Source: Candidatus Aenigmatarchaeota archaeon
GTDB lineage: Archaea > Aenigmatarchaeota > Aenigmatarchaeia > CG10238-14 > SCSR01
Length of the DNA: 64,000 nt
Reading direction: 5' to 3'
NCBI GenBank assembly: GCA_038998335.1
Contig: JAVZHQ010000001.1
Coordinates: forward strand, 640,001 to 704,000
Shown: positions 1 through 64,000 of the stretch, piece after piece
Numbering within the stretch: the stretch's first letter is position 1
How the letters are laid out: every line of letters begins with the position of its first letter
The notes under the pieces: generated by a model
What the model was told of the DNA's origin: nothing
The model's database searches: none
The model's input: only the letters and a program-made list of their open reading frames with translations
Position numbers and translations under genes: made by a program

Positions 1-1
1 T

Positions 2-238
2 CTCAAAGGTTCAAAAGAATTAGAAGAAGAACTAATAAAGCAAGTTGATAAAAAAATTGGACCAATAGCAAAACCTGCAAGAATTGCTTTTGTTGAAGAC
101 TTACCAAAAACAAGAAGTGGAAAAATTGTAAGAAGAATTTTGAGAAGTATTTTGAGAAACGAAGCCTTAGGAGACTTGTCAACTGTTGCAAACCCTGAAG
201 CCATAGAAAAAATAAAAAAAGAATTGAAAGGAAGCTAA
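2..238 (+). CDS. acs: Acetyl-CoA synthetase / AMP-forming acyl-CoA ligase, C-terminal fragment (5' partial)
   Basis: Manual translation from base 2 gives [30 protein letters not shown]...GDLSTVANP, the A10 motif of acetyl-CoA synthetases; stop at 236-238. Confidence 0.85.
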
Positions 239-239
239 G

Positions 240-680
240 CTATTTTTCTTTAAGCGTTAGAAAAGCGATTGCTGCAAGCAAGTAGCCAATTGGTGTAATA
301 ATTATTGAAAGAATGCTTGCTGCTTTTAGCAAACCAGAGTTAAACTTTGTTCCTGCTTTCCATAAACCTATTAACTGAAGAATTGCATAAACTAGGAATA
401 ATAGTAAGACTGGTGCAAGAACTAAAAAGTTCGAAAGTACTGCTGAAACATCCAAAATTCCAGCTGCCATTGCAAATATACTTCCCATTAGTGTTGCAAA
501 AGCTAGAATCGAAGCTATTATAGCTAATATTGCAGAATAACCAACCCATTTCCAAAGGTTTTCGTTGTACTTATTCCCTAGTTTTATCCATCCTAGTATC
601 AAAAGAATTAAACCCACTATGTTTAGCACTGGTATTATTGAAAGAATGTAAGCTATCCCAAGAAGTTTCTTTTCTTCCAT
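240..680 (-). CDS. Small multi-pass membrane protein (DUF996/DUF973-like)
   Basis: 146 aa, about 4 hydrophobic segments, internal two-fold repeat (SILSII...). Confidence 0.6.
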   Translation of the reverse strand: MEEKKLLGIAYILSIIPVLNIVGLILLILGWIKLGNKYNENLWKWVGYSAILAIIASILAFATLMGSIFAMAAGILDVSAVLSNFLVLAPVLLLFLVYAILQLIGLWKAGTKFNSGLLKAASILSIIITPIGYLLAAIAFLTLKEK

Positions 681-748
681 AATTTATTTTTTTTGTTTTT
701 ATTTAAAAATTGCTAACCTTTAAATATTCCTTCAGAAAAATCAATTAA

Positions 749-1036
749 TGCAGGAGGCTAGGTCGCGGAGCTAGGCCTTCCGTGCTGCTGAAAAAGCAGT
801 GGCAAATGGTCTACATGGCCGACCGAAGCCTGAGGGCGGTATAAGCTTACAAAAAGGTCCAAGCTTCCGACTGAGAAGCCTCGCCTTTCAGGGTGGGTAG
901 CTTAACGAAACCGAGGAGGTCCGGAAGGAAGCACTCGTAAGTTAAGCTGTCTCATGCTTGAAAGATACGGGGTGGAGAAGGAAGTTTGGAGCAACCTTTT
1001 TGTAAGCTTATATCCACCAAGGGCGTGCCTCCTGCA
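749..1036 (+). ncRNA. ffs: Archaeal SRP (7S) RNA
   Basis: GC-rich 288 nt closed by terminal helix TGCAGGAGGC/GCCTCCTGCA; helix-8 motif GAGGTCCGGAAGGAAGCA; long helix ATAAGCTTACAAAAAGG/CCTTTTTGTAAGCTTAT. Confidence 0.92.
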
Positions 1037-1078
1037 ATTTCTTTAAAATTTAAATCTTAAAGTGGAGAATTAAGTGAT

Positions 1079-1828
1079 ATGGAAGACAGCATTAAGATTA
1101 TTTTGATTGCCATAGTTTTACTCTTAGTTTTTTCTGTAGCGTCAAACCTTACTTTAAAAAGTATAATTCTTCCCAATGTAACTATTGGTGAAACAAAAAA
1201 AATTATTTTAAGTAATGAAACGATTCTAAGAACTTCTATGAACATCCCTGCTGTAGACTCTGAAGGAAATGGTGTTGTTACAAAGCTTATAGTTGAAGCA
1301 AAACCTGGAACAGGAAGAGTTCTAGTTGACATAAATCAATTACTTTTCTGGGTTGATACTCAAAACTCTATAAGAGTTGCTCAAAAAGTCGCTCAAAATT
1401 ATACTAAAACAGATTTGTCCAACATAGATTTAATATATGCTATAGAAACAAACGCTTCTGTAATAGGTGGGCCATCGGCAGGAGCTGCTATGACAATAGC
1501 AACAATAGCTTTGCTTGAAAATAAAACTTTAAATCAGAGTGTGATGATAACAGGGACTATAAACTCTGACGGAAGTATCGGACCAGTAGGAGAAATAGTT
1601 GCAAAAGCTAAGGCTGCAAAAGACATAGGAGCCAAACTTTTTTTGGTTCCCTCAGGCCAAGCAATTCAAACATATTACAAGCCAATAGAGCATTGCGAAA
1701 GGTTTGGGCCAGTGACTTACTGTTCTACTGAATACAGACCAGAAAAAATAGACGTAAGCAAAGAAGTTGGAATTACTGTTAAAGAAGTCAGTAATATTCA
1801 AGAAGCTTTACAATACTTTTTAATCTAG
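1079..1828 (+). CDS. Membrane-anchored Lon-like (S16) serine protease domain protein
   Basis: GPSAG catalytic Ser motif, TGTI..DGSIGPVG..K dyad Lys, N-terminal TM. Confidence 0.85.
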   Translation: MEDSIKIILIAIVLLLVFSVASNLTLKSIILPNVTIGETKKIILSNETILRTSMNIPAVDSEGNGVVTKLIVEAKPGTGRVLVDINQLLFWVDTQNSIRVAQKVAQNYTKTDLSNIDLIYAIETNASVIGGPSAGAAMTIATIALLENKTLNQSVMITGTINSDGSIGPVGEIVAKAKAAKDIGAKLFLVPSGQAIQTYYKPIEHCERFGPVTYCSTEYRPEKIDVSKEVGITVKEVSNIQEALQYFLI

Positions 1829-1836
1829 GCGATGTT

Positions 1837-2436
1837 ATGCAATACTTTTCAAAGGAAGAGGTAAAGGATATAATAATATCTGTCCTAGTTGTTTCGCTAA
1901 TTTTCTCTTATAATGCTTCTAACCCAAGAAGAACTTTTGAGCTTTTTCCCTTTTATTTGATAATAGTTGTTCTTACTTTCCTCCTTCATGAACTTGCTCA
2001 TAAAAGTGTTGCAAGGAAGTTTGGCTGTTTATCCTTTTATAAAATGTGGACGACAGGGCTTTTATTAAGTTTAGTCTTCATGCTTTTAGGTTTTAAATTC
2101 ATAGTTCCTGGTGCTGTCGTAATCTATCCTTTCACTTTTGGAAGATGGGGGTTTAGAAGAATAAGATTAACTGCTCAGGAAATTGGTTTAATATCGGTTA
2201 GTGGAATCTTGGTAAACATTTTTATCGCTTTAATTTCTAGGCCTCTGGTTGGTTTGTTTTTTGTACAAAATTTTGATTTTTTCTTCGCTCTATCTTCTAT
2301 CAACTCTTTCCTTGCTTTCTTCAACCTTTTACCAATTCCTCCCCTGGACGGAAGTAAAGTTATAGTATGGAAACTTTGGCTTTGGTTCTTCCTGTTTGTT
2401 ATTTCTATAGGTTTATTTTTATCCTTCGCTTTCTAA
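1837..2436 (+). CDS. Site-2 (M50) intramembrane zinc metalloprotease
   Basis: HELAH and NLLPIPPLDG motifs; hydrophobic. Confidence 0.9.
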   Translation: MQYFSKEEVKDIIISVLVVSLIFSYNASNPRRTFELFPFYLIIVVLTFLLHELAHKSVARKFGCLSFYKMWTTGLLLSLVFMLLGFKFIVPGAVVIYPFTFGRWGFRRIRLTAQEIGLISVSGILVNIFIALISRPLVGLFFVQNFDFFFALSSINSFLAFFNLLPIPPLDGSKVIVWKLWLWFFLFVISIGLFLSFAF

Positions 2437-2449
2437 AGGTTATTATGTA

Positions 2450-3736
2450 GTGATGAAAGAATCAAGTGAGACAATGATTGTTATAGCAGACTTTCACCTT
2501 CATTCTCTTTATAGCAGAGCAACCAGCAAGCAAATGAACTTGGAAGGAATAAGTAATGGTGCAAAAATAAAAGGTTTAAATCTTGTTGGAACCGGAGATT
2601 TTACTTTTAAAAAATGGCTTGATGAATTAAAGAAAAAGTTAAAACCAGTAGAAGACTCTGGACTGTTCGAGTATAACAAAACTCTTTTTATGTTAACAAG
2701 TGAAGTTGCGACATATTTTGAATTTGAAAAAATGATAAAGAGAGTACATCATGTAATTCATGCACCCACTTTTGATGTTGTTGAACAAATAAATGAAGCT
2801 CTTTCAAAATTTGGCAGTTTAGCTTCTGATGGTAGACCTATTTTAAACTTGACTGCAGCAGAGCTTGTTGAAATTTTAATGCAAATTAGTAAGGATATTT
2901 TGATTTATCCTGCCCATGCTTGGACTCCTTGGATGTCTTGCTTAGGAAGTAAGTCTGGGTTTGATTCAATAGAAGAATGTTATCAGGATCAAACAAAAAA
3001 TATCTTTGCTTTAGAAACAGGGTTAAGCAGCGATCCTGCTATGAACTGGAGGTTAAGCTCTTTAGATAAGTTTACTTTACTTAGCAACTCAGATTCGCAT
3101 AGTCCGCATCCTTGGCGTTTAGGAAGAGAAGCGAATGTTTTTGATTTAGAAAAAGTAACTTATTGGGAAATTCTTGACGCGATAAAGAAAAAAGATAAGA
3201 AAAGGTTTTTATATACTGTAGAGGTTGACCCAAACTATGGAAAATACCATTTCGACGGACATCGTAATTGCAGCATAAGTTTGCATCCTAAGGATGCTAT
3301 AAAGTTAAATAACATTTGCCCAAAATGCAAAAGAAAATTAACTGTAGGAGTATTGCATAGAGTTGAGGAATTGGCAGATAGACCAGAAGGTTTTATCCCA
3401 AAAGATGCCATTCCTTTTAAAACTTTGTTGCCTTTGTATGAAATAATTTCTTTTGCTTGGGGCTCTGGAGAGCTTTATTCAAAAAAGGTTTTGGAAGAAC
3501 ATGATAAACTAATAGAAAAATTTGGAAACGAGCTAAACGTTTTGCTTAATGTTCCAAAGGAAGAATTGTTAAAAGTTACGAACGAAAAGATTGCTGAAGC
3601 AATAATAAAAGTGAGAGAAGGAAAAATCAAGTACATTCCTGGATATGATGGAAATTATGGTAAACCTGTGTTTGATGAAAATTTTGAGATAAAAAAGCAA
3701 AAGTTTCATGTCCAAAAAAACTTAAAGCAATTTTAA
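2450..3736 (+). CDS. PHP-domain nuclease, endonuclease Q family (start probably 2474)
   Basis: DFHLHSLYSRATS, GTGD, PAHAWTPW, SNSDSHS, GKYHFDGHRNC, CPKC, PGYDGNYG. Confidence 0.85.
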   Translation: MMKESSETMIVIADFHLHSLYSRATSKQMNLEGISNGAKIKGLNLVGTGDFTFKKWLDELKKKLKPVEDSGLFEYNKTLFMLTSEVATYFEFEKMIKRVHHVIHAPTFDVVEQINEALSKFGSLASDGRPILNLTAAELVEILMQISKDILIYPAHAWTPWMSCLGSKSGFDSIEECYQDQTKNIFALETGLSSDPAMNWRLSSLDKFTLLSNSDSHSPHPWRLGREANVFDLEKVTYWEILDAIKKKDKKRFLYTVEVDPNYGKYHFDGHRNCSISLHPKDAIKLNNICPKCKRKLTVGVLHRVEELADRPEGFIPKDAIPFKTLLPLYEIISFAWGSGELYSKKVLEEHDKLIEKFGNELNVLLNVPKEELLKVTNEKIAEAIIKVREGKIKYIPGYDGNYGKPVFDENFEIKKQKFHVQKNLKQF

Positions 3737-3749
3737 TTTATTTAAAAGT

Positions 3750-4400
3750 ATGAGTAAACAATGGGATAAGATTTTTAAAGAAGAGGGAAAAGTTTTTATT
3801 AAACCACATGAAGAAATGCCAAAAATAGTTAAAATTTTCAAGGAAAATAAAGTTAAAAAAGTTCTTGATTTGGGCTGTGGTTCGGGAAGGCACTTGGTTT
3901 ATTTAGCAAAGTATGGTTTTGAAGTTTATGGTATAGATATAGCTAAGCATGGAATTAAAATTGCAAGGAACTGGCTTAAAGAGGAAAATCTTAAAGCAGA
4001 GTTGAAAGTTGGTGATATTTATAAAAAACTTCCTTATCCTGATAATTTTTTTGACGGAATAGTAAGCATTGCTACCTTACATCACAATAGAATAGAGAAA
4101 ATTAGGAAATTAATAAAAGAAATTGAAAGAGTTTTAAAGCCAGGTGGTTTAATTTTTATTACTGTAAGCAAGAAAAGAAGTAAAGAAGAACTTAAGAAAA
4201 TGTCAAAAAATGAAATCTGGAAAATAAAAATGATTGCTCCAAGAACTTACATTCCTTTAAACGGAAGAGAAAAAGGTTTAATTCATTTTTGGTTTAATAA
4301 AACTCTTTTGAGAAAGGAGTTTAAAAATTTTAAAATTTATAAAATTTGGGTAGAGCTAAACAAAAAGCATTACTGTGTTCTTGCAAGTTTAAAGACTTAA
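3750..4400 (+). CDS. Class I SAM-dependent methyltransferase
   Basis: VLDLGCGSGRH motif I; LKPGG. Confidence 0.9.
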   Translation: MSKQWDKIFKEEGKVFIKPHEEMPKIVKIFKENKVKKVLDLGCGSGRHLVYLAKYGFEVYGIDIAKHGIKIARNWLKEENLKAELKVGDIYKKLPYPDNFFDGIVSIATLHHNRIEKIRKLIKEIERVLKPGGLIFITVSKKRSKEELKKMSKNEIWKIKMIAPRTYIPLNGREKGLIHFWFNKTLLRKEFKNFKIYKIWVELNKKHYCVLASLKT

Positions 4401-4434
4401 GTTTTTTATTTATTTGTTTTAATCTAATTTTAAA

Positions 4435-4505
4435 GGGCCTGTAGTCTAACGGTAGGACGCCACCCTCACACGGTGGAGAAAGGAGTTCGACTCTCCTCAG
4501 GCCCA
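4435..4505 (+). tRNA. tRNA-Val(CAC), no intron
   Basis: Acceptor GGGCCTG/CAGGCCC, anticodon arm CCACC-CTCACAC-GGTGG, T loop TTCGACT. Confidence 0.93.
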
Positions 4506-4574
4506 CTTTTCTTCCATTTAAACCGGAGAATATAGAATAGACTTCTAACAATAATCACATAAGATTAAGAAAAA

Positions 4575-4874
4575 TTATTTCTTAGGCCTAAATTCTCTTA
4601 TCAAACAATACAACAAAAATAAGAACAAAGCTATGGAAGAAAAGAAAAAAGGAAGTATAGGAACTAGAATAGATGGGTAAAAAATTAAGTAAAATAAATC
4701 TGAGCCTGCCAAATAAATTGCATACTCAAATAAACCCCAAGCTGAAAAGCCAAACAAAATGGAAAATGCTAGAAAAACTTTTTTATAAACTTTTGACAGA
4801 AAAGTGAGCAAGAGAAAAGAACCTGAAAATATAGTAGAGCACAAAGCCATTATCCCTATCACTATGCTTAACAT
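4575..4874 (-). CDS. Small membrane protein
   Basis: 99 aa, three hydrophobic segments. Confidence 0.6.
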   Translation of the reverse strand: MLSIVIGIMALCSTIFSGSFLLLTFLSKVYKKVFLAFSILFGFSAWGLFEYAIYLAGSDLFYLIFYPSILVPILPFFFSSIALFLFLLYCLIREFRPKK

Positions 4875-4882
4875 CTATTTCA

Positions 4883-5737
4883 CTATAAAAGTCTTGAAAC
4901 ACTAATAGAAGCTGTAGCTTCAACATAATAATAATAACTTAGCTTTACTTCTAGAGGAAGGGTTGTATAATCCGTAACCTCAGGAACATAAAATTGACAG
5001 GTAATAGAGTAACCTGAAGTTGGGTCTATTCTAACTTCCTTAGGAAAGTTATGGTTAATACATTCATTACCATCAATAGTTATTTTTTCTATAACTACTT
5101 TTTTATCATCCATTTTATTAATATAGGGAGAACCTTGGCCGACATTTTTAAAGGTAAGGGGTATTGTTCCTATTTGACCAGGTTTTATGTACGTGAAAGG
5201 TTGAACTGTTTCCACGCTAATTTGAATTGGTGCTTGTGAAGCAATAAAACCTTCTATTCCTTTTGTTTCTTGAGGATGTGTTCTTTTGTACTCTTGACTC
5301 ATAACTTTAATTCTTCCGTTAGCAGTTGAGGCATACTTATAGAAAACTTTTACAGTAGCTGGGCAATTTGGAATATCTTTATCTTCTGGGGAAGTTACTT
5401 CCCATTCTAAGTAACTTAAACCACCAGGAGAGTTAGGCAATCTTTTGGGTAAGAAACCTATTTCTTTTTGGTAATTTACCTCACCACCCCAATCAGTACC
5501 TAAACCTGTAAGTACAGCCTTTACTTCTTCTGCATCTTCTTCCCCAACATTCTCTACAGTAAGATAAAAAGTTACGCTTTGGCCAGCATAAATCTTTGAT
5601 TCTCCTGGCTTAAAGCTTTTTATTATTACACCTATGGCTTGTTTTTGCTGATCTGTAGGCTGTTGTTGGCCTAGAAGAGTGCAGCCAGAGAGAAATACAA
5701 ACACAAGTAAAAATAAAAGTATGGCATAACTTTTCAT
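4883..5737 (-). CDS. Putative surface lipoprotein with beta-rich (Ig/CARDB-like) domains
   Basis: Lipobox-like LSGC after a hydrophobic signal; V.NVG..DA..V motif. Confidence 0.7.
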   Translation of the reverse strand: MKSYAILLFLLVFVFLSGCTLLGQQQPTDQQKQAIGVIIKSFKPGESKIYAGQSVTFYLTVENVGEEDAEEVKAVLTGLGTDWGGEVNYQKEIGFLPKRLPNSPGGLSYLEWEVTSPEDKDIPNCPATVKVFYKYASTANGRIKVMSQEYKRTHPQETKGIEGFIASQAPIQISVETVQPFTYIKPGQIGTIPLTFKNVGQGSPYINKMDDKKVVIEKITIDGNECINHNFPKEVRIDPTSGYSITCQFYVPEVTDYTTLPLEVKLSYYYYVEATASISVSRLL

Positions 5738-5751
5738 TCTATCTCCTAATA
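5649..5751. repeat. 103-bp exact direct repeat, copy 1 (RBS + signal peptide)
   Basis: Identical to 6599..6701. Confidence 0.95.
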
Positions 5752-5778
5752 TTAAATTAATTTGAATCGATTTAAACT

Positions 5779-6687
5779 TTATCTTAAGATTTCTTTGACA
5801 GTAAAAACTTCCTTTCTTCTAAACTTAAATGTATAAGAAAATTCTGCAGAAATTGGTGCTATACTTTCAAATTCTGAGATAACAAGAGGCCTTAAGTTGC
5901 AAATTAACTCAGCGGGAACTTTCAAATCTTCTTTTGGATAAAGGTTATTACCAACTTCTTCAAATTCGCAGTAAAGATTTGGCTCTTTTTCAAAATTATT
6001 ATTAAGGTTGATAGCAAAATCGGACTTTGATATCATTATAGGTTCATAATTTGTAATAGTTCCTACATATCTTACTTTTATTTTCAGTTCAAAGGGTTCG
6101 TCACTTATCACCCAATACTCCTTAATTATCTGTTTATCTATAGTTGTAGTTCTTTGGGCAGGAAATTCAAACTCAAGTAGAACTGGCCCTAAAGAAGGAG
6201 GAGTTTGAGAAAACTTGGCTTTGGGGGTTACAGAGATATCGTTAACTATTGGTATTCTTGCTTCTCTATATCCTTTCCAAGGATAGCTTATCTCATACTC
6301 TACAAAAGGATTTTTTATTGTATGCTCAGGAACTTTAAGCGTAAGCTTTATGATTCTTGTCTCTAAACTTCCAAAACCATTAAAAACACAACCGCTATCT
6401 TCTCTAATACCTTCTTCGCACCGAAGCTCTTTTAATTCTAAACCTACTATATTATCAAATTCTATTCTAAGATTATCCACGCTTTTATCTCCGTTGTTTT
6501 TTAAGAGAATTTGCAAAGATGTTGTACTTCCTGGATATGGGTTTGAATTTGAAATGGTTGTATGCTCTACTGTTATTATATCATTTTTATACTTAGTTTG
6601 ATCTGTAGGCTGTTGTTGGCCTAGAAGAGTGCAGCCAGAGAGAAATACAAACACAAGTAAAAATAAAAGTATGGCATAACTTTTCAT
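5779..6687 (-). CDS. Putative surface lipoprotein, paralog of 4883..5737
   Basis: First 30 aa identical (MKSYAILL...LSGCTLLGQQQPTDQ); remainder diverged. Confidence 0.7.
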   Translation of the reverse strand: MKSYAILLFLLVFVFLSGCTLLGQQQPTDQTKYKNDIITVEHTTISNSNPYPGSTTSLQILLKNNGDKSVDNLRIEFDNIVGLELKELRCEEGIREDSGCVFNGFGSLETRIIKLTLKVPEHTIKNPFVEYEISYPWKGYREARIPIVNDISVTPKAKFSQTPPSLGPVLLEFEFPAQRTTTIDKQIIKEYWVISDEPFELKIKVRYVGTITNYEPIMISKSDFAINLNNNFEKEPNLYCEFEEVGNNLYPKEDLKVPAELICNLRPLVISEFESIAPISAEFSYTFKFRRKEVFTVKEILR

Positions 6688-6701
6688 TCTATCTCCTAAT
6701 A
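6599..6701. repeat. 103-bp exact direct repeat, copy 2
   Basis: Identical to 5649..5751. Confidence 0.95.
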
Positions 6702-6727
6702 AATAATTTAACTAAGTAAATTATTAT

Positions 6728-7507
6728 ATGGCTAACTTTTACGATTACCTTGACTTTCTTCTTAAGCCAGCAATAGAAACAGGCTATACTTGGGATAAAA
6801 CTTTGCTCTATGGTATAATTCTGATTGTAGCAGTCTTACTGATTTTTAAGATGCTTAAAAAACTTAAGGTTAAAGTTGATGGAAAATTTTCTTTAGCAGT
6901 ATTTCCTTTTGTAATTTTTGGCGGAGTTTTAAGAGTTTTGAGAGATTTAGGAATTCTAACTTCCTTTCTCTTTGCTACTCCTTACATTTACTTTTTAGTT
7001 GCCTTCATTACCATTTTAACTCTTCTCATTTCTTTACTTATAGAGAAAAAGTTCGGAATTTCTTACAGTAAAATTGTTTTTTTAACTGGTTTTATTCTTT
7101 TTTCCTTAACAATAGCGAAAATTCCCCAACTGGACTTAACTAGGGTATTTTATGTCCTAACTTTCTCTTTTCCATTTCTTGCTCTCATTCTTCTTGTAAA
7201 ATGGAAAAGAGAAAATAAGGTAGTAACTTTAATCCAAACTTTTGACGGAATCGTAACTTTTGTTTCTATAAACTTTTTTGGCTACTCTGAACAACATGTT
7301 CTCCCAACTCTTTTGATTCAAACTTTTGGAAGTTTTACTTTTCCACTAATTAAAATAATAGCAATAGTTATTGCTTTGGTTTTAATTGACAAGTTTTTTG
7401 AAGATAATGAGTTAAAAAATTTTGTCAAGCTTTGCATAGCAATTTTAGCAGGAGGAACAAGCACAAGAGATTTTACTTGCCTACTTTCTTCCTGTTCACC
7501 TTCTTAA
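6728..7507 (+). CDS. DUF63-like archaeal membrane protein
   Basis: GYT..TLLYG, PFVIFGG.LRVL.D, TPYIYF, GYSEQHV motifs. Confidence 0.75.
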   Translation: MANFYDYLDFLLKPAIETGYTWDKTLLYGIILIVAVLLIFKMLKKLKVKVDGKFSLAVFPFVIFGGVLRVLRDLGILTSFLFATPYIYFLVAFITILTLLISLLIEKKFGISYSKIVFLTGFILFSLTIAKIPQLDLTRVFYVLTFSFPFLALILLVKWKRENKVVTLIQTFDGIVTFVSINFFGYSEQHVLPTLLIQTFGSFTFPLIKIIAIVIALVLIDKFFEDNELKNFVKLCIAILAGGTSTRDFTCLLSSCSPS

Positions 7508-8616
7508 CCCATATAACTGATAATTAGAGTAACATCAGCCAAATTATAGAAACCGTCAGGAGGTTCTGTAGAAAAGGATATAAGATTCATTCCTTTTCTT
7601 AAATTTATTTCACCAGGATAAAGTGTTTTGCTTATAATTTCACCAGCTTTTTTATTAACCTTATAAGCTTCTTTTTCGTTTATTTTTACTATCAAATCTT
7701 TTGTTGGGTTAGAGTCTTTAACTCTTGCACTAAGTAAAGCGTACTTAAAATTGTTAACCTCTTTATCACCAAGCTCAAAATTAAAACTTTTCTCACTAAC
7801 TCCATAGTAAAATATTCCAAACTTTGCACTAGAGATTTTGTAAACAGTGCTCATCCAGAACTTCCATCCAGGCAAACCTGCTTTTATTGTAACATAGTTT
7901 GATTTCTCTATTTTAGAAGCATTTAGTGGGATAACTACTTCTCCAGGTTTTACGTTTTGGTTGTAAACTTCTTCGCCGTTAAACTCAACTATCAAATTTC
8001 CTGCGTTGTTTGTATCTTCTACCAAAATACTGATAAAACCACCGTTGATCATTCGAAACATTTCCTCGCTTATTGATTCATGTGTTAGAGTTGAGGAATA
8101 CTCTGAAAAATAACCTTTAGAAACCTCAAAACTATACTTTGAAGCTAAAACTTCTGAACCAACTGAATGACTTACAGAAAAGTCTCCAAAGTAAAAGTTT
8201 CTCTGGAGTTGCTGAACTAGAACTTTTGTTACGTTTATGGTTACAGGAATCGAGACATTTCCACCAGTAAAAGCTATTTGAATCTTTCCTCTGTATACTT
8301 TTTCGACTGTCATTTCTGGCACAAATATAGTAACAGTAACAACTTCTGAACCAGAAACGTCAAAATTTTCTTTATCAAAACTTAAGAAAGACCTTACTTC
8401 TCCTGTTACTATAAAAGTAACGTTTGTTGCAGTACCGTTTAAATTTAACTCTAAAGTTTGATAATTTCCTGGTTCAATTTTTACTGAAATGGAAGAAGGA
8501 GTAACGTTCAAAAATTCTGGTGGTGCTGAAGTCCAAGCCACCATCATGACTATTATTAGAACAAGCCCTGCGAGTAAAACAAAGGCAAACTCGTCTATTC
8601 TTGCCTGTGCTTTCAA
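7504..8616 (-). CDS. Secreted/surface protein with class III (pilin-type) signal peptide
   Basis: KAQ..IDEF followed by hydrophobic stretch; beta-rich remainder. Confidence 0.65.
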   Translation of the reverse strand: MKAQARIDEFAFVLLAGLVLIIVMMVAWTSAPPEFLNVTPSSISVKIEPGNYQTLELNLNGTATNVTFIVTGEVRSFLSFDKENFDVSGSEVVTVTIFVPEMTVEKVYRGKIQIAFTGGNVSIPVTINVTKVLVQQLQRNFYFGDFSVSHSVGSEVLASKYSFEVSKGYFSEYSSTLTHESISEEMFRMINGGFISILVEDTNNAGNLIVEFNGEEVYNQNVKPGEVVIPLNASKIEKSNYVTIKAGLPGWKFWMSTVYKISSAKFGIFYYGVSEKSFNFELGDKEVNNFKYALLSARVKDSNPTKDLIVKINEKEAYKVNKKAGEIISKTLYPGEINLRKGMNLISFSTEPPDGFYNLADVTLIISYMG

Positions 8617-8669
8617 AAAAACACCTAATTTAACTTTGTTTTTTTAACAATTAATTTTTATTTATTATT

Positions 8670-9329
8670 ATGAAAACTATTGAAAAAAACTTTGAAAAGG
8701 GTTTTGTAAGGCTTATTCCTGAGAATTTTTTAGACTTATGGCATCTTTCTAAAATAATTGAAGTTAAAGATAGAATAACAGCTAGAACTACAAGAAACAT
8801 TTTTGTTGAAAGAGAAGGAAAAAAGGAAAAATCAAGAAAAGTTGCTTTAGTTCTTTCTCTCGAAGTAGAAAAAGTTGAGCTAGAAAAAAATAAGTTAAGA
8901 ATAAAGGGAAAGATAGTAGAAGCTCCGGAAGAAGTTCAAAAAGGAAGTTATCACACGATTGAAATTCTTATAGGAAATAGTTTTACTTTAGAGAAAAAAG
9001 AGTGGAAAAAAGAACAAGTAGAAAAAATAGAAAAACTAACAAAAAGAATTAAAAAAGCTACTTCGCTGAAAGAGTTTTTTGTTCATATAAACAAGCTTGA
9101 CGGCTTAGCAATTTATGGTTTGGAAGAAGTTAGAAACGCTGCTTTAATTGGAGCGATAAAAATTCTTTTTGTTCCTTTTGAAAATTTGAGTGAAAAAATT
9201 GAGGAAGTAATAGAAGAGGTGGAGAAAAAAGGCGGAGAAATAGAGTTCGTTAGCGAGAAGGAAGAGCTTGGTAAAAAATTTTTGAAAGAACATGGAATTG
9301 GAGCAATTCTCAGGTTTAAAATTAGCTAG
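8670..9329 (+). CDS. pelA: Pelota/Dom34 homolog lacking the middle domain
   Basis: N-domain PEN.LDLWHL...LRIKG...GSYHTI joined directly to C-domain YGLEEV..A...GAI...GIGAILRF; 219 aa. Confidence 0.75.
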   Translation: MKTIEKNFEKGFVRLIPENFLDLWHLSKIIEVKDRITARTTRNIFVEREGKKEKSRKVALVLSLEVEKVELEKNKLRIKGKIVEAPEEVQKGSYHTIEILIGNSFTLEKKEWKKEQVEKIEKLTKRIKKATSLKEFFVHINKLDGLAIYGLEEVRNAALIGAIKILFVPFENLSEKIEEVIEEVEKKGGEIEFVSEKEELGKKFLKEHGIGAILRFKIS

Positions 9330-9510
9330 CTCTTTTCTTCAAAGAAGTTATGTAGCCTGCTATCATGTTCCTTAACTTCTTTGATTTTATTTCTATAAGT
9401 TGTTTAACAACTTCTTTATTCTTGGAAAAATCACTTGAAAACTTGTCTGGATATTTTTCTACAAGCTCTAAAGCGATGCTTTTGACAAAAGAAGTTTTAA
9501 TTCTTCCCAT
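9322..9510 (-). CDS. rps17e: 30S ribosomal protein S17e
   Basis: MGRIKT..VK; F..DF..NK; SKKLRN.IAGYIT. Confidence 0.95.
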   Translation of the reverse strand: MGRIKTSFVKSIALELVEKYPDKFSSDFSKNKEVVKQLIEIKSKKLRNMIAGYITSLKKRAS

Positions 9511-9546
9511 GCAAATCACTCGCTTTTCTGAAATACATAGAGACCA

Positions 9547-10113
9547 CTAAGGTGTGACTCTTGATAAAGAATAATAAGTTACATCTCCTTCCTTATCTAC
9601 AACAGCCCACCACATAGTAGCTCTTATGTTGTGTGCAAGCCTAACTGCACGAGACATTTCTGGTAATGAAAAAGCAGCTTCCTCAGCAACTGCATGAACT
9701 ATTGCTTTTGTATGCTCATGAGGTGCTTTTGGTCCTCTCTTCAGTTTAACTCCTCTTTCATAAAGTCTAAAGTGAGCACCAAACTTGAAACCAGTTTTAA
9801 CAAGATAACCTCTATTCCTTAAGTCCCGATAAACTATAAATTGTGGATGAAATTGGTTAACATTTTTTGTTCCTATTTCTATTAATTCAGAAAGTTCGAT
9901 TTTTCTTTTTTTATCATTTTCTTTAACAAAAACTCTAATCTTTCCCTTTTCAAGTAAGTAAGCAGCCTCTACCAAATCCAACTCAAGTCTGTTTGGGTTT
10001 TCTTCTGGTAACGGTTTACCATAACCAGAATCATCGTAAAGAATTACTGCTTCAGGATCCCAAATTATTACTCTATTTTCTAATAGTTCACCTTCCCAAA
10101 CTTTTTCGCTCAT
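9547..10113 (-). CDS. endA: tRNA-splicing endonuclease subunit
   Basis: LVEAAYL, VYRDLRNRGY.VKTGFKFG..FRLY, H, AVVD.EGDVTYY. Confidence 0.92.
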   Translation of the reverse strand: MSEKVWEGELLENRVIIWDPEAVILYDDSGYGKPLPEENPNRLELDLVEAAYLLEKGKIRVFVKENDKKRKIELSELIEIGTKNVNQFHPQFIVYRDLRNRGYLVKTGFKFGAHFRLYERGVKLKRGPKAPHEHTKAIVHAVAEEAAFSLPEMSRAVRLAHNIRATMWWAVVDKEGDVTYYSLSRVTP

Positions 10114-10147
10114 GAAATCACTTATTCTTTATAATTTAGCTTATACC

Positions 10148-10660
10148 TTAAATTTTTAATTGTTTCCTGCATTTTTCGCAAACATTTTTTGTTTTTCTGT
10201 CAACATCGAAAACAGTGTTTGAAAAACACATTACGCATTCTGGATTTTCACAGTGTTTTAAGCCTAAAACATGACCCATTTCATGTATAGCTTCTTTTAC
10301 TGCTCTTTTTATTAAAATTTCTTCGTTGTAAGCCTGTTTGTAAAAAGTGGGGTTAAGTCTTGCGATGGAAACTACAGCGACTCTTCCATTTAGCTGGGCT
10401 TGACCAAAAACAAAGTTTAGTTCTTCTGCGTACAAATCTTGGTCTGTTATACCCAAAATTCTTCCCTTAAAGTTTCTTGAAAGAAAGTCTAAGATTTGAG
10501 GGGCTATGTACTGATGTCTGTAAGGATTGTAATATTCTTTTGGTAAACCTTTTTCTGGAAGAATTTCTGAAATTAAACCAAATTCGTTTCTTAGCTCGTC
10601 TTTTACACTGTTTAAAACTCTTTCAGGAATTTTTCCAAAGGGAATTATTGTCAATTTCAT
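10148..10660 (-). CDS. amzA: Archaemetzincin (M54) zinc protease
   Basis: HEMGHVLGLKHC...CVM...C..C; LNFVFGQA. Confidence 0.92.
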   Translation of the reverse strand: MKLTIIPFGKIPERVLNSVKDELRNEFGLISEILPEKGLPKEYYNPYRHQYIAPQILDFLSRNFKGRILGITDQDLYAEELNFVFGQAQLNGRVAVVSIARLNPTFYKQAYNEEILIKRAVKEAIHEMGHVLGLKHCENPECVMCFSNTVFDVDRKTKNVCEKCRKQLKI

Positions 10661-10863
10661 AATTAAATAATGGTTAAAAGAATAAAAAGAATTAACTAGT
10701 TAAAATTTTTTAGTAGTTTTAAAACAATAAAAAATTATGCATTCAAAAATTGAAACTTGTTATGAAAAAATTTGTAAAATGGCAAGAGTTGCCTCAAGCG
10801 TTAATAGAGAATATGTATAAAAACTTATGGGACAGGAGGGATTTGAACCCTCGACACACCGGT

Positions 10864-10875
10864 AACCGCTTAGTT
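10864..10875 (-). other. 12-nt tRNA intron at canonical 37/38 position
   Basis: AACTAAGCGGTT inserted after G37; relaxed BHL-type pairing. Confidence 0.8.
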
Positions 10876-10904
10876 CTTCAGCCGGTTGCTCTCCCGGGCT
10901 GAGC

Positions 10905-10921
10905 TTACAGCACATTAGTGA
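10905..10921 (-). other. 17-nt BHB intron at tRNA position 9/10
   Basis: GGG[ACAG]TA^T-CAC-TAAT-GTG-[CTGT]AA^G-CTC is a strict BHB. Confidence 0.85.
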
Positions 10922-11711
10922 TACTGTCCCTACGACTGTCCCATTTCCTACATAATAAAATGGTTTCTAATTTATTTTGCTTGTTTAGATTTTGAAATCC
11001 TATCTCCTCTTTAAAATTAATTAATGAATTTAACCTTTTAATACGTAACCTTATTCCACAAGTTATTACCCCATCCTTTCGTACATTGAGTGTGTTTGAT
11101 ATAAATATTGTTGATTTTATATTAAAGAATTTTTCAAGACCTTCTTTAATCTCATTTAAGAATTGGAAACCATTATCAAGTAAATTTTGGGATTTCCACA
11201 TTTCCAAACCTATAAATGGGTTGTGTTTGCTGATGTCGACCGTGCCTTCACAATTGAAAACCATCCTAACAAAACTTCTGAAACACTCTTTTTCGTTTTT
11301 AATCCAAGTTGGTACAGAAAACTCTTGCATTACCTTACAACCTTTTGGAACCCCTACTAAATGAAGTACTCTACTCAACAATTTACAATTCACGCCAAAA
11401 TTGAAAGTTTTTCCAAATTTGTTTCCCTTACAAGGCCTCACTCTTCCTTTGATACCGAACAAATTAAAAATTTCATTTCCAAATATTTCTAACTCTTGGA
11501 GATCTTTTGAAGTAAAATCAAATCTCCATTTAGGTTCACCTTGGAGATGCCCATCACACATCAAGGCTGCAACTATAGATGCTAGTTGTGGAGAAGAACG
11601 AACAGGAAACCAATTGCTATGTAAATTAATTGAATTTATTGCATGATCTCTCGATTTGAATAACTTTATTACATCTTCTTCAGTTACTAAAATCTCACTC
11701 ATTTTTAACAC
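10905..11711 (-). CDS. Free-standing double-motif LAGLIDADG homing endonuclease
   Basis: Motifs LASIVAALMCDGHL and FVRMVFNCEGTV; no intein splice residues seen; ORF runs into the tRNA-Phe 5' exon. Confidence 0.85.
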   Translation of the reverse strand: MLKMSEILVTEEDVIKLFKSRDHAINSINLHSNWFPVRSSPQLASIVAALMCDGHLQGEPKWRFDFTSKDLQELEIFGNEIFNLFGIKGRVRPCKGNKFGKTFNFGVNCKLLSRVLHLVGVPKGCKVMQEFSVPTWIKNEKECFRSFVRMVFNCEGTVDISKHNPFIGLEMWKSQNLLDNGFQFLNEIKEGLEKFFNIKSTIFISNTLNVRKDGVITCGIRLRIKRLNSLINFKEEIGFQNLNKQNKLETILLCRKWDSRRDSITNVL

Positions 11712-11802
11712 AAAATAAATAAGAGATAGCCATTTATTTATCTTTCGAAAGTTTAGTTCCGGTAAGTTCTTCTTTTAAGAACTTAGAATCTCTACAAACT
11801 AT

Positions 11803-12483
11803 TTATTTCTTACCAAGCCTAAACTTTATTCCCTCTTTTATAATAAAAATTAATACCCCCAAAACAACTCTTACTCCTCTTATTATTCCACTTTTCTTCT
11901 TGTAAAGAACTTTTACAGGAACTTGTTTTATTTTAAGCCTATTTTTTAAGGCTTGAATAAACAAAGCATTTTCTATTATGTAGCCTCCATAAACAGCCTT
12001 GCTTAAAGTTTTAATTTTGTTTCCAGCTATAGCTATTAAACCACAATTTGTATCTTTAAAGCTAGTTCCAAAAAGTAGATTAAAAGAGTTCTTCCATACA
12101 AAATTTCCAAGTTTATGTCTAAAAGGAATTTTTTTAAAATCTCTATAGCCTGTAACAAACTCAGCTTCTTTTGCTTCTATCGGAGCTAAAAGTTTTAAGG
12201 CTTCTTCTGGGAAGTATTGTAAATCAGCATCAAGAAGAACAACGGCCTTGACATCTTTCCTTCTTTTCAGGAATTCAAAGCCTGTTTTTAAAGCTTCGCC
12301 TTTTCCTTTGTTTACTTCATGTTTTAACACTATGGCTCCAGCTTTTTTTGCTAGCTCGTAAGTTTTATCATGAGAGCAATCGTCGATAACTATTGGAACC
12401 ATATCAAGTTTTTTAACTCTTTTTACAACTTCATAAATCGTTTTTTCCTCGTTATAAGCTGGTATTAGACTAAAAACTTTCAT
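11803..12483 (-). CDS. Family 2 glycosyltransferase (DPM1-like)
   Basis: IPAYNEE, IDDCS.D, NKGKG.A, DADLQ, DTNCG. Confidence 0.92.
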   Translation of the reverse strand: MKVFSLIPAYNEEKTIYEVVKRVKKLDMVPIVIDDCSHDKTYELAKKAGAIVLKHEVNKGKGEALKTGFEFLKRRKDVKAVVLLDADLQYFPEEALKLLAPIEAKEAEFVTGYRDFKKIPFRHKLGNFVWKNSFNLLFGTSFKDTNCGLIAIAGNKIKTLSKAVYGGYIIENALFIQALKNRLKIKQVPVKVLYKKKSGIIRGVRVVLGVLIFIIKEGIKFRLGKK

Positions 12484-12729
12484 AAATAGGTTAAGAAAAA
12501 ATAAACTTTTAAAGGTAAACTTTTTTGATTTCAGCCCACCAATTTTTTCGATTGTACAGATTAAGAGTATCTATAAGCTTATCAAAACTTTCCTTTGATT
12601 CAAAAATTGAAGGACGAGAATCTGGCAGGTAAATATGAAAAAATTTTTTTCTACTTTTTGGGTTTTTAGCTCTACTAAAATTTCATAAACAGGTTCTGTT
12701 GCTTTTCCTTTTAAAAATGGTTAAAGTAG

Positions 12730-13272
12730 CTAAAGATTTATTTTTAAACTTCTCAAAGTATCTTCAAAAATTTTGTAAGTTTTTGAATCGTAAAGGAAAA
12801 ACACAACTCTTTCTATGTTCGTTTTTTCCTTCAAGTAGTTTATAATAGCTTCTAACATTATTCTTGCACATCTTTCTTTTGGAAAACCAAAAGCTCCTGT
12901 TGAGATAGCAGGAAAAGCTATGCTTCTCAAATTATACTTTTCAGCAAGCTTTAGGCTATTCAAAGTTGCGTTTCTTAACTTTTCGTCTTCATTTCCTTCC
13001 CCATAAACAGGACCAACCGCATGGATAACATATTTTACTTTTAGGTTTCCTCCTGAAGTTATTCTTGCTTCCCCAACAGGACAAAAACCTATTTTATCGC
13101 ACTCTTCCTGAATTTTTGGTCCGCCTTTTTTTCTTATCGCTCCTGCTACTCCTCCGCCAAGCTTAAGTTTAGAGTTAGCAGCGTTAACTATTGTATCGCC
13201 TTCGAAATCTGTTATATCACCTTGAATAAGTTCTAAAATGCTTTTGTTAATTTTTACTTTCATAACGCTCAA
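12730..13272 (-). CDS. Macro domain (ADP-ribose binding/hydrolase) protein
   Basis: GDIT, IVNAAN..L..GGGVAGAI, VIHAVGP, AFPAISTGAFGFP. Confidence 0.95.
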   Translation of the reverse strand: MSVMKVKINKSILELIQGDITDFEGDTIVNAANSKLKLGGGVAGAIRKKGGPKIQEECDKIGFCPVGEARITSGGNLKVKYVIHAVGPVYGEGNEDEKLRNATLNSLKLAEKYNLRSIAFPAISTGAFGFPKERCARIMLEAIINYLKEKTNIERVVFFLYDSKTYKIFEDTLRSLKINL

Positions 13273-13323
13273 AAATTTAGAGAAAAATACTGTTTAAATA
13301 ATTTTCGGTAAAAATTACTTTAC

Positions 13324-13833
13324 ATGAAAAAACTAACTACCAAACAATACGTTTCAATATTTTTTTTAATACTCCTTGCGTTTTTCTTTTTAAGTTTTGC
13401 AGAAATAGCAGTAGAAGGTCCTTATGGAGGAGCGACTAAGAGTTATGGTTGGAAGATTCAGATTTATGATTCTGTCTATCTAAGAGAGTATCACTTTTTT
13501 CTATTTTATTTAACAATACCAACACTACTTTCAATTTCTATAATCTTAGTTGGGTTTGATTTAAGATTAATCAGTATTTTAATTTTAGGGTATTCAATTG
13601 GTAGTATTTTAGAAGACTTTTGTTGGTTTGCTTTTAACCCTTACTACGGAATCCACAAATTTTCGCCAGAATTTTATACCTGGACCATTTGGATAAATGT
13701 TTTAGGTTTAAAAATCCCTATACTGTACTTCATTTACTCACTAATAATTCTTGCTGATGTTTTCTTTATTTTAAAAATAATCCCAATTATCGAAAAACAT
13801 AAACAAAATAAACCAGAAATGTTCGGATTTTAA
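13324..13833 (+). CDS. Hypothetical membrane protein
   Basis: 169 aa, about 4 TM segments, EDFCWF.FNP motif. Confidence 0.6.
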   Translation: MKKLTTKQYVSIFFLILLAFFFLSFAEIAVEGPYGGATKSYGWKIQIYDSVYLREYHFFLFYLTIPTLLSISIILVGFDLRLISILILGYSIGSILEDFCWFAFNPYYGIHKFSPEFYTWTIWINVLGLKIPILYFIYSLIILADVFFILKIIPIIEKHKQNKPEMFGF

Positions 13834-13838
13834 TTTAG

Positions 13839-13925
13839 CGCCCTCGCTGGGATTTGAACCCAGGACCTACCGGTTAACAGCCGGGTGCTCTACCACTGAG
13901 CTTTCCTCGTAATTACTACGAGGGC
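13839..13925 (-). tRNA. tRNA-Asn(GTT) with intron at 8/9
   Basis: Removing 13903..13917 gives GCCCTCGTAGCTCAGTGGTAGAGCACCCGGCTGTTAACCGGTAGGTCCTGGGTTCAAATCCCAGCGAGGGCG. Confidence 0.9.
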
Positions 13926-14676
13926 TGCGAGGGCTTAATATATTTTTTAACAACTTGTTTTCATCAATTAAATATTCTTCTATACTTTTATAGAATTTCC
14001 TTAAATTATTAGGCGTTATAACAAAAACTTTATAACCTCTTTGTTGTAAATCCTTTATCTTCTTTTTTAATTTCATAGCTTTATCAAAACCTTTCCACAT
14101 GCTACATTCTACAATAAGGTTACCAACCTTGAAATCTGGGAAATAATATTTTTTATTGACATTTATACAAGGTTCGTATTGATAATTTATTCCAAATTGA
14201 AATAATGTATCAGCAATTTTCTTTTCTAAAGTATTTCTGACGAGTTCACCACGTTTGGTTTTAAATTTGTAGCTTCCAATCTTCTTAAACCGTTCATATT
14301 GCTCTAAGAAATATTTTTCACCTAATTCTTTTCTAAGTTTTTTATGTAACCTGCTAGAAGCTTTTTTCATCTTAATTAGATTTTTTCTGAATGTTTTGCT
14401 TCTAACCTTCTTTAAGTAGCTGGCTTTACCACCAATCCTTTGTTTCCAGTTTTTATCTAACCGTTTTTGAATAATTTGCACGATATCAACTTCTTCTAAA
14501 CCTAAAAATTTCATGAGTTTGTTAAGAACATATCGAGAAATAGGTCTACCTTTATGTTTATAATAATATATTGCAGATTTCACTACATTTAAGGTTTTTG
14601 CCAACTTTCTTTCACTACCAGCCTTTTTTATGGCCATGTTAATTATGTTTTTCTGATCTTTTAATTTAAAATACAT
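13867..14676 (-). CDS. HTH + PD-(D/E)XK-type nuclease, putative free-standing homing endonuclease
   Basis: N-terminal HTH-like SERKLAKTLNVVKSAIYYY; C-terminal GELVRNTLEKKIAD.L...I.Y.YEP...YFPDF...IVE; very basic; reads into tRNA-Asn. Confidence 0.7.
   Translation of the reverse strand: MYFKLKDQKNIINMAIKKAGSERKLAKTLNVVKSAIYYYKHKGRPISRYVLNKLMKFLGLEEVDIVQIIQKRLDKNWKQRIGGKASYLKKVRSKTFRKNLIKMKKASSRLHKKLRKELGEKYFLEQYERFKKIGSYKFKTKRGELVRNTLEKKIADTLFQFGINYQYEPCINVNKKYYFPDFKVGNLIVECSMWKGFDKAMKLKKKIKDLQQRGYKVFVITPNNLRKFYKSIEEYLIDENKLLKNILSPRSPRSNYEESSVVEHPAVNR
13903..13917 (-). other. 15-nt BHB intron at tRNA position 8/9
   Basis: AGC[CCTC]GT^A-GT-AATT-AC-[GAGG]AA^A-GCT is a strict BHB. Confidence 0.85.
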
Positions 14677-14712
14677 AATAAAAACTTTGTTTATTACTAT
14701 TTAAAGTTACTT

Positions 14713-14731
14713 CCAACTGAGCTACGAGGGC
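14713..14731 (-). repeat. Orphan intron-less 5' fragment of tRNA-Asn
   Basis: GCCCTCGTAGCTCAGTTGG; the first 16 nt equal the spliced tRNA-Asn 5' end. Confidence 0.85.
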
Positions 14732-14781
14732 TTTTAAACTACTAATATATTATTAGAAAAAATTTTAAAAGTAAGTTTAAT

Positions 14782-15855
14782 CTAAGGTAAGAAATCCTTT
14801 TTCTCTATTTTTTCTGGCAAATAGTTTTCTGTTATAAATTTCAGGCCTTTTCCTGACAAAGCTTCCAACTCAGCTTTTATTTTCCTTTCAATCATAAGCT
14901 TAAGCTCTTTTTGCCAGACTGGATGTTTGAACCATTCATAATTCAACATTTCTTTTGCTCTTTTTATGTCAACCTCTTCTGCTTTTATAGTAAAATCTTT
15001 TAAACCAAACTTATCTATGTCGCTTATCGTTAAACCTAAAAATTTTGCGTTTGGTGTACCAAGTCTGTCAGAAACATGAGCTAAGCTCATCGAGCCATAT
15101 TTTATAACCGAATAAATGTACCAACCGTAACTGTCTGCATCAGTAAAAACATAAACTGGAAGGTTAAACTCTGTAGCCAATCTTTGAATTAATCTTCTTG
15201 TCCCTCTTGCAGCCTGACCTTGAGTTGTGACTAAAATACACTTGTGTTTTTTCCAAAACTTATCCTCATGCAACCTTTCAAAAGCTGCGTTCTTTTCTAT
15301 AACAAGAATAAAATTAGCGTTAACTTTTTTAAATTCTAAATCTTCTACGTTGCTTGGGATAGCCCAACCCCCTGAACCAAGCTTTGACCAATCAATAGTG
15401 TCTCCTCTATCTCTAATTATCACATCACCTACAACCCTTCCTCTTACGTCAGCGTTTAAATGTAGCTGTTCTCTTAAAACATCTAGCATAACTTCTAAAT
15501 CAACAACTATAGGATCACTTTCATTTTGTTCGTTGAACGTGTTTTCCTGAGAGTTTGGTAAAGTTCTTTTCAAGGCATAAAACAAATCCCTTAGGCTTGT
15601 ATGAAGGTTTTGCTCTAGTAATTCCTTACAAAAAGCAGCAACTAACATAGTTTGCATAAATTTCTTTGCATGTCCAGTGTGAAACAAAAATCTTTTTGCA
15701 GTTTTTTCTCCTAAGGTTAGCATTCCTGTTTTTTTATCGTAAATAATATTAGAAAGTGAACGAATAGGAACTTCTATGTTTGGGTTCTCTTTTTTCTCTA
15801 TATCACTTAGAACTTTTTTCCCTAAATCTTCAAGTTTTTTCTTCGTTTCTTTCAT
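14782..15855 (-). CDS. top6A: DNA topoisomerase VI subunit A
   Basis: SLRDLFY catalytic Tyr, IEK, TDAD.YG toprim motifs, KAELEAL. Confidence 0.96.
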   Translation of the reverse strand: MKETKKKLEDLGKKVLSDIEKKENPNIEVPIRSLSNIIYDKKTGMLTLGEKTAKRFLFHTGHAKKFMQTMLVAAFCKELLEQNLHTSLRDLFYALKRTLPNSQENTFNEQNESDPIVVDLEVMLDVLREQLHLNADVRGRVVGDVIIRDRGDTIDWSKLGSGGWAIPSNVEDLEFKKVNANFILVIEKNAAFERLHEDKFWKKHKCILVTTQGQAARGTRRLIQRLATEFNLPVYVFTDADSYGWYIYSVIKYGSMSLAHVSDRLGTPNAKFLGLTISDIDKFGLKDFTIKAEEVDIKRAKEMLNYEWFKHPVWQKELKLMIERKIKAELEALSGKGLKFITENYLPEKIEKKDFLP

Positions 15856-17497
15856 TTCCAACTACCTCTTTTAAAGTTGTCTGCTTTACCTTTTTAATTT
15901 TTTCCTCTTGCTTTTCTTTTTCAATTTCTTCTTCAGCTTTACTTTCCATTTCCTCTATTGTTAAGTCAACTTTTTTCTTTATCATTTCTTCCAATTTCTT
16001 CAAAATAGTTTTGTAATCTTTATTTGTAAGTTTTGCCACCGCTCTTGCAACTTCTGGCACATACCTTTCAAATATTTGTCTTCTTAAAAGCCTTTCTCTT
16101 GCTTTTCTCTTTTGTCTTATATAGCTTGCAAGCTTCCTTCCTGCATCTTGTAAAGCAAGTTTTATTTCTTTAACAATTTCTGGATAGTTAGCTATTGCCT
16201 GCTTTCCTTCAGAAGTAAAAGGAACCCAAACAGAAGCAAAATGAACAAGAATTGCTAAAGGTCCTACAGGTAAAGAGCCTGCTGATTGTTGTAAGCCATA
16301 TCTTCTCCAATCAACTTCTGCTATTGCTTCTGTTATTGCACAATCTCCTTGATGGTAAAGTAAAGGAACCTTATTCGCAAACCTTAAAATTTTTGCAGTT
16401 TCATTTTCTTGTAACTTTCCTCCATAGGCTAAACCACATTCAACTAAAAATGGATAACCTCTATAAACTGTTGGTGGTCTAGAAACAGCAACATAATACT
16501 CAGCCTCTATTTCTTTTTTCAAACCCTCCTCTATTAACTTTTCTGTTAGCGGAGATAGACAATTTGTTGGTGGAGACATAAGCTTAACCATTTGCATAGC
16601 TTTATGTAACTTTTCAGATTCTTCTGGAGTAAGGTCTTGTGGTTTTCTGTTGAGTTCAATTTTTGCTAGCTTACAAATTTGTTCTGCAGAATTTTTTCCA
16701 ACTCTGCAGAACTCTGTTGTCAAAAAGCTAAGCATATTCTTTGCTTTTGTATCCTTAAGCATTCTTCTCAAAATCCCAAGCTCAACGCCATAAGGATGAG
16801 GTTTAATTTCTTTTGGTTGGGCAGGAATTTCGTTAATTGTTCTTTCAAACTCTATTTTTCCGTTTGGACCATCAAAAATGATACGAGCATAAGGATTGAC
16901 TATTGCTGTTTGTTTTATGTATTCTAAAACGGAAGGTGGTTTTTCTGTGTACCTTCCTTCTATTTCCATCTCTATTCTTACACCATGCCATTTTTTTGAA
17001 TTTTTTTCTTTCTTGAAAGAAATTATGTGAGGCTCATTTTTTGCAACGTCTATCATAAGTTCAAAAATTGTAATATCTTTGCCTGTGCTTGTAATAATTT
17101 TTGTTGGTTTGCCTGTAGTTAATTGAGAATATAGAATTGCACCATGGATGCCTAAACCTTGAACTCCTCGACTTTGTCTAAGCCTATGGAACTTACTTCC
17201 GTACAAAAACTTACCAAAAGCATAAGGTACTTTTGATTCAACTACTCCTGGGCCGTTATCTTCAACTATAACTTTAAACCTATCGATGCCAACTTGCTTA
17301 ACTGAAACATAAATTTCTGGTAAAATGTTTGCTTCATTGGTGGCATCTAACGCGTTATCTAAAGCCTCTTTTACTACTGTAATCAAACTTTTTGTTGGAT
17401 TTTCATAACCTAACAAATGCCTATTTTTCTCGAAAAATTCTGCTACACTAACTTCTCTCATTTCCTTTGCCATTTTTTCAGCAATACTCTCTTCCAT
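15830..17497 (-). CDS. top6B: DNA topoisomerase VI subunit B
   Basis: SVAEFFEKN, EALDNALDA, EDNGPG, SRGVQGLG GHKL motifs, RFANKVPL. Confidence 0.97.
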   Translation of the reverse strand: MEESIAEKMAKEMREVSVAEFFEKNRHLLGYENPTKSLITVVKEALDNALDATNEANILPEIYVSVKQVGIDRFKVIVEDNGPGVVESKVPYAFGKFLYGSKFHRLRQSRGVQGLGIHGAILYSQLTTGKPTKIITSTGKDITIFELMIDVAKNEPHIISFKKEKNSKKWHGVRIEMEIEGRYTEKPPSVLEYIKQTAIVNPYARIIFDGPNGKIEFERTINEIPAQPKEIKPHPYGVELGILRRMLKDTKAKNMLSFLTTEFCRVGKNSAEQICKLAKIELNRKPQDLTPEESEKLHKAMQMVKLMSPPTNCLSPLTEKLIEEGLKKEIEAEYYVAVSRPPTVYRGYPFLVECGLAYGGKLQENETAKILRFANKVPLLYHQGDCAITEAIAEVDWRRYGLQQSAGSLPVGPLAILVHFASVWVPFTSEGKQAIANYPEIVKEIKLALQDAGRKLASYIRQKRKARERLLRRQIFERYVPEVARAVAKLTNKDYKTILKKLEEMIKKKVDLTIEEMESKAEEEIEKEKQEEKIKKVKQTTLKEVVGNERNEEKT

Positions 17498-17501
17498 TTT
17501 A

Positions 17502-17996
17502 TCATGCCCTTTGTTTTTCTAGAAACCTATAAACTGAGGAATGTAAGCTTCCTGACAAAAGCATTTCTATTGCTTTTTTTGCAATCATTATTTTGTCCCA
17601 CTTTCCTATTATACTTATTGTTTTTCCATAGATTGAAATTTTAACGTCAGCATACTTTTCAATTAACTTTTTGGTTTTTCCTTCTGTTCCTATAACCCTT
17701 CCTCTTAAGGTTATCATTCTATTTCTAGACTTTTTTGAATAATCTTTTATGTCAATTATCTCAAGGTAATAGTCTTCGTCTAAAAGGTTAAGAGCAACGT
17801 TAAAATCAAAACCTCTTCCAAAAGCTTTCAAAACTTCCTTTATTCTCATAAGCCTTAGAGGATCTTCGCACTCTATCGAAATTTCTTCGTTTATTTCAAT
17901 TTTTGAATCAGTAAATTTTTCAAGTTGTTCTATAAGCTTCTTGTTTTTTCTCAAAATTTTTAACCTTTCTTCTGGAATTGCTATGTAATCTATCAT
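17502..17996 (-). CDS. KH-domain rRNA processing protein (Dim2/Pno1-like)
   Basis: AFGRGF, GRVIGTEGKTK, GSLHSSVYRFLE. Confidence 0.9.
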   Translation of the reverse strand: MIDYIAIPEERLKILRKNKKLIEQLEKFTDSKIEINEEISIECEDPLRLMRIKEVLKAFGRGFDFNVALNLLDEDYYLEIIDIKDYSKKSRNRMITLRGRVIGTEGKTKKLIEKYADVKISIYGKTISIIGKWDKIMIAKKAIEMLLSGSLHSSVYRFLEKQRA

Positions 17997-18727
17997 TTTT
18001 TCATCAACTCCAAAAGCTCTCCAAAAATTTTTTGCTCATCTTTCACTTTAACTCCAACCTTTTTGAAGTATGAATTAATATTTTTTATATCTCTAAGTAA
18101 AAATTCTTTTGCTAAAGGGTGAGAATGAGGCACAGCCTGACTAAAATCTATTAGGTAAGGCTTTTCAAAGATTAGGATATTGTAAGGACTTATGTCTGAA
18201 TGAATCAAGCCTGAGCTAACAATTTTTCTTAATTCTTCAAGAAGAAGGTTGTAAATATAATCTGCATCCTCAAGCTCAAGTTGAGTATCAATTAACCTTG
18301 GTGCTAGGTTTCCATTTTCTCCTATAAACTCTAAAACCAAAACATTTTCCTCTAGAGCAATAGGCTTAGGGCAGCTTACTTGAGCTTCGTAAGCTATTTT
18401 TAAATTCTTAAACTCTCTCTTTGCCCAATTAAGAACAACAGCTCTTCTACTTTTTTTAACGTTAAAAAATCTTGGGTCGCCAACCAAATACTTCCACATG
18501 CTTTTAAAATCGCAATACTCGTAGCGATAAACTTTAAGAGCAAGCCAATTGTTATTCTTATCTTTTGCTGATAGTACTACAGACTCCTTACCTTCCTTGG
18601 CTATACTTTCAACAGTTTTAACTATTCCTTTGTTCAAAAGTCTGTATAAAGCCATTAAAGTTCTTTCGTCAAAAATTTTTCTTTCTATCTTGAATTCTTT
18701 CACGTCTTCAAGTCTTATCTTTGGCAT
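17993..18727 (-). CDS. rio1: RIO1-family kinase
   Basis: GKES.V, ALKVY, W.KREFKNL, IHSDISPYNIL, IDFSQ. Confidence 0.92.
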   Translation of the reverse strand: MPKIRLEDVKEFKIERKIFDERTLMALYRLLNKGIVKTVESIAKEGKESVVLSAKDKNNNWLALKVYRYEYCDFKSMWKYLVGDPRFFNVKKSRRAVVLNWAKREFKNLKIAYEAQVSCPKPIALEENVLVLEFIGENGNLAPRLIDTQLELEDADYIYNLLLEELRKIVSSGLIHSDISPYNILIFEKPYLIDFSQAVPHSHPLAKEFLLRDIKNINSYFKKVGVKVKDEQKIFGELLELMKK

Positions 18728-18768
18728 ATCATCACTAATTAGGTTTAGAAAAAATAAAAATTAGGAAA

Positions 18769-19095
18769 TTATTCAATAGAAATACTCTTAACAAAACCTT
18801 TTCTTTTAAGCCAGTTTGCTTGAGTAGGGGTATACCTAAAAATTATATCCCCTCTTTCGTTGCTTTGAACATTCCAAGGCTGGATTAAAATTAAATCTCC
18901 AACTTTTATCCAAACTCTTTTTCTTAGCCTACCGGGAATTCTGCATATTCTTGTATTACCGTCATCACACTTTGCTTTAACTTTATCAGCCCCCAACATC
19001 ATCTCAACAACTCCTAAAACTTCACCTTCTCTTGGGATTCTTATTCTTGCTACCTCTAGCTCCTCTGGCGTAGGCTGATACTTTTTCTTACCCAT
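18769..19095 (-). CDS. eif1a: Translation initiation factor aIF-1A
   Basis: C.DG.TRICRIPGRLRKRVWIK.GD. Confidence 0.96.
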   Translation of the reverse strand: MGKKKYQPTPEELEVARIRIPREGEVLGVVEMMLGADKVKAKCDDGNTRICRIPGRLRKRVWIKVGDLILIQPWNVQSNERGDIIFRYTPTQANWLKRKGFVKSISIE

Positions 19096-19773
19096 TCAAT
19101 CACTTAATGAAATTAGTATCGTATCTCTATAAACCTTTTTTCCTTTAATTCTTCCTGCAAATTTTCTAGAAATTTTAATTTTCGCTTTGTATTTTCTCTT
19201 AATGTTTTGAGCTACTTGATGAGCAACTTTTTTTGAACCTATGAAAATATCAAAACCTCTTTTCTGTTTTTCTGTTTTTGAAATAAAAGAAAGGTTATCA
19301 TAACTTCTAAAAAAATCGACAAGATTTTCTATATCTTTGGAAATATTTTCTAAAAGATTTTCAGGAGCTCTAACTTGCAAAATTGCTTGATAATAGCCTA
19401 AGGATTTTAAAGAGCAAGAATTGCAAGTAATGTTTTTTACAATTAGCTGAGATTCTTTTTCTTCTGCTTTTTCTAAATTTTCAACTTTGAAGTTTAAAGT
19501 TATGCTAACTTTATTGTTGTAAATTCTGTAATTAATTGATTGAATTTTATTTTCTTCTAAAATTCTAGCAAGCATTTCACCTACAGCCTCTTCTAAATTT
19601 TCAAAAGCTTTTTCATCGTAGAAAAATTTTTCACAAGACTTACATTTTCTAATTATAATTTTTTCTGGAATCTTTTCAAGAAAAGAGATTTTTTCTAGAA
19701 AACAATCTCTACACAAATTCTCATAAAACTTTTCTGTTTCTTTTCCACACTTAGGGCAAAATCTTTTTACCAT
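19096..19773 (-). CDS. nmd3: NMD3-like ribosome biogenesis protein (short form)
   Basis: Four CxxC pairs, YYQAILQVR, DIFIGS, KVYRDT; conserved synteny with aIF-1A. Confidence 0.85.
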   Translation of the reverse strand: MVKRFCPKCGKETEKFYENLCRDCFLEKISFLEKIPEKIIIRKCKSCEKFFYDEKAFENLEEAVGEMLARILEENKIQSINYRIYNNKVSITLNFKVENLEKAEEKESQLIVKNITCNSCSLKSLGYYQAILQVRAPENLLENISKDIENLVDFFRSYDNLSFISKTEKQKRGFDIFIGSKKVAHQVAQNIKRKYKAKIKISRKFAGRIKGKKVYRDTILISLSD

Positions 19774-19782
19774 AATTAAAAC

Positions 19783-20691
19783 TTATTTTTTACTTAAAAG
19801 AACTACTCTGCTTGCTAAGTCTTCGTCTTTTATTTCATAGCTTGTGTGAAAAGAAAGTTCTTTTGCAAAATTTCTTATATCTTCCATAGAGGGCATAGCT
19901 TCTTTTGGTAATCTTTTTTGACTTTCACCAACCCACATGTATGCTTTAACTTCGAAAAAATTTGGTTCTGCTTTCAAAATTAGTTTTGCGTATTTTTCCG
20001 GTTCTTTTAAATTGAGGTTTTTAACTAAAGTTAACCTAATAACTTTTCTACAACTAAAACTTTTCATCAATTCCAAGCTTTCATTTAACCTTTTCCAGCC
20101 ATCAGGAATTAAAGGATTGTGAACTTCAAGATAAGTTTTTTCATCAGGAGAGCATAAACTAATATAAAGTTGAGTTGGTTCCTCCTCAAGAGAAGAAAGT
20201 CTTTCTGGTCTAGTTCCATTAGTTACCAGAAAAGTCGTCATTTTTCTTTTGTGAAATTCTTCTATAAGTTCAGAAATTCTTGGGTAAAGTGTTGGTTCGC
20301 CTGCCAAGCTTATGGCTGCATGAGTTGGTTTATTAGCTTCTTCCCACTTCTTTTTATCAACTTTTTCAAAACCTTTGAAACCTGTTAACAATAATCTTCT
20401 TGCTTCTATGCATCCGTCTACAATTTCTTTTGGTTCGTCAGGCTTTGGTTCGCCTAAAACAGTAAATTCAAGGGGACGCCAACAGAATTTGCATTTGTGA
20501 GTGCACCAAATTAAAGCTGGTGTCATTTCTAGGCAACGATGAGATTTGATTCCATAAAACTTTTCCTTATAGCAAACCCTTCCTCTTCTCAAACTTTCTT
20601 TTGTCCAGTGGCAAACCTCAACTGCTGAATGATTCCCAACTATTCTATAGCCTGCTTTGAAAAATCTTTCTTTTGCTTCTTCTGAAATCAT
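19783..20691 (-). CDS. taw1: Radical SAM 4-demethylwyosine synthase
   Basis: HSAVEVCHW, CYKEKFYGIKSHRC, CTHKCKFCWR, AISLAGEPT; start re-called at 20691 (MISEE). Confidence 0.93.
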   Translation of the reverse strand: MISEEAKERFFKAGYRIVGNHSAVEVCHWTKESLRRGRVCYKEKFYGIKSHRCLEMTPALIWCTHKCKFCWRPLEFTVLGEPKPDEPKEIVDGCIEARRLLLTGFKGFEKVDKKKWEEANKPTHAAISLAGEPTLYPRISELIEEFHKRKMTTFLVTNGTRPERLSSLEEEPTQLYISLCSPDEKTYLEVHNPLIPDGWKRLNESLELMKSFSCRKVIRLTLVKNLNLKEPEKYAKLILKAEPNFFEVKAYMWVGESQKRLPKEAMPSMEDIRNFAKELSFHTSYEIKDEDLASRVVLLSKK

Positions 20692-20747
20692 AATCTCACA
20701 ACTATAAAGTTTAAAAAGTAAAAATTTATATAAAGAGTTTAGTTTAA

Positions 20748-20820
20748 GCCCCGGTAGCTCAGCTGGTAGAGCATCTGACTTGTAATCAGAGGGTCGGGGG
20801 TTCAAATCCCCCCCGGGGCT
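20748..20820 (+). tRNA. tRNA-Thr(TGT), no intron
   Basis: Acceptor GCCCCGG/CCGGGGC, anticodon arm TCTGA-CTTGTAA-TCAGA, T loop TTCAAAT. Confidence 0.95.
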
Positions 20821-20857
20821 TGAAATACTTAAGTTCTTAATTCTCCAGAATAAGAAT

Positions 20858-21682
20858 ATGGAGTTAGTCGGTCTAAAAATTGGCGGTTCTATAGCTACTT
20901 ACAAAAATGTTGAGGGCTTTCCTTTAAGCTATGAAGAAATTAAAGAAAAAGCTTTGAATTACATAAGAGAAGAAAATTTAAGGAGAATCGGAGAGGAAGA
21001 AATTCTTCCTGTTTTAGATAAAATTTCACTTTTTATTGGCCTAGGAGTAGGACCTTTTGGTCATTATTTGGTTGAAAACTGGAAAAAATTGGAAGATAAA
21101 GAAGTAGTTCATAAATCTGTTTCTTACTATTGCAAAATTTCTACGAAAATTTTGAAAGAAGTAGGTTTGCCTGTAAGCTATGAAGAAAAATTTTCACCAA
21201 GAAGAACTTGTTATTATGAAAATGGAAGATTGAATGTAGAGAAATTGGAAGATTGGGTTTCTGGAGAAATTGAAAAAGGAAGAATACCAGTTTTCCATGG
21301 GGATATGATTCCTTGCAAAGGAAAAAAAGGTTTTGATGGTTTAGATGTTTTATCTGCTGATCGAGCTCTACCAAAAATTGCTATAGAATTAAAAGCAAGA
21401 AGAATCGTTGCTGCAACTTGTGAGGATGGCTTATACACAGAAGATCCAAGAAAAAATCCTCAAGCTAAATTCATTCCTTTGATAAGAGTGAATGAAGAAA
21501 TTAAATTGAAAAAAGATAAAGGAAAGGGAGATGTAACAGGAAGGATGCCTCAAAAACTTGAAGAATTAAAAAAAGCTGCAAAGTTTGGAATAGAAGCAAG
21601 GATTGTTAATGGTCTAGTAAAAGGAAGGATAAGAAAAGCGTTGATTGGAGAAAATTGTAAGTGTACCTTAATACTTCCCTAG
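20858..21682 (+). CDS. Amino-acid-kinase family protein, probable isopentenyl phosphate kinase
   Basis: LKIGGS..T.K, G.GPFGH, PVFHGD, SAD, DGLYT.DP, DVTGRM..K. Confidence 0.8.
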   Translation: MELVGLKIGGSIATYKNVEGFPLSYEEIKEKALNYIREENLRRIGEEEILPVLDKISLFIGLGVGPFGHYLVENWKKLEDKEVVHKSVSYYCKISTKILKEVGLPVSYEEKFSPRRTCYYENGRLNVEKLEDWVSGEIEKGRIPVFHGDMIPCKGKKGFDGLDVLSADRALPKIAIELKARRIVAATCEDGLYTEDPRKNPQAKFIPLIRVNEEIKLKKDKGKGDVTGRMPQKLEELKKAAKFGIEARIVNGLVKGRIRKALIGENCKCTLILP

Positions 21683-22708
21683 CAAATCCATGTTTAAAAA
21701 ATAAGCAAGTTTGTAAAGTTTAAGGTTGAGAAAAATATCAAAAAGGATTTTGTTTCCTGAAAAACGAGAAAAAATTTTTTTCAAAATCAAACCTTTTCTT
21801 ATAGGCCAAGCTAATTCTTTCTTCCATTTTTTCTCGTAATTTTCTAAGAAAAAGCTTTCAGAAAAATCATTTTCTTCCAAAGCTTTTACGCAAGCTTTTG
21901 CTGCATACTCTGCTCCAATCTTTCCATAAACTAAACCACCAGCTGAAAAAGGTTTAATTTGACAAGCAGCATCTCCAACCAGCAAAGCATTATTTGTTAC
22001 AGATTTTTTAATAAGACCAATCCTTATAATATCTCCTAACTTATTTAATTTTTTTGTCTTGCCTACTCTTTCTTTCAAGAATTCTTCAAAACAAAGAACT
22101 GGATTTTCCTTTGTGATTAAACCAACTCTTGCAACTTTTTCACTTTCTGGAACAACCCAAGCAAAAAAATCTTTAGAAAACCTTTTATCAAACCAAAGCT
22201 CTACACAATCTTTTTCAAACTCAGAAAAAGCATTAACCTGTAAAGCGTAGAATAAATTTTTTGGTAATTCTAAACCCAAAGCTTTTGCAACGCTAGAATT
22301 TGGGCCATCAGCTCCTATCAAAATTTTCGTTTGATAGTTTCCTTGAGTAGTTATTACCTTAGAATTTTTGAAATCCAAAAATTTTGTGTTGAGTTTGAAT
22401 TTTGCTCCAGCTTCCTTTGCTTTCTCTGCCCTAAACTTGTCATATTTTTCCCTATCTATAACAAAAACTTTTTCTCTTGACTTGATCTCAAAACTTTTTT
22501 TAAAACAAAAGAACTTAGCTCTTTTTATTTTATTCAAGATTATTTCTTCAGGAATTTTTCCTATTCTTTCGCTTACTAAGCCTGTACACTGAACAGGCTT
22601 TCCAATTCCCTTATGCTCTTCTATTACCAAAACATCATAACCATGCTTTGCTATAAGCTCGCTAGCTATACAACCAGAAGGGCCTGCCCCTACTATAACA
22701 ACATCCAT
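21668..22708 (-). CDS. Geranylgeranyl reductase family flavoprotein
   Basis: GAGPSG, PVQCTG, IGADG..S, LVGDAA.QIKP..GG. Confidence 0.88.
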   Translation of the reverse strand: MDVVIVGAGPSGCIASELIAKHGYDVLVIEEHKGIGKPVQCTGLVSERIGKIPEEIILNKIKRAKFFCFKKSFEIKSREKVFVIDREKYDKFRAEKAKEAGAKFKLNTKFLDFKNSKVITTQGNYQTKILIGADGPNSSVAKALGLELPKNLFYALQVNAFSEFEKDCVELWFDKRFSKDFFAWVVPESEKVARVGLITKENPVLCFEEFLKERVGKTKKLNKLGDIIRIGLIKKSVTNNALLVGDAACQIKPFSAGGLVYGKIGAEYAAKACVKALEENDFSESFFLENYEKKWKKELAWPIRKGLILKKIFSRFSGNKILFDIFLNLKLYKLAYFLNMDLLGKY

Positions 22709-22721
22709 TTAACCACAAGAA

Positions 22722-23438
22722 CTATTTCCCAAAATTTCTTTGGATTCTGCTGTACTTTTTGATACAGTTTATTAAATCTTGTTTGGTAAAATCTGGCCAA
22801 AGTTTTTTTAATGTTATTATCTCAGCATAACTTGCCTGTAAAAGCATAAAGTTTGAAAGTCTGTTATAGCCTCCTGTTCTTATGACTAAGTCAAGAGGAA
22901 CAGGAACTAGCAAGTTTTCTTGAATATCTTTTTCTGAAATCTCTATAGTTCCTTTTTCCAAGCATTTTTGAACTATTTTCTTAACAACTTCCTTTATTTC
23001 AAAATGACTTCCGTAAGCAACCAAAAGGTTAAGAAACCTTTTTTGATATTTTGCAGTTTTTTGCATGAGTTTTCCCATAAGCCTAACAAGCTTTTTTGGC
23101 AATCTGCTCAAATCACCAATAAACTTTACCCTTACCTCATACTTATCTAAAAAGCCATCTTTTTTCTTTTCCCATTTTTTCAAGTAGTTGTAGTAAATTC
23201 TGAAAAGCTCTTCAAGCTCACGTTTTGGTCTGTTTAAGTTTTCTGTTGAAAGAGTAAAAATTGAAACATGAGGAATGTTAAGCTCTAAACACCATTTCAG
23301 AAAATTCTCAAGAGTTTTTGCTCCGTAGCGATGACCGTACCAAGCAGGCATACCTCTTTTTTTTGCCCATCTTCTATTGCCATCAATTATTATACCAAGG
23401 TGATTTGGAATTATCAAGCCATTCGGCAAACTTTTCAC
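22722..23438 (-). CDS. uppS: cis-prenyltransferase (polyprenyl diphosphate synthase)
   Basis: HLGIIIDGNRRWA, STEN..R, DLVIRTGG..RLSNF, WPDF, RNFGK. Confidence 0.95.
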   Translation of the reverse strand: MKSLPNGLIIPNHLGIIIDGNRRWAKKRGMPAWYGHRYGAKTLENFLKWCLELNIPHVSIFTLSTENLNRPKRELEELFRIYYNYLKKWEKKKDGFLDKYEVRVKFIGDLSRLPKKLVRLMGKLMQKTAKYQKRFLNLLVAYGSHFEIKEVVKKIVQKCLEKGTIEISEKDIQENLLVPVPLDLVIRTGGYNRLSNFMLLQASYAEIITLKKLWPDFTKQDLINCIKKYSRIQRNFGK

Positions 23439-23523
23439 CTAATTTTAGATTTCATAGGTAAGCTTAAATAGATTTTAAGTTGAAAAATTTAAAAATTAAA
23501 TATTCTCTATAATTAATCTAAGT

Positions 23524-23633
23524 GGGGTTGTCAGCTAGTCTGGTTTAGGCTGGCAGGCTCCAGTTTATCTGGAGCTATGAAAAAAGATGAATGAAGAAAC
23601 CTGCTCACGTGGGTTCAAATCCCACCAACCCCA
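23524..23633 (+). tRNA. tRNA-Trp(CCA) with 35-nt intron at 37/38 (23564..23598)
   Basis: Acceptor GGGGTTG/CAACCCC, GCAGG-CTCCAG[intron]A-CCTGC, T arm GTGGG-TTCAAAT-CCCAC. Confidence 0.92.
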
Positions 23634-23640
23634 TTTAAAC

Positions 23641-24546
23641 TCAAACTTCTTTTTTTCTTTCTTCTGCTTTGATAGAATAGTAGTAAGCTGTTGGAAGGAT
23701 TAGAGATAAAGGTGTGAAAACTAGATAAGTTATAACTTGACCTATGAAAGGAGCAAACACAAACAAAATTCCTAGAAGATTGAAAGGAAGCTCGACCATG
23801 CTTTGAATCATTCCAACTATTAACCCCATAACAACATTAACAAAAAATATTGACCAAAATTTTCCTTTCGTTATCCTCCAACTTTCTTTCACGCTCTCGA
23901 TACAACCTCTTTTTTCCAACATAAAAACAGGAATGGAAAGCCAAATTCTAAAGTTGACGTAACCCAGAATAATTCCTAAAACTATTACTAAGAGAATTAA
24001 GTAAGGTAAAAGAGAAAAAACATAGCCAGGAAAGATTTCCATGCTAGTTGGTTTTATAAAAGGTAATATTGATAAACCTGTTACTGAAACACCAACAGGC
24101 GAAACATTTGGAATAGCTGATTTCTGAAACAAAGGTACAAGCAAAATAAAAACTATTAAAGCTATTAAAGCTGCGATGATAATCATAGGCAAAGATTGAA
24201 TGATGCCAACAACCAATATTTTGTGAGAAATCCTAAAACATTCTTTAAAAATTTCTATAATTCCAATTTTCTTTTTTTCTTTTGCTCTTTTAACCATTAA
24301 AGAATAGCCTGCAAACTGAACATAATTTAAAACTAAGAGAAAAACAAAACCCGAGCCTGCGATTAAAATAAAAGGAATCAAGCCTAGCGGAAAAGAAATA
24401 AAAAACAAGAATAGCGCCCCAACTACAATTATAAAACCGGCTAAACCATTTAGTGTAAGAAATAAAAGTTGATAAAGGAAAATCTTGGAGAAGTTTTCCT
24501 TCCAAAACTCAAAAGTATAACTTAATGAATCTGCAAACAAACTCAT
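23641..24546 (-). CDS. Multi-pass membrane protein
   Basis: About 6 TM segments; ES.K.SW..TKG.FW motif. Confidence 0.7.
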   Translation of the reverse strand: MSLFADSLSYTFEFWKENFSKIFLYQLLFLTLNGLAGFIIVVGALFLFFISFPLGLIPFILIAGSGFVFLLVLNYVQFAGYSLMVKRAKEKKKIGIIEIFKECFRISHKILVVGIIQSLPMIIIAALIALIVFILLVPLFQKSAIPNVSPVGVSVTGLSILPFIKPTSMEIFPGYVFSLLPYLILLVIVLGIILGYVNFRIWLSIPVFMLEKRGCIESVKESWRITKGKFWSIFFVNVVMGLIVGMIQSMVELPFNLLGILFVFAPFIGQVITYLVFTPLSLILPTAYYYSIKAEERKKEV

Positions 24547-24570
24547 TTTTCTCTAATTTTTATTTATTTT

Positions 24571-25227
24571 TTATGTTTTTAACTTTTTCACACCATACTT
24601 TCCTTCAAGCTCAAGGAAAACAACTGGACCTAGATTTTTAGTTTTTATTTTATCGTTTTTTTCAAGATAAATCAAATCTTGACCAAAAGCAGTTATTACA
24701 GGGGAAATTAGTCTCCCTCCTTTTTTTAGCTGCTCAATCCAAGGCTTAGGAATCTTTGGGGCAGCTGCAGTAGAAATTATAGCATCATAAGGAGCATCTT
24801 TCTCATAACCCAAAGAGCCATCACCTAAAACAACTTTTACATCTTTATAACCAGCTTTTTTCAAATTTTCTTTTGCAAACTCATAAACTTCTGGATTAAT
24901 TTCTATCGTTACAACTTTTCCTTTTTTTACTATTTCTTTTATTAAAGCTGCTCCGTAACCTGAGCCTGCACCTATTTCTAAAACTTTTTCTCCTGGCTTA
25001 AGCTTAACTGCTTCAAGCATTATAGCATACATGTGCGGAGCAGAAATAGTTGCTCCCGAAACTATTGGTAAAGGGGTGTCAAGCCAAGCCTCGTTTTTGT
25101 ATTCTGGCAGAACAAAAAGCTCTCTTTTTACTTTAAGCATAGCTTCTATTATTTTTTTGCTCTTAAGCCTTCCTTCTCTTTTCAAGTTTTCTATAGTCTC
25201 TATCTTTTGCTTTTCTAGTTCTTCCAT
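24571..25227 (-). CDS. pcm: Protein-L-isoaspartate O-methyltransferase
   Basis: V.RE.F, TISAPHM, VLEIGAGSGY, GDGSLG, APYDAI. Confidence 0.95.
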   Translation of the reverse strand: MEELEKQKIETIENLKREGRLKSKKIIEAMLKVKRELFVLPEYKNEAWLDTPLPIVSGATISAPHMYAIMLEAVKLKPGEKVLEIGAGSGYGAALIKEIVKKGKVVTIEINPEVYEFAKENLKKAGYKDVKVVLGDGSLGYEKDAPYDAIISTAAAPKIPKPWIEQLKKGGRLISPVITAFGQDLIYLEKNDKIKTKNLGPVVFLELEGKYGVKKLKT

Positions 25228-25272
25228 GTTTAAAATTTGGATTAAAAGAATATCAAGATAGATTATTTTAAC

Positions 25273-26640
25273 TTAAGGTGGTTCTGGTGGTGGAGGTGGT
25301 GGAGGTGGAGGTAATGGAGGCTGAGGAGGTTGAGGTCCTGGGGGTGACGGAGGCTGTGGCTGAGGAGGTGGCGACGCACACTCACATTCTCCGTCTATAG
25401 TGGAAGGGATAGCTTCTCCTAAACAATTTTTAGTACAATACACTTCCAAAGGACAATCACATTCATAACCAGGATAAACCCAATAACATTCGCCAGACCC
25501 TGGAGGAATTTCTACGCATACTTTATCTACACCAGTTGGAATGTATCTACAAGACTCTGTTTTGTAGCAATCTAATTTTCTGAGATAAGTAGTAACATCA
25601 ACCTTAAAAATCAATTGCTGAGGACCTTTCGGAGTAGAAACATAATATTTTGTATCATTACAACCAAAAGTTACCTTTACTGCGCCTTTTACTTCAGCAA
25701 AGTATGCGCAAGTTCCGCTACATTCTTGTAAGCTTGCACAAGGCTTAGAAAATGGTATTTTAACACAATCTTTGCACATAGGTGCATCTTTCCATTCTTT
25801 ACAACCTTGATAATCTTCCTCTTCAGGGCAATCGCTTTTTCCATAAAAACAACAGGAAATATTGTAGTAACACTTGACATAAGGGTCTGAAAATGTTCTT
25901 TCTAAATTACTTACTTCCTCTTCTGCCATTTGGATTACTGCTGATAAAAATGGCAAACAATTGTTGCATCCTCCCATACCATTACAATAACATATTTTTG
26001 ACAGGTTTCCACACATATGTTGAATATACTTCGGCCCGTAAGTTTTTGCCCACTCGCTAAACTTTCTGTACATATACCAAAATCTAAGTAAAGAAATTCT
26101 CTCTGTTAAATCTCCTAGAGAAGTAATGTTTTCTTCACCAAGTGATATAAAAATGTTGTTTCCTAAAGCAATAGTCTCAAAACTCTCGTCAAACTTTCCA
26201 CTTTCAACTTCCTGTTGAGAAACTTTAAAATCAACACAACTTACTTCTGAGAGGTTAACTTTTAAGATATCTGACTGGTTGAAATTTTTAATGTAATAAT
26301 TAATAAAGCGTAGAGTTTCATTCGACAAGAAAAACCTAACTTCTTCCACGCTTGGCACGTCTACCTGATTACAAATCCAGCTTCTAGGATAGTTTTCTCC
26401 TGTTTGAGATACTCCTCCTCTTTTCCCAACTTCACTTACTCCTGAATGAACAGAAAAATGAAGGGAAATTCTTTCAAAAAATTTTACATAATCAAGGTAA
26501 ATGGAAGCTTTAAAATAGCTTAAACTTTTAACAATACTTTCTCTAAACTCGAAGCTAATAAAGAAGAAGAAAATTAGAGAAATAATTCCTATCGCTACCA
26601 TTACGCTTAATATTAGTAAGCTAGATTGAGACTTTACCAT
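25273..26640 (-). CDS. Pilin-signal Cys-rich protein with C-terminal polyproline tail
   Basis: KSQ + hydrophobic N-terminus; many Cys; ends PPPQPQPP...PPPPPPPPPEPP. Confidence 0.7.
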   Translation of the reverse strand: MVKSQSSLLILSVMVAIGIISLIFFFFISFEFRESIVKSLSYFKASIYLDYVKFFERISLHFSVHSGVSEVGKRGGVSQTGENYPRSWICNQVDVPSVEEVRFFLSNETLRFINYYIKNFNQSDILKVNLSEVSCVDFKVSQQEVESGKFDESFETIALGNNIFISLGEENITSLGDLTERISLLRFWYMYRKFSEWAKTYGPKYIQHMCGNLSKICYCNGMGGCNNCLPFLSAVIQMAEEEVSNLERTFSDPYVKCYYNISCCFYGKSDCPEEEDYQGCKEWKDAPMCKDCVKIPFSKPCASLQECSGTCAYFAEVKGAVKVTFGCNDTKYYVSTPKGPQQLIFKVDVTTYLRKLDCYKTESCRYIPTGVDKVCVEIPPGSGECYWVYPGYECDCPLEVYCTKNCLGEAIPSTIDGECECASPPPQPQPPSPPGPQPPQPPLPPPPPPPPPEPP

Positions 26641-27785
26641 ACTATCAGCTCTGAGTTAATCGTTTCACCCTCATAATTAGGGTATGGAAGCTTGATGATA
26701 AAAGTGTAAATGTTTTTAGCCGAAGTTGGAGCTTCATAACCAAAAACTATAGGTGGTTTTGAGGGAATAATTTTTATTATTTCTTCTACGGCTTCTGCAG
26801 GATTAACTACTTCTAAATCAAAATACTTTCCTTTACACTCGGTTGAAATGTTTTTAAGAGCATCGACTACTTTTTTCACTCCGCATAAATCACAGCTTCC
26901 TTGAGTTGGTTGGGGAGGAGAATAGGTTGGGTAGTAATACTCACACCATTGTCTCCATGCATTAACACAGCTATTTACACTAAAGTTTCCTTTTAAAGTA
27001 AAGATAGAAATGTTATGTTGTTTACATGTCTTAAGTCCATTATCAAAACTATCTTGAAAATTGCCCATTTTATCGCTATCTGTACATATACAAACATCAC
27101 TTCCTGTGGTTAGTTCGTCGGTTATTATTATTATCGCAGTTAAGTTAAGTTTTTCAGCTAAGCATTTAATTCCATTACCCCAATCTTCTTCAGTTTGCTT
27201 AAGAAGTGAACAACCAGTTAATTCAAAACAGTCATCTTTAACTTTTGTGTTTTTAAATATTTCGCAACCCCAAGAAGAGCCTGCACCTTTAAGTGTGTAT
27301 ATCCTTATCTTTATTTTTTTCTTTAAGGCTATTAGGTTTATTTCTTCTATCTTATCTTTTATAACATCTATTTCATCTTTTAAACTTCCTGAAGTGTCTA
27401 ATAAAAAAACGACATTAACCCATTCTTTTGGTACATAAACGATAAACTTCCAGTTTTTATCAAAATATCTCTCAAAAAATTGTGGCAAAATTTCAGAGAC
27501 ATTAATTACACCATAGCCTTCTCCATAGTTAACAGTTAAATTTTCAGAAACTACAGCATCAGAAACTATAGAAGCTAAAGACCTTTCTGTGCCGTAAATT
27601 TTAGAAGATTGTAAAGTAATAACTGCATCGCTCACTCTATTATAAATTTGCTCTCTAGTTAGCAATTCTTTTTGAGTTTCACTTATAGAAACATAACGAA
27701 AATAAAGAATTGAAAGAAGGATGGTTACACCAACTACAATGACAAGTATTTCTACTATTTCTAAAGTTTGAGCTTTATGAAACAA
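26634..27785 (-). CDS. Pilin-signal protein with vWA domain
   Basis: KAQTLE signal; VFLLDTSGS MIDAS motif; IIITDE. Confidence 0.75.
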   Translation of the reverse strand: MFHKAQTLEIVEILVIVVGVTILLSILYFRYVSISETQKELLTREQIYNRVSDAVITLQSSKIYGTERSLASIVSDAVVSENLTVNYGEGYGVINVSEILPQFFERYFDKNWKFIVYVPKEWVNVVFLLDTSGSLKDEIDVIKDKIEEINLIALKKKIKIRIYTLKGAGSSWGCEIFKNTKVKDDCFELTGCSLLKQTEEDWGNGIKCLAEKLNLTAIIIITDELTTGSDVCICTDSDKMGNFQDSFDNGLKTCKQHNISIFTLKGNFSVNSCVNAWRQWCEYYYPTYSPPQPTQGSCDLCGVKKVVDALKNISTECKGKYFDLEVVNPAEAVEEIIKIIPSKPPIVFGYEAPTSAKNIYTFIIKLPYPNYEGETINSELIVW

Positions 27786-28542
27786 AAACTTCTCCTCCTA
27801 TCTTCTTGATTGAAATTTCGTAACTTCCTGGTTTAAGTCTATCCATATGCGTTTTGCAATAGACTTTTCTACAAACTATTTTCGAGTATAGCTCCTGACA
27901 AATTCTATCTTCTTCAGCAACCAACGGATAAGAAGTAGTTATTCTTTGCCTTAAAGAAGAACCTGTATCGCATACTCTGTTTATTAAGCCAGCAAATTCT
28001 TCAAGCTCTCCTTTCACAACTTTTAATCTTAGCATTCCTGGTTGTAAAAATGAAGAGTTTATTCTTATAGAAACAGGGAAAGATATTTCTACGGATTTTT
28101 TAAGTGCATTTCCTTCTGAAAAATTTTGAGAACCAAACCTCCATACTCTACTATTTTGCTTAAAATTATGTATACTAGTGTCAATTTGCGATTCAAAAGA
28201 TTCTATAAAAACTTCATAGCCATAAGCGTAACTTTTTGCACATTCTGGTTCAATTTCTTTATACTTGGAAGAGAATTCCAAAATTTTATTTAAATCTAAA
28301 ACTTTTTGGGTAACGTTAGAGAAAGTGTAAAAAAAACTGTTTTCTTCTTGATATGCTAAGCAAGAAGAAGATGTTGTTAAAAGTTGCGAAATAGTTATAG
28401 CTTTTTCTAACATTTCTAAGTCAGACATAAGCTGTGCATTAGTTTGGGTTATTGAAGTTATTTGATTGATGAAAATTGAGATTACGATTAGGATTAACAC
28501 TAGAAATATTCCTTTCATTAAAAAACTAAGCTGGGCTTTCAT
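27775..28542 (-). CDS. Class III signal peptide (pilin-like) protein
   Basis: MKAQ + hydrophobic helix. Confidence 0.7.
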   Translation of the reverse strand: MKAQLSFLMKGIFLVLILIVISIFINQITSITQTNAQLMSDLEMLEKAITISQLLTTSSSCLAYQEENSFFYTFSNVTQKVLDLNKILEFSSKYKEIEPECAKSYAYGYEVFIESFESQIDTSIHNFKQNSRVWRFGSQNFSEGNALKKSVEISFPVSIRINSSFLQPGMLRLKVVKGELEEFAGLINRVCDTGSSLRQRITTSYPLVAEEDRICQELYSKIVCRKVYCKTHMDRLKPGSYEISIKKIGGEVFVS

Positions 28543-29158
28543 AACTTGCTCTCCTTGACTTCCACACGATAATAAAAATTAAAGCTAAGATTATAGCCAC
28601 AACAACAAAATAAATGTATATAGAAAAAGATGGTGGTTTTATTTTACAATCTTGAGGACAATTTTCATAATTTTCTTCTAAATTTTCTTCACAGACTTCA
28701 TTTCCGCAATGACAGTCTGATAAACATGTGTAGAAAGTTTCTCCACTCAATTCTTCACACAAATTATTTTTAAAGCAAAGATAGTCAGAAAGGTCTAGAC
28801 TATGGATAAGTCTATTGTTGTGTAAAAAATCTATGTACTTAGATGTGTTTTTCCATTCAACTCTTAAGTACCCAAAAGAACTATTTGTTTCGGTACCGCC
28901 TGTGAAGTCAAAAATATAGAACAAAACAGGTATGTTTAAAGAATAAATTGTTTCGTTTCTAAAATCTTTTATTACAACTTTGTATTCATCTGAAGAAGAA
29001 GGTGGAATAAAAATCTTTGAATCAAAAACCTTGACAGAATTTACAAGTACTGTATCATTTTTAAAAATTGTATAATCAATACTCAAGACTTGTAAGGCTT
29101 TAGTTGCAGGGAACGTGAAAAATATAAAAGAGAAGATTATAACTAATTTTTTATTCAC
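28526..29158 (-). CDS. Surface protein with Cys repeats and C-terminal TM
   Basis: Signal peptide; C..N.CE..GE...TC.SDC-type repeat twice; TM anchor. Confidence 0.7.
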   Translation of the reverse strand: MNKKLVIIFSFIFFTFPATKALQVLSIDYTIFKNDTVLVNSVKVFDSKIFIPPSSSDEYKVVIKDFRNETIYSLNIPVLFYIFDFTGGTETNSSFGYLRVEWKNTSKYIDFLHNNRLIHSLDLSDYLCFKNNLCEELSGETFYTCLSDCHCGNEVCEENLEENYENCPQDCKIKPPSFSIYIYFVVVAIILALIFIIVWKSRRASYESPA

Positions 29159-30671
29159 AATAACCTGCCTCCTTTAACTTTGTCTTTATAAAATTATAGG
29201 CGTTCGAATCAAATTTATTTGGATAGCCAGCCATCCCGCTACATGTTAAAGGGTTTTTGATATTTGCGCCGCCTCCCATTATACAAGTTTCATAAGGCGG
29301 CCCTGCTACTGACATTTTTTCTCCACATGTTCCAACTTGGCATGGAGAATTGTCTATGCTACAATCGTTCACACAAGAATTTGGTGGACCAACTCCTGTA
29401 TTGAGAGGATAGGGATTCCCACAACCAGAATAGGGAGGACCACTTTCACTATAATAAGGAAAAGTAAATGTAGTAAATCGTAAATTTTCTCCCTCCCATA
29501 CGCTTTTCTTATACTCGTCACAGAGTTTTAATTGATGTCCTATTTCATGCGAAATGCAATATTTATCCAAATCGTCTGGTAAACCACCAAAACAAATCAC
29601 AAAAGGATAAGGAGGAGTTGCATAACCATTACATATAGGGTCATCGTTAAAAGCTGCTACAAGGTCAAAATCTGTTACACCAGAATTTTGAACACATTCT
29701 ATCGCTTCTGATGGGCAAGTGAAGTCCAAATCTGTACAATGACAGTTAAGATTAAGATATTCTATCGTAATCGAATCTGGACATTCTCTGAATGGACTTA
29801 CTGAAAGAAACCTTTCCATTCTGTCCATTGCTCTTGTTAAGTAAGAACTCATATCATCGTAGTTAATAGCAACAGTAACTATTTTAAAAATTTTAGTTGT
29901 TTTACAATCATTGCTATATTCATTTTCATCCATACACCTTGCTTCTCCATTTTTTGGATTATTACACCATTTTGGTTTACTTTCTGGACAACAATGTTTG
30001 TTTGAGCATATCGGTTTATCGGATGGGCAACAAACTCTTCCTTGGGAATCTATCCATAAGCCAGAATCAGTAGAACCTAAACAAACACTTTCAGCAGGGC
30101 AGAGTGGAGGTTTGTCACACTGTCTGCTAGAGTTCAAATACTTTGAACAACAAGCTAAAGAATCAGGAGCATACTCTCCATTGGGAGCACAATTTTGATT
30201 GCAAGTATATTTATCTTTTTGACCCCAACAAAAACCTGAACAACAAGCTAAAGAAAAAGAACAAGCTTCTCCGTTTTCCAAACATCTTCCCATAATAAAA
30301 ATCTTGTTTTCCATTTTGGCTATTGTAATTTTTTTACTATCTTCAAAAAAATTGCTAACTATTTCTGGCATTTGCTTTGAAAAGCTTGCTGTTTTGTTCA
30401 AGTTTTTATCATGAACAAAAACTGTATTATTTTCTATTTTAACGTAATATCTGACTAAAGGCGGGTAATAAACAAAAACTACATCTCCACTAGTTGCTAT
30501 TGCTTTGTCTATTATAGCTTCTAAATCTTTAGCAAATATTACAACAACCTCTTCCTTAGCAATTTGTGTTTGAACGTTGTAGAAAGAGAGTAGTTGATAA
30601 ACAGTTATGCCAGAAGCGACCAAAACTCCAATTATTAATATCGTTTCTGTAATCCCAAACTGAGCTTTCAT
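29151..30671 (-). CDS. Pilin-signal Cys-rich zinc metalloprotease-like protein
   Basis: MKAQ...E signal; Cys-rich repeats; HEIGH.L.L.DEY zinc motif and CIMG Met-turn. Confidence 0.72.
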   Translation of the reverse strand: MKAQFGITETILIIGVLVASGITVYQLLSFYNVQTQIAKEEVVVIFAKDLEAIIDKAIATSGDVVFVYYPPLVRYYVKIENNTVFVHDKNLNKTASFSKQMPEIVSNFFEDSKKITIAKMENKIFIMGRCLENGEACSFSLACCSGFCWGQKDKYTCNQNCAPNGEYAPDSLACCSKYLNSSRQCDKPPLCPAESVCLGSTDSGLWIDSQGRVCCPSDKPICSNKHCCPESKPKWCNNPKNGEARCMDENEYSNDCKTTKIFKIVTVAINYDDMSSYLTRAMDRMERFLSVSPFRECPDSITIEYLNLNCHCTDLDFTCPSEAIECVQNSGVTDFDLVAAFNDDPICNGYATPPYPFVICFGGLPDDLDKYCISHEIGHQLKLCDEYKKSVWEGENLRFTTFTFPYYSESGPPYSGCGNPYPLNTGVGPPNSCVNDCSIDNSPCQVGTCGEKMSVAGPPYETCIMGGGANIKNPLTCSGMAGYPNKFDSNAYNFIKTKLKEAGYCE

Positions 30672-31171
30672 CTAATTGTTATATTGACTTTTTCGCTGCT
30701 TATTTTTTTAATTTCTAATTCGTATTCCTTAAAAGGGGCGCTCCCCAATATTTTGCTCACCGAAACCCAAATATCCTCTTTTTCTGGCAAAACTCCTAGA
30801 TAAGGCATGGTTAAGTTACAATAAAGTTTTTGACATCTCAAATAATTTTCATCCTTAAACTGCAAGCATAAGTTATAACCAGAACTTAAATTTTGATTTT
30901 TAATTAAATCAACAACTTTTATAGGAATTTTTTTCTCATCTGTAGAAAAAACAACCCTTGTTTGAAACTCAAACCTATATTTTTTAACAAGAGAATTGTT
31001 AATCTCTTGAACACAAACTGAATTTATATCAGTAAACAAATCTGAGAATTGTGATAAAGTATTCTGCTTTTGAGAAAAGTTGATGGCTGAAGAAATTAGA
31101 TGGTAAGCTATGGCTAAAATTAAAATGCTTATAACAATTCCACCAACAACATAAACCCATACTTCTGGCAT
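30668..31171 (-). CDS. Pilin-like protein
   Basis: N-terminal hydrophobic helix, within the pilin operon. Confidence 0.6.
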   Translation of the reverse strand: MPEVWVYVVGGIVISILILAIAYHLISSAINFSQKQNTLSQFSDLFTDINSVCVQEINNSLVKKYRFEFQTRVVFSTDEKKIPIKVVDLIKNQNLSSGYNLCLQFKDENYLRCQKLYCNLTMPYLGVLPEKEDIWVSVSKILGSAPFKEYELEIKKISSEKVNITIR

Positions 31172-31197
31172 TAATTAAAAAATAGCTTTTTTAGAAT

Positions 31198-31767
31198 TTA
31201 TGGACATTCTTCTGTATAGCCAGAAGCTATCCACCAATAAGATTCGTTATGGCCTGTAGTTTTATCTTCAAAGAAGCAAGTTCCTGGGTTTATGTCCCTT
31301 CTTACCATTTTAATCGCATCTTCCTTTGTAATGTAGCCAAGAGTTTGATTATAATAATTACAAAGCAATCTTAAACAATTTGCAGCCGATAGTTGATAAT
31401 TGCCGCATCTACAATCAGGATAAATGTGAAAACAATAAATCCCATCCTCACAAAGAGGAATTCCTTCTACCAAATTACCAACGTTTTTTTCCATTTTTTT
31501 CCCGTTCCAGTTAATATCAAGTTCTACCTTTCTCTCACAAAAATTTTTTCCAGCAATTTCATCACAACTTATTCTATAATTATCGCATAAATTCTTGCAT
31601 TCCAAATAAGCCTGCTCATAACCTCCTGCATCAGTTAATCTTTTAACTGGCTCCAAAATTGGAGTAACTGAAACATATTGAGAAACTAGCCTTATTACAA
31701 CTAAGGTTACAACAATCATTATAAATAAAAGAAAAACTATTTCTAGTGCCGTCAATCCTTTTTTCAT
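31198..31767 (-). CDS. Class III signal peptide pilin-like protein, Cys-rich
   Basis: MKKGLTALE signal with Glu at +5. Confidence 0.75.
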   Translation of the reverse strand: MKKGLTALEIVFLLFIMIVVTLVVIRLVSQYVSVTPILEPVKRLTDAGGYEQAYLECKNLCDNYRISCDEIAGKNFCERKVELDINWNGKKMEKNVGNLVEGIPLCEDGIYCFHIYPDCRCGNYQLSAANCLRLLCNYYNQTLGYITKEDAIKMVRRDINPGTCFFEDKTTGHNESYWWIASGYTEECP

Positions 31768-31800
31768 ACAATTAGAATTTCTTTTTTTTATATTTAATAG

Positions 31801-32199
31801 TTAGCATTTAATTGAAATGTTGTACTTTATAAAATCATACTCAAGAAAAACAGAAGTTGCATCGGGGTTTCCACAATTCCATTCACAGTTTGGATGTGAA
31901 AAAGAAGCTAAAGAGATAGAACCATTAATAACATAACAAAGACAACTTTGCTTCAAGTTTATTTTACCAGTTTTTTGCCAGCATAAATCACAGTATTTTT
32001 TCAAAGTATTTTCGTTTATTTGCTCGCTAATCAATTGAGTTTCACACTTTTTTTCTTCTTCACAAGGAGGAAAAAAACAAGGAAGTTTTATTAGAGTAGC
32101 CAAATGCTTAAGGTTAAAAATTATCCCTATTATAACCACTACTGCAACTATAAGAATAAAAACTTTAAAGATTAGCTCTAAAGCCATCTCTGCCATCAA
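31801..32199 (-). CDS. Pilin-like protein
   Basis: N-terminal TM; CW..T....C motif shared with its neighbours. Confidence 0.6.
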   Translation of the reverse strand: MMAEMALELIFKVFILIVAVVVIIGIIFNLKHLATLIKLPCFFPPCEEEKKCETQLISEQINENTLKKYCDLCWQKTGKINLKQSCLCYVINGSISLASFSHPNCEWNCGNPDATSVFLEYDFIKYNISIKC

Positions 32200-32690
32200 A
32201 TTACCTCAATTAATTTACTCGTTGCATTATAATAAATTCCTACGGATTTTGGCATTTCTATAATCCCAACCTTCCAGTCTATTATATCTCTATAATCAGG
32301 GGGAAGTTGAGAAGTTACGTTATCCTTCATGACTTTGTCGTCAAGCTTTTTCAAAACAATTTCATAACAAATTTTATCGGTTTCTAATTCAACTTTTGCA
32401 GTAGTGCTCCAGCATGCTAAGGAATACTCAGCAATTTTTCTTGAGATATAATTTACATCACCACTTTCTATTGTTATTGTTGGAAAAATTTGAGGAGTTT
32501 CGCAAAAAGCTGGTAAGGAAGGTTTTAAGGCACTTGGTAAAGGAAGGAAAGAATTTAAGCCAAAAAGAAAATCGCAATAAACTTTTCTTAAAGAAGGGGA
32601 AAGCTGTAAGCCTATGTAAGTTATTAGAAGGGAAATCGCTACTATCGCTATTAGGATATAAGCTATTGTGCTTAAAGCTATACCTTTCAT
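32196..32690 (-). CDS. Class III signal peptide pilin-like protein
   Basis: MKGIALS signal; CW....C motif. Confidence 0.7.
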   Translation of the reverse strand: MKGIALSTIAYILIAIVAISLLITYIGLQLSPSLRKVYCDFLFGLNSFLPLPSALKPSLPAFCETPQIFPTITIESGDVNYISRKIAEYSLACWSTTAKVELETDKICYEIVLKKLDDKVMKDNVTSQLPPDYRDIIDWKVGIIEMPKSVGIYYNATSKLIEVI

Positions 32691-33082
32691 TCAAACTCGA
32701 CCAAACTTATTTCTTCCCCTGTATAATTGTATCTAACTTTAATCGTATAATTTTGATCTTTTTCTAAAAAATCGAAATAAGCTTTGACTGGAATTAAAAA
32801 AAAGCTTTCTATTTCGCTTTTCTCTATTTTTTCTGAGCTACTTATTCTTACGATATAACAATCGTCATTATAAACATCCTTGCCAAAATCGTGCTTGCTC
32901 CAACAATTTTCTACACAAACTTTTAAAGAAGTTAAGATTTTATACTTACTTCCTGTTAAAAATTCTTCGCAAGTTTTTGAAGGGGAATATAAAAATGAGA
33001 TATAGATATAAACAGCAAATACCGCTACCATAATCAAAATCATGCTCATTAAAATTTTTCCTGTTTCCATATCATCAACCAA
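32687..33082 (-). CDS. Pilin-like protein
   Basis: N-terminal TM; CWS...DC motif. Confidence 0.6.
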   Translation of the reverse strand: MVDDMETGKILMSMILIMVAVFAVYIYISFLYSPSKTCEEFLTGSKYKILTSLKVCVENCWSKHDFGKDVYNDDCYIVRISSSEKIEKSEIESFFLIPVKAYFDFLEKDQNYTIKVRYNYTGEEISLVEFE

Positions 33083-35153
33083 GCTCGATTGAAATTCCTA
33101 AACTGTAAAATAGGAGTAGGCCAAAGAAAGAAACCATTCCATATACAAGAATTGCAGTAATCAAAGTTTTTCCTATTGTGTAATCCCTTGCAACTTTATC
33201 AAAACCGTTTTCTATTCCGCTTAAAAGCATAGCAAGTAAAGCAACAGTTTCAACAGTATAAATGCCTATTGCCGCTTGAAGGACTGTAAGAGGAACTAAT
33301 TCTTTAAAACTTCCTATTAGAATGTTTATAAAATTCTCTCCTCCTGTTAAAACGCCAAAACCGAGACTTTTCTCTATTTCTGCAAGCTTATCGGCAAGAA
33401 TTCTCAAAACATTTATTATAAAAATTGTTAGAGAACCTATTATCCCACAAATAAGCGGAACTACAAAACTTGCTTGAAGCCTTATTGCGGATCTTGTGTT
33501 TTCTAACAATTCTCTTATCTTTAATTCGATAGAATGAACGTTATCCAAGTAGTTTGCTATTGTTCTTGCTATAACTCCTAGCAAAACTGTGCTTTTTTCG
33601 GAAGCGTCAGACAAAACCTTCATTATATCCTCTATAAGGCGAGAAGGAAAGTACCTTAAAATTCCATGCTTTTCGTCGAACAAAGCCTTTCTAAAAGTCA
33701 TACCAAAATTCCTTATGTTTATCAAAAGTTTTGTTAGGAATGAATGAATTGCCCTTTTCTGCATCCCAAGCTTTTGATACTCTTCTAAGCTTTTGTTTAT
33801 CGCAACTTCTATAGGCATTCCTTCTGATAAAAAATTACCAAGAGTTACTAAGCCTGTTCTAAACTCGTCTTCTATGTTTTTAATCTGGTTTCTTATTTTT
33901 ACTCTTTGGAAACTTCTAAAGTAAAAATAAGAAATTACCATAGCAGCAAAACCTGCTGTTATAGAAAAGGTTGAAAGCAAATTTTCTAAGTTCATCTCTG
34001 CTTCTTTTTTCAAAATAGCTTCTTTGGCTGTTTCTGATGCTACTGAAAGGGAAGTATAAAGGTCAATAAAGTGGAAAATTCCGTAAAGCATCATAAGCAA
34101 GCCTATAAGAAAAGAGAAGAAAATTATTGGGATATAAAGATTAGTTTTTCCTAACTTTAAAACAAAAAAATTCTCTCTTGGTAGTTCAGGGTGTTTAGAA
34201 ATGTCTGGTGAAATAAAAGCTCCTGGTCTTTTCTTAAGTATTCTGTGGATGAAAAATAGGTTTAACAGCGGTAAAAGAACTGTATAACCTAAGATTAGCT
34301 GAAAAACATTTACTTGCTGATGTAAAAAGATTGCTACCATAGGAAACATAACTATTCCAAGAGCTGGAAGCATTATGCCAAAAAGATGGATCAACATTAA
34401 AGGAGAGGAAATTTCCTCAACATAGAGTTTCATTCTTTCATGAGTTGATTCAAGAATATAACTTAAAGCTTTTCTTAAAGTTGCCTCTCTTCTTTCTTCT
34501 GTAGCTTCTCTTAAAGTTCCGTACAATAAATTTACCGAGCGAACAAAATCTTCGTTCCAAATTGCCCATTTTGGCATGTAATAACTTAAGGCTTCTTCAA
34601 CTGTTGTATACTTTCCAACTTGCAAATCCCACATAGCTTTTTTCATATCGTTTGTTATTGGCCCAGAAATGTGAGTAGTTACAAAGTTTACTGCACCTTC
34701 AAAAGTTGGATTAAGTTTTAAATAAATAACCATGTACAAGATTATTTTTATTGATTCATCCCCTGCCTGAATCCTAATAACTTGGGAAAGAAATGAAGGG
34801 TAAGTCAAGATGTACCAAAAGATTATAAAAGGTAAAATTGAAAGAAAAATTAAGGTTACAAAATCTTGAATTATCAAGGAAAACAAGGCAAAAACTATAA
34901 AGGAAAGGATAAGAGCAAGGATTGAAGAAGAAAATACTCCTTCTGGGCTTGCTACGAGAGAAGAAAATGCTATATCTGTTTTAAGTTTTTCTTCCAAACT
35001 TTTTGGAGGTTTTATCCTTAACTTTTCTCCTATTTTACAAAACTTTTCGTAAAAAGTTTGTGGCTTTCTTGTTTTTTGCTCAGCTAGAAGGAAATCCAAA
35101 TATTCCTTGGAAAAATACTTTTTTTCCTCTTCTTTTTTCTTTCTTATCATCAA
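33075..35153 (-). CDS. TadC/ArlJ-like pilus membrane platform protein
   Basis: 692 aa with two T2SS-F-like modules; paralog of 50049..52094. Confidence 0.8.
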   Translation of the reverse strand: MMIRKKKEEEKKYFSKEYLDFLLAEQKTRKPQTFYEKFCKIGEKLRIKPPKSLEEKLKTDIAFSSLVASPEGVFSSSILALILSFIVFALFSLIIQDFVTLIFLSILPFIIFWYILTYPSFLSQVIRIQAGDESIKIILYMVIYLKLNPTFEGAVNFVTTHISGPITNDMKKAMWDLQVGKYTTVEEALSYYMPKWAIWNEDFVRSVNLLYGTLREATEERREATLRKALSYILESTHERMKLYVEEISSPLMLIHLFGIMLPALGIVMFPMVAIFLHQQVNVFQLILGYTVLLPLLNLFFIHRILKKRPGAFISPDISKHPELPRENFFVLKLGKTNLYIPIIFFSFLIGLLMMLYGIFHFIDLYTSLSVASETAKEAILKKEAEMNLENLLSTFSITAGFAAMVISYFYFRSFQRVKIRNQIKNIEDEFRTGLVTLGNFLSEGMPIEVAINKSLEEYQKLGMQKRAIHSFLTKLLINIRNFGMTFRKALFDEKHGILRYFPSRLIEDIMKVLSDASEKSTVLLGVIARTIANYLDNVHSIELKIRELLENTRSAIRLQASFVVPLICGIIGSLTIFIINVLRILADKLAEIEKSLGFGVLTGGENFINILIGSFKELVPLTVLQAAIGIYTVETVALLAMLLSGIENGFDKVARDYTIGKTLITAILVYGMVSFFGLLLFYSLGISIELG

Positions 35154-35207
35154 TTAATTTTTGGCTTTTTCTTGAATTAAATTTAAAAAAAGAAAGAAAA
35201 GAAGACA

Positions 35208-35529
35208 TTACTTTGCTAAAGTAATGTCTATGGTTGAAACATTCACTTTTGTTTTGTCTTCTAGTTCTCTTTCCTCTGTTCCTATCTCTATTGATTTTAT
35301 TTTCACTCCTTCGACAAACCTTCTTCTTACTATTTCTGCAACGTCTACTGCTCTACTAATAGCTTTTCCTCTTGCCTTTATGTGAACCTCTGGCTTTCCG
35401 TCAGAGAACTGAGTTATTACTCCTAACACATAAGCCATACTTGGTTTGCATTCGGTCGATGCTGCTTTGACAGCATCAATGTCCGACAAAGATTACATTG
35501 TCCTCAGTTTTTTCCTGTTTTTCTACCAT
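35208..35529 (-). CDS. albA: DNA/RNA-binding protein Alba, split by a 31-nt intron (exons 35529..35481 and 35449..35208; 96 aa)
   Basis: Spliced product [25 protein letters not shown]...[16 protein letters not shown]...VSTIDI; SD GGAGGTGA upstream. Confidence 0.9.
35450..35480 (-). other. 31-nt BHB intron in alba mRNA
   Basis: TTTG[TCGG]AC^A-TTGATGCTGT-CAAA-GCAGCATCGA-[CCGA]AT^G-CAAA; contains an in-frame TGA; excision restores the frame. Confidence 0.88.
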
Positions 35530-35531
35530 TT

Positions 35532-36329
35532 CTATTCACCTCCTATTAATCTGTTTAATTTTTCCATTTTTTCCGGATAGTTAAAGCCTACAAGCTCCGA
35601 AAATCTCTTCATGGACTTATGGCTTATTACTAGCTCGTATTTTGGATTTTTTCCAAAACTATTCTTAGGTAATATTTTGTAAATAAACGATCTAATTCCT
35701 AAGGAAAACAAAAGTTTTTGAATACCTTCGATTAGTTTTTTATCTGAATTGTAAATAACTATTTTATAGTTTCTTTTATATTTTTGTCTATTCTTATCGA
35801 AACTTTTAAATATAGTTACAGAACCTTCTGCGTCAGCAACACCTCTTATAAAACTTACAATTTCTTCATCAGTCCTCAAAGAAGATAAATCTAAAAATTT
35901 GAACAACTTTACCGCTTCTATAGAGTTTAAAAATATATACCATAAAAAGTTTCCATTACCGGTCCTGTATTTTTTAATCGTAACATTTAACCCGCTCCAG
36001 TTTTTAAGCTTTTCTTTCAATATTTGGGCGAATTCTTGGTTAGAAGTAGTTATATGAATGAAATTTTTTGCGATGTGTCCATTACCTTTTATCACACCAA
36101 ACAGATATGCTAACTCTGGACTCATACTTTTAGAAATAAGCTTTTTTGATTTTTTTTCACTGATTTTCTTTTTAGTTTCTTCAGTATGATGCTTACCCAA
36201 CATAGGTCTTGGGTGTGTATGTACCTTACCACATTTTTTACATAAACAAAAATTATAACCACGAAAACTTGGAATCTTACTAACTAGTTTTCCAGGCGTT
36301 TCTGAGATTTCTGTTTCCATTAAATACAC
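35532..36329 (-). CDS. Free-standing LAGLIDADG endonuclease with NUMOD3-like motif
   Basis: LAYLFGVIKGNG and FIRGVADAEGSV motifs; GKHHTEETKKKISEK; CxCxxC..H. Confidence 0.85.
   Translation of the reverse strand: MYLMETEISETPGKLVSKIPSFRGYNFCLCKKCGKVHTHPRPMLGKHHTEETKKKISEKKSKKLISKSMSPELAYLFGVIKGNGHIAKNFIHITTSNQEFAQILKEKLKNWSGLNVTIKKYRTGNGNFLWYIFLNSIEAVKLFKFLDLSSLRTDEEIVSFIRGVADAEGSVTIFKSFDKNRQKYKRNYKIVIYNSDKKLIEGIQKLLFSLGIRSFIYKILPKNSFGKNPKYELVISHKSMKRFSELVGFNYPEKMEKLNRLIGGE
35536..35543 (-). promoter_or_regulatory. Shine-Dalgarno of alba, embedded in the last codons of the LAGLIDADG ORF
   Basis: GGAGGTGA, 6 nt before the ATG at 35529. Confidence 0.8.
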
Positions 36330-36399
36330 ACCCTGTGTTAGTTATTGAAATACTGTTAAACTTATTTTAATTTAGAGAAATATCTTTAAAAGCTTTTTC

Positions 36400-39300
36400 T
36401 TAATAGTAGTATTCTTCTTCTGGTTTTTTCCAGAGTTTTATCTTAAGATAACCAAACTTCCATAAAACTATGAAAATTCCAGCAACTACCCCAACAACCA
36501 CTAAGATTATTAAAATTGTTGAAAAGTCTGATGATGGTTTTATAAACCTTTGAAGTAATTCGTCTACAATTTGCCTTAAAGTTTGATACCTCCTATTAGC
36601 TTCATTATACTTTGATAAAGCAGTTGAATAATCTCCTTGATTTAGAGCATTCTTGGCTTCATTCAATAAGTTTTTAATTTGGCCGAGCTCTGACCATAAT
36701 GTTGAGTTAACTTTATCTCCCAAACTTTCCATATCCTTTTCTAAGGAGCTTACTCTTGAGGTAAGGTTATTTATTTTGCTTTCCAATTCTTTTTGGGTTT
36801 GAGGACAATCTTGAGAACAAGTTATTTCTTCACCAGGTTCACAAATTTTATTACCACAATAAAATCCTGGACAATCAGAGCAGCTCGGATAACTTTCTCC
36901 TTCTTCACAGATTCCATTATTGTTGCATGTAACTGAAGGACAATCTCTTGGGCAAGTTGTTCTATTCTCGTCTATATTGCAAACGCCGTCACCACAATAA
37001 CAATCTTTTGGACAAGAAGTTGAATTTTCTTCTACATCGCATACCCCATTTCCACATTTTTGCTCTACGCATAAGTTTAACGCTCTGTCACAAACTTTTC
37101 CTGTAGGACAACCACAATCTAAACAACAATTATCTTTGTTTTCTCCTTTTGAAGATTCACACTTTCCATCCCCGCAAGAAGGTAAAATAGAAGTTACTTT
37201 TACTTTTAAACTTACTGTTTTTATCCCAGCATCACTTTCTATTCTAACATAACCTTCATATTCTCCTGTTCTAAACAAAGTGCCGATTATAGAATAAGTT
37301 TTTGATTTTGAAGGTTGAATAGTATCAGTACCATAAAAGTTTGTACTTGTGTTTTCCACTCCATAAACTTCTATGCTGTAAATAGTTACTGCTACCTTTC
37401 CGTTGTTTGTTAAAGTAATCTTTTGTTCAAACCTTTGACCAGAGACTGCTACAATTGAAATTTCTAAAGGCGAGACAGAAATTTTTGGTGTTTCTTTTAT
37501 TGAAATAGAAACTGGTATGCTTATTGTTTTTCCAGCATATTTTACAAAAATTTTTCCGTTGAAATTCTTTTCACCGATTTCAAAAGTTAAAGAAACATTT
37601 TGGCTTTCACCAACTTTAAGTTCTCTCTCAAAACTTATGCTGGTAAATTGTTTGATTTCATCTGAAGCTTCTACAAGCAAATCAGTTATATCGGAATTAC
37701 CGATATTTTTTAAAGTTATGTTTGTTTTAAAAGTTTTATTTGGGTAGGATTCGCCAGAAATTGCTGAAGGAGTAACGTTAAGTAAAAAGTTTGGCTTTTC
37801 AAGACCGAAAGCTAGAACTTTTCCTCCTGTTGATTTACCACTAGCCAAAATCTCAACAAAAAATTGATCTAAATCTAAGCCAATAATTTCTGCCTGAAAA
37901 TTTGTGCCATAGTTTGTGAAATCTCCTTGTTTATATAAAGACAGATCGAAAACTTTCCATACTCTGTAACTAAGGTTTGCGTTTTGATCGCTAGAGGAAA
38001 CCAATAAAGCTAATCTTTTTTGGTCTTTGTTCCAATCAGTTTGCTTCACATCTATAATAATTTCTCCAGGGACTATCAGTCCGTCCATTCTTTCAACAAG
38101 ATTGTTGCTGACAACTTCTCTTGCGCTAATTTTAACTCCGGAAATTTGTATATTGTCAAATGGGATGTTATAGCTTTTTGGTAATTTTTCATTTATCACC
38201 CAGAACTTTCCGACATTAAGGTAAAGATTTGGAAAATAAGAAAAAGAGTATTGAGTTGTTGTATATCCTGGATAAGTGTAAAGAAAAGAAGTGGTAGAAG
38301 GTGTTAGAGGATTTCCAGATGAATCTTTTACATCAAGAAAAAGAAAAAATTCTTTTTCCTTGGTTGGCCATTCAGGTAAAAGTTTCCAGTTGATTGAATA
38401 GCTACCATAATTTTCGTTAAGGATGTTTAAACCATAAGCAAAAACAAAAATTGAAGCGTTAAGGCTTGGTGGACTAGCTGAAACTTCGTAAGTATAAACA
38501 CCAAGCTTTTCAGGAGCAACAAAACAAGTTTGGTTTATACAAACTGAGCCTGAAAAAGTGCAAGTACACATGAGATTGCCTGTTGAAATATCCTTTATTT
38601 TAGCTGTCTTACCTTCGCAATTATCGCCTTGAATAATTGCTTTTACTGTCTCACCCTTTCTTACTGCAGGAGTTCCTGAAAGAGTTCCTAATAATTGAAA
38701 GCTAGTAATGTTACAAGGCAATGGTGGCAAAACTTTAACATAAGAAAAACAAGCAGTAGATTTTGGTTCTGAACCAATCTGGTACGGAATTGCAACTTTA
38801 AAGTAGGTTTCAATTTCTTTTTGAACAGTTGGATAATAACATTCTAAGCTTATTCCGTCTCTTGATAGACCTTGGTCAACTAAGTTGTCAACTGTTACTA
38901 CTTCTTCTTCAAGATAATCAGCACACTGCTTATGTAGTTTATTATAAGTAATCACGCTTCTCCAAGTAATTGAAGTATCTTTTCCATTTTTCAGCTTGAG
39001 TGTAAAGTTTGCTTTTCTATCACTATAAACTGTTTTGCTAGAAGGCTCTATAACACAATAAGGTTCGTTTGGTATATCTTTAACTTCTATCTTAAATATC
39101 GGGGAGAAGACATCTCTGTTTTTATTTCTTAGGTGAATTCTGCAGGTCCAGTTTCCTGCTTTGTCGACAAATATTTTTCCTGTGTAGGTTTCTTTTATTT
39201 GATCCTCCATAGTACTTGAAACACAAGGAGTTGACGGCCTTCCTACATAAGGATCACATTCGTCTATCCAACCTCTAACATCATTTTCATCTGGTGGAAC

Positions 39301-41322
39301 TATACCTGGCGGAAAACAATGAAGATTTGTATGGCACCTATATTGTTCCCTACCACACTTTTCCGGACTTTCTAAGGTTTCCCAGAGTTGCCAAGTTACT
39401 GTCACTAAACTATTGACTATTACTCCTGTTGGAGGATACTCTATCCTCCCTATAGAAAATGGCTCTGAAATATTAATAGTTATTGGTGCAGGACCTTCCT
39501 GCCCGGTTATATTGATTGTTCTTGCTAGAGCATCATCCCACCATTCGTCTATCCTTCCATCTTTGTCTGCATCAAAATTTGAAATTCTCGTATGAGCCCA
39601 AATCATAACTCTTTGATTTCCTGTTGTTATAGGATAGAAGGAAGCTGGAAGTTTGCATCGAACAGTTATATTTTTCTGTGGTGTTAAAGCTATTTCAGAA
39701 GTTAAAACTTCACAGGTTGCACCTTCTGGACAACTTCCTCTTTCGTTTGCACAACCTCCTCTATTGTTTTTAGCATCAAAGTAAAGGTCTACTCTTCCTT
39801 TTCCGTCTCTAGTTTCCCATGGATTGTTAAAATCAGAAACGTTCCAAAATTCTACTCCCACAAACCAATCTGTTTGCTCCTTTGAACCAACATTTTTAAT
39901 AACAATGTTTACAGTTATATTATAATTCTGAAAGACTTGAGCTGTTCCTTGAGTAATTTTGTTTACAGAAACTTCTTCTATCCATGAATCATACATAACG
40001 TTACATTCACACTCACTAGAGTTTTTATTTTTATATTCCCTTACTTGGTAAGCTGAAGAATATTTTTCATACTTGTAGTACTCTGGCTTAGAACATTTTA
40101 CTGGGTTTTCTGTGTTGTCAGGATAAACTCCAGTAAAGTAAGAGCAATCTACATGATACTTACAATTGTTATCACATGAATAGGGATTTTGGGACCAACC
40201 AGGAGGTTTTTCGTCACAGGCTTCATCAGCACCACATGCAAACTCGCATTGAGCTCCACCATTATTACAGTTTCTTTCTGTACCTCCACTACAAACTGTA
40301 CAATTCACGCATTTTTTTGTTGTATTATCACATCTCCATTTTCCACCTGACCAAATACAATGATTATTATCATCGCAAGGACAATCTTCACGATTTTGTT
40401 TACATACACCAGTTTTTTTGCAACAGTAATAACCTGAAGCACAATCAGAGTCAGATTGGCAAGAAGTTAAACAATTACCATTTCTACAGGCATAAGGCGA
40501 ACAATCTGTTGAATATAGAAAACAAGTTTCTCCACATTTTTTTCTAACAGTTCCATCGCATGTACTATAACCTACAGGTTTTTCATCACATTCCTCACTC
40601 GCACCACAAGCTGACTCACATACAATCTCAACATTACAACCAACTGTTTCACAATCCCAAATCCCTGTAAATTCTATGCAACTTTTAGGAGTACCATAAC
40701 ATCTTTTGTATTGATTTGAATATTTACACCCTGCTAATTCGCATCTTTCCTTTCTTGTCTGTTCATCAGAAATTTCATTATAGGAGTCACATGACTTAGG
40801 AGTACCTTTACAAATTAAAGAAGAGGGAGGATGGTACAGCCCATTCCTGTCACCAAATTTCTTCCATTGATAGGAACCTAGACATTCGATGCACTGCTTT
40901 TCGCTTTTATCCCATACGCCCATGTATTTGTGTTCTTTACATCCCCAGTCCCAATAATCTATACTGACTACGCAAGGCTCACCATTCCATTTATTGACAT
41001 CTGGGCACCTATACTCTTCACAAGCACAAGTGTTTGGTACTTCTTCTGGTGGGATGCCATCAGGACAACTACTCATACCATAGTAAATATAACCTTCACA
41101 CCATTCTCCAAAATCCTGGCACTCGTTATTTTTATTTATTAAACATCTAGAAGTTCCTGAAAGATCGATTACTGCTTCGAAACAATAACCACAACCTAAC
41201 ACACCTATCCAGTCCCCAGCGCATCTATAGTGACAACCAGCCCTCGCATCAGTAAATAGAACTAAAAAAGTTAAGAAAAACGATAATAAAACTATTTTAT
41301 ACCATTTCATTTTTAACACCAA
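36400..41322 (-). CDS. Large (1640 aa) Cys-rich cell-surface protein
   Basis: Signal peptide, several Cys repeat types, Ig-like segments, coiled coil, C-terminal TM. Confidence 0.8.
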   Translation of the reverse strand: MVLKMKWYKIVLLSFFLTFLVLFTDARAGCHYRCAGDWIGVLGCGYCFEAVIDLSGTSRCLINKNNECQDFGEWCEGYIYYGMSSCPDGIPPEEVPNTCACEEYRCPDVNKWNGEPCVVSIDYWDWGCKEHKYMGVWDKSEKQCIECLGSYQWKKFGDRNGLYHPPSSLICKGTPKSCDSYNEISDEQTRKERCELAGCKYSNQYKRCYGTPKSCIEFTGIWDCETVGCNVEIVCESACGASEECDEKPVGYSTCDGTVRKKCGETCFLYSTDCSPYACRNGNCLTSCQSDSDCASGYYCCKKTGVCKQNREDCPCDDNNHCIWSGGKWRCDNTTKKCVNCTVCSGGTERNCNNGGAQCEFACGADEACDEKPPGWSQNPYSCDNNCKYHVDCSYFTGVYPDNTENPVKCSKPEYYKYEKYSSAYQVREYKNKNSSECECNVMYDSWIEEVSVNKITQGTAQVFQNYNITVNIVIKNVGSKEQTDWFVGVEFWNVSDFNNPWETRDGKGRVDLYFDAKNNRGGCANERGSCPEGATCEVLTSEIALTPQKNITVRCKLPASFYPITTGNQRVMIWAHTRISNFDADKDGRIDEWWDDALARTINITGQEGPAPITINISEPFSIGRIEYPPTGVIVNSLVTVTWQLWETLESPEKCGREQYRCHTNLHCFPPGIVPPDENDVRGWIDECDPYVGRPSTPCVSSTMEDQIKETYTGKIFVDKAGNWTCRIHLRNKNRDVFSPIFKIEVKDIPNEPYCVIEPSSKTVYSDRKANFTLKLKNGKDTSITWRSVITYNKLHKQCADYLEEEVVTVDNLVDQGLSRDGISLECYYPTVQKEIETYFKVAIPYQIGSEPKSTACFSYVKVLPPLPCNITSFQLLGTLSGTPAVRKGETVKAIIQGDNCEGKTAKIKDISTGNLMCTCTFSGSVCINQTCFVAPEKLGVYTYEVSASPPSLNASIFVFAYGLNILNENYGSYSINWKLLPEWPTKEKEFFLFLDVKDSSGNPLTPSTTSFLYTYPGYTTTQYSFSYFPNLYLNVGKFWVINEKLPKSYNIPFDNIQISGVKISAREVVSNNLVERMDGLIVPGEIIIDVKQTDWNKDQKRLALLVSSSDQNANLSYRVWKVFDLSLYKQGDFTNYGTNFQAEIIGLDLDQFFVEILASGKSTGGKVLAFGLEKPNFLLNVTPSAISGESYPNKTFKTNITLKNIGNSDITDLLVEASDEIKQFTSISFERELKVGESQNVSLTFEIGEKNFNGKIFVKYAGKTISIPVSISIKETPKISVSPLEISIVAVSGQRFEQKITLTNNGKVAVTIYSIEVYGVENTSTNFYGTDTIQPSKSKTYSIIGTLFRTGEYEGYVRIESDAGIKTVSLKVKVTSILPSCGDGKCESSKGENKDNCCLDCGCPTGKVCDRALNLCVEQKCGNGVCDVEENSTSCPKDCYCGDGVCNIDENRTTCPRDCPSVTCNNNGICEEGESYPSCSDCPGFYCGNKICEPGEEITCSQDCPQTQKELESKINNLTSRVSSLEKDMESLGDKVNSTLWSELGQIKNLLNEAKNALNQGDYSTALSKYNEANRRYQTLRQIVDELLQRFIKPSSDFSTILIILVVVGVVAGIFIVLWKFGYLKIKLWKKPEEEYYY

Positions 41323-42298
41323 TCAAAATAATCCGATTATCATAAGAATAGTAAAATACGACATTTTTACCGTTTCTCGCTATTACCGAATTTTCACATT
41401 TTTTGCATGGAGTTTGTGTTAATTTAGTTTTATCAACTGGTATGACAACAAATTTATTTAGGAAATTACCACAAACTTCATATTGGCAGTCGATTTTATA
41501 ACCTGCAAACTCTTTATCAAAATAATAAAGTAGTGTTAAATTTGCTCCTTCGCAGAAAGAGGATACCTCTACATATTTATTAAATTCTAAATTATCTATC
41601 GGACAATTAAAAACTTTTCTAAAAGATAATTCAGCTCTATCTTTTTCTTGAAGATTGTCTATCAAGATAGGTGGATATAAAGAATAGGTACCCATGTCTA
41701 CCCATATCTTATAATTTCCATCAGTACACTTTACAACCAAGACAATAGTTGTAAAGTTTTTAATGTATGAGGAAAAATCGATAGAATGATTTTTAATTTC
41801 ACAAGTAGAAAAAGATGGATATTTTTCTTTTATCTCTCTAAAAAGATAATCTAAAAAATTACTTTCTGAAACTTTTTTAAGCAAATTTGATTGGAAATCA
41901 AAAATAAATGTCTTCAATTTATTTTCATAGACGCAATAAAATGATAATTGATATTCATTCTCGTATTCTTTTGAATCATAAAATTTACAATTTTCCAATT
42001 CTTCCCATACTTCTGGTTCTTCCCAAAGAAAGCTCCATCCATTCAGCTTGTAACTAATATTTCCACTTTTATACTCTGTATAGAAAGGCCTTCCGTTACA
42101 AACAAGCCAAAATTCACCATTATCGCCAAAACCATTTATTTTTTCTTTGACAATCTTACAAAATTCCAACTTTTCTTCAAGTAAATTTATCACTCTATTT
42201 CTAATATTATTTGGAACTACTAAAAAGTACCAATAACAAATCACGATAATGACTATACCAAGTATTAAGAAAATCAAAGTTAATATCTTAATATTCAT
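41297..42298 (-). CDS. Hypothetical protein with N-terminal TM
   Basis: 333 aa ORF overlapping the start of the next gene. Confidence 0.6.
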   Translation of the reverse strand: MNIKILTLIFLILGIVIIVICYWYFLVVPNNIRNRVINLLEEKLEFCKIVKEKINGFGDNGEFWLVCNGRPFYTEYKSGNISYKLNGWSFLWEEPEVWEELENCKFYDSKEYENEYQLSFYCVYENKLKTFIFDFQSNLLKKVSESNFLDYLFREIKEKYPSFSTCEIKNHSIDFSSYIKNFTTIVLVVKCTDGNYKIWVDMGTYSLYPPILIDNLQEKDRAELSFRKVFNCPIDNLEFNKYVEVSSFCEGANLTLLYYFDKEFAGYKIDCQYEVCGNFLNKFVVIPVDKTKLTQTPCKKCENSVIARNGKNVVFYYSYDNRIILIGVKNEMV

Positions 42299-42382
42299 AA
42301 TCCTTCAATTTAATTTTTCATTTTTAGTCATATAAAAATTGCAGTTTTATAATTTCTCAAAACCAATTTTAAATTAGAGAAA

Positions 42383-43717
42383 ATGGCAAAATGCCCTTAT
42401 TGTGGTTCAGAAAAAACCACATCTTACAAAACACCAGAAGGAGAAAAGGGTCATTATTGCTATGATTGCAAAAGAGAATTTAAAACTATAGGAGATAAAA
42501 TTCTAACCGGAATTTTTAAAAAGAAAGAAACAAAAAAAGAAGGCGAGGAAGGAAAAAAGAAAGAGAAAAGAACTTCTATAATTCCTGCTTTGTTTCTTTT
42601 AGCTGCTCTTGTAATAACTTTTCTTGTTCCTCTTGACCATACAACAAAAACTCTTATTGTTGCAGCAATGGGTATATTTGTAATGGTGGTTTATGGTTTT
42701 TTCAGTCTTGCAAGCTTTGGGTTTATAATCTTAATAATTTACTTGGTTTTTAACTTGCCAGTAGTACATGCTGAACTTGAAAAATATGAAGTTTATGAGC
42801 ATTTTAAAAGAATTCAGCAAGAGTTTTGCATAGGCACTTGCATTTTATCAAATGCTTTTTATACAAGAGCAGACCCAAGGGCTTATTGTGAATCTCAATG
42901 TGGAGTTGTTCAAATAAGTAAAGTAGCAGGAGCTTGCACAGAATGCTTAACTTATGAAAAGTATGAAAGAATATACCCTGCAAGAGAAGGTTCTTCTGAA
43001 ATCGTTGATATAAACTTGAAAATGGCAAAATCGAACACGATAGCAAAAAATGTTTGGGTTGAAGTCTTTACTGATAAAGAAAATTTACCTGCAGAAATAA
43101 GTAAATGCAGCTTTAGCGAAACTTGCGAGCTTAGAAGTGAGGAAGAAAAAAGAGTAATAGCTACTTTTAATGAGAATGATGTGAAATGTGAAGGCTCTTT
43201 TTTCAAGTACAGAATAAAAGTTGGCTATGATTTTGAAACAAAATCAGACAACTCTTTTGATTTGGTAAAAGAGTTTACAGGAACTATAACTGAAATTAAA
43301 AGTCCATCCTCAGAAGGGCCTTTAAGCGTAAGTATAGGAGGGCAAAAATACTATGTAGTTGGAGAAGATGATTATGCCTATATTTCAATATATGTTTCAA
43401 ACGAAGGAAAAGGTTCTGTTAAAATTAAAGAGATAAAAGTTTATCAAATTCCACCATACGGACAAGAAGAATTAAGCTTTACTTATGATTGTACAAAAGG
43501 CTATATTTTCAGTAAAGCCGATTACTATTATTCAGAAAAAACTTTAACTGTTAGTGGAACTATTTCTTCACTTGGAAAAAATGAAAAGGATGCTATAATT
43601 TGCAAGTTTTCACTTCCTAGCGACATTCCTTCTTCAAGGCTAACTTACAGTTTTAAAGCAGAAGTAAGTTATTCTTATGAGCTAGAGAATAGCTACAGTA
43701 TACCATGCAAAAAATAG
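42383..43717 (+). CDS. Zn-ribbon + TM + extracellular beta-rich protein
   Basis: CPYC...CYDC; about 3 TM; C-terminal domain resembles 4883/5779 proteins. Confidence 0.65.
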   Translation: MAKCPYCGSEKTTSYKTPEGEKGHYCYDCKREFKTIGDKILTGIFKKKETKKEGEEGKKKEKRTSIIPALFLLAALVITFLVPLDHTTKTLIVAAMGIFVMVVYGFFSLASFGFIILIIYLVFNLPVVHAELEKYEVYEHFKRIQQEFCIGTCILSNAFYTRADPRAYCESQCGVVQISKVAGACTECLTYEKYERIYPAREGSSEIVDINLKMAKSNTIAKNVWVEVFTDKENLPAEISKCSFSETCELRSEEEKRVIATFNENDVKCEGSFFKYRIKVGYDFETKSDNSFDLVKEFTGTITEIKSPSSEGPLSVSIGGQKYYVVGEDDYAYISIYVSNEGKGSVKIKEIKVYQIPPYGQEELSFTYDCTKGYIFSKADYYYSEKTLTVSGTISSLGKNEKDAIICKFSLPSDIPSSRLTYSFKAEVSYSYELENSYSIPCKK

Positions 43718-43718
43718 T

Positions 43719-44102
43719 TTAGCAACCACAAGCTTGTGCACATTTTTGGTAATCGGTATAACCTGCATATCTACAAACCTCATCCATAGTAACTTTTCCG
43801 TCAATTTCGCCTAAAATACCATCTATACATCTCGTGTTTGGGATTAAAGCTAGAGGAACTGTGTAATTTACATTTGACTTACCGTCAGACTTGCAATTAG
43901 TTGACCAAGCTTTACATGCTGTTTTAAAGATTGTTTCAGGATCAGAACAAGGTGGACAGCATACGATGTACCACCACCAGATAGCCCCTATAAAGAAAAC
44001 TAAACATATAACAAAAATAAAACAATAGAAAATCTTAAGAATAGTTTTTACTCTGTTGTGCAAATGAAAAGGTGCTAACCTCCACAACATTTTTGTCGGC
44101 AA
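43719..44102 (-). CDS. Pilin-like protein, paralog of 44075..44389 (start uncertain)
   Basis: Shares C.DPE....AC..W...C, VP.ALIP.TRC.D and DGKVTM.E.C.YAG. Confidence 0.6.
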   Translation of the reverse strand: MPTKMLWRLAPFHLHNRVKTILKIFYCFIFVICLVFFIGAIWWWYIVCCPPCSDPETIFKTACKAWSTNCKSDGKSNVNYTVPLALIPNTRCIDGILGEIDGKVTMDEVCRYAGYTDYQKCAQACGC

Positions 44103-44389
44103 TCTGATACTCCAGCATAACTACAGGCTTCTTCCATTGTTACCTTACCATCACCATCAATATCTACACATCTTGTGTCTGGAATTAAAGCTGGAGGAAC
44201 TATGTAATCAGCTGGGTTATCCTGACAGTGGGAAGTTGCCCAACCTCTACAGGCTTGGGTAATGACATACTCTGGATCAGGGCAATGTGGGAAAAACCAC
44301 AGATACCAAACAACTACTGCAAGCAAAACAACTACTGCAATTATCAGAATCACAAGATATTCAACTGGTAAAGCAATTCCTTTGCTCAT
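44075..44389 (-). CDS. Class III signal peptide pilin-like protein
   Basis: MSKGIALPVE signal; DIDGDG Ca-binding-like loop. Confidence 0.75.
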   Translation of the reverse strand: MSKGIALPVEYLVILIIAVVVLLAVVVWYLWFFPHCPDPEYVITQACRGWATSHCQDNPADYIVPPALIPDTRCVDIDGDGKVTMEEACSYAGVSDCRQKCCGG

Positions 44390-44420
44390 AAAATAAATTT
44401 CGATTTTTTTATTCTTAAAG

Positions 44421-44885
44421 CTAAGCTTTTATTTCATAAGCTATCTCAGAAACAGTCTCGGCAGAAAAGTCAAGCATACCAGCTTGAGAATATTTTTCAG
44501 CGGAAAATTTTAATCTTACGATAACTTTTGTCAAATCGGAATTGAAATCCAGAGAAATCTTTTCCAACTTAATTGAAGATTCTAATGGTATAGGATCAAA
44601 ATTTTCGTTCAATCTTTCTAAAAAGGTTTGCCTTAAGCTATCATCGTTTTTCAAATCATCAAATGTTATGCCCATATCTGAAAGTGTTTTTTCAAAAGAA
44701 AACTTTAAAGCTTGTTTAGCGTTTAGCTTTGCAAACTCTATTTTATTTATAAGGTTGTAAACTCTAGAAACATAGTCAGAAAATTCGCATTCTTGGCTAA
44801 GCCTGCTTGCAAGGAAAAAATCAACTAAAACAAAAATTACTAGCACCACAACAAAACCAGCAAGATATTTTACGTATCCTTTCAT
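44421..44885 (-). CDS. Pilin-like protein
   Basis: MKG + hydrophobic helix. Confidence 0.62.
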   Translation of the reverse strand: MKGYVKYLAGFVVVLVIFVLVDFFLASRLSQECEFSDYVSRVYNLINKIEFAKLNAKQALKFSFEKTLSDMGITFDDLKNDDSLRQTFLERLNENFDPIPLESSIKLEKISLDFNSDLTKVIVRLKFSAEKYSQAGMLDFSAETVSEIAYEIKA

Positions 44886-44889
44886 TCTT

Positions 44890-45441
44890 TCACCCTGTAA
44901 CCAAAATTACTTTTAACTTTTGAAGGTTTGGTAAAGTTAAAGTAGTGTATGAAGAATACCTTCCACCAAACTGAAAGTAAGTTAGCATACTTCCAAGGTT
45001 GCAAGGGTTATACTCTTTAGTTTCTATTTCAGAATTGCCAAATTCAAGGATATTCTCCTCTTCGTTTCTCACAGCAAGGTAATAATCCCTATTCGGAATG
45101 ATTGTTTCCATCTTGGTTCTAATTAATTCTTCTAAATCAATTTCATTATTATCAACAACAATTCTTTTACTTTTTTCAAGAGCACCATAAGCCAAAAGCT
45201 CTTGAACTTGCTTGTTTGTTTTTGTTTCAGTTGAACCTAAAAGAGTGAACAAAGCATGGTCTGAGGTTAAAGGGGTGTGAAGCGGGCTTAAAGTAACTTT
45301 AACTGTTACTGGAGCATGTAACCAGCCGTGAGTAAGTCCGGAAACATACTGCCAGCCCCATAAAAAGTTTGGCAAAAGCATAAGTATTATGAAGCATGTT
45401 AGTACTACTATCGCAAAAAGAATAGCCTCAGTTACAGCCAT
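44890..45441 (-). CDS. Pilin-like protein
   Basis: N-terminal hydrophobic helix, within the operon. Confidence 0.6.
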   Translation of the reverse strand: MAVTEAILFAIVVLTCFIILMLLPNFLWGWQYVSGLTHGWLHAPVTVKVTLSPLHTPLTSDHALFTLLGSTETKTNKQVQELLAYGALEKSKRIVVDNNEIDLEELIRTKMETIIPNRDYYLAVRNEEENILEFGNSEIETKEYNPCNLGSMLTYFQFGGRYSSYTTLTLPNLQKLKVILVTG

Positions 45442-45445
45442 TCCT

Positions 45446-45877
45446 CTAATAAATTCCCACCTCCATTCTTCCTTCTACAAACTTATCAGGATATTTTATT
45501 AAAACAGGGTAGGATAAAGTATCTTCTATCTCAAAACCTTTTGAGCCTATAACCCAATGGCCGTTCTCACTGTCTGTAATTTCGACATAGAAGTTTTTCT
45601 TGAAAGAAATGCTGCAGCTAGGATTTGAATCTAGTTTGCTTTTATCAAAAACTCCACGCCAGTTATTGCCGTTTTCCTTATAAACCAAGCATTCATGATT
45701 TAAAAGATTCTCCATCAAATCTATAAGATATCTCGCATCTTCTCTTGCCTCAAAAGTTACTTGGTATTGCATAACCCCTAACAAACAGCCTAGAATTGTC
45801 ATGGTCAGAAGAAGAAAAGAAATAACTTTAAGCATAACCTCTGGTGGAATTGAAACCTGACCTTTCAGGAAAGCCAA
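45446..45877 (-). CDS. Class III signal peptide pilin-like protein
   Basis: KGQVSIPPE signal. Confidence 0.7.
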   Translation of the reverse strand: MAFLKGQVSIPPEVMLKVISFLLLTMTILGCLLGVMQYQVTFEAREDARYLIDLMENLLNHECLVYKENGNNWRGVFDKSKLDSNPSCSISFKKNFYVEITDSENGHWVIGSKGFEIEDTLSYPVLIKYPDKFVEGRMEVGIY

Positions 45878-46323
45878 ATTTTATCACCTTCTTTTCTTGA
45901 ACTAATAAAAAGGCCTTGCTCAGTGCAATATTTGTCAAACTTTTCAACGTTGATGTAATTCGGCTTAACTATAACAAAAGTAATTTCGGAAGTTTCCTTA
46001 ATAATCATTTCAGGACCTTCACCTTCCTCTGGCTCTATTTTCACTCCACCAGGAACTTTAAACTTTACTTTTTCTTCACTTATGTTAACAGTACATTTTG
46101 ATAAACCTTTAACTCTAAATTCGAAAGAAAAGTTTCCATAAAAGCTTGAAGAAGCAGAAATTAAAGAGCTTAACCTTTGAGCGTTAGCCCTTGCATCGTA
46201 AAAACCCATGCTTGTGGCTATTCCTACTCCACCGTAAAGAATAACATAAATCAAGACTAAAGCAACTATTATTCCGCCAATGAACATCATAAAATAGGTT
46301 GTGAATAAGGAACCTTTTACCAT
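45865..46323 (-). CDS. Pilin-like protein (start re-called at MVKGS)
   Basis: KG + hydrophobic helix; the longer ORF-track start overlaps the previous gene. Confidence 0.62.
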   Translation of the reverse strand: MVKGSLFTTYFMMFIGGIIVALVLIYVILYGGVGIATSMGFYDARANAQRLSSLISASSSFYGNFSFEFRVKGLSKCTVNISEEKVKFKVPGGVKIEPEEGEGPEMIIKETSEITFVIVKPNYINVEKFDKYCTEQGLFISSRKEGDKIWLS

Positions 46324-48503
46324 GAGCATTCGCCAAAATTGCTTGCCCCCATTATATTTTGAGGAATGTAAGGATAGTTTACAACCAGGTCTCTTGTTAC
46401 ATCTATAAATAACCTTACAGCATTTCCTAAGAATCCGCACACTGATTTTATCTTGTCGGCATCCGGCACTAGCCCAAGAGTTAAACATTTAACTATATCC
46501 ATCCAATTTAAAGCTATTTCGGTAGGTAAGAATAAACTGCAAACTATAGCTGTAATGCAATCACCAAACCAAGCAGCAGCTTCTGCACCTACATAAAAAT
46601 TAACAACTCCTTCTGTAGCATAGCAGTAATTCGGAACATCCTTAAACTCTTCTGGTTTTGTTTCGTCTGTGCAAAGAATCGGTTTGACATAAACAGTATC
46701 AGGCTCATTACCACTAACATAAAGACGTAATTTTGCAAAGCAGGGACTTACCAAATAAAATCTGGGGTTTGATGCAACCACAGAATTTCTTTCTAATTTA
46801 ATATTTTTAATTCCCCTTTCTTTGCAACTTTCTGGAAGAGGAAGTCTTGTGACATGATACCCTTTTTGCAAACAAATATAACCTTCTCCACAATAAGTTC
46901 CTGTTGTTGTATAATAAGAAATTTGTTTATCCCAATAAGTTGCACCTATAGGAGTATACATGTCTTGAAAACGAAGCCAAATATAGCCATAAGGTTCTAA
47001 TTTTTCTTTTACACCTTCTACAAGATGGTATAAAGTTCCTTTTTTCGCATGAAAAAGATACTTTGCTTCTTTTGGGTCATTAGGTACTTCTTTAAGGTAT
47101 TCCATAAATTTATCACCAAGAACTTCATCAGAAGATAAACCATAATTTTTTATCAAACCTAAAAGTTTAGAATCCTTTGGCATAAGCAGAACACTTCCAT
47201 CATCAGCCATATGCCTTAGCTTTTCGGCAAATTCTATCATAAATTTTTGGGCCTCTTTTTTTGAAGTAACATCAACAGGAAGACCTTCTTTCATCATAGT
47301 CTCAACAACTTCCCAAGATAATTCTTCATCGTATTTACCAACATACTCTAATTGATTGGCAAGAGTATGCAAACCTTTACCAGCCATAGCCTCGTCCCCA
47401 AAAGCTTCACCAATTCTTGCTTTTAAAGAATTCCAACCTTCAGAAATTCTTTCCTTGATTCTTTGTCTTAAACTATTTTCGTCTATTTCTATATCCCCAC
47501 TCTCTGTAAATATAACTCCGGCTAGATTTTCTGTCCCACCACGCTCTCCAGCTAATATGTATAAAGCATCTTTTACTTCCTTCCCTTCATTTGTACTGAT
47601 ATCAACAACCCATTTAACTCCAACTTTTTTAACTTTACCTTGAGTCTGTAGGTCATACATTACACTTTCGAAACCTTCGTCTGCTGTTTCTTCATAAACT
47701 CTTGAAAATTCTTCTGCAAGCTTCATTGACCTTGAAATTCTTGCTCTTTCAGCAAGTTTTGAAACAGCTTTTGGAATAATTATACTTGCTGTCCTTAAAG
47801 CTGGATAAACCCATGCAGCATAATAAGCACATTCTCCCAAAGTTAAATCTGTTAATGAAAGACAAACTAATGTTGTAGCTATAGTAACTTCTGCAAAATG
47901 TTTAGCCTCTGTGATGATTACTTTTCCTGCTTTAACCACTATCTTACCAGAGTCTATTAATTTTTTAATTTTTTCATGAGCTACTTTAAAAGCTTCTATT
48001 CTTCCTGCTGCTTTTCCAAATGCATCTTTTATCTTGCTATAACCTGGGCTCATTCCTAGATATAGCATATCTATAGTAAGAGTTACCATCATGTTAGAAG
48101 TCCAGGGTGTGTCTTCTGACCAAGGAATAACCAAAGCTGAAATTGGATCTTGAACTCTTACATTATTAATATAAGTTTCCCACATAGACCATGAATACGA
48201 AGGAAATTCCTCATAATAAACATAAAAGTAAGGATCTGAACCTAAGTTTGCTCCTGAAATTCCTAAGAACTGATGAGTTAAACCTTTTAATCCTGTACTT
48301 TGGGCAAGCATAAAGTTTGTGTAGGCTTCGCCATTTTGACAAGCCAGATCTAAAGCATTGTAAAGTTTTGCAAAATTTTGATCTGCTATATTTTCATAGT
48401 AATTCTGAAAAAGGAATAGATAAATTGCAAAAGCTATTCCTATAGCTATTAACAAGCCTGCCAAAAACTTTAGCATTTGAGCACTTATAGTTAAACCTTT
48501 CAT
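46317..48503 (-). CDS. Large pilin-signal protein (about 728 aa)
   Basis: MKGLTISAQ signal; central charged helical region; Cys-rich C-terminus. Confidence 0.65.
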   Translation of the reverse strand: MKGLTISAQMLKFLAGLLIAIGIAFAIYLFLFQNYYENIADQNFAKLYNALDLACQNGEAYTNFMLAQSTGLKGLTHQFLGISGANLGSDPYFYVYYEEFPSYSWSMWETYINNVRVQDPISALVIPWSEDTPWTSNMMVTLTIDMLYLGMSPGYSKIKDAFGKAAGRIEAFKVAHEKIKKLIDSGKIVVKAGKVIITEAKHFAEVTIATTLVCLSLTDLTLGECAYYAAWVYPALRTASIIIPKAVSKLAERARISRSMKLAEEFSRVYEETADEGFESVMYDLQTQGKVKKVGVKWVVDISTNEGKEVKDALYILAGERGGTENLAGVIFTESGDIEIDENSLRQRIKERISEGWNSLKARIGEAFGDEAMAGKGLHTLANQLEYVGKYDEELSWEVVETMMKEGLPVDVTSKKEAQKFMIEFAEKLRHMADDGSVLLMPKDSKLLGLIKNYGLSSDEVLGDKFMEYLKEVPNDPKEAKYLFHAKKGTLYHLVEGVKEKLEPYGYIWLRFQDMYTPIGATYWDKQISYYTTTGTYCGEGYICLQKGYHVTRLPLPESCKERGIKNIKLERNSVVASNPRFYLVSPCFAKLRLYVSGNEPDTVYVKPILCTDETKPEEFKDVPNYCYATEGVVNFYVGAEAAAWFGDCITAIVCSLFLPTEIALNWMDIVKCLTLGLVPDADKIKSVCGFLGNAVRLFIDVTRDLVVNYPYIPQNIMGASNFGECSW

Positions 48504-48808
48504 TTTATACAACCACAATGTCTAAAAAACTCTTCTGCACTATAGCCTGCATCACTTCTTATTTGATCTAAAGAACAACCATAAACATCGTTAATCATCT
48601 TTATATCATCCTCATCCATATCACGATCATTATCAACATCGCATCCTCTGTTCCTCAATTCCAAACATCCTAACTCAACCAAAGAACCACAACCTGTTTG
48701 AGGAGGAAAAAGGTACAAATAAGCTATTATCGAAACCAAAACTATAAGAGCAACTATAACTATTACTGCAGTGTTTACAGGTAAACTAATCCCCTTGATT
48801 TCCACCAC
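48500..48808 (-). CDS. Class III signal peptide pilin-like protein
   Basis: KGISLPVN signal; DVDNDRD loop. Confidence 0.7.
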   Translation of the reverse strand: MVEIKGISLPVNTAVIVIVALIVLVSIIAYLYLFPPQTGCGSLVELGCLELRNRGCDVDNDRDMDEDDIKMINDVYGCSLDQIRSDAGYSAEEFFRHCGCIK

Positions 48809-48947
48809 CTTTTATCAAATCCCAGAACAGTTTTGTAAGATCTTCAGCCCATTTTTTTCCTGCGGTTAAGAAAATTAAAGCAACAAGAAGAATTATTGCA
48901 AAAGCTACTATCATTACCACAACTTTAAAGCTTATTTTTCCTTTCAT
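48786..48947 (-). CDS. Mini pilin-like protein (53 aa, not in ORF track)
   Basis: MKGKISFKVVVMIVAFAIILLVALIFLTAGKKW... Confidence 0.65.
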   Translation of the reverse strand: MKGKISFKVVVMIVAFAIILLVALIFLTAGKKWAEDLTKLFWDLIKGGGNQGD

Positions 48948-48954
48948 CCTAATT

Positions 48955-49080
48955 CTACCCTGGTGGGTTATATCTCCACTCCCAAAAACTTGGAAGTCTT
49001 AAAACAACAAAAACTATGACAAAAAGAATAATCGCTGCTATTATTATTCCAATTATCAGCCATAGCATATCCTCGTCCAT
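48955..49080 (-). CDS. Mini pilin-like protein (41 aa, not in ORF track)
   Basis: MDEDMLWLIIGIIIAAIILFVIVFVVLRLP... Confidence 0.5.
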   Translation of the reverse strand: MDEDMLWLIIGIIIAAIILFVIVFVVLRLPSFWEWRYNPPG

Positions 49081-49099
49081 TATAATCCTTAATTTTTAG

Positions 49100-49291
49100 C
49101 TACAACGTGCTACAATCAAAGTTCGGATCTGAAACTTTTCTTATAAGGCATTCTATATACTTCCCCACATTAAACAAATTGCTCAAAGCTTCAGCTCCGT
49201 AACCTCTCACATAAAGTGCAAAAACTACAATTATTAACAAAATTATAACAGTAACTACTACTGCTATTATCACGTTCATCGGTAGTTCCAT
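49100..49291 (-). CDS. Mini pilin-like protein
   Basis: MELPMNVII hydrophobic N-terminus. Confidence 0.6.
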   Translation of the reverse strand: MELPMNVIIAVVVTVIILLIIVVFALYVRGYGAEALSNLFNVGKYIECLIRKVSDPNFDCSTL

Positions 49292-49300
49292 AATTAATAT

Positions 49301-49513
49301 TTATCCTCTTGTAAATATATCGCATACGCCTGCTATAGGGTTTCCCTTACCAAAAACTTGCTCAAAAACTTGTTTACAAAGAACAACAGCACCCTCAGCT
49401 AAATTTCTTCCTGTAACTAAACTAAAAACAAGAACTGAAACTATAATAATCGCAATAATTGCTACAATTATTCCTACTATAACCTTCCAGCTTAGTTGTA
49501 TAGCTCCTTTCAT
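49301..49513 (-). CDS. Mini pilin-like protein
   Basis: MKGAIQLSWK signal. Confidence 0.7.
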   Translation of the reverse strand: MKGAIQLSWKVIVGIIVAIIAIIIVSVLVFSLVTGRNLAEGAVVLCKQVFEQVFGKGNPIAGVCDIFTRG

Positions 49514-49514
49514 T

Positions 49515-49694
49515 TTACTTCCTTTCCGTGATTTTTTTCCAAAGTTCTACTAAATCCCTAATCGTAATGTTTTTAAAAAAATTAACTATCTCGTCAGAAA
49601 GTCCTGTAGTAAAAAGCAAGATTATCAAAAAAGCAGCTATAGAAGCTATTATAATCAAAAGTACTTTCCAGTTAAGCTCTATTACACCTTTCAT
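49515..49694 (-). CDS. Mini pilin-like protein
   Basis: MKGVIELNWK signal (start re-called). Confidence 0.7.
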   Translation of the reverse strand: MKGVIELNWKVLLIIIASIAAFLIILLFTTGLSDEIVNFFKNITIRDLVELWKKITERK

Positions 49695-49696
49695 TC

Positions 49697-49924
49697 TTAT
49701 CCTTGCGGACATTCTTGAAATATATCACAAATTCTAAGAGCACTTGCTCCATACCCCAAAAACTGCAACTTGCTAATCAAAAGCAAGCATCCTTCCCTTG
49801 CCCCTGCACTCAAAGCACAAGTGTTAATCATTCCAAAAAGTATCAAAATAACTATTAGTAAGAGAATTATACCTGAAATTAAAAATACCAAGATTTTCCA
49901 GTTAAGCTCTATTACACCTTTCAT
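49697..49924 (-). CDS. Mini pilin-like protein
   Basis: MKGVIELNWK signal; first 30 bp identical to the neighbouring gene. Confidence 0.7.
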   Translation of the reverse strand: MKGVIELNWKILVFLISGIILLLIVILILFGMINTCALSAGAREGCLLLISKLQFLGYGASALRICDIFQECPQG

Positions 49925-50052
49925 ACAAACTCAACTTTTATTGGAATTATTTTCATGTAAAAGACTGCGATGAAAACAAAAATTAAGATTATAGCCAAGC
50001 CTATAACTATCCAAAGCAATGTTTGAACATGACTTTCTAACACACCTTTCAT
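49921..50052 (-). CDS. Mini pilin-like protein (43 aa, not in ORF track)
   Basis: MKGVLESHVQTLLWIVIGLAIILIFVF...; ATGA overlaps at both ends. Confidence 0.65.
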   Translation of the reverse strand: MKGVLESHVQTLLWIVIGLAIILIFVFIAVFYMKIIPIKVEFV

Positions 50053-52094
50053 CTTGGCGCACCCAAAAGCAAAACTTTTAGTATATCACCAAAAACTAAG
50101 TAAGTTACAAACAAAACAATTACATAAACAATTGTTGAAACTAAGGTAATTTTTCCTATCAAGTTAACTTCGCCTACACGGTCTTCCCCATTTTCTATTC
50201 CGTTAACGAACATCCCTATTAAAAATGATGTTTCTATAACATAAATTCCTAATACAAGCTGGAAAATATCTGGAGAAATCCCTATTCCACCCCTCCAAAG
50301 TTTTAATAAAAAGCTTGCTGAACCAGGAACTTCAACGTTAGACATACTTCCAAACTGCAGAGAAAGAATAGCCAAAATGTTAATAACTATAACTGCCATC
50401 GCAACAGTTACTCCTGCAACCAAAGGAGCCAGGAAAAAACCTAGAAACTTCATGCTAGTTGCTGCCTCGCTTAAAATTTCCTGAATTTGTTCTTCTACTT
50501 GGTGCATCCCTTTCAAGTATCTTGAAATTGTCAAAGAACTTGTTGCAACAGCATTATAACCTTTTCTTGATGCATCAACTATTATTTTCATCACAGAGTA
50601 AATCAAATCAGAAGGGTAAGCTTTTATAGCTCCTATCTTTTCGTCAAAAACAGATTTTTCAAAAGTCAAACCAAAGAGCTTTATGTTTCTTATTATCTTT
50701 TCGTAAAAGTTTGCTATTTCCATTTTCTTAAGGTTAAGCTTAGCCTTTTCTAGAGCAAACTCTATGGAATGGCCTGACTTAATTTGATGACCCAACTGGA
50801 ATAAAGCTTCTCTGAATTCTCTTTCTAAGTTTTTAACCTTTTCTCTCAACTTGAGCTTTGGTTGACTAACCAAAAGACATGCAAAACCAATAGAAATTCC
50901 TATTCCTAAAATTATCGAAGAAGAAGAGATTGTAGGAGTTAAAGTATCAGTAATAACTTTTTTGCATTCATCAGAGCTCAGCTCTAAACCTTTAGGCTTA
51001 GAAGCGTTAAAACCAACAACCTGCCATTCTCTACAAAGAGATGAAAGTGTAGTATAATGATAAAGCATGGGTGCACCAAAAATTAAGAAGGCAAGAAGTA
51101 TAGGAAAAATTATCGTCAAGACCGAAATTTCAATTTTATTTTTTCCGATTTCTATCACTAAGCTATGGGCGCTTCCCTTTATTTGAGGCTGGGAAGTTGC
51201 TGGTGGTTTTCTTTCTAAAGTCTGATTCATTAACCAATAAAGAAGTAAAGGTAGAGCAACATCATAACCCAAAATTAAAAACCAAACGTTAAAAATTCCT
51301 TGCATAAATATCATAACTATAGGGAAAATTATCAAAGCTATGACTGGTAGAATTATTCCTAAGGAATAGATTAGCATAACTGGCATTCTTAAGCCTAAAG
51401 CATAATGTTTCATTCTTTCAACAGTCCCGTTTAGCAAAACGTCTATTGCTTCATCAATTAAAGCAAGTCTTTGCTCACCAAGCTGGGAAGTAGAACTTTG
51501 GAGTATTTTAACAGTTTCAACAAACTCCTCGTTTTCTTTTCCCCATTTTTCAAGAAAATCGTCTAAAGCGTCATCAACAGAAAAATATCTTTGAGTTTCT
51601 AAGTCCCAAATTATTTTCTTTAAGTCTAAACCTATAACACCTCTTGAGTTTTCTGCCGCAAACCTTACCGCATTCTCTAGGTTAGAAGTTTCTCTCAAGG
51701 CAACTGCCATGTAAAGAGTTGCCAAAATCATTTCAGTAGAAGCCCTTGCTCTTATTACTTTAACTTTTAAAAAAGGGTAATTGTACAAATAGAATAAAAA
51801 GAAAAGGAAGAGAAAAATTAAGCCAGCTAGTGCTATTGCATTTATTAAACCAAGCAATAAAAGAACAATTAAAACTGGAAAAACGATTAAGAACAAAACA
51901 GTAACTAAAGAGACTGGACCAGAAGGAGAAATGTTCAAATAGCAAAACCTTATTGCAGATTCAAACCTTTGTTCAGTTTCTTTACTTGCTCTAACCTTTA
52001 AAATTTTTTCAGCAAAGTTACAAGCTTTTTCATAAAGAGAAAGTTGTGGCTTCACGCTTTTTAAAAACTCTTGATACTCTTTTGAAATCATCAT
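50049..52094 (-). CDS. TadC/ArlJ-like pilus membrane platform protein
   Basis: 681 aa multi-TM protein next to the ATPase; NLE.A..F, ERMK.Y, GIENG.D shared with 33075..35153. Confidence 0.82.
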   Translation of the reverse strand: MMISKEYQEFLKSVKPQLSLYEKACNFAEKILKVRASKETEQRFESAIRFCYLNISPSGPVSLVTVLFLIVFPVLIVLLLLGLINAIALAGLIFLFLFFLFYLYNYPFLKVKVIRARASTEMILATLYMAVALRETSNLENAVRFAAENSRGVIGLDLKKIIWDLETQRYFSVDDALDDFLEKWGKENEEFVETVKILQSSTSQLGEQRLALIDEAIDVLLNGTVERMKHYALGLRMPVMLIYSLGIILPVIALIIFPIVMIFMQGIFNVWFLILGYDVALPLLLYWLMNQTLERKPPATSQPQIKGSAHSLVIEIGKNKIEISVLTIIFPILLAFLIFGAPMLYHYTTLSSLCREWQVVGFNASKPKGLELSSDECKKVITDTLTPTISSSSIILGIGISIGFACLLVSQPKLKLREKVKNLEREFREALFQLGHQIKSGHSIEFALEKAKLNLKKMEIANFYEKIIRNIKLFGLTFEKSVFDEKIGAIKAYPSDLIYSVMKIIVDASRKGYNAVATSSLTISRYLKGMHQVEEQIQEILSEAATSMKFLGFFLAPLVAGVTVAMAVIVINILAILSLQFGSMSNVEVPGSASFLLKLWRGGIGISPDIFQLVLGIYVIETSFLIGMFVNGIENGEDRVGEVNLIGKITLVSTIVYVIVLFVTYLVFGDILKVLLLGAPR

Positions 52095-54331
52095 TTCAAC
52101 CTAGATTTTAACCATTCCAACCATTTCTCATAAATCATCTTTGAATCCAAAGCACCAACTTCTTGCCTAACTTGCTCAGAAATTATGTGAAATGCATCGT
52201 TAGCGTCGCAAACAAAGTCTGCTTCAAGAATTTCTGGCTTGTTTAACCTTTCTGCATACTCAACTAAAGTCTGCTTAATTTTTGCTCTTAGTAAAATATT
52301 ATCCCAAACATCATCCCATCTTCCGTGCCATTCCCTTACTCTTTTAGCAATTTCGTTCAAAACATAGGATTCTCCATCTATTAAAGTATCAGTTGGTTTA
52401 AGTTTGTCTTCTTTTGCTGAGTATTGCATCAACGGAACAAAACCTCCCTCATCTAAAGGATCCTGCTTCCAATGTTTTCTCACTTCTGTTAATTCAACGA
52501 CTCTTCTGAATCTATGTAAGCCATCAGGAGAGCGAAGCATGTTACAAATTGTGATTAAATCGATTGCCTTAAAGCTGGTTGGAGCTACACCCAAATCATG
52601 AACTACTCTGTCATAAACTCCGTAAGGAGACTCGCCGTGAATTGTTCCTGCAACAACATTAGCTAAAGCACCGATCCTCATTGCCTCAAAAAGAACTGTA
52701 CTCTCTACTGAGCGTACTTCTCCTACTATCAAGCAAGAATCTCCCAACCTTAAAGCAGTCCTTAAGGCTTCGTCAGCAGGTACTTCAGTTTCAACTCTTG
52801 TTATTACAGAGCGAGATTTTAGCCTTTCAATGTTATATCCTAGCTGTCTTAAATGAGATACAGGAAGCTCCAAAGTATCCTCTTGTATAATAATCCTAAA
52901 CTTTCTCATTATCTCCAAAAGTAAGGAAGAAAGTAATGAAGTTTTTCCTGAACTTCTTCCTCCTGCTATAAGAATTGCTCTTCCTCCATCAACAACAAAA
53001 CTCATTAGTCCTGCGTACAAAGGATCAAACATTCTTGCCTTCAAAAACAAAGGGAATGTCCAGGGCCTTTCCCTATGCCTTCTGAAAGCAAAGGCTAAAC
53101 CTTCAGGGCTTAAAGTTCTTGTTATTGCTGCAACTCTTGCCCTTCCTCCTGGAACTTCTAACTCGCAATCTAAAACTGGGTTTGCCTCGTCTAAAGGCCT
53201 ACCAGAATAAAGCCTAAAACGAGTTGCCCATGCTTCTGCATCTTCCTTAGTTGGTATTAAATTTGTTTCACATTCTTCAAAATCTGAGTGAAAAATAAAA
53301 ATTGGTGTTAAGCCTATGGGTGAATTTATGTAAATGTCTTGGATTTTCTCATCGCTCAACAAAAGCTCGAGTACACCAAAACCTGCTGTGTAACGCGCTA
53401 AAAGCATTGCAAGCTCTTCAATTTCCTCTGGATTTAAATCCAAATTCATGCTTCTTCCAATTTCTCTAACCAAATCCTTTCCTATGTTGAAGAAAATTTC
53501 CCTTGCTTTTTGTGGTTCAGTAATTTCTGTTTCTGTAGGCTTATGAGCAGCTAGATAATTTTTTGTTCTGTCAAGAACCATAAACTTTTTCTCGTTTAGC
53601 TTGAATTCCGGAGGTGTTATATGGTAGAGCAGCCTAACTTTTCCTGGAACTTTGAAAATTTCAACCACAACATTTCCTGGTAAGTAGTACTTATCTAAAA
53701 GCTGACCTTCCCTTGGAGGAAGAAGCATAAAGCGAGTAAGCATAAAGTTTGGTTTTGTTAATGGATGGAAAATTTGCCTGTAAATTTTTCTATCCCCTGG
53801 TTTATAGCCTTCTAGCTTTTCTTTTGCCATTTTTATTAGCTTGCAAGAAGAAAGAATTTTTTCTATAGGCAATAAAGCATTTTCTAGGTAATGGGTATAA
53901 CACTTTTTCATTTCTGGTGGAGCTTTTTCTTCGTTTATTTTTGCTGCTAAGATCATTTTTTGTAGTCTTAAATAAGCTGCAACAGGATCTTTTCTCAAAA
54001 GCTCAAGAATTAGAAATTGCAAGGCAGAAAACCTTTTTGAGAATAAATTCTCACAACCAGGACAAACAAGTTTTTCCATGGTTAAAAACTTCTCCTCGTT
54101 TAAAATTTTGTTGTAAGCTTCTGCTATTTCTCTTAAAATTTTTACTTGCTCAAAGTCATATTCATTTTCCCTAGTTTCTGCAAGTATTATCCTTTCAACA
54201 TTTTTTACTTCTAAAAGTTTGTCTATGGTTTTTGCCATACAAGCTTGAAAATCCTCTATGCTTGAACCATAAATACAGCCCAAGCAATTTACTCTTAAAG
54301 TATTCTCCCTAAGCTCGTAATCGCAGACCAA
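52091..54331 (-). CDS. Type IV pilus/type II secretion ATPase (TadA/VirB11 family)
   Basis: Walker A GGRSSGKT, EDTLEL Asp box, ALRLG..LIVGEVR Walker B, GTIHG. Confidence 0.92.
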   Translation of the reverse strand: MVCDYELRENTLRVNCLGCIYGSSIEDFQACMAKTIDKLLEVKNVERIILAETRENEYDFEQVKILREIAEAYNKILNEEKFLTMEKLVCPGCENLFSKRFSALQFLILELLRKDPVAAYLRLQKMILAAKINEEKAPPEMKKCYTHYLENALLPIEKILSSCKLIKMAKEKLEGYKPGDRKIYRQIFHPLTKPNFMLTRFMLLPPREGQLLDKYYLPGNVVVEIFKVPGKVRLLYHITPPEFKLNEKKFMVLDRTKNYLAAHKPTETEITEPQKAREIFFNIGKDLVREIGRSMNLDLNPEEIEELAMLLARYTAGFGVLELLLSDEKIQDIYINSPIGLTPIFIFHSDFEECETNLIPTKEDAEAWATRFRLYSGRPLDEANPVLDCELEVPGGRARVAAITRTLSPEGLAFAFRRHRERPWTFPLFLKARMFDPLYAGLMSFVVDGGRAILIAGGRSSGKTSLLSSLLLEIMRKFRIIIQEDTLELPVSHLRQLGYNIERLKSRSVITRVETEVPADEALRTALRLGDSCLIVGEVRSVESTVLFEAMRIGALANVVAGTIHGESPYGVYDRVVHDLGVAPTSFKAIDLITICNMLRSPDGLHRFRRVVELTEVRKHWKQDPLDEGGFVPLMQYSAKEDKLKPTDTLIDGESYVLNEIAKRVREWHGRWDDVWDNILLRAKIKQTLVEYAERLNKPEILEADFVCDANDAFHIISEQVRQEVGALDSKMIYEKWLEWLKSRLK

Positions 54332-54383
54332 GATTATCTCCTTTATTTAAATTTATCTTTTTCCTTTCACAAATTCTTTATTA

Positions 54384-54779
54384 ATGGCAGAAGAAAAGCC
54401 AATACCTATTAGGCCAATTATAAACGAGATTGTTAGAAGGTTGAACGAAAGCGAAAGAAGAATAAGGGATATGGAAATAAGAATGGAAAGAATTGAAACA
54501 ACTCTTTCTACAATAGAAGAAAAGCTACTCAACCAACTAAACGATTTAAAAATAGATGTAACAAAAGTTGGAAAGAAGCTTGAAAGTTTTGTTGAAAAAA
54601 TTAATTTTTACGAAAGCGAGATTTTAAGGCTAAACAAGGAATTGGCAAAAGCTGCAACTAAGGCTGATTTGAAAAAAGTTGAAACTTATGTTGAGATTTT
54701 AAACCCAGTAACTTCTAAGTTTGTCACGAGAGAAGAAATGGAAAGAGCTTTAGAAGAAATTAAGAAGAAGAGGTTTTAA
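54384..54779 (+). CDS. Coiled-coil protein
   Basis: Heptad-rich 131 aa. Confidence 0.65.
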   Translation: MAEEKPIPIRPIINEIVRRLNESERRIRDMEIRMERIETTLSTIEEKLLNQLNDLKIDVTKVGKKLESFVEKINFYESEILRLNKELAKAATKADLKKVETYVEILNPVTSKFVTREEMERALEEIKKKRF

Positions 54780-54820
54780 GCTTATTATTTTAAAAAAACA
54801 AAAAATAATTTAGTGGTTTA

Positions 54821-55492
54821 ATGCCTGTCCCTTTAACAAAAAAAGAAGAGGTTTTACCAAAACCTTCTGTTTTAAGTAGAATAGAGGAACTTTCTTCTCG
54901 TGGTTTGTCAGAAATTGAAATTATCGATACTTTGAGAAAAGAAGGTTACTCTCCTGACGAGATAGATAAAGGCTTGACAGAAGCTTTGAAGTTTAGTGCT
55001 ACTCAACCAAAAGCTCCACCTCTACCAAAACCAAAAGAAGAACCGAAAAAGCTTCCTTCGCCGCCTGAACCACCAAAACTTCCTGCAAGCTTACCTGCTC
55101 CTCTTGAGCTTCCTTCAGAACCTGTACCGCAAATTCCTGAAATTTCTGTTCAGCAAGATTATTTTTATCCTGAATATACTACTGAAGAATATATCGACTA
55201 CATGATAAAAGAAAAGACAGAAGAGCTTAACAGAAAAATAAGTGAGTTTATGCTTAAACAGAAAGAATTAGAAGCAAAGATTTTAAGCTTACATGAAAAG
55301 TTGAGCGAAGTTTCTCAAACAAAAGTTACCGAGCAGCAACTAATAGGGACAAAAATAGATTCTTTAAAAGAAATTGTAGAAGAAATGAATATAAGAGTTG
55401 AGAGTTTGGAAAAAGCTTTTAAGGAAACACTACCTGCACTAATCGAAAGCATAAGGGCTTTAAGCGAACTAACACAAAAACTTAAAGTTTAA
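54821..55492 (+). CDS. Protein with Pro-rich linker and coiled coil
   Basis: GLS..EII..L..EGY N-domain, PPLPKP linker, C-terminal coiled coil. Confidence 0.65.
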   Translation: MPVPLTKKEEVLPKPSVLSRIEELSSRGLSEIEIIDTLRKEGYSPDEIDKGLTEALKFSATQPKAPPLPKPKEEPKKLPSPPEPPKLPASLPAPLELPSEPVPQIPEISVQQDYFYPEYTTEEYIDYMIKEKTEELNRKISEFMLKQKELEAKILSLHEKLSEVSQTKVTEQQLIGTKIDSLKEIVEEMNIRVESLEKAFKETLPALIESIRALSELTQKLKV

Positions 55493-55493
55493 A

Positions 55494-55715
55494 CTATTCG
55501 AACATCTCGTAAATTTTTAATCTAGCAAGATCTTCGATTGCTTTTTCTCTTCCTTCTCTGAGAATTTTTATTTTCCTTTCTAAAGCATCCACAACATTAT
55601 CTTGAGCTTGAGGAATGTAACTTGCTGTCTGTGCTTCATAACTTGCTAACAATCCTAACAATTTTGATACATGCTCTTTTGATTTGTTAAGATACTTATC
55701 TCTCATATTCACCAC
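55494..55715 (-). CDS. Hypothetical helical protein
   Basis: 73 aa ORF filling the gap, with TATA-like sequence upstream. Confidence 0.5.
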   Translation of the reverse strand: MVNMRDKYLNKSKEHVSKLLGLLASYEAQTASYIPQAQDNVVDALERKIKILREGREKAIEDLARLKIYEMFE

Positions 55716-55748
55716 TTAAAAGTAATAAGAATAGAAAAGTATTTAAAT

Positions 55749-56444
55749 CTATAACTCATGGCTTGTTTTTAAACTTCTCATTTGCTCCCTTACTGTATCT
55801 AGTCTATCTTTAAGGGTTTGAATTTTTTTATTAATCTTATTCATTTTATCAGCAGCTCGAGGGTCGCCAGGTTTTATGTTTGAAAGTTCCTCATAAAGCC
55901 TTGCTATTTCCATGGTTAATATCTTTTCTTCTTTGCTTAGCCTGCCCATGCTTTTTCTATAATACTTGTAAAGATCTGCTCTACTTCCCCATTTTCTTAA
56001 GTAGGCCAAAGAATACAACGCCCATCCTCCTATAAATAAAATAAGAAATATCGTGTAAGCTGCAACAGTACCAAGAGCCATTGTGATATAAACATAAGTT
56101 ATGAAAGCCTTGCTTGGCAAAGTACTGAAAGCAAAGGCAAAAGCTACTACTATTTCTATAGCAGGAGTTCTCCAGAAAATTCTTAATTGCCTTAAAATTC
56201 CTAGAATAATAGCATAAAGAGCGAGAAAAGGAACCATGAAGTTAAAAATAAAGTTCCTAATGTTTTGAGTAGGCATCCATTCCTCTGGCAAACCAAAAAC
56301 TTTTGTCCAAAAATATTCAACACTCCAAAAGTCGCCATATTCTTGTGCTTTTACTGAAACTGCTAAAGATGAGAAAAAAATTAAAAAAAGAAATAATAAG
56401 CATAGTTTTTTACTCATCCTTATCAATATTATTTTCTTTTTCAA
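55749..56444 (-). CDS. Membrane protein, paralog family, with C-terminal coiled coil
   Basis: F.VPFLALYAIILGIL..L.IF motif. Confidence 0.65.
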   Translation of the reverse strand: MKKKIILIRMSKKLCLLFLFLIFFSSLAVSVKAQEYGDFWSVEYFWTKVFGLPEEWMPTQNIRNFIFNFMVPFLALYAIILGILRQLRIFWRTPAIEIVVAFAFAFSTLPSKAFITYVYITMALGTVAAYTIFLILFIGGWALYSLAYLRKWGSRADLYKYYRKSMGRLSKEEKILTMEIARLYEELSNIKPGDPRAADKMNKINKKIQTLKDRLDTVREQMRSLKTSHEL

Positions 56445-56503
56445 AAATTTAAATCATGTTCAAATTTCATTAGCATCTGAAAAACTTAAGAAAAATTAAC
56501 GAA

Positions 56504-57241
56504 ATGTTTAAATTTCTTTATTTTATAACCATCATTATGCCGAAATCTTTAGTTCAGGAAATGTTCCAAGAAGCAAAAAAGTTTGTTAGGTTACATAACA
56601 AAAAGGGAGCAAGTGATGTAGAAATCAACGAAATTCTCAGAAAAAAACCTTTTGTCCAAGGAGAGTTTATTATAGATACTGTGGTAGAAGTTAATTCTAA
56701 GTATCTTGAGAAAATCGGGGTTTCAGAAAGAAGTTATGATTACAAAAGTTTGCAACAAGCAACTAAGGAATGGAAAAAGGTTATTAGAGAAAGAGAAGGC
56801 TTAGTTCCTTCTGCCAATACTTATCCTTGGTATTTTGGTTCGACAAAACTTAATCGTAAAATTTCCTTAACAGATAAAAAAATAGAAAATTTTGGAAAAA
56901 AATACAAACTTGAATGTGTTTATTGCACAGAAAAGGATAAATGGGGCGAGAAACAAATAAGCCACGTTTGCTTAGTCAGTCCTTTAATCGATTTGGATGA
57001 AGCAACCCTTTATACTACTGGATACTATGTAGGAACAACTTTAGATTTGAACGAAACTAGAGATGGAAAATTGTACGAAAGTATAGGGAAGGAAATTTAT
57101 GGTTTGAAAGAGAAGACTTGGGTTCTGGGAAGAAAAATAAACTCTCTTAGAAGAAGGTGGAGAGGATACTGGGAAGAAATAGACAGAAGGATGGACGAAG
57201 CTTTAGATGCATCTTCTATAGATTCCTTTGAAGAAGAGTAA
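56504..57241 (+). CDS. Hypothetical protein
   Basis: 245 aa ORF, no motif recognised. Confidence 0.55.
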   Translation: MFKFLYFITIIMPKSLVQEMFQEAKKFVRLHNKKGASDVEINEILRKKPFVQGEFIIDTVVEVNSKYLEKIGVSERSYDYKSLQQATKEWKKVIREREGLVPSANTYPWYFGSTKLNRKISLTDKKIENFGKKYKLECVYCTEKDKWGEKQISHVCLVSPLIDLDEATLYTTGYYVGTTLDLNETRDGKLYESIGKEIYGLKEKTWVLGRKINSLRRRWRGYWEEIDRRMDEALDASSIDSFEEE

Positions 57242-57254
57242 CGTAAAAAGTTAA

Positions 57255-57884
57255 TTACACAGCACCTGTGGCCATTTCTCTCTGTTTTCTTTCTATAAAT
57301 TGAAGTTCGGCTTGTATTGCATCTATTTGTGATTTTAAGTCTGCTGCTTTCTTCCATTGTCTAGCTTGTACTGCTTTTTGATGCTCTATTAAGAGTTGTT
57401 GTAATTTTTGTGTGAGCTCTGCAACAGATTTAGTTGTAGTAAGAACAAGAAACTTTTCAGGTTTTTTGAGAAACCTTTTTGTCATAACAGCAGAACCAAC
57501 AATAAATATAACTGTCCATACAATAATGGAATACATACCTAAAATCCCAAACATACCCCAAATAAACCATCTAAGCGGGGTTGCCATCAGCACTCCAACC
57601 CAAGATAAAGCTATTAATAAGTTAAGGTTTTTATCAGTAACAAACCAGCCTGTGGCCATATTAATTATTGCTAACACCATAGCAGTTGAACCTATAAGAG
57701 GAAGCATAAACATCCATATAAAATTAGGAAAGAATAGATCCTCTGCCGGAAGACCCGTGATATCAGAAAGGTACTGAACTAAACTCTTTCCTTCCCAATA
57801 GATTGGCACAAAATTTACTGCAGCACCAATAACAAAAAGGATAATTGCCAAATAAACTAAAGTTCTAGTTTGTCCTTTTCCCAT
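57255..57884 (-). CDS. Membrane protein, paralog family, with C-terminal coiled coil
   Basis: GLP...NFIW.F.LP; resembles 55749..56444. Confidence 0.62.
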   Translation of the reverse strand: MGKGQTRTLVYLAIILFVIGAAVNFVPIYWEGKSLVQYLSDITGLPAEDLFFPNFIWMFMLPLIGSTAMVLAIINMATGWFVTDKNLNLLIALSWVGVLMATPLRWFIWGMFGILGMYSIIVWTVIFIVGSAVMTKRFLKKPEKFLVLTTTKSVAELTQKLQQLLIEHQKAVQARQWKKAADLKSQIDAIQAELQFIERKQREMATGAV

Positions 57885-57975
57885 AAATTTTATTTGAACT
57901 TTTAAATTTATATTCTTGACAATCCACTTTTAGAGAAGCGAAGATTTAAAAAATTTTTTAAACATTAATTAATCG

Positions 57976-58650
57976 ATGAGCATATACGAAAAAGAAAGTG
58001 CAATAGATAGATTTGAAACTCATATAAGACTATTAAGCGAGGATTTGGACTTTCTTCCAGAAACTATAAGCAGCTTTAGCGAGCTTGCTGAATACTTTCC
58101 GGATTTGAAAAATAGAGAAGAATATAAAAGAGTTGAAGAAATTTTAAACTCACTAGCAAACCCATTAAAAAGAATTGGTTACAAACTTTACATAAAAAAT
58201 TTAAACAAGTATGCAGGAAGACTTGTTGCATCTGCTAAGGAAAAGATAGAAGAATTAAGAAAATATGAGAAGCCTGTGGAAATCAAGAAAGAAGTAATAG
58301 CGGTTAAAATTCCCCCTTCCCCTTGGTATAAGGTAATAGAAGATGTAAACAAACTTTCAGATAGTATGTGGATAGATAGAACAATAATCAGAAACGTAAT
58401 CCCAATGTTTGAAGACCTTATTGCTGACCTGCAAGATTTGGGAGCTCCAAAAGAGTTTTACGAAGATTTAAACCAACACTTGGAATATTTATTGTCAGTG
58501 GAAGATGCAGAATTAACAATTCCTCAATTTAAAAAACTTACCCCTAGCTATATTTCCAAAGACAGACAATTGAGAAAATTGCTTACGCAAATAAAACATT
58601 ACGCAGAAAGGAAAATTGAGAAAGAGAAAAGAAAAGAAATGCTATTATAA
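57976..58650 (+). CDS. Hypothetical helical protein
   Basis: 224 aa ORF. Confidence 0.55.
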   Translation: MSIYEKESAIDRFETHIRLLSEDLDFLPETISSFSELAEYFPDLKNREEYKRVEEILNSLANPLKRIGYKLYIKNLNKYAGRLVASAKEKIEELRKYEKPVEIKKEVIAVKIPPSPWYKVIEDVNKLSDSMWIDRTIIRNVIPMFEDLIADLQDLGAPKEFYEDLNQHLEYLLSVEDAELTIPQFKKLTPSYISKDRQLRKLLTQIKHYAERKIEKEKRKEMLL

Positions 58651-58681
58651 TTTATTTCTGCTTAACTAACAAAAATTAATT

Positions 58682-59170
58682 ATGAGTATCTTTGATTTTT
58701 TGGCTCAAGAATCTTTACAATCAATTTTTTACAATTTTTTCCTTCCTTTTATAGTTATGTTTGCAATTCTTTTTGGATCTTTGGAAGGAATAAGAATTTT
58801 CAACAGAAAAATTAACTTGATTCTTTCCTTAGCAATAACTTTTGCTGCAGCTTATGGTGGAGCTTTTTCATTTTTCTCTCAATATCTTTTGATTCTCGGC
58901 CCTTACACTGCTTTTGGAGCTTTCATACTAGTTTTCTTTGTTGGTGTTTTAATCTGGGCATTTGGAAGAGGAAAAGAAATCTATTATGAGAGTGCAGCTC
59001 CACACAAAAAACTAGAAAAAATAAACAAGGAAATAGAAAAGCTTTATGAAAAGTATAGAAGAGAAAACAATCCAGAGAAAAAAAGAGCCATAGACAGGCA
59101 AATAATTGAACTTGAAAGAATGAGAGAACATTTGAGAAGGGAAGTAGAATCAAGAAGTTTATATTCTTAA
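58682..59170 (+). CDS. Membrane protein, paralog family
   Basis: FFLPFIVMFAILFG.L...IF....N. Confidence 0.65.
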   Translation: MSIFDFLAQESLQSIFYNFFLPFIVMFAILFGSLEGIRIFNRKINLILSLAITFAAAYGGAFSFFSQYLLILGPYTAFGAFILVFFVGVLIWAFGRGKEIYYESAAPHKKLEKINKEIEKLYEKYRRENNPEKKRAIDRQIIELERMREHLRREVESRSLYS

Positions 59171-59188
59171 CAAAACAAATTTTAAATA

Positions 59189-59734
59189 ATGGCAGATTTG
59201 TTTACGCCAATAATTGAACAGTTAGACAAATTGGGTTTTTTCAATTTTTTCTTTCCTTGGCTTGTGACTCTTGCTATAATGTACGCTATCTTACAGAAAT
59301 CAAAAATCTTAGGAGAATCTGTTTTAATAAATGGTATTGTAGCTTTAAGCATAGCTTTTCTTGTTTTTGCTTTTCCTGTTCTTTCTGGCGTAAGCCTTTC
59401 ACTTCCTTTAAGCATGCTTTTTACCCAAACATTTTCTATTTTATTGTTTTTCTTTGTTGGTTTCTTGCTAGCAAGTTTGTTTTACCCAAACTTAACCCAA
59501 TTCCTTATCCAACAATTCACAAGAAGAACAACTTTGTATGCTATGATTGCTTTGGGTATAGCTTTGTTTATTACTAGCGGTTTAATCGGAACTTTTTGGT
59601 CGCAAACAACTAAGCCTCCTGAACCTGGTAAAGCTGTTTTGCCACCAGATGTTGTTTATTTAACAGTAGGTATAATATTATTTGTAGTGGTTTTAATCAT
59701 AGCAGGCTCTGTAGCAAGGATGGGAGGAAGTTAA
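59189..59734 (+). CDS. Membrane protein, paralog family
   Basis: GFF.FFFPWL..LAIMYAILQKSKI. Confidence 0.65.
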   Translation: MADLFTPIIEQLDKLGFFNFFFPWLVTLAIMYAILQKSKILGESVLINGIVALSIAFLVFAFPVLSGVSLSLPLSMLFTQTFSILLFFFVGFLLASLFYPNLTQFLIQQFTRRTTLYAMIALGIALFITSGLIGTFWSQTTKPPEPGKAVLPPDVVYLTVGIILFVVVLIIAGSVARMGGS

Positions 59735-60286
59735 ATGGCAGACCCTTTCACAACAGTAATTTTAAAGTTGAAAGGAACAGGTTTTTTTGAGTTTATGCTA
59801 CCTTTCATGCTTACCTCTGCAATTTTCTATGGTTTGCTAAGAAAATCACAAATATTTGGAGACCCAGACAAAAACATTGCTGTTAACGCTGTAGTTGCCT
59901 TAACAGCAGGTTTTATGGTTTGGGCTTATCCTATTCTTGCAGGAGTAAGCTTTATGGACAAGCTTCCTGTTTTTTTTGCTCAAGCAATGAGTGCAATGCT
60001 TGTTGTTCTAGTTGGTTTACTAACAACAAGCATGTTTTTGCCTCCTGATTTACCAAGCAAGTTAGAAGCAAAATTGGGAGGTAGAGCTTTTGGTATAATT
60101 TTGATAGCAGGAATTTTGATAGGCGGAGGAATTTTGGTAGCTAGCGGTTTAATAAACGTTTTCTTCCCTGCAGGAGGTTTAGAGATTACAGGACTTTCTG
60201 AAGATACTATTTTAACAATAGCTATAGTAATTCTCTTTTTCATAACTATTCTTGTGATGGTTTGGGGTGGAGGAGGTAAGAAATAA
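59735..60286 (+). CDS. Membrane protein, paralog family
   Basis: GFFEFMLPFML..AIFYGLLRKS.IF. Confidence 0.65.
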   Translation: MADPFTTVILKLKGTGFFEFMLPFMLTSAIFYGLLRKSQIFGDPDKNIAVNAVVALTAGFMVWAYPILAGVSFMDKLPVFFAQAMSAMLVVLVGLLTTSMFLPPDLPSKLEAKLGGRAFGIILIAGILIGGGILVASGLINVFFPAGGLEITGLSEDTILTIAIVILFFITILVMVWGGGGKK

Positions 60287-60858
60287 TGGACTATTATGGA
60301 ATTACAGAATTTTTGAAGAACATAGGAGTTTTTGAGTTTTACTTGCCTTTTGTCATACTTTTTGGTTTGCTTTTTGGTTTGCTAGAAAAATCAAAAATAA
60401 TTCCTGAAAGAAGGATAAACATAATAATAGCATTAGCCTCTGCCTTTTTCATAATGGCGTATACTCCTGCTGGCATAACTCTAACTCAATTCTTCTCAAA
60501 CTTTTTCGCTAACGTTGCAGTTGTAATGGTTACTCTTCTTTCCTTTGTGCTAATGATTTATCTAATAATACCCATAACAGGAAGAAAAGAACCAGAATTT
60601 CCTAAAGCTGCTAAGTACATAGCTTTCTTAATAGCCTTAATAGTAGTTGGAATTTTCTTAACATCAGGTGGCTTATCCATATTTTTACCGCAGCTTGCCG
60701 AAACAACAGTTCCTATTCCTGGCTTAGAAATAGATCCTCAAGACTTAGTCATAATCATCTTGATTGCCATAACAATCTTGGTAATTTACTTTGTAAGTAA
60801 GGGTGAAAAAGAAGAGAAAAAAGAGGGTAAAGTCTTTAAGTTTGTTCAAGAGGATTAG
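60286..60858 (+). CDS. Membrane protein, paralog family
   Basis: GVFEFYLPFVILFGLLFGLLEKSKI. Confidence 0.65.
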   Translation: MDYYGITEFLKNIGVFEFYLPFVILFGLLFGLLEKSKIIPERRINIIIALASAFFIMAYTPAGITLTQFFSNFFANVAVVMVTLLSFVLMIYLIIPITGRKEPEFPKAAKYIAFLIALIVVGIFLTSGGLSIFLPQLAETTVPIPGLEIDPQDLVIIILIAITILVIYFVSKGEKEEKKEGKVFKFVQED

Positions 60859-61448
60859 ACAGTTATTCTATTCAATTCACTTTCTAGACTTTCTGCTCTT
60901 GCAATTTCTTTGTTGAACGGTTCTAATTTAGCTTGTTTTTCCTCTTCAAGTTCCTCTTCTAGTTGTGTTTTTATTATTTGATGTGCACCTTTGTAAATCT
61001 TAAGCATGTCTCTTGCAAAAGCTCTTGTTATTCTTGCGTATTTTTTGATTGGCTCTAAAGCAGCTATTAGGTGATCATAACCATTTCTAATATCCTCAAC
61101 AGTTGTTTGTTGCTTCTTTCTAATAAGGTTATTCTCATAAACCTGAATAGCTTTCATAAACTCCTTCGAAGCCTCAGCAAATTGTATAGGAGGTTTATAA
61201 GGCTGCCTTACAACTCTTTTTTCTCCTGTTCTAGGATCTTCTATCTCAACCATTTCAGCATATAGGTCAGTAGCACCAAAATGAAGAAGTACTCTTAACC
61301 ACTTTTCATAAGAGTCGAAAATAGAATACTTTTTCCCTGTTTCATCCTTAACTTCATCAGCAAAGTATTGTTTAATATAATGCTTAAGTTGTCCACCAAC
61401 TTCTATCAAATCTAGCAAGTTGTAAGTTTCTCCTATTTCTTGTGTCAT
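60855..61448 (-). CDS. Hypothetical helical protein
   Basis: 197 aa ORF. Confidence 0.55.
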   Translation of the reverse strand: MTQEIGETYNLLDLIEVGGQLKHYIKQYFADEVKDETGKKYSIFDSYEKWLRVLLHFGATDLYAEMVEIEDPRTGEKRVVRQPYKPPIQFAEASKEFMKAIQVYENNLIRKKQQTTVEDIRNGYDHLIAALEPIKKYARITRAFARDMLKIYKGAHQIIKTQLEEELEEEKQAKLEPFNKEIARAESLESELNRITV

Positions 61449-61484
61449 ATTTAATTGTTACCACTAACTAGTATTTAAAGATTT

Positions 61485-62249
61485 CTATTCTTCACTATAT
61501 AATAGTAAAAACTCTTTTTCAGTAAAGTGCAAAATCCCTGGAAATATTATGACCGCAGGTATTTCTATATCTTTTTTTATTAAATTCTTTATTTTACCAA
61601 AAACAATTAAAGGCTTTTCGCTTCCTGCTTTCGAAAAAATTATTGCTTCTGATTCTTCAGAAATCACTCCTTCTTTCCTTTTTTTCTCGATTTCAAGTAG
61701 AATTTTTAACCCTTCTCTTGGTTCCATATACCTTTTTTCCTCTGCCAAAACGTCTAGCAAGCATAAAGTATGTAAACCTCTAGCTTTATTCATTTTTATA
61801 ACCTCATAAACAGATTCAGGAAGCTTTCCTTTTGTTCTTTCAAGAAAAGGAATAGTAACATAAGGTCCAAACTTTTGTAAGTGTAAACCAGTTTCTCCTA
61901 TAGCTGAAATTATAGAAGCGTTATGGATGACTTTTGTTTCTATTCCAAGCTTTTTTGCTTCTAGCATTAGAGAAGAATGAGTTGTTTGAACTAAGGCATC
62001 GCCTTGAACGAACAAAATCACTTTTTGGTTTTTTGCAATTTCGAGAATTCTTTCGGAATTTTCTTCCAAATCTTTTCTTTCCAAAACTTCAATTTTCTTT
62101 CCAACAAGCTTTTCCAAGTTTTCTATGCTTCCATACCATTTGCTGGTATAAAGCTCGATAAAAATTTTGTCTGCACTTTTTGCTTCTTCTATTTCTCTTA
62201 AGCTTAAGTCCTTTTCGTCATACAAACCTAAACCAGCTAGTATTAACAT
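61485..62249 (-). CDS. dph5: Diphthine synthase
   Basis: GLGL.D..D, ELYTS, GD....TTH, HNASI, GL...KFG, N..RGLHTLCLLD. Confidence 0.95.
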   Translation of the reverse strand: MLILAGLGLYDEKDLSLREIEEAKSADKIFIELYTSKWYGSIENLEKLVGKKIEVLERKDLEENSERILEIAKNQKVILFVQGDALVQTTHSSLMLEAKKLGIETKVIHNASIISAIGETGLHLQKFGPYVTIPFLERTKGKLPESVYEVIKMNKARGLHTLCLLDVLAEEKRYMEPREGLKILLEIEKKRKEGVISEESEAIIFSKAGSEKPLIVFGKIKNLIKKDIEIPAVIIFPGILHFTEKEFLLLYSEE

Positions 62250-63110
62250 CTATACCACAACACAATTTTTAATTAGTTCGTAAGCATTCTTTGCTTTTTC
62301 CTCAAGTTTAATCTTTAAAAAAGCTGCTTTTCCGCCATAAACTTTTGTTGAGGAAATTGTTAAAATTTTTCCTTTATGATTAACTTTTGCTCCCTCAAAA
62401 GGAGGTTGATGGCTTCTTATCAAAGTTTTAACCTTTAAAATTTCCAGGCATTTTTCTGTTATGTCTTGTCCAAAAAGATAACCAATTCCTCTGTTAAAGT
62501 TTGGAATAAATCCTTGAATCTCGTAAGGATCGTTCCATAAAATTTCTATCAAGTCAGACTTTTCTGGGAAATTTTCCTTTGCTTTTTCTATGTCTTTAAA
62601 AGAAGAAAGGCTTACCGGAAAGCCTGCATGAAGAAAAATATATTTTTCAGGAAGAATTGCTCCTAATTGTAGCTTATCAAAAAGTTTGTAAAGTTTTCTG
62701 TAGATGTTTTCACCTTCTTTTCCATATTTTTCACACAACCTGAAAGGCAGATCATGAGGAGAAAAATCAACATATTGAGGAGCTTCATGATTTCCCCTTA
62801 ACAAAAAAACCCTTTCTGGATATTTTGCTTTCAAACTTAAAACAGTGTAAAAAACTTCTGGAGAATTTTCTCCTCTATCGCCATAATCCCCAAGAAAAAG
62901 GAAAAAATCTTTTTTTAAATTACTTTTCTTAAGTATAGAGCAAAGACTTTCAAAATCTCCGTGCAAATCACCTATAGCTATCAAACTACCTTTTGAAGGT
63001 AAGTAGCAAAGGCTTTTCTCTTCCAAAACTTCTGAAGCTTTTTCTATAACTTCTATCATTTCTTGAAAAGAAGCTCTTCTAGCTTTTTCGAAAATTTCAT
63101 CTATTTCCAT
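62250..63110 (-). CDS. PPP-family Ser/Thr phosphatase (metallophosphoesterase)
   Basis: GDLHG, LGDYGDRG, LRGNHE, LWNDP, RG.G..FG, IRSHQ. Confidence 0.92.
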   Translation of the reverse strand: MEIDEIFEKARRASFQEMIEVIEKASEVLEEKSLCYLPSKGSLIAIGDLHGDFESLCSILKKSNLKKDFFLFLGDYGDRGENSPEVFYTVLSLKAKYPERVFLLRGNHEAPQYVDFSPHDLPFRLCEKYGKEGENIYRKLYKLFDKLQLGAILPEKYIFLHAGFPVSLSSFKDIEKAKENFPEKSDLIEILWNDPYEIQGFIPNFNRGIGYLFGQDITEKCLEILKVKTLIRSHQPPFEGAKVNHKGKILTISSTKVYGGKAAFLKIKLEEKAKNAYELIKNCVVV

Positions 63111-63163
63111 GTTTATAGATTGGAGAAAAAATTAAAATTTGTTATAGCTGGCTAAATATAATT

Positions 63164-64000
63164 ATGGTAATTCCTTTAATAGAAAAGTTAAAAGAAATTT
63201 TTAAAGAGAAATTAACAGAAGAGGAAATGAAGCTTTTACCTTCTAGCTTTGATATAATTGGTTCAAGAGAAAAAGCTGTAGCTATAGTTGAAATTCCTGA
63301 AGAGCTTAAGGATAAACAAGAAATAATAGCAAAAGCTATAATGAAACTTCATAAAAACGTGAAAACTGTTTTGAAAAAGGCTTCTGAAAGGAAAGGCAAG
63401 CTAAGGATAAGAGAATATGAGTTAATAGCTGGCGAAACTAATACAGAAGTTTTACATAAGGAATATGGATACTTGCTAAAGCTTGACCCTCAAAAAGTTT
63501 ATTTCTCGCCAAGAGAGGCTACAGAAAGACAAAGAATTGCAGAACAAGTTAAACCTAGTGAAAATGTTTTAGTTATGTTTAGTGGAGTTTGTCCTTATCC
63601 TTTGGCTATATTCAAAAAACAACCAAAAGTGAATAAAATTGTTGCTGTTGAAATTAACCCTGATGCACATAAGTATGCAGAAGAAAATGTTAAATTGAAC
63701 AAAGCTGAGAAAAAGGTTTTCCCTGTTTTAGGCGACGTAAAAGAAGTTTGTCCAAAATATTACGGAAAATTTGATCGCATAGTAATGCCTTTGCCCTTAG
63801 GGGCTGAAAGTTTTCTTGACATTGCTATTAAATGCTTAAAGTCTCAAGGCGGAATCGTTCATTTTTACAATTGGGGTAGTGAGGATGATTTATACTCAAG
63901 AGCTTTAAGCTTAATAGAGAAACACGCAAGAAAGCTAAGGAAAAAAGTTGAAATTTTGAATAAAAGAAAAGTTCTACCTTATGCTCCAAAAAAGTATAAG
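63164..64000 (+). CDS. trm5: Trm5/Taw2-family tRNA methyltransferase (3' partial)
   Basis: Manual translation: SFDIIG, T...HKEYG, KVYFSPR..TER.RI, VMFSGV.PY, EINP.A, FDRIVMPLP. Confidence 0.85.
   Translation, partial: MVIPLIEKLKEIFKEKLTEEEMKLLPSSFDIIGSREKAVAIVEIPEELKDKQEIIAKAIMKLHKNVKTVLKKASERKGKLRIREYELIAGETNTEVLHKEYGYLLKLDPQKVYFSPREATERQRIAEQVKPSENVLVMFSGVCPYPLAIFKKQPKVNKIVAVEINPDAHKYAEENVKLNKAEKKVFPVLGDVKEVCPKYYGKFDRIVMPLPLGAESFLDIAIKCLKSQGGIVHFYNWGSEDDLYSRALSLIEKHARKLRKKVEILNKRKVLPYAPKKYK

Follow-up and report, generated by a model that had tools for sequence, protein, structure and literature searches.

Free-standing nuclease genes next to conserved archaeal genes with 5′ BHB micro-introns: candidate homing-endonuclease cassettes

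Three nuclease ORFs lie directly upstream of conserved genes (tRNA-Phe, tRNA-Asn and alba) in the window analyzed here, i.e., the whole stretch of 64,000 nucleotides, and each of these genes contains a very short BHB intron near its start. Judging from the sequence and from the comparison with relatives, we consider it probable that each locus is a homing-endonuclease cassette set in the 5′ end of a conserved gene, with a micro-intron that would shield the cut site; both cleavage and splicing are predicted. In the following, G000 is the genome under study, Gnnn are the genomes of its relatives and Lnnn are individual loci.

Nuclease Genes and Their Targets in the Window

All three nuclease ORFs are located on the − strand; two of them are of the LAGLIDADG type and one combines HTH with a putative PD-(D/E)XK domain, and tRNA-Phe, tRNA-Asn and alba each stand head-to-tail with one upstream nuclease ORF. 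The sequence-only reading had described these ORFs as overlapping a conserved gene or sitting 2 nt from it, and ORFs, coordinates and orientation were all borne out. The strict-BHB intron of 15–31 nt that it had placed at the start of all three targets was recovered by a scan for the strict hBHBh′ pattern, which requires two 3-nt bulges around a 4-bp central helix, with an outer helix of no fewer than 3 bp and an inner helix of 2 bp or more; the introns near the gene start are 17, 15, and 31 nt long in tRNA-Phe, tRNA-Asn, and alba, respectively. Its account of the remaining tRNA genes of the window also stands, since tRNA-Val and tRNA-Thr have no intron, the sole intron of tRNA-Trp is at the canonical position and neither LAGLIDADG_3 nor nuclease-2 matches were found beside these three genes. 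Features that go beyond that reading are a 12-nt canonical intron in tRNA-Phe, tandem acceptor copies at both tRNAs and an intron-less tRNA-Asn fragment.

The tRNA-Phe locus contains:

10905..11711, − strand, nuclease 1, free-standing double-motif LAGLIDADG ORF
10930..10828, − strand, tRNA-Phe(GAA) gene with two introns (Rfam tRNA match)
10921..10905, − strand, tRNA-Phe micro-intron, 17 nt, after tRNA position 9 (strict BHB scan)
10863..10874, − strand, tRNA-Phe canonical-position intron by the anticodon, about 12 nt (boundaries ±1, read from the sequence)
10936..10942, − strand, upstream tandem copy of the tRNA-Phe acceptor 5′ strand, GGGACAG

The acidic residue that ends each LAGLIDADG motif is catalytic. 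Nuclease 1 matches Pfam LAGLIDADG_3 marginally (E 1.1e-4, 22.8 bits with a cut-off of 22.5), two LAGLIDADG motifs are visible in its translation and the acidic residues D and E are both present (..MCDGH.. and ..NCEGT..). The non-conserved tail of the protein translates through the tandem copy, tRNA positions 1–9 and the micro-intron, the final 3 nt of which are the nuclease stop codon, TAA. Among the genome's 45 tRNA matches to Rfam, that of tRNA-Phe has the lowest score (30.9 bits); ARAGORN, which misses both tRNA-Phe and tRNA-Asn in default mode, calls tRNA-Phe only once one segment is deleted (run on the near-identical G001 locus). The BHB consists of outer helix GGG:CUC, central helix ACAG:CUGU, bulges UAU and AAG and inner helix CAC:GUG, and the spliced product would read GGGACAG-UA-GCUC. 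Orthologous micro-introns with the pairing kept are present in G003 and G004, where the tandem copy is conserved in 7/7 nt although the spacer varies. The canonical intron of about 12 nt is absent in the G004, G003, and G012 orthologues.

The tRNA-Asn locus contains:

13867..14676, − strand, nuclease 2, HTH + putative PD-(D/E)XK (T7 endonuclease I-like) ORF
13925..13839, − strand, tRNA-Asn(GUU) gene with micro-intron, the second tRNA-Asn(GUU) gene of the genome
13917..13903, − strand, tRNA-Asn micro-intron, 15 nt, after tRNA position 8 (strict BHB scan)
13928..13934, − strand, upstream tandem copy of the tRNA-Asn acceptor 5′ strand, GCCCTCG
14731..14713, − strand, intron-less 19-nt 5′ fragment of tRNA-Asn (positions 1–19), upstream of the nuclease 2 start

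For nuclease 2, Pfam gives only weak HTH matches. Searching with the family profile finds phage T7 endonuclease I, a PD-(D/E)XK nuclease (2pfj, E 2.9e-5); the match covers the core and aligns the E, PD and E positions. Within the family E151, P180-D181 and E190 are invariant in 8/8 sequences; the K of ExK is not conserved and K206 is invariant. The conserved part of nuclease 2 stops near 13930 and its tail runs into tRNA-Asn, which is the sole partial match (model positions 9–63) among the 45 mentioned above. Its BHB has outer helix AGC:GCU, central helix CCUC:GAGG, bulges GUA and AAA and inner helix GU:AC, and splicing would yield GCCCUCG-UA-GCUC. The 19-nt fragment is read as a putative relic of the invaded tRNA-Asn gene, still standing behind a promoter-like AT box, and analogous relics are found in L117, L118, and L120.

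The alba locus contains:

35532..36329, − strand, nuclease 3, LAGLIDADG + NUMOD3 ORF
join(35529..35481, 35449..35208), − strand, alba gene, two exons, 96 codons when spliced
35480..35450, − strand, alba intron, 31 nt, after nt 49 (strict BHB scan)
36358..36403, − strand, alba promoter block, upstream of nuclease 3, nearly identical to the block directly upstream of the intron-less G001 alba

Nuclease 3 matches Pfam LAGLIDADG_3 in two stretches (E 2.4e-21) as well as NUMOD3, and its stop codon is 2 nt ahead of the alba ATG. The first motif of this protein is GNG, with Asn instead of the usual acidic residue, and the second is AEG (E); because of this Asn, nuclease 3 may be a nickase or dead, which counts against reading the locus as a homing cassette. 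The alba BHB is built of outer helix UUUG:CAAA, central helix UCGG:CCGA, bulges ACA and AUG and an inner helix of 9–10 bp. After splicing the conserved NVIFVG-R-KPSMAYV would be formed, which is uninterrupted in 28/30 alba loci of relatives, and a homologue of the intron occupies the same site in G019.

The RNA-splicing partner genes, endA and rtcB, are both present in the genome:

9547..10113, − strand, endA, 188 aa, presumed splicing enzyme

This endA is the only tRNA-splicing-endonuclease homologue found in the genome, a point against homing cassettes.

Other Nuclease Loci in the Same Genome

The genome carries seven LAGLIDADG ORFs of free-standing size and one nuclease-2 ORF, and 4/8 of these stand directly upstream of a gene whose 5′ BHB micro-intron is non-canonical, i.e., tRNA-Phe, tRNA-Asn, alba, and a fourth case, the fructose-bisphosphatase (FBPase) gene. 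The FBPase intron (C1:46651-46673) interrupts the motif IKADIGSLVGH, which is restored by its removal and is uninterrupted in 12/14 FBPase loci. One further ORF of the eight overlaps tRNA-Cys, the intron of which is canonical, and rtcB in G000 has a neighboring nuclease and no 5′ intron. Intact catalytic motifs are seen in the translations of nuclease 1 and of the ORFs linked to FBPase, tRNA-Cys, and rtcB, as well as in the nuclease-2 family.

BHB Motifs

The tRNA-Phe, tRNA-Asn, alba, and FBPase introns all fit the strict pattern. Among 47,308 matches to that pattern on both strands of contigs C1 and C2, the FBPase intron ranks 2 and the alba intron 8; the latter folds with a z of −4.08 (0/200 shuffles fold as well) and its ViennaRNA centroid structure displays the BHB directly. 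The two tRNA motifs rank about 3,600 and 5,070, with z of −0.21 and −2.73 (the latter for tRNA-Asn), so individually they are no better than thousands of chance matches, and this counts against the homing-cassette reading. Since they are weak alone, the tRNA intron calls rest on the restored junction and on orthologues: intron removal restores U8-A9-G10 in both tRNAs, just as it restores NVIFVGRKP in Alba.

Insertion Scars

The alba promoter block, together with a similar ribosome-binding site and ATG, now precedes nuclease 3, and local alignment of the old alba start gives a score of 45, compared with 25.3 ± 4.5 for shuffles (1/500 reaches it), that is, a modest similarity. G000 and G001 alba share 84% identity over exon 1 and 90% over the first 60 nt of exon 2, rising to 97% further on. 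When the FBPase locus is compared with G005, homology ends at the start of the upstream gene and returns at the first codon past the intron, and the FBPase-linked nuclease is preceded by the former FBPase leader motif. The intron-less tRNA 5′ relics, which are short, end 0–11 nt from the intron site (G000/G001, L117, L118, L120). Both the scars and the divergence gradient around the alba intron point to a movement of nuclease, new 5′ exon and intron together at the DNA level. In the anatomy seen in these sequences, the nuclease is wedged between the promoter or old 5′ end of the target and an intron-carrying replacement 5′ end, which is more specific than what the sequence-only reading had proposed.

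These loci might instead be ordinary ORF-bearing mobile BHB introns, as in archaeal rRNA, where the true 5′ exon would be upstream of the ORF, the whole ~0.8 kb would be spliced out, and the internal exon copy with its micro-intron would have been added later or would serve as an alternative 5′ splice site. In the tRNA-Asn loci an intron-less 5′ fragment indeed stands behind a TATA-like box upstream of the ORF, ending exactly at the intron site in L120, and shares outer- and central-helix nucleotides with the proximal copy, so that pairing with that copy's 3′ splice region is conceivable; moreover, ARAGORN joins 14731..13838 into one tRNA with an 800-nt intron, and nuclease-2 family members occur inside 16S and 23S rRNA genes (L076, L081). 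However, the G000 fragment extends to position 19 and not to the 8/9 splice site, and no BHB was found by hand between the fragment and the D-loop 3′ site. Alba and FBPase have no upstream exon 1 copy that reaches the splice site, as the nuclease is fused to what was the alba start and the former FBPase leader ends ahead of the ATG, while G004 tRNA-Phe has the tandem copy and micro-intron without an ORF. We regard this explanation as unlikely.

Recurrence and Presence/Absence in Relatives

Members of the nuclease-1 family were found in 90/301 genomes. At 29 loci of nuclease-1 homologues (relatives share ancestry, and counts across them overstate independence), 22 homologues precede a tRNA (Phe 9, Trp 7, Arg 3, Pro 2, Leu/Ser 1), four the proteasome-alpha gene psmA and one a minD-like gene, these five all with micro-introns, and two are unclear. 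Of the homologues nearest to nuclease 1, which come from five taxonomic families, 9/9 precede an interrupted tRNA-Phe. As classified by eye, a 5′-proximal interruption is present in 21 of the 22 tRNAs. When the 22 are given to ARAGORN, 13 remain uncalled in unedited form, 6 are called with about 4/7 acceptor pairs, one receives the wrong type and one comes out intact. In a class sample of 12 nuclease-2 homologues, also classified by eye, 6 precede a tRNA (Asn ×3, Lys ×2, Pro ×1; 5/6 interrupted), 2 lie within rRNA and the other 4 are broken, weak or hard to assign. A wider scan gave seven loci, three of them duplicates of known ones, and all four new ones precede a tRNA (Asn ×3, Thr ×1) with a D-loop intron. 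The identity of the neighboring gene follows the nuclease tree: it changes label 7 times vs. 13–18 times in 300 shuffles, and the tRNA-Phe-linked nucleases (n = 10, five taxonomic families) form a single clade with SH-aLRT of 99. A linkage of nuclease and micro-intron far beyond chance is supported by sequence comparison.

At alba, FBPase, tRNA-Phe, and psmA the presence is optional, at one fixed site in otherwise collinear relatives. Nuclease and intron are both present at alba in G000 and both missing in G001, G003, and G005; both are present at FBPase in G000 and G003 and neither in 12 other loci; both are present at psmA in G003 and neither in G000. Between G000 and G003 the FBPase intron shows compensatory central-helix changes, from ACAU:GUGU to ACGU:GCGU. 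Introns without nuclease were also found: the G019 alba follows a 317-aa non-nuclease ORF and a spacer of ~240 nt, G004 tRNA-Phe stands behind a 112-nt spacer with tandem copy and micro-intron kept, and G003 tRNA-Phe is probably a further case, the visible upstream sequence being only ~60 nt. G019 alba has a second intron, of 18 nt, with no nuclease nearby. Conversely, nucleases without 5′ intron are found at DUF763 in G037, at tRNA-Asn in G079 (L122) and at a tRNA in G008 (L112). Two observations on FBPase-linked nucleases count against the homing cassette: in G019 the homologue faces, in convergent orientation, the 3′ end of an FBPase gene that has no intron, and the FBPase-linked nuclease of G003 has a frame break. 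Loci with intron only or nuclease only are compatible with the known gain-and-decay cycle of homing endonuclease genes.

The sequence-only reading had proposed that nuclease and intron spread together, with their co-presence in orthologous loci as a check, and that introns in relatives independent of the nucleases would speak against it. The joint presence and absence in sister species held for alba, FBPase, and psmA, and spreading together is favored by the linkage, the optional unit, the tie between tree and target and the scars; co-presence did not hold for loci with only one of the two, and independent introns exist in part of the cases, i.e., G019 alba, G004 tRNA-Phe and probably G003 tRNA-Phe.

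The loci with one partner only, the evident promoter capture and the micro-introns that psmA and alba of relatives hold at several places, with no nuclease next to each, may suggest that the two are independent, nuclease genes settling behind strong promoters of conserved genes, and intron-rich small genomes gaining BHB introns otherwise, with no protection involved. Yet both protein-gene introns of G000 and the only two abnormal tRNA matches out of 45 directly follow four of the eight free-standing nuclease ORFs, the sister-species pattern agrees at three loci, the relics end close to the intron sites and divergence climbs toward the alba intron; hence independence has, in our opinion, a small chance of being correct. 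Finally, it is highly improbable that these proteins are domesticated, non-mobile helpers (maturase-like folding or splicing aids of the neighboring BHB RNA, or regulators of the downstream gene), as could be argued from the missing acidic residue of nuclease 3, from HTH domains in nuclease 2 and several LAGLIDADG relatives and from the probable co-transcription with targets, since the patchy sister-species distribution is unlike that of a needed factor, introns persist where the ORF is absent, catalytic motifs are intact in the ORFs and family listed above and BHB splicing has no known requirement for helpers.

Proposed Mechanism

Under the favored homing-cassette reading, a cassette comprises the nuclease ORF, a replacement copy of the first 8–50 nt of the gene and a BHB micro-intron of 15–31 nt, placed behind the target's own promoter and, in some loci, behind a short remnant of the former 5′ end as well; given this placement, nuclease and target are probably co-transcribed. 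First, the nuclease would cut both strands of alleles that lack the intron, within the strongly conserved sequence surrounding the intron site. Then repair off the cassette-bearing allele would copy the nuclease, new 5′ exon and intron. The intron would split the recognition sequence in the host's gene, and at the RNA level EndA and the RNA ligase RtcB would excise it, so that the gene would pay no cost. After fixation the nuclease may decay or be lost, and an orphan non-canonical intron would stay behind. Anatomy, linkage, presence/absence polymorphism, scars and the tie of nuclease lineage to target are observed; we infer the cleavage specificity, shielding, splicing and co-transcription in this scheme.

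At tRNA loci the tandem acceptor copy would probably pair with the 3′ acceptor strand and free the true 5′ strand for the BHB. With the copy present, the predicted pair probability of the central helix is 0.98–1.0 (Asn) and 0.34–0.38 (Phe), and with the copy replaced or removed it is 0.02–0.08 (Asn) and 0.00 (Phe).

A broader and more tentative idea, to which we give somewhat less than even chances, is that archaea generally gain introns through free-standing homing endonucleases, which would cut invariant sites of tRNA and protein genes, select, carry and spread the tiny BHB introns that split these sites and, once decayed, leave orphan introns. The tRNA cassettes would add a stand-in acceptor strand with which the BHB can fold in competition with the cloverleaf. 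Such a process would account for the non-canonical tRNA introns scattered among DPANN and other archaea, and a hidden class of introns in protein genes would come to light.

Relation to Known Systems

By analogy, the proposed cassette rather likely unites "collaborative homing" with the end-replacing mode of yeast WHO elements. In collaborative homing, the free-standing F-CphI adjoins the intron-containing psbA of cyanophage S-PM2 (Zeng, Bonocora and Shub, 2009, via PMC6083498), and T4 mobE with the I-TevIII intron is a further case (PMC2790892). Similarly, a free-standing nuclease gene is found here beside a gene whose nuclease-less intron splits the predicted nuclease target, and joint spread is conceivable. 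The known cases concern phages and self-splicing group I introns, with cleavage and protection shown, whereas here both are predicted, the host is a cellular DPANN archaeon, the intron is of BHB type, presumably protein-spliced and 15–31 nt long, tRNAs are targets too and the 5′ end of the gene is replaced.

The WHO elements of Torulaspora and Lachancea yeasts are homing elements that are neither intron nor intein (Coughlan et al., 2020, PMC7282813). They adjoin the target gene, swap the gene end for their own resistant copy at each integration and leave relics; likewise at tRNA-Asn, alba, and FBPase a new copy of the gene end appears to be supplied and the old end left as a relic. Unlike here, WHO elements replace the 3′ end of FBA1, confer resistance via sequence differences and are eukaryotic, with an intein-derived nuclease (PMC7282813). 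In the tRNA-Thr(GGU) locus of Caldiarchaeum subterraneum, for which the authors propose an intron-gain route (Sugahara et al., 2012, PMC3293823), a 5′ tRNA fragment is also followed by a mobile insert and then by a full tRNA gene with an extra intron. That insert is, in contrast, a 1.8-kb transposon- or plasmid-like element with a predicted recombinase (PMC3293823), and, going by the abstract, the case involves neither a homing endonuclease nor a protein gene and does not recur in different lineages. LAGLIDADG endonucleases (I-DmoI, I-PorI and others) are known within archaeal rRNA BHB introns (PMC6125680), which share enzyme family, intron type and host splicing system with the present loci, and some homologues from this analysis sit in 16S or 23S genes (L015, L076, L081). 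There the ORF is inside the intron, whereas here it is outside, upstream of a tiny ORF-less intron.

The BHB intron in cbf5 pre-mRNA of Crenarchaeota was reportedly described by Watanabe in 2002. This intron (Yokobori, 2009, PMC2738675) and the 5′-UTR intron of HVO_1309, for which cbf5 was called the only other reported such case as of 2020 (PMC7714728), resemble those described here in being BHB introns of protein-gene transcripts that tRNA splicing enzymes remove (here: predicted). The genes are different (alba, FBPase, psmA, minD-like and exonuclease-like), each beside a nuclease gene; the list of archaeal protein genes with predicted BHB introns thereby grows far past cbf5, and annotation is likely to present such genes wrongly as truncated or frameshifted. 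In the literature no description was found of a free-standing nuclease paired with an adjacent BHB micro-intron in archaea. According to an Asgard tRNA intron preprint of October 2026 (10.64898/2026.10.13.758758) the arrival route of introns is still open, and "homing" is unmentioned in the passages of that text that were examined. The present loci offer a concrete, testable DNA-level route to non-canonical archaeal tRNA introns, with natural intron-less target alleles in sister genomes. Their nucleases would be new site-specific enzymes from hot-spring archaea, aimed at universally conserved sequences; the insertion sites fall in invariant motifs, i.e., tRNA positions 8–10 or the D-loop, VG|RKP of Alba, ADIG|S of FBPase, Walker A of minD and a place near GYDR in psmA.

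Nuclease ORFs and interrupted genes in the window

The sequence-only reading placed three mobile-type nuclease ORFs directly before conserved genes that carry strict bulge-helix-bulge (BHB) introns near their 5' ends, and all three ORFs, on the minus strand, as well as all three introns were recovered. The introns were found with a custom scanner, in which the 5' strand consists of an outer helix, a 4-bp helix, a 3-nt bulge and an inner helix, the 3' strand mirrors it, and cleavage is set after the second bulge nucleotide. The gene models of tRNA-Phe, tRNA-Asn and alba come from sequence reading.

9547..10113, minus strand: endA, 188 aa, the sole endA homologue found in the genome under study (G000)
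10930..10828, minus strand: tRNA-Phe(GAA)
10921..10905, minus strand: tRNA-Phe micro-intron, 17 nt, after tRNA position 9
10905..11711, minus strand: nuclease 1, marginal Pfam LAGLIDADG match (E 1.1e-4)
13925..13839, minus strand: tRNA-Asn(GUU)
13917..13903, minus strand: tRNA-Asn micro-intron, 15 nt, after tRNA position 8
13867..14676, minus strand: nuclease 2, weak HTH matches only in Pfam
join(35529..35481, 35449..35208), minus strand: alba
35480..35450, minus strand: alba micro-intron, 31 nt, after nt 49
35532..36329, minus strand: nuclease 3, Pfam LAGLIDADG match (E 2.4e-21) and a NUMOD3 motif

Predicted splicing rebuilds the U8-A9-G10 junction in both tRNAs and the Alba motif NVIFVG-R-KPSMAYV. 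The alba BHB ranks 8th of 47,308 pattern hits on contigs C1 and C2 (both strands), and its fold (z -4.08) was equalled in 0 of 200 shuffles. The tRNA motifs are weak when taken alone (ranks ~3,600 and ~5,070 of 47,308; z -0.21 and -2.73); among the 45 Rfam tRNA matches in the genome, tRNA-Phe scores lowest and tRNA-Asn is the only partial match, and ARAGORN finds these two genes only after one segment is removed. tRNA-Phe contains an additional 12-nt intron at the canonical position. Contig C1 carries another tRNA-Asn(GUU), which is uninterrupted and differs in its acceptor stem (C1:165506-165577, minus strand), and the nuclease-linked tRNA-Asn is therefore a duplicate isoacceptor. A third tRNA-Asn(GUU) (C5:8883-8958, minus strand) has an encoded CCA end and a bacterial appearance; the small contig on which it lies, C5, may thus not belong to the bin.

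The genome also encodes RtcB, and endA lies ~700 nt downstream of the interrupted tRNA-Phe. This neighbourhood is conserved, since the gene after tRNA-Phe begins with an EndA-like N-terminus (MAEKIYEGELLENRV..) in the related genomes G294 and G029 too.

The translation of nuclease 1 contains two LAGLIDADG motifs, with D and E both in place. The nuclease-2 family has no NCBIfam match; its profile, built from eight members, matches phage T7 endonuclease I across the PD-(D/E)XK core (E 2.9e-5), and E151, P180-D181-F182, E190 and K206 are invariant in it. For nuclease 3 no close homologue was found among 61 relatives, where the best match reaches 36% identity. Asn replaces the usual Asp/Glu in its first LAGLIDADG motif (..VIKGNGH..), and nuclease 3 may thus be a nickase or inactive.

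The module elsewhere in the genome

Pfam LAGLIDADG_3 gives 31 matches in the genome, distributed over 8 long frames of 793-2046 aa and 7 shorter ones (217-475 aa). The long frames, with 1-6 matches each (e.g., C1 at ~439-442, 534-537 and 711-715 kb), are presumably inteins and are unusually numerous for a genome of 1 Mb. Two of the short frames belong to the window loci, two are larger HTH-LAGLIDADG ORFs without an evident partner, and three adjoin identifiable genes.

C1:45599-46579: LAGLIDADG ORF, followed after ~55 nt by the fructose-1,6-bisphosphate aldolase/phosphatase (FBPase) gene
C1:370897-371550, plus strand: LAGLIDADG ORF overlapping the 5' end of tRNA-Cys
C1:119762-120604, plus strand: LAGLIDADG ORF that overlaps rtcB (RNA ligase) at its GTG start

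The FBPase intron is a perfect 23-nt BHB (rank 2 of 47,308), the removal of which gives IKADIGSLVGH. The tRNA-Cys has only a canonical 31-nt intron, and no intron was seen in rtcB. With nuclease 2 included, 4 of 8 free-standing nuclease ORFs in the genome precede a non-canonical 5' micro-intron. A genome search for frame-restoring BHB introns returned 453 candidates, a noisy set in which other protein-gene introns were possibly missed; among the top-scoring candidates inspected, only the FBPase and alba introns rebuilt a conserved frame.

Nuclease families and their targets in relatives

Homologues of nuclease 1 occur in 90 of 301 genomes, a sample of the class, and 29 of their loci were read by eye. 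The 9 closest homologues (44-98% identity, five taxonomic families) all lie just before an interrupted tRNA-Phe(GAA), with the interruption after position 3, 8 or 9. A further 13 precede tRNA-Trp (7), tRNA-Arg (3), tRNA-Pro (2) and tRNA-Leu/Ser (1), and only the last of these tRNAs has an intact 5' end. Four of the 29 stand before psmA, where one or more micro-introns lie near MGYDR, one overlaps the start of a minD-like gene whose Walker A codons contain a micro-intron, and two have an unclear target. Loci with psmA or a minD/ParA-like gene after a LAGLIDADG(-HTH) ORF are L109 (genome G027), L115 (G171), L110 (G147), L108 (G003) and L113 (G185); the proteasome alpha-subunit genes there apparently have 1-3 micro-introns in their first ~150 nt, and the minD/ParA-like micro-intron splits GKGGVG from KTTT.

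When the 22 tRNA loci were given unedited to ARAGORN, 13 were missed, 6 were found with ~4 of 7 acceptor pairs, 1 was mistyped and 1 was intact. One deletion within the first 25 nt yields a full acceptor stem in ~18 of the 22, a test that is ambiguous where tandem or partial acceptor copies permit two splice registers; it gave no good call at L099, L102 and L107. In a quick IQ-TREE phylogeny of the 29 proteins, the target label changes 7 times, compared with 13-18 times in 300 shuffles, and the Phe-linked nucleases form one clade (SH-aLRT 99).

Nuclease 2 is rarer, with homologues in 13 of 301 genomes. They were found before tRNA-Asn in G001 and G085, with introns, and in G079, with no intron; before tRNA-Lys (G205, G114) and tRNA-Pro (G147), all with 5' micro-introns; and inside 16S and 23S-like sequence (G139, G051). 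A wider scan gave 7 loci, of which 3 duplicated known ones and 4 were new; the latter, assigned to Pace-, Woese- and Nanoarchaeota by record title, precede tRNA-Asn or tRNA-Thr with a D-loop intron. Locus L116, from a Candidatus Aenigmatarchaeota record, is 100% identical to the nuclease-2 query.

Insertion scars and 5' relics

In G000 it is nuclease 3 that follows the alba promoter block (36403..36358); in the same-genus genome G001 the block directly precedes the intron-less alba. The ribosome-binding site and ATG region of nuclease 3 aligns with alba's old leader and start (score 45 versus 25.3 +/- 4.5 for shuffled sequences, reached by 1 of 500 shuffles). Identity between the alba genes of G000 and G001 is 38/45 in exon 1, 54/60 in the first 60 nt of exon 2 and 172/177 in the remainder, a gradient of the kind expected from co-conversion around a break. 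A 1640-aa cysteine-rich, repeat-rich surface-type protein (36400..41322, minus strand) has its end right at the promoter block of alba. In G001 its place is taken by another gene in divergent orientation, so the two genomes differ by a rearrangement upstream of alba.

Around FBPase, G000 and the same-genus G005 are homologous as far as the start codon of a divergent gene upstream and again from the first post-intron codon onward; the stretch between these points measures 1,143 nt in G000 and 114 nt in G005. Relatives have a leader motif ahead of the FBPase ATG, and in the G000 locus this motif is present both before the nuclease and before the new ATG.

Upstream of the nuclease-2 ORF there is an intron-less tRNA 5' fragment behind a TATA-like box. 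This relic of the gene's old 5' end keeps tRNA positions 1-19 in G000 and G001, 1-10 in locus L117, 1-12 in L118 and 1-15 in L120, and the intron of the full copy lies 0-11 nt from the relic end (in L120 exactly at it). A large BHB intron joining the fragment at 14731 to the tRNA-Asn D-loop was also considered, and no BHB for it was found in a non-exhaustive search by hand.

Taken together, the scars and relics describe a cassette composed of the nuclease, a new 5' end of the target gene and the micro-intron, which is attached to the resected left end of a broken target gene and probably expressed from that gene's own promoter. The best-supported reading is homing via double-strand-break repair, in which the micro-intron would shield the site from the nuclease.

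No paper linking free-standing homing endonucleases to BHB introns was found in a literature search of abstracts and article passages. The nearest known work concerns collaborative homing (PMC6083498), WHO elements (PMC7282813) and the Caldiarchaeum tRNA-Thr locus (PMC3293823). Besides the HVO_1309 5'-UTR intron, cbf5 is the only reported case of a BHB intron in a protein-gene transcript according to PMC7714728. The route of intron arrival is left open in a review (PMC4090602) and in a 2026 Asgard preprint (10.64898/2026.10.13.758758), and the word "homing" has 0 occurrences in the searched passages of either.

Presence and absence at orthologous loci

Nuclease and intron had been expected to spread together. 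Both or neither are present at the FBPase 5' end (14 loci), at psmA (G000 and G003) and at alba of G000, G001, G003 and G005, but the intron stands alone in alba of G019, in tRNA-Phe of G004 and probably in that of G003. At FBPase, G000 and G003 have both elements and the other 12 loci neither; the helices of the two introns, central as well as inner, differ by compensatory changes, and the reading frame of the G003 nuclease is broken near its end. In G019 a homologue of the FBPase-linked nuclease sits convergent at the FBPase 3' end. At psmA, G003 has nuclease and intron and G000 neither.

Of 30 alba loci, 28 are uninterrupted, including those of the same-genus G001, G003 and G005, which also lack the nuclease. 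Only G000 and G019, which belongs to another genus, have the intron; its position is identical and its sequence similar in the two. In G019 an unrelated 317-aa ORF and ~240 nt of spacer take the place of the nuclease.

The tRNA-Phe locus of G001 is arranged as in G000, and that of G002 is truncated where its contig ends. The micro-intron and a second (tandem) copy of the acceptor 5' strand occur without the nuclease in G004 and probably in G003; in G005 and G012 all three elements are absent. A clean, AAATGG-flanked insertion or deletion had been suspected between G004 and G000, but the alignment shows no more than that homology ends where the upstream gene does and restarts ~4-16 nt before the tandem copy.

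Homing endonuclease genes usually pass through invasion, fixation and decay. The intron-only and nuclease-only loci agree with such a cycle, a fit rather than proof.

The tandem acceptor copy

In both window tRNAs a second 7-nt acceptor 5' strand lies 11-12 nt upstream. The same arrangement is found in tRNA-Lys of G205, tRNA-Arg of G009 (locus L103) and tRNA-Phe of G001, G003 and G004; in the three Phe species the copy is identical at all 7 nt while the 4-5 nt spacer varies. In the ensembles computed with ViennaRNA, pairing between the upstream copy and the 3' acceptor strand has a probability of 1.00 (locus L087) and 0.95 (L103). With the copy in place, the BHB central helix is predicted to form with a probability of 0.98-1.0 in tRNA-Asn and 0.34-0.38 in tRNA-Phe; when the copy is replaced or removed, the values are 0.02-0.08 and 0.00, respectively, and the outcome is similar at 65 C. 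We infer that the copy acts as a stand-in strand and so allows the BHB to fold in competition with the cloverleaf. The copy in L103 and L097 also resembles an intron-less relic that extends past the intron site. The feature is not universal, as two perfect acceptor copies were present in only 2 of 19 relatives' loci scanned.

Other BHB-like elements

The alba gene of G019 (L026, contig C13) contains a second insert of 18 nt with two TAA codons after ..LGVI, with no nuclease nearby; it fits a relaxed BHB with a CGUG:CACG central helix, a GGUU:AACC inner helix and no outer helix. At L004 (G020, contig C45) an exonuclease-like gene comes after a LAGLIDADG ORF, and in this gene LDIE and TTDLKADIG are split by ~32 nt with a 7-9 bp hairpin; removal of 32 nt would rebuild the motif, and the best BHB register gives 30 nt instead. 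The best BHB motif of G000 (L055, C1:124181-124259, plus strand) lies outside the window, is intergenic, has 8 + 4 + 8 bp and a 79-nt insert with its own hairpin, and may represent a BHB-processed or circular small RNA.

Follow-up and report, generated by a model that had tools for sequence, protein, structure and literature searches.

A free-standing open reading frame (ORF) for a LAGLIDADG protein overlaps the 5' end of the tRNA-Phe(GAA) gene of a Candidatus Aenigmatarchaeota archaeon, and that tRNA gene is interrupted between positions 9 and 10 by a 17-nt BHB intron. With modest confidence, and by analogy with "collaborative homing," we favor the reading that the ORF encodes a stand-alone homing endonuclease and that the adjacent mini-intron interrupts the enzyme's target. 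The intron and the ORF are separable at this locus among relatives, and related ORFs recur at the 5' ends of other tRNA genes. The locus lies in the window (the whole 64,000-nt stretch of contig JAVZHQ010000001.1 that was analyzed), which belongs to a 90%-complete Aenigmatarchaeota assembly, labeled G000 in comparisons. Its features are as follows.

9547-10113, minus strand: EndA, tRNA-splicing endonuclease, 188 aa (Pfam PF01974 and PF02778), two genes downstream of tRNA-Phe
10828-10930, minus strand: tRNA-Phe(GAA) gene, 103 nt with two introns, 74 nt spliced, no encoded CCA
10864-10875 (equally 10863-10874), minus strand: intron 2, 12 nt at 37/38 (AACTAAGCGGTT), absent from the anticodon arm of relatives
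10877-10879, minus strand: anticodon GAA, read from the sequence
10905-10921, minus strand: intron 1, a 17-nt BHB intron at 9/10 (TCACTAATGTGCTGTAA); placement at 8/9 yields the same product
10922-10930, minus strand: exon 1, tRNA positions 1-9 (GGGACAGTA), of which bases 4-7 pair with the intron as the central BHB helix
10935-10942, minus strand: duplicate ("copy 1") of tRNA-Phe positions 1-8 (GGGACAGT), inside the ORF tail, 12 nt before the real 5' end
10953-10960, minus strand: TATA-like TTTTATTA, within the ORF 3' end, ~26 nt upstream of tRNA G1
10905-11702, minus strand: free-standing LAGLIDADG ORF, 265 aa from the ATG at 11702 or 268 aa from the GTG at 11711

The only tRNA-Phe gene found has a BHB intron at 9/10

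Direct reading of the minus strand places G1 of the tRNA at 10930 and the discriminator A73 at 10828. Exon 2 starts at 10904 (GCTC...), the T arm reads GAGGG/TTCAAAT/CCCTC, and CTGTCCC forms the 3' strand of the acceptor stem. The Rfam tRNA match covers 10828-10914 only (30.9 bits versus a cut-off of 29), and a default ARAGORN run did not call the gene at 10930-10828. Scans of the 90%-complete genome found no second tRNA-Phe, in keeping with a single copy. Searching the whole genome for GAA anticodon arms returned 626 raw matches; those with a T-loop-like motif were inspected, and tRNA context was present only at the window locus. A scan for T arm plus acceptor gave 50 candidates, comprising 48 known tRNAs and 2 that are apparently spurious. 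An additional "tRNA-Phe" called by ARAGORN with intron search, at C2:91168, reads as a tRNA-Arg(GCG) with a canonical 37/38 intron and was rejected. EndA is likewise the sole copy in the genome (single genomic match).

By eye, the region of intron 1 reads GGG ACAG UAU CAC UAAU GUG CUGU AAG CUC. The 4-bp ACAG/CUGU helix, which uses acceptor bases 4-7, sits between the 3-nt bulges UAU and AAG on opposite strands, and the flanking helices in G000 are 3 bp each (outer h, GGG/CUC; inner h', CAC/GUG). Removing the 17 nt restores a canonical tRNA with a 7-bp acceptor, U8, A9, and a GCUC/GAGC D stem, and this spliced-form 5' sequence is found uninterrupted in 16 relatives. For the 33-nt intron stretch, the minimum free energy (MFE) structure is a single unbroken helix carrying one bulge (z -0.4), and for the whole precursor it keeps the acceptor and T arm and omits the BHB. 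Given that energy alone does not favor the BHB, covariation was used as its basis. The BHB pairing of the 17-nt intron exceeds chance: on an alignment of nine orthologous loci (A3), 88 of 88 pair cells are paired and three pairs are altered on both sides, none of 500 shuffles did as well in pairing or in covariation score, and controls with the structure slid along the alignment were only 25-43% paired. The central 4-bp helix is fully paired in 10 of 10 orthologous introns, and likewise by eye in G041. Position 6 changes from A-U to G-C among orthologues, and h' covaries across the nine (CG, UA, UG, AU, GC); G035 and G046 have a relaxed form in which a 5-nt loop replaces h'. The strict BHB (hBHBh') with ACAG as central helix, as described in the first-pass annotation, therefore stands, with its pairing kept in orthologues. 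That annotation had also called the position unusual: 9/10 is absent from the positions named in the sections of PMC4090602 drawn on here, but introns within the first 10 nt recur in this lineage. From these sequences, we infer that EndA would cleave the 17-nt intron, with splicing in vivo. The TATA-like TTTTATTA is a possible tRNA promoter, which would then lie inside the 3' end of the LAGLIDADG ORF.

The upstream ORF has a two-motif LAGLIDADG fold

Pfam, alignment, structural modeling, and Foldseek agree with the original identification of the ORF upstream of tRNA-Phe as a LAGLIDADG protein. The Pfam match is to LAGLIDADG_3 (E 1e-4; 22.8 bits, barely above the cut-off of 22.5). Two LAGLIDADG motifs are present, with D50 and E152 as their acidic residues. 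In an alignment of homologues (A1), D50-G51-H52 is invariant and the C151-E152-G153 motif is conserved, its acidic residue being E in nine of the 10 sequences and D in the other one; catalytic acidic residues are thus retained in all 10. The AlphaFold2 model (pLDDT 91.5, pTM 0.89) is a pseudo-symmetric two-domain alpha/beta fold, whose best Foldseek matches are PI-PfuI, I-Tsp061I, I-DmoI, and the bI3 maturase. E-values of 2e-10 to 1e-6 were obtained for PI-PfuI, the TliVMA intein endonuclease, I-Tsp061I, I-DmoI, and I-SceI, and WhiA is also among the matches. By sequence, a PDB search returned VMA intein endonuclease domains only. A locus search with the protein alone retrieved two loci, one from a near-identical Candidatus Aenigmatarchaeota MAG and the other, at 48% identity, in which the ORF is again followed by a multi-intron tRNA-Phe.

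I-DmoI is encoded within a 23S rRNA intron. Both it and I-Tsp061I resemble the present case in having a two-domain monomeric LAGLIDADG fold, one acidic residue per motif, an archaeal host, and a BHB intron in a stable-RNA gene. Their ORFs, however, lie inside rRNA introns, whereas here the ORF is mostly upstream and the host gene encodes a tRNA.

The stop codon at the 3' splice site is incidental

The ORF continues through the tRNA leader, exon 1, and the intron, and in this genome its TAA (10907-10905) closes at the 3' splice site as the last three bases of the 17-nt intron. The ORF ends ...RKWDSRRDSITNVL, and the last 12 residues are a read-through of the upstream duplicate, exon 1, and intron. 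While this geometry is as the first-pass annotation reported, its conclusion that intron and nuclease are physically one unit fails, as the coincidence is not conserved and the two are separable. In the 55%-identical orthologue from G029, the stop falls at nucleotides 6-8 of a 27-nt intron, and in G028 it is formed at the 5' splice site. In other family members, the stop is found variously ahead of the tRNA, within the D loop, or within the loop of the intron. The residues encoded by the overlap are unconserved in A1, and 254-265 are predicted to be disordered (pLDDT below 50). We conclude that the overlap of stop codon and 3' splice site is incidental read-through. The layout also departs from that of a classical intron-encoded endonuclease, whose ORF is contained in the intron: here the intron holds no more than the final 17 nt (10921-10905), some 770 nt precede the tRNA gene, and no 5' exon is present upstream of the ORF. 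A looser link between intron and ORF is supported, consisting of adjacency, presence/absence polymorphism, and recurrence at other tRNAs.

The ORF is optional at a syntenic locus

The gene order GT2 - (ORF) - tRNA-Phe - (metzincin) - EndA is kept in relatives across two families, and the state of the Phe locus was read in 27 genomes (that of G002 is cut by a contig end). An intact ORF accompanies the 9/10 intron in G000, G001, and G029, and a decayed ORF does so in G028 (one stop) and G046 (five stops). The intron occurs without the ORF in G003, G004, G010, G035, and G041, the first two sharing a genus with G000. Sixteen genomes have an intron-less tRNA-Phe, 15 of them without the ORF and one (G016) with a 51-aa ORF remnant. 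None of the 27 has an intact ORF beside an intron-less tRNA-Phe; in this sample, full-length Phe ORFs, intact or decayed, occur only beside intron-bearing alleles. The ORF is thus present, decayed, or absent in different relatives at the same syntenic site, and these states, as read from genome sequence, are those that the invasion, decay, and loss of a homing endonuclease gene would be expected to leave. In G005, of the same genus as G000, tRNA-Phe is interrupted near 30/31 by an intron of ~115 nt that contains a remnant LAGLIDADG C-terminus.

In one metagenome contig (run X11), 10905 is joined to 11801; the 895 nt between them are missing, and 38 other letters stand in their place. On the minus strand, these 38 letters provide an AT-rich spacer plus a tRNA-Phe 5' end with no interruption, and the GT2 gene immediately precedes them. 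The joint therefore represents an ORF-less, intron-less allele at the same place in a relative, the source being other than the same strain (85% likeness over a 30-nt side). Two more contig joints, X2 (10931 to 12011) and X10 (10905 to 12031), were left out because the letters between were not known.

Between G000 and G029, the divergence of the ORF (55%) is similar to that of the neighboring GT2 gene (53%). Long vertical inheritance with losses accounts for the Phe distribution as well as horizontal homing.

Related ORFs recur at the 5' ends of other tRNA genes

Across 61 related genomes, we inspected 33 homologous ORF loci of free-standing size. Nineteen abut or overlap the 5' end of a same-strand tRNA, and 12 of these 19 tRNAs carry a BHB intron at 2/3, 3/4, 8/9, or 9/10. 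In the other seven, the first 10 nt are free of introns (two Leu, two Glu, Gln, Cys, and the Phe of G016; a contig end truncates one of the Glu cases), so an intron is not required for adjacency. ORF clusters follow tRNA type (Phe, 96/99; Ile, 99/98; Pro plus Trp, 100/99). The Trp-linked ORF nests within the Pro-linked ORFs, and the Trp and Pro tRNAs have a common acceptor strand, GGGGTTG. Of the 11 ORFs in the clade that holds the Phe ORF of G000, 10 are positioned at tRNAs whose first 10 nt are split by an intron. Two family members (L083 and L084) are located in SSU rRNA. Many non-canonical tRNA introns in this genome have no link to any ORF.

An unrelated nuclease-like ORF occupies the same position at tRNA-Asn

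The window holds a second case, with the following features.

13839-13925, minus strand: tRNA-Asn(GTT), with a 15-nt BHB intron at 8/9 (13917-13903)
13934-13928, minus strand: upstream duplicate of the tRNA-Asn 5' end, GCCCTCG
13867-14676, minus strand: HTH-nuclease-like ORF, 269 aa, reading through the duplicate, exon 1, and intron into tRNA-Asn

The 269-aa ORF is unrelated to the LAGLIDADG ORF and is predicted to combine an N-terminal helix-turn-helix (HTH) with a C-terminal PD-(D/E)XK-like nuclease domain. Pfam and NCBIfam give weak HTH matches only. It has 81 unannotated homologues in DPANN archaea, with E168, D181, and E190 invariant. Weak Foldseek matches (E 1e-3 to 1e-2) of its AlphaFold2 model (pLDDT 88) include the Bax1 nuclease, I-Bth0305I, AF1548, and T7 endonuclease I. 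An ORF overlapping a tRNA-Asn with an 8/9 intron occurs in G000, G001, and G023; ORF and intron are found together in these three of three, and neither is found in 17 of the 17 other relatives read. The only two tRNAs of G000 with an intron at 8/9-9/10 are the two overlapped by nuclease-like ORFs.

These same two tRNAs are also the ones with an upstream duplicate of the 5' end (2 of 2, versus 0 of the 46 other tRNAs in G000). With relatives included, upstream 5'-exon duplicates are present in 9 of 12 ORF-linked tRNAs with a 5' intron; G029 and G046 have the ORF and no duplicate. Use of the duplicate as an alternative 5' exon was ruled out because its positions 8-9 vary among relatives (TC, CA, GC, AC). 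Global alignment of ORF-bearing with ORF-less alleles was uninformative about indel borders in the AT-rich spacer more than ~25 nt upstream of the duplicate.

A homing model and its alternatives

As in collaborative homing, a free-standing nuclease gene here adjoins a gene with an ORF-less intron. Under this model, the ORF would be parked on the 5' edge of tRNA-Phe, and the host EndA would splice the 17-nt BHB intron. The enzyme would cut uninterrupted tRNA-Phe genes within the first ~10-20 bp. In the carrier genome, the mini-intron would split the cut site and, we propose, thereby render the carrier immune. Repair of a cut allele from the carrier would then copy the intron, and the ORF as well given enough upstream homology. 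DNA cleavage, the cleavage site, and intron-conferred immunity are presumed here by analogy; support for cleavage and protection is indirect, coming from the absence of an intact ORF beside any intron-less Phe allele in the 27 genomes and from the co-occurrence at tRNA-Asn. The model leaves the upstream acceptor-strand duplicate unexplained.

Extending this to both nuclease families, we tentatively suggest, as a possibility short of an even chance, a previously unrecognized class of DPANN mobile cassettes that target tRNA genes within their first ~10 bp by homing. A cassette would comprise a nuclease gene, a short tRNA 5' duplicate, a BHB mini-intron, and a 5' exon that replaces the resident one. 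This form would have been reached by convergence from two or more unrelated nuclease families (LAGLIDADG and HTH plus PD-(D/E)XK-like) and would offer a DNA-level route for the gain and spread of protein-spliced tRNA introns. Under this reading, the mini-introns and duplicates might themselves be spliceable scars of repair by which a tRNA gene becomes nuclease-resistant.

The LAGLIDADG protein could instead have been domesticated, as an immobile ORF serving the neighboring tRNA, whether as a maturase-like folding or splicing helper or as a WhiA-like regulator of the promoter in its own 3' end. Such a role accords with the structural matches to bI3 maturase and WhiA, with the filling of the same slot in two families at a divergence like that of neighboring genes, and with the fidelity of each ORF subfamily to one tRNA type. 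We nevertheless consider it unlikely: G003 and G004, of the same genus, keep the same intron without the ORF, G028 and G046 hold decayed copies, and the catalytic acidic residues are kept throughout A1. The same arrangement in an unrelated nuclease-like family also fits selfish nucleases better than a dedicated helper.

It is quite doubtful that the locus is a rearranged classical mobile intron, in which the ORF once lay inside a large tRNA-Phe BHB intron and an internal promoter and new 5' exon copy arose near the intron 3' end. Neither a tRNA 5' exon nor a BHB half can be seen in the 91 nt separating the GT2 stop from the ORF start, the 17-nt intron is already a complete BHB by itself, and the ORF occurs without the duplicate in G029 and G046. 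These points weigh against the LAGLIDADG remnant in the ~115-nt G005 intron, the SSU rRNA location of L083 and L084, and the frequency of 5' exon duplicates (9 of 12), all of which would suit such an origin.

That ORF and intron are unlinked neighbors, with a selfish or decaying ORF tending to land in AT-rich tRNA promoter regions and 5' introns an independent lineage feature, would suit the many non-canonical introns away from any ORF, the five genomes with the Phe intron and no ORF, and the seven of 19 abutting ORFs without an adjacent 5' intron, but is made unlikely by the 10 of 11 ORFs in the clade of the Phe ORF whose tRNAs are split within their first 10 nt, the overlap of both 8/9-9/10-intron tRNAs of G000 by nuclease-like ORFs, and the co-occurrence at tRNA-Asn (both in three of three, neither in 17 of 17).

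Relation to known systems

To our knowledge, BHB introns have no ribozyme, and those in tRNAs have no known mobility gene. A nuclease gene that recurs at the 5' edges of intron-split tRNAs, tracks tRNA identity, and shows gain, decay, and loss would supply a concrete mechanism for tRNA BHB intron gain. Should the homing model be true, collaborative homing would no longer be confined to group I introns of phages and would take in cellular introns spliced by proteins. The model may also account for the many disrupted tRNA genes in small-genome archaea, and the ORF family would yield new LAGLIDADG enzymes with tRNA-gene targets.

As set out in the sections of PMC6083498 drawn on here, collaborative homing involves phage F-CphI and a psbA intron. 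There, too, a free-standing nuclease gene lies beside a gene with a small ORF-less intron at the expected cut site (predicted in the present case), so that intron and nuclease are separate but adjacent. The phage system, according to the same sections, has a self-splicing group I intron, a phage protein gene, and an Endo VII family enzyme, with cleavage and protection both demonstrated. By contrast, the present case has a protein-spliced BHB mini-intron, a cellular archaeal tRNA gene, and a LAGLIDADG ORF overlapping the tRNA 5' end, and is known from sequence alone.

Some archaeal tRNA introns appear to move between tRNAs by a mechanism still unknown, according to the portion of the review PMC4090602 drawn on here, where non-canonical introns and their "transposition" are credited to Sugahara 2008 and Fujishima 2010. 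The introns described there resemble ours in that BHB introns lie outside 37/38, several may occupy one tRNA, and similar short introns occur in several tRNAs of one genome; they differ in that this portion of the review describes no associated nuclease gene. In Caldiarchaeum subterraneum, a tRNA-Thr is disrupted by a recombinase-bearing element, as outlined in the text of PMC3293823 used here. The parallels are a copied tRNA 5' fragment upstream of an intron-gaining tRNA and a mobile-element ORF nearby. The order in that text is 5' fragment, 1.8-kb element with DNA recombinase, and tRNA, whereas here it is ORF, 7-8-nt duplicate, and tRNA, with a LAGLIDADG nuclease and a duplicate merely 12 nt from the gene. 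A literature search that stopped short of subscription journals and supplementary files found no published description of a nuclease ORF on the 5' edge of an intron-split tRNA.

A second intron at 37/38

The second intron reported for tRNA-Phe, 12 nt at 37/38, is confirmed, the 12 nt being inserted by comparison with relatives whose uninterrupted arm is ACCGG CTGAAGA CCGGT. A hand search for a BHB gave a relaxed form only, with three of four central pairs. The intron resembles 12-nt introns at 29/30 of other tRNAs in the same genome.

The tRNA-Phe gene and its two inserts

The archaeal genome containing the window (G000; 1.0 Mb, 33% G+C, 90% complete) carries a tRNA-Phe(GAA) gene that is interrupted twice and overlapped from upstream by a LAGLIDADG ORF.

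Features of the tRNA-Phe locus
11702-10905 (-): LAGLIDADG ORF
10942-10935 (-): GGGACAGT, duplicate of the first nucleotides of the tRNA, 12 nt ahead of G1
10930 to 10828 (-): tRNA-Phe, G1 to discriminator A
10930-10922 (-): exon 1, GGGACAGTA
10921-10905 (-): 17-nt insert directly after exon 1
3′ of the 17-nt insert (-): D arm, GCTC AGCCCGGGA GAGC
anticodon arm (-): ACCGG CTGAAG, the 12-nt insert, then A CCGGT
10875-10864 (-): 12-nt insert in the anticodon arm (37/38)
3′ part (-): variable loop, T arm GAGGG TTCAAAT CCCTC, 3′ acceptor strand CTGTCCC

Every element reported in the first-pass annotation (the 17- and 12-nt inserts and an ORF stop at the insert end) is seen in the sequence. Default ARAGORN does not call the gene, and its Rfam match is limited to 10914-10828 (30.9 bits vs a cut-off of 29). 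Among the relatives compared, the 12-nt insert occurs only in G000, G001, and G002; relatives lacking it read ACCGG CTGAAGA CCGGT. It resembles the 12-nt AAnTTAGnGnAA-like introns at 29/30 of tRNA-Thr(GGT), Gly(GCC), Pro(CGG), and both Gln in G000 (contig positions C1:241491, C1:568138, C1:763881, C2:98148, and C1:556995), one sequence family that looks like intron spread among tRNAs within one genome.

Whether this is the only tRNA-Phe gene had been flagged for checking, and a single gene was found in the 90%-complete assembly. Rfam lists 45 tRNAs genome-wide, intron-aware ARAGORN also lists 45 in a partly different set, and 48 candidates were parsed by hand; neither a T-arm plus acceptor scan nor a GAA-arm scan added a tRNA-Phe candidate. 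An ARAGORN "Phe" at C2:91168 is instead a tRNA-Arg(GCG) with a canonical intron. The genome also holds two tRNA-His(GTG) genes and, on a 9-kb contig (C5:8886-8958), a tRNA-Asn(GTT), the third of its kind, whose acceptor stem is atypical (TCCCCGT...); some of these may be foreign or element-borne. C/D-box-like elements occur in some archaeal tRNA introns; here, TGATGA elements of this kind lie in 35-36-nt introns of tRNA-Trp and a tRNA-Met(CAT) (window 23524-23633 and C1:405024-405132).

A conserved BHB fold

By eye, the RNA of the 17-nt intron region, GGG ACAG UAU CAC UAAU GUG CUGU AAG CUC, can be read as a 4-bp central helix formed with acceptor bases 4-7 and set off by two 3-nt bulges from an outer and an inner helix. 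BHB motifs are cut two bases into each bulge, which here would place the junction at 9/10; an 8/9 junction would yield an identical product. Free energy of folding does not favor the BHB fold over others for this intron, whereas sequence comparison with relatives does single it out. Searching with exon 2 located tRNA-Phe in 26 relatives. The insert is missing from the gene in 16 relatives, and an insert of 12-27 nt occupies the same site in 11 genomes including G000. The central helix is fully paired (4/4) in all 10 inserts parsed by script, and likewise by eye in G041, and it varies among relatives as ACAG/CUGU, GCAG/CUGU, GCGG/CCGU, and ACGG/CCGU. In an alignment of nine orthologous loci (omitting G041 and G001, the latter identical to G000), 88/88 cells of the structure are paired and three pairs are altered on both sides. 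Shuffles equalled the observed pairing or covariation score in 0/500 cases, and slid controls paired 25-43%.

The ORF product and its stop codon

Counted from the ATG at 11702, the ORF product is 265 aa long. Its Pfam LAGLIDADG_3 match is barely above threshold. Both LAGLIDADG motifs are present when it is aligned with nine tRNA-linked homologues; D50-G51-H52 is invariant, and within C151-E152-G153 the E is kept in 9/10 sequences, with D in one. The AlphaFold2 model (pLDDT 91.5, pTM 0.89) matches PI-PfuI, a VMA intein endonuclease, I-Tsp061I, I-DmoI, and I-SceI, and further bI3 maturase and WhiA.

The ORF ends in ...RKWDSRRDSITNVL, and its TAA (10907-10905) supplies the final three bases of the 17-nt insert. 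The first-pass annotation took this as a physical coupling of intron and nuclease, a view that the homologues do not support. Residues 254-265, which come from the duplicate, exon 1, and the intron, are predicted to be disordered, the C-terminal tails cannot be aligned, and orthologues stop at intron nt 6-8 (G029) or at the 5′ splice site (G028), so the stop position reflects read-through rather than design. Other family members stop in the intron loop, in the D loop, or before the tRNA.

The locus among relatives

The gene order GT2–tRNA-Phe–(metzincin)–EndA is conserved among relatives, and every ORF found at this locus sits between GT2 and the tRNA.

ORF and 9/10 intron at the tRNA-Phe locus
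ORF intact, intron: G000, G001, G029
ORF interrupted by stops, intron: G028 (one TGA), G046 (five stops)
Intron without ORF: G003 and G004 (same genus), G010, G035, G041
Intron, contig ending ahead of the ORF position: G002
51-aa ORF remnant, no intron: G016
No ORF, no intron: 15 genomes

A hot-spring metagenome contig links 10905 to 11801 with 38 differing letters between, which on the minus strand read as an AT-rich spacer followed by a tRNA-Phe whose 5′ end is uninterrupted, immediately after GT2. The joint matched at 85% likeness with one 30-nt side, and the contig thus belongs to a relative. In G005, of the same genus, the 9/10 intron is missing from tRNA-Phe (locus L071); a ~115-nt intron instead interrupts the gene near 30/31, and it carries a long stem and a piece of ORF similar to a LAGLIDADG C terminus. 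At locus L134, an orthologue with 48% identity is followed ~60 nt on by a multi-intron tRNA-Phe.

Recurrence at other tRNAs

ORF matches were found in 33/61 genomes. All 33 loci of free-standing size were inspected; open frames from ~400 aa upward, apparent inteins or fusions, were omitted. Nineteen of the 33 border on a same-strand tRNA 5′ end or run into it, two lie within SSU rRNA, and 12 lie elsewhere. A BHB intron falls in the first 10 nt of 12 of the 19 abutted tRNAs; the other seven (two Leu, Gln, Cys, two Glu, one of them contig-cut, and Phe of G016) have none there.

ORF-linked tRNAs with a 5′ intron
9/10: five Phe, Ile-GAT
8/9: Arg-TCT
3/4: three Pro, Trp
2/3: Ile-TAT

A tree of 15 ORFs gives supported clades for the Phe-linked (96/99), Ile-linked (99/98), and Pro/Trp-linked (100/99) members; in the larger clade, 10 of 11 ORFs are found at 5′-intron tRNAs. 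The Trp-linked ORF is nested within the Pro-linked ones, and both tRNAs start GGGGTTG.

Seven of the 12 loci elsewhere are longer forms (263-376 aa) upstream of a proteasome alpha-subunit gene (L044, L045, L047, L048, L082, L093, and L094); the spacer between the two genes is conserved, and the arrangement occurs in several genera. They form a separate, possibly domesticated branch of the family; four (L044, L045, L047, and L048) share a conserved C-terminal extension that we read as a putative winged helix.

A second nuclease-like ORF recurs at tRNA-Asn.

Features of the tRNA-Asn locus
13925-13839 (-): tRNA-Asn(GTT), 15-nt BHB intron at 8/9 and upstream duplicate of the first 7 nt
14676-13867 (-): overlapping 269-aa ORF, unrelated to the LAGLIDADG ORF

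The 269-aa product combines an N-terminal HTH with a C-terminal domain in which E168, D181, and E190 are invariant; structural matches of its model to PD-(D/E)XK-type nucleases are weak. Its 81 homologues are all unannotated DPANN proteins. Across the 61 genomes, clear matches occur in G000, G001, and G023, and three other genomes have only weak ones (E 3e-5 to 8e-4). G023 has the same intron, duplicate, and overlapping ORF; both the intron and the ORF–tRNA-Asn unit are absent in 17/17 other relatives read.

By a criterion of at least 6/7 matches within 45 nt, duplicates in G000 mark both tRNAs with 8/9-9/10 introns and 0/46 others. They accompany 9/12 ORF-linked 5′-intron tRNAs and four ORF-less intron-bearing Phe alleles, and they follow the acceptor sequence (GGGACGG in G041). 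A spare exon is ruled out because positions 8-9 vary; candidate explanations are an insertion or repair footprint, an ancestral start-site marker, or a decoy for the 3′ acceptor strand.

Interpretation

The most economical reading, to which we give slightly better than even credence, is that the ORF is free-standing and encodes a homing endonuclease; its target would be the beginning of the tRNA gene, which in the carrier is split by a mini-intron that the host would splice. In favor of this reading are the protein's fold and catalytic residues, an ORF that is optional and decays at one fixed slot, the correspondence of ORF clades with tRNA identity, and a convergent second nuclease-like family. 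Against it stand introns that remain where the ORF is absent, ORFs beside tRNAs that lack a 5′ intron, and an ORF divergence not below that of neighboring genes. The arrangement parallels collaborative homing as outlined in PMC6083498. The literature searched, supplementary files aside, yielded no description of a nuclease ORF joined to a 5′-intron tRNA. PMC4090602 describes non-canonical tRNA intron positions, with 3/4 as an extreme case, and calls the mechanism of intron transposition unknown; the abstract of PMC3293823 presents an element-driven model for intron gain.

In PMC5829648, single-gene EndA in DPANN is associated with disrupted tRNA genes, with which the one EndA gene of G000 agrees. 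That gene (188 aa, window 9547-10113) is the sole EndA in a genome rich in non-canonical and multiple tRNA introns and lies two genes from tRNA-Phe, inside the synteny block kept across the family.

Follow-up and report, generated by a model that had tools for sequence, protein, structure and literature searches.

The DNA analysed here (hereafter the window, 64,000 nucleotides in full) belongs to a tiny hot-spring archaeon and contains the genes for tRNA-Phe(GAA) and tRNA-Asn(GUU), both on the minus strand. An earlier note on this DNA had described a tandem repeat of the 5' acceptor strand in the leaders of both tRNAs and had held that the copy is limited to that strand. Both observations were confirmed on the minus strand: the repeat is an 8-mer in Phe and a 7-mer in Asn, and its complement follows the T arm. 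The tRNA-Phe gene is composed of the following features.

10936..10942, minus strand: leader copy, 7-mer of the 5' acceptor strand, identical to exon 1 nt 1-7
10931..10934, minus strand: spacer CGTA, between the 8-mer leader copy and exon 1
10922..10930, minus strand: exon 1, tRNA nt 1-9 (nt 1-7 complement 10829..10835, then U8 and A9)
10905..10921, minus strand: intron 1, 17 nt, position 9/10 (hand reading)
10876..10904, minus strand: exon 2, G10 to G37, with D arm, 5' anticodon stem and anticodon GAA (Rfam alignment)
10864..10875, minus strand: intron 2, 12 nt, at 37/38, equivalently 10863..10874 at 38/39 (Rfam alignment and sequence)
10828..10863, minus strand: exon 3, nt 38-73, with 3' acceptor strand 10829..10835 and discriminator A 10828

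This is the sole Phe tRNA detected in the genome. Its leader 7-mer is the full complement of the 3' acceptor strand (10829..10835), which lies directly after the T arm and is the reverse complement of the proximal copy; repeat identity reaches the T at 10935, the 8-mer 10942..10935 being equal to the 8-mer 10930..10923. Intron 1 consists, in order, of a bulge nucleotide, a 3-bp hairpin with a 4-nt loop, the central-helix strand CUGU and the AA of the 3' bulge. Intron 2 is missing in the congeneric genomes G003 and G004, and a convincing bulge-helix-bulge (BHB) sought for it by hand was not found. The tRNA-Asn gene has a simpler layout.

13928..13934, minus strand: leader copy, 7-mer of the 5' acceptor strand, repeated at 13925..13919
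13926..13927, minus strand: spacer CA
13918..13925, minus strand: exon 1, tRNA nt 1-8, complements 13840..13846
13903..13917, minus strand: intron, 15 nt, position 8/9 (hand reading; Rfam match from 13902)
13839..13902, minus strand: exon 2, A9 to discriminator G73, with 3' acceptor strand 13840..13846

Here too the 3' acceptor strand (13846..13840) stands right behind the T arm, followed by discriminator G 13839. In the minimum-energy fold the leader copy is paired with 13840..13846, and the next C is able to pair with the discriminator.

Splice motifs, splicing endonuclease and rarity of the repeat

Removal of the 17 nt (Phe) and 15 nt (Asn) introns yields, by hand reading, a standard tRNA with U8-A9-G10, a 7-bp acceptor stem and a D stem. 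In the Phe splice motif G1-G3 pair with C11-C13 and A4-G7 with the intron CUGU, giving two 3-nt bulges around a central helix (hBHBh': 3-bp outer helix, UA|U, 4-bp helix, AA|G, 3-bp inner helix); when enforced, this motif folds at -39.0 kcal/mol. In the Asn motif C3-C6 pair with the intron GAGG (4 bp), and the 3' bulge AA|A is formed by the intron AA and A9. Its outer helix has just 2 bp, and the minimum-energy fold shuts the 5' site into a 7-bp hairpin, a relaxed bulge-helix-loop. That the splice motif draws on tRNA nt 1-7, as had been claimed, is borne out by these predicted pairings of Phe G1-G7 and Asn C3-C6. One further gene of the window is relevant here.

9547..10113, minus strand: splicing endonuclease EndA, 188 aa (PF01974 94.2 bits, PF02778 63 bits)

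EndA has one N-terminal and one catalytic domain, is the only splicing endonuclease found in the genome and is encoded downstream of tRNA-Phe in most relatives. It is the enzyme expected to cut the Phe and Asn introns. RNase P RNA is also encoded in the genome.

Among 45 Rfam tRNA hits of the genome a second copy of the acceptor 7-mer (at most 1 mismatch, within 70 nt upstream) occurs at two, Phe and Asn, which are also the only ones with an intron directly behind the 5' acceptor strand; the leader copy is absent at the other 43. The flanks of the tRNAs contain about 8% C and 13% G and the copied words are G+C-rich, and arithmetic from flank composition gives fewer than 1e-4 exact matches expected per 20-nt flank. 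Given this rarity and the G+C-rich words in G+C-poor flanks, a chance origin of both repeats is excluded in practice. Trailer copies of the 3' acceptor strand were also sought at the 45 hits, with no exact and two one-mismatch cases.

The leader copy among relatives

Relatives were picked by similarity to the window genes, so the 33 informative tRNA genes that share this intron position (Phe, Asn, Arg, Lys) are kin and not independent samples; 22 of them have a leader copy, with six distinct acceptor words, each accompanied by its own copy. Twenty informative Phe genes with a 9/10 intron comprise 10 with an exact copy, 2 with one mismatch and 8 with none. All six Asn genes with the intron have the copy. 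A search pattern was also taken from the junction of intron and exon 2, the copy not being part of the query; it occurs at seven places in 6 of 118 genomes, and the copy is found at all seven. Further copies precede Arg-UCU of G027, two Lys genes of G019 and a Lys gene of G020. The last surfaced in a scan of all loci for a repeat plus its complement, which gave many chance hits at one mismatch and served as a table of true cases.

The remaining 11 genes comprise nine with a leader complementary to the D-loop region (by inspection: G035, G076, G046, G029, G095, G283, G287, weakly G293, and Lys of G023) and two with neither. RNAfold predicts this leader pairing for G035 and does not for G046. 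At the window Phe and Asn genes, no complementarity of leader or spacer to the exon 3' of the splice site, of the kind that would extend the outer helix, was found. The check proposed in the earlier note, a search for the same duplication at other tRNAs with introns near the acceptor stem, is thus answered in part: the copy recurs in 22 of 33 genes but is lacking in 11. Since these 11 have their intron at the same position, the leader copy is one solution for such introns, not the only one, and it is not required in general.

Genes without the adjoining intron lack the copy throughout. It was looked for beside 13 intron-less Phe genes and at 20 Asn genes without this intron and was found at none, which together with the 43 other tRNA hits of the window's genome makes 76. 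Spacers range from 0 to 12 nt across loci and differ throughout in length and sequence, while over at least 10 genera all but 2 of the 22 copies keep the 7-mer intact. Twelve of the 20 distinct copy loci (for Phe, 7 of 11) have a repeat that stops at nt 7, where the stem ends. The copies of G028 and G151 have a mismatch to the 3' strand, which gives complementarity to the D loop instead.

Changes in the Phe acceptor stem are matched jointly in leader copy, exon 1, intron strand and 3' strand. Across 10 Phe genes, pairing amounts to 98.6% in the helix of leader and 3' strand, where 2 of 7 pairs have changed in both bases, and to 100% in that of exon 1 and intron, where 2 of 4 pairs have done so (compensatory). 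The covariation score was reached by none of 500 shuffles, and slid controls were 34-51% paired. In the G027 Arg gene every base of the leader word is a Watson-Crick match for the 3' strand, including the site at which exon 1 has U.G, and the exon 1 U pairs with an intron-strand A where the leader C would mismatch; as far as the sequences tell, labour is divided between leader word and exon 1. Selection, which the earlier note had suggested, is indicated: the copy is kept over genera, covaries with the stem and is confined to this intron position.

Predicted folding and a proposed role for the copy

Fold predictions, largely a restatement of sequence complementarity, give a probability of 0.72-1.00 for pairing of the copy with the 3' strand and 0.00 for pairing of exon 1 with it in 13 of 13 precursors (1.00 for the window Phe copy). 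When the leader is removed, exon 1 pairs with the 3' strand at 0.71-1.00, and the pattern is unchanged at 70 C. Without leader, the splice motif is predicted to lie above the best fold by 10.6 kcal/mol in Phe and 5.8 kcal/mol in Asn; with leader, it beats the fold with the real acceptor stem by 0.7 and 5.5 kcal/mol, respectively. The window Phe motif itself has a probability of only 0.37, its minimum-energy fold being another structure. With A7 in place of the copy, pairing of exon 1 with the intron falls to 0.00 in Phe (0.37 with the copy) and to 0.15 in Asn (1.00 with the copy). At 37 C the motif still exceeds P = 0.8 after this replacement in 4 of 13 precursors (G010, G019, G041, G024), at least for G010 as a result of pairing between spacer and D loop. 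A shuffled-copy control was non-discriminating, since the permuted words, being G-rich, continue to pair with the C-rich 3' strand. In these models, then, two proposals fare well: that nt 1-7 are under competition (a motif penalty of 6-11 kcal/mol without leader, lifted with it), and that the copy would pair with the 3' strand and free the real exon (predicted in 13 of 13 precursors). The folding check suggested in the earlier note gives different results with and without the leader, exon 1 being predicted to pair with the 3' strand only without it. The decoy reading of the earlier note is to this extent supported computationally.

A composition profile of 42 tRNA flanks displays no fixed TATA distance and only an A at -2. 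A promoter-like motif obtained by EM from the flanks of the other tRNAs, consensus AAGTTTAAAA, is weak and scattered from -60 to -11 in them; its best matches are located 76 nt (Phe) and 74 nt (Asn) ahead of the copies, and none of the six best-scoring positions is less than 36 nt from a copy. A+T-rich, TATA-like stretches are present 11-18 nt before the Phe copy and could place the Phe transcript start near exon 1. The best motif matches speak for transcription of the leader copy but are too weak to settle where the transcripts begin.

Taken together, we give a probability of about two in three to the reading that the copy is transcribed and acts as a surrogate 5' acceptor strand, which would hold the 3' strand and let nt 1-7 build the splice motif. 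Anatomy, conservation with covariation, the exclusive association with the intron position and the predicted energies all argue for it; we infer that the copy is transcribed and pairs in vivo, that it affects cleavage and that processing runs in the order given below. In the precursor the leader copy would pair with the 3' acceptor strand by 7 bp and one more with the discriminator, keeping T arm and 3' end in a tRNA-like helix. Deprived of their usual partner, nt 1-7 of exon 1 would base-pair both with nt 10/11-13 and with the intron's 3' part, and EndA would cut the resulting bulge-helix-bulge (Phe) or bulge-helix-loop (Asn). With the exons ligated and the intron strand lost, exon 1 could pair with the 3' strand in place of the copy, which RNase P would strip together with the remaining leader. 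The predicted surrogate helix has 8 bp and a stability no lower than that of the real acceptor stem; an extra driving force would be needed to release it after splicing. The copy probably arose when the first 7-10 nt of the gene were duplicated in tandem.

Alternative explanations and known systems

The same pairing could bring another benefit (3'-end trimming, CCA addition, nuclease protection, a first RNase P cut or blocking the charging of unspliced tRNA), with help in splicing as a side effect. The predicted stacking of the pseudo-acceptor stem on an intact T arm and the presence of RNase P RNA agree with this, as does the base at -2 from the copy, which is A at 18 of the 20 distinct loci, just as ordinary tRNA 5' ends have an A at -2 in 31 of 42 cases; at -2 from exon 1 there is no preference for A. 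However, such a benefit does not account for the restriction of the copy to introns that need nt 1-7, and the D-loop design of nine relatives leaves the 3' strand free and lengthens the outer helix of the motif, which makes this explanation unlikely. A neutral relic of replication slippage, or the footprint of a mobile element (target duplication), without RNA function, is disfavoured and in our judgement improbable: young-looking tandem units do occur (three head-to-tail units of 10 nt in G093), spacers of the Lys genes are 0 or 1 nt, and putative DNA endonuclease genes abut tRNA-Phe and tRNA-Asn, yet the 7-mer stays intact in 20 of 22 copies despite diverged spacers, covaries with the stem, is absent from the 76 genes lacking an intron at this position and stops matching at the stem edge in 12 of 20 loci. 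A target-site duplication or excision footprint was rejected, as no element lies between the copies and the repeats remain conserved from genus to genus, covarying with the 3' strand.

The copy might also be the DNA-level part of a mobile cassette, a recognition or repair site of the upstream endonuclease gene, with endonuclease, leader and 5' part of the tRNA spreading by homing. A LAGLIDADG_3 ORF, scoring 22.8 bits against a cut-off of 22.5, extends into the leader of tRNA-Phe; it has homologues upstream of intron-bearing tRNA-Phe in G001, G028, G029, G095 and G046 and none upstream of the intron-less Phe loci examined, and a second ORF runs into tRNA-Asn in the window, G001 and G023. We consider this very improbable nonetheless. 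Most copy-bearing loci examined have no such ORF in the flank, the Asn copy of G019 begins 8 nt past the stop codon of a putative aminoacyl-tRNA synthetase gene, three of five homologue-bearing relatives lack the copy, and a DNA site has no need to track the 3' acceptor strand. Finally, either copy can make the same acceptor stem, and the upstream one could be the true exon 1, with the proximal one part of a longer intron. This has next to no credibility and was rejected: the base following the upstream copy is not U in Asn (where it is C) or in 7 of 11 distinct Phe loci, so that the spliced tRNA would lack U8, and by hand reading no bulge-helix-bulge can be drawn for its splice site.

Non-canonical archaeal tRNA introns, known from Thermoproteales, Nanoarchaeota, ARMAN and other DPANN, are described in the available portions of three papers as short, protein-spliced, outside 37/38 and often several per gene; they are cut at BHB/BHL (hBH) motifs with 3-nt bulges around a 4-bp helix or a relaxed form, and lineages with an extra-loop EndA are rich in them (PMC3239211, PMC5829648, PMC4090602). 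The window Phe and Asn introns resemble these in being short and placed at 9/10 and 8/9. In contrast to the motif of exon plus intron set out in those portions, which mention no leader duplicate, the window genes add a leader copy, and their introns are so close to the 5' end that the motif takes up all of the 5' acceptor strand. In split and permuted tRNAs (Nanoarchaeum equitans, Caldivirga, Thermofilum, red and green algae) transcribed flanks pair into helices around the splice motif, according to the available text of PMC4090602 and PMC4033280. The D-loop-pairing leaders of nine relatives are of this kind, whereas the window leaders are predicted to pair with the motif's competitor strand and do not build the motif. 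Attenuators, T-box and other riboswitch expression platforms also have one strand with two partners, an extra copy deciding the helix, and they switch transcription or translation upon a signal; the window switch, in contrast, would be settled by an irreversible processing step. Literature searches turned up no account of a tRNA leader with a second acceptor strand, an earlier mention in tables of intron positions being possible, and there is none in the available parts of PMC4090602, PMC4033280, PMC5829648, PMC3239211, PMC8450103 and a 2026 Asgard preprint.

Introns near the stem pose a folding conflict, since splice signal and most stable tRNA helix want the same seven bases. If the surrogate reading is right, a stand-in strand in the leader is a simple RNA-only answer that explains the persistence of such introns in essential single-copy genes, and its predictions are easily testable with the 188-residue enzyme and short transcripts. 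More tentatively, at somewhat short of even odds, archaeal pre-tRNA leaders may contain an unrecognised class of selected cis-acting placeholder strands that fix the order of processing and are interchangeable with the D-loop design. Introns could then occupy an otherwise forbidden site beside the acceptor stem, splicing would precede the final RNase P cut, possibly with two such cuts, G028 and G151 would be single-base intermediates between the two designs, and the placeholder unit may spread with neighbouring homing-endonuclease genes. For annotation, a finder facing two equally good acceptor strands can misplace the 5' end. This matters here: ARAGORN missed both tRNA-Phe and tRNA-Asn, and the 5' ends given by Rfam are wrong or truncated, its tRNA model scoring 30.9 bits for Phe and 48.9 bits for Asn, the latter aligned only from model position 9.

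Two tRNA genes with a duplicated acceptor strand

The genome that holds the window is archaeal, 1.0 Mb in size with 33% G+C, and encodes an archaeal SRP RNA (Rfam); relatives' genomes range from 0.3 to 1.7 Mb, and the sequencing runs containing window DNA carry the label hot springs metagenome. The genes for tRNA-Phe(GAA) and tRNA-Asn(GUU) both lie on the minus strand. According to the earlier note, each has a duplicate of the 5' acceptor strand in its leader, which is confirmed by the following features.

Features of the two tRNA genes and of the splicing endonuclease gene
10942..10935, minus: tRNA-Phe upstream 8-mer, identical to the 8-mer at 10930..10923; a spacer, CGTA, separates the two copies on the same strand
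10930..10923, minus: tRNA-Phe proximal 8-mer, start of exon 1
10921..10905, minus: tRNA-Phe first insert, 17 nt, followed by the D arm
10864..10875, minus: tRNA-Phe second insert, 12 nt, beside the anticodon, followed by the T arm
10835..10829, minus: tRNA-Phe 3' acceptor strand, with discriminator A at 10828
13934..13928, minus: tRNA-Asn upstream 7-mer, followed by spacer CA
13925..13919, minus: tRNA-Asn proximal 7-mer, start of exon 1, followed by U8
13917..13903, minus: tRNA-Asn insert, 15 nt, followed by A9 onward
13846..13840, minus: tRNA-Asn 3' acceptor strand, with discriminator G at 13839
9547..10113, minus: EndA, 188 aa, with one N-terminal and one catalytic domain

Neither gene was detected by ARAGORN. 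Rfam matches both, aligning Asn from position 9 only and assigning Phe the wrong 5' strand; in tRNAscan-SE candidates are lengthened by 60 nt so that introns near the ends can be found (PMC8450103). A second acceptor 7-mer (at most one mismatch, within 70 nt upstream) is present at two of the genome's 45 Rfam tRNA matches, Phe and Asn only. Since the tRNA flanks are A+T-rich (about 44% A, 36% T, 13% G and 8% C), a G+C-rich 7-mer is not expected there by chance.

The splice motifs were drawn by hand from the sequence, and this reading bears out the proposal that the motif takes up tRNA nt 1-7 in both genes. The tRNA-Phe intron at 9/10 has the textbook bulge-helix-bulge form: G1-G3 pair with C11-U12-C13 and A4-G7 with CUGU close to the intron 3' end, U8-A9|U and A-A|G10 form the bulges, and the intron is closed by a 3-bp hairpin. 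In tRNA-Asn, where the intron is at 8/9, GAGG pairs with C3-C6 and A-A|A9 forms the 3' bulge, with a further pairing of G1-C2 to G10-C11 possible. The 5' site falls either in a bulge or, when energy is minimised, within a 7-bp hairpin, a relaxed bulge-helix-loop form. Non-canonical bulge-helix-bulge and bulge-helix-loop tRNA introns are established (PMC5829648, PMC3239211). For the 12-nt tRNA-Phe intron at 37/38 (10864..10875) no bulge-helix-bulge was found by hand; the 3' part of the intron is similar to the anticodon stem's 3' strand, in place of which it can pair with the 5' strand. This intron is present in relatives G001 and G002 and absent from the congeneric G003 and G004.

EndA is the sole splicing endonuclease gene detected in the genome. 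Its position is 0.7 kb downstream of tRNA-Phe, beyond a Peptidase_M54 (archaemetzincin-type) gene at 10148..10660 (minus). Most of the tRNA-Phe loci examined in relatives, some of them intron-less, also have EndA following tRNA-Phe. DPANN enzymes that share its single-unit form and have an extra loop have been associated with disrupted tRNA genes (PMC5829648). RNase P RNA is also encoded (137 bits).

Predicted folds with and without the leader copy

Without the leader, the real acceptor stem is kept in the best fold (P = 0.99 in Phe and 0.98 in Asn), and enforcing the motif costs 10.6 kcal/mol in Phe (-27.7 versus -38.3) and 5.8 kcal/mol in Asn (-28.3 versus -34.1). With the leader, the 3' strand is paired by the copy (P = 1.00 in both), and the motif-bearing fold beats the real-stem fold by 0.7 kcal/mol in Phe and 5.5 kcal/mol in Asn. 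Replacing the copy by seven A (the A7 control) makes both precursors revert to leaderless behaviour: exon 1:intron pairing drops to 0.00 in Phe (0.37 with the copy) and to 0.15 in Asn (1.00 with the copy); the same pattern is obtained at 70 C, and separate folds of both precursors by a fold tool agree. Folding thus predicts, as the earlier note had anticipated, that the copy pairs with the 3' strand and frees exon 1; in tRNA-Phe the motif is a predicted minority structure.

These computed energies are mostly a restatement of the complementarity of the copy. Because the modelled surrogate helix equals the real stem in strength, the hand-over after splicing would need an extra driving force, which tertiary folding or an irreversible RNase P cut might provide.

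Leader designs among relatives

Relatives were found by searching with both genes, with junction patterns that exclude the copy, and with Rfam in five genomes. Of the tRNA genes found, 33 were informative and had an intron immediately 3' of the acceptor strand. Their leaders hold the copy, a second design or neither; the second design was called by inspection, with the G293 leader only weakly complementary.

Leader designs at the informative genes (G000, the genome holding the window; G001-G293, relatives)
tRNA; genes; copy; second design; neither
Phe; 20 (plus G002, cut at a contig end); 12 (exact in 10: G000, G001, G003, G004, G010, G019, G024, G030, G041, G093; one mismatch in 2: G028, G151); 8 (G035, G076, G046, G029, G095, G283, G287, G293); 0
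Asn; 6; 6 (G000, G001, G019, G023, G027, G096); 0; 0
Arg-UCU; 1; 1 (G027); 0; 0
Lys; 5; 3 (two in G019, one in G020); 1 (G023); 1 (G020)
No isotype label (G019); 1; 0; 0; 1
Total; 33; 22; 9; 2

The leader duplication therefore recurs at other tRNAs with acceptor-adjacent introns, being present in 22 of the 33 genes; as the sample was picked by similarity and the genomes are related, these counts describe the genes examined and not frequencies in nature. The Asn junction pattern matched seven places in 118 genomes, each with a copy. No adjacent copy was found at genes lacking an acceptor-adjacent intron, namely 13 Phe genes, 20 Asn genes and 43 other tRNA matches of G000. The Lys gene of G020 that lacks both designs has a strict motif whose inner helix is 4 bp long.

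In the tRNA-Phe of G093 (L068, around 1455-1484) the 5' end consists of three head-to-tail 10-nt units, two leader copies and exon 1, and in Lys genes the spacers measure 0-1 nt; both look like recent tandem duplication of the gene's first bases. Across the survey 20 of the 22 copies keep an intact 7-mer, spacers differ in every lineage (0 to 12 nt), and the match ends at nt 7, the stem edge, at 12 of 20 distinct loci. Alignment of ten Phe genes gives 98.6% pairing in the leader:3'-strand helix and 100% in the exon 1:intron helix. Each helix has two pairs in which both partners changed, in the former from A-U to G-C; the Phe stem changes involve four sites altered together. None of 500 shuffles reached the covariation score, and slid registers were 34-51% paired. 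In Phe, the copy's match to exon 1 cannot be told apart from its complementarity to the 3' strand, but the two can be separated in the Arg gene of G027, where the leader word is wholly Watson-Crick to the 3' strand and exon 1 has a U.G at one site. There the exon 1 U pairs with an intron-strand A, which the leader's C would not, and this is the pattern that a division of labour between leader word and exon 1 would predict.

An A stands two positions before the copy at 18 of 20 distinct loci, as it does before 31 of 42 ordinary tRNA 5' ends, and exon 1 of copy-bearing genes shows no such preference; the copy therefore sits in a normal tRNA-start context. The first RNase P cut, or the start of transcription, may lie just 5' of it; a promoter search in the tRNA flanks fixed no position.

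In the nine genes of second design the leader complements the D loop together with the D stem's 3' strand, which extends the outer helix of the motif past G1:C13. The resulting long hairpin appears in the RNAfold prediction for G035 and is missing from that for G046. Among the genes with a copy, at least those of G010 and G028 have a spacer that also pairs with the D loop, and the A7 control leaves the motif in place in G010, G019, G041 and G024. In G028 and G151, the copies with one mismatch carry an A-to-U change by which one 3'-strand pair is lost and D-loop complementarity gained, and may be intermediates between the designs. The two designs point to one need, leader help against the acceptor stem for the 9/10 intron.

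Comparative and thermodynamic evidence, both computational, thus supports the idea that the copy acts as a decoy strand, and we propose it as a new accessory element of a known splicing system. For split and permuted tRNAs, pairing between leader and trailer is established (PMC4090602, PMC4033280); no description of a leader copy of the acceptor strand was found in the literature searched, which covered main-text passages of these two papers and of PMC5829648, PMC3239211 and PMC8450103.

Neighbouring reading frames and other tRNA genes

An ORF at 10905..11711 (minus, 268 aa) with a LAGLIDADG_3 domain at 22.8 bits (cut-off 22.5) spans the tRNA-Phe leader and both acceptor copies, its stop lying within the first intron. 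Homologues occupy the equivalent site upstream of intron-bearing tRNA-Phe in G028, G029, G095 and G046 (52-55% identity) and G001 (99%), and none was found upstream of the intron-less Phe loci examined. The product may be a homing endonuclease of the free-standing type, with a target that the intron interrupts. A second ORF, at 13867..14676 (minus, 269 aa), extends into tRNA-Asn up to the anticodon stem; it has a weak N-terminal helix-turn-helix match (18.9 bits, below cut-off) and similarly placed homologues in G023 (63% identical) and G001 (99.6% identical).

A third tRNA of the genome with an Asn anticodon loop (G000:C5:8886-8958, minus, on a 9-kb contig) has an unusual acceptor stem with T as first base, and may be foreign or viral. 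Two Leu genes have a 6/7 copy of the 3' acceptor strand in the trailer, one 3 nt past the discriminator (G000:C1:161539-161624, minus) and the other 13 nt downstream, which may be chance. The tRNA at 23524..23633 (plus) of the window has a 39-nt insert in the anticodon loop with TGATGA- and CTGA-like words, resembling box C/D motifs, which recur in several other tRNA introns of the genome.
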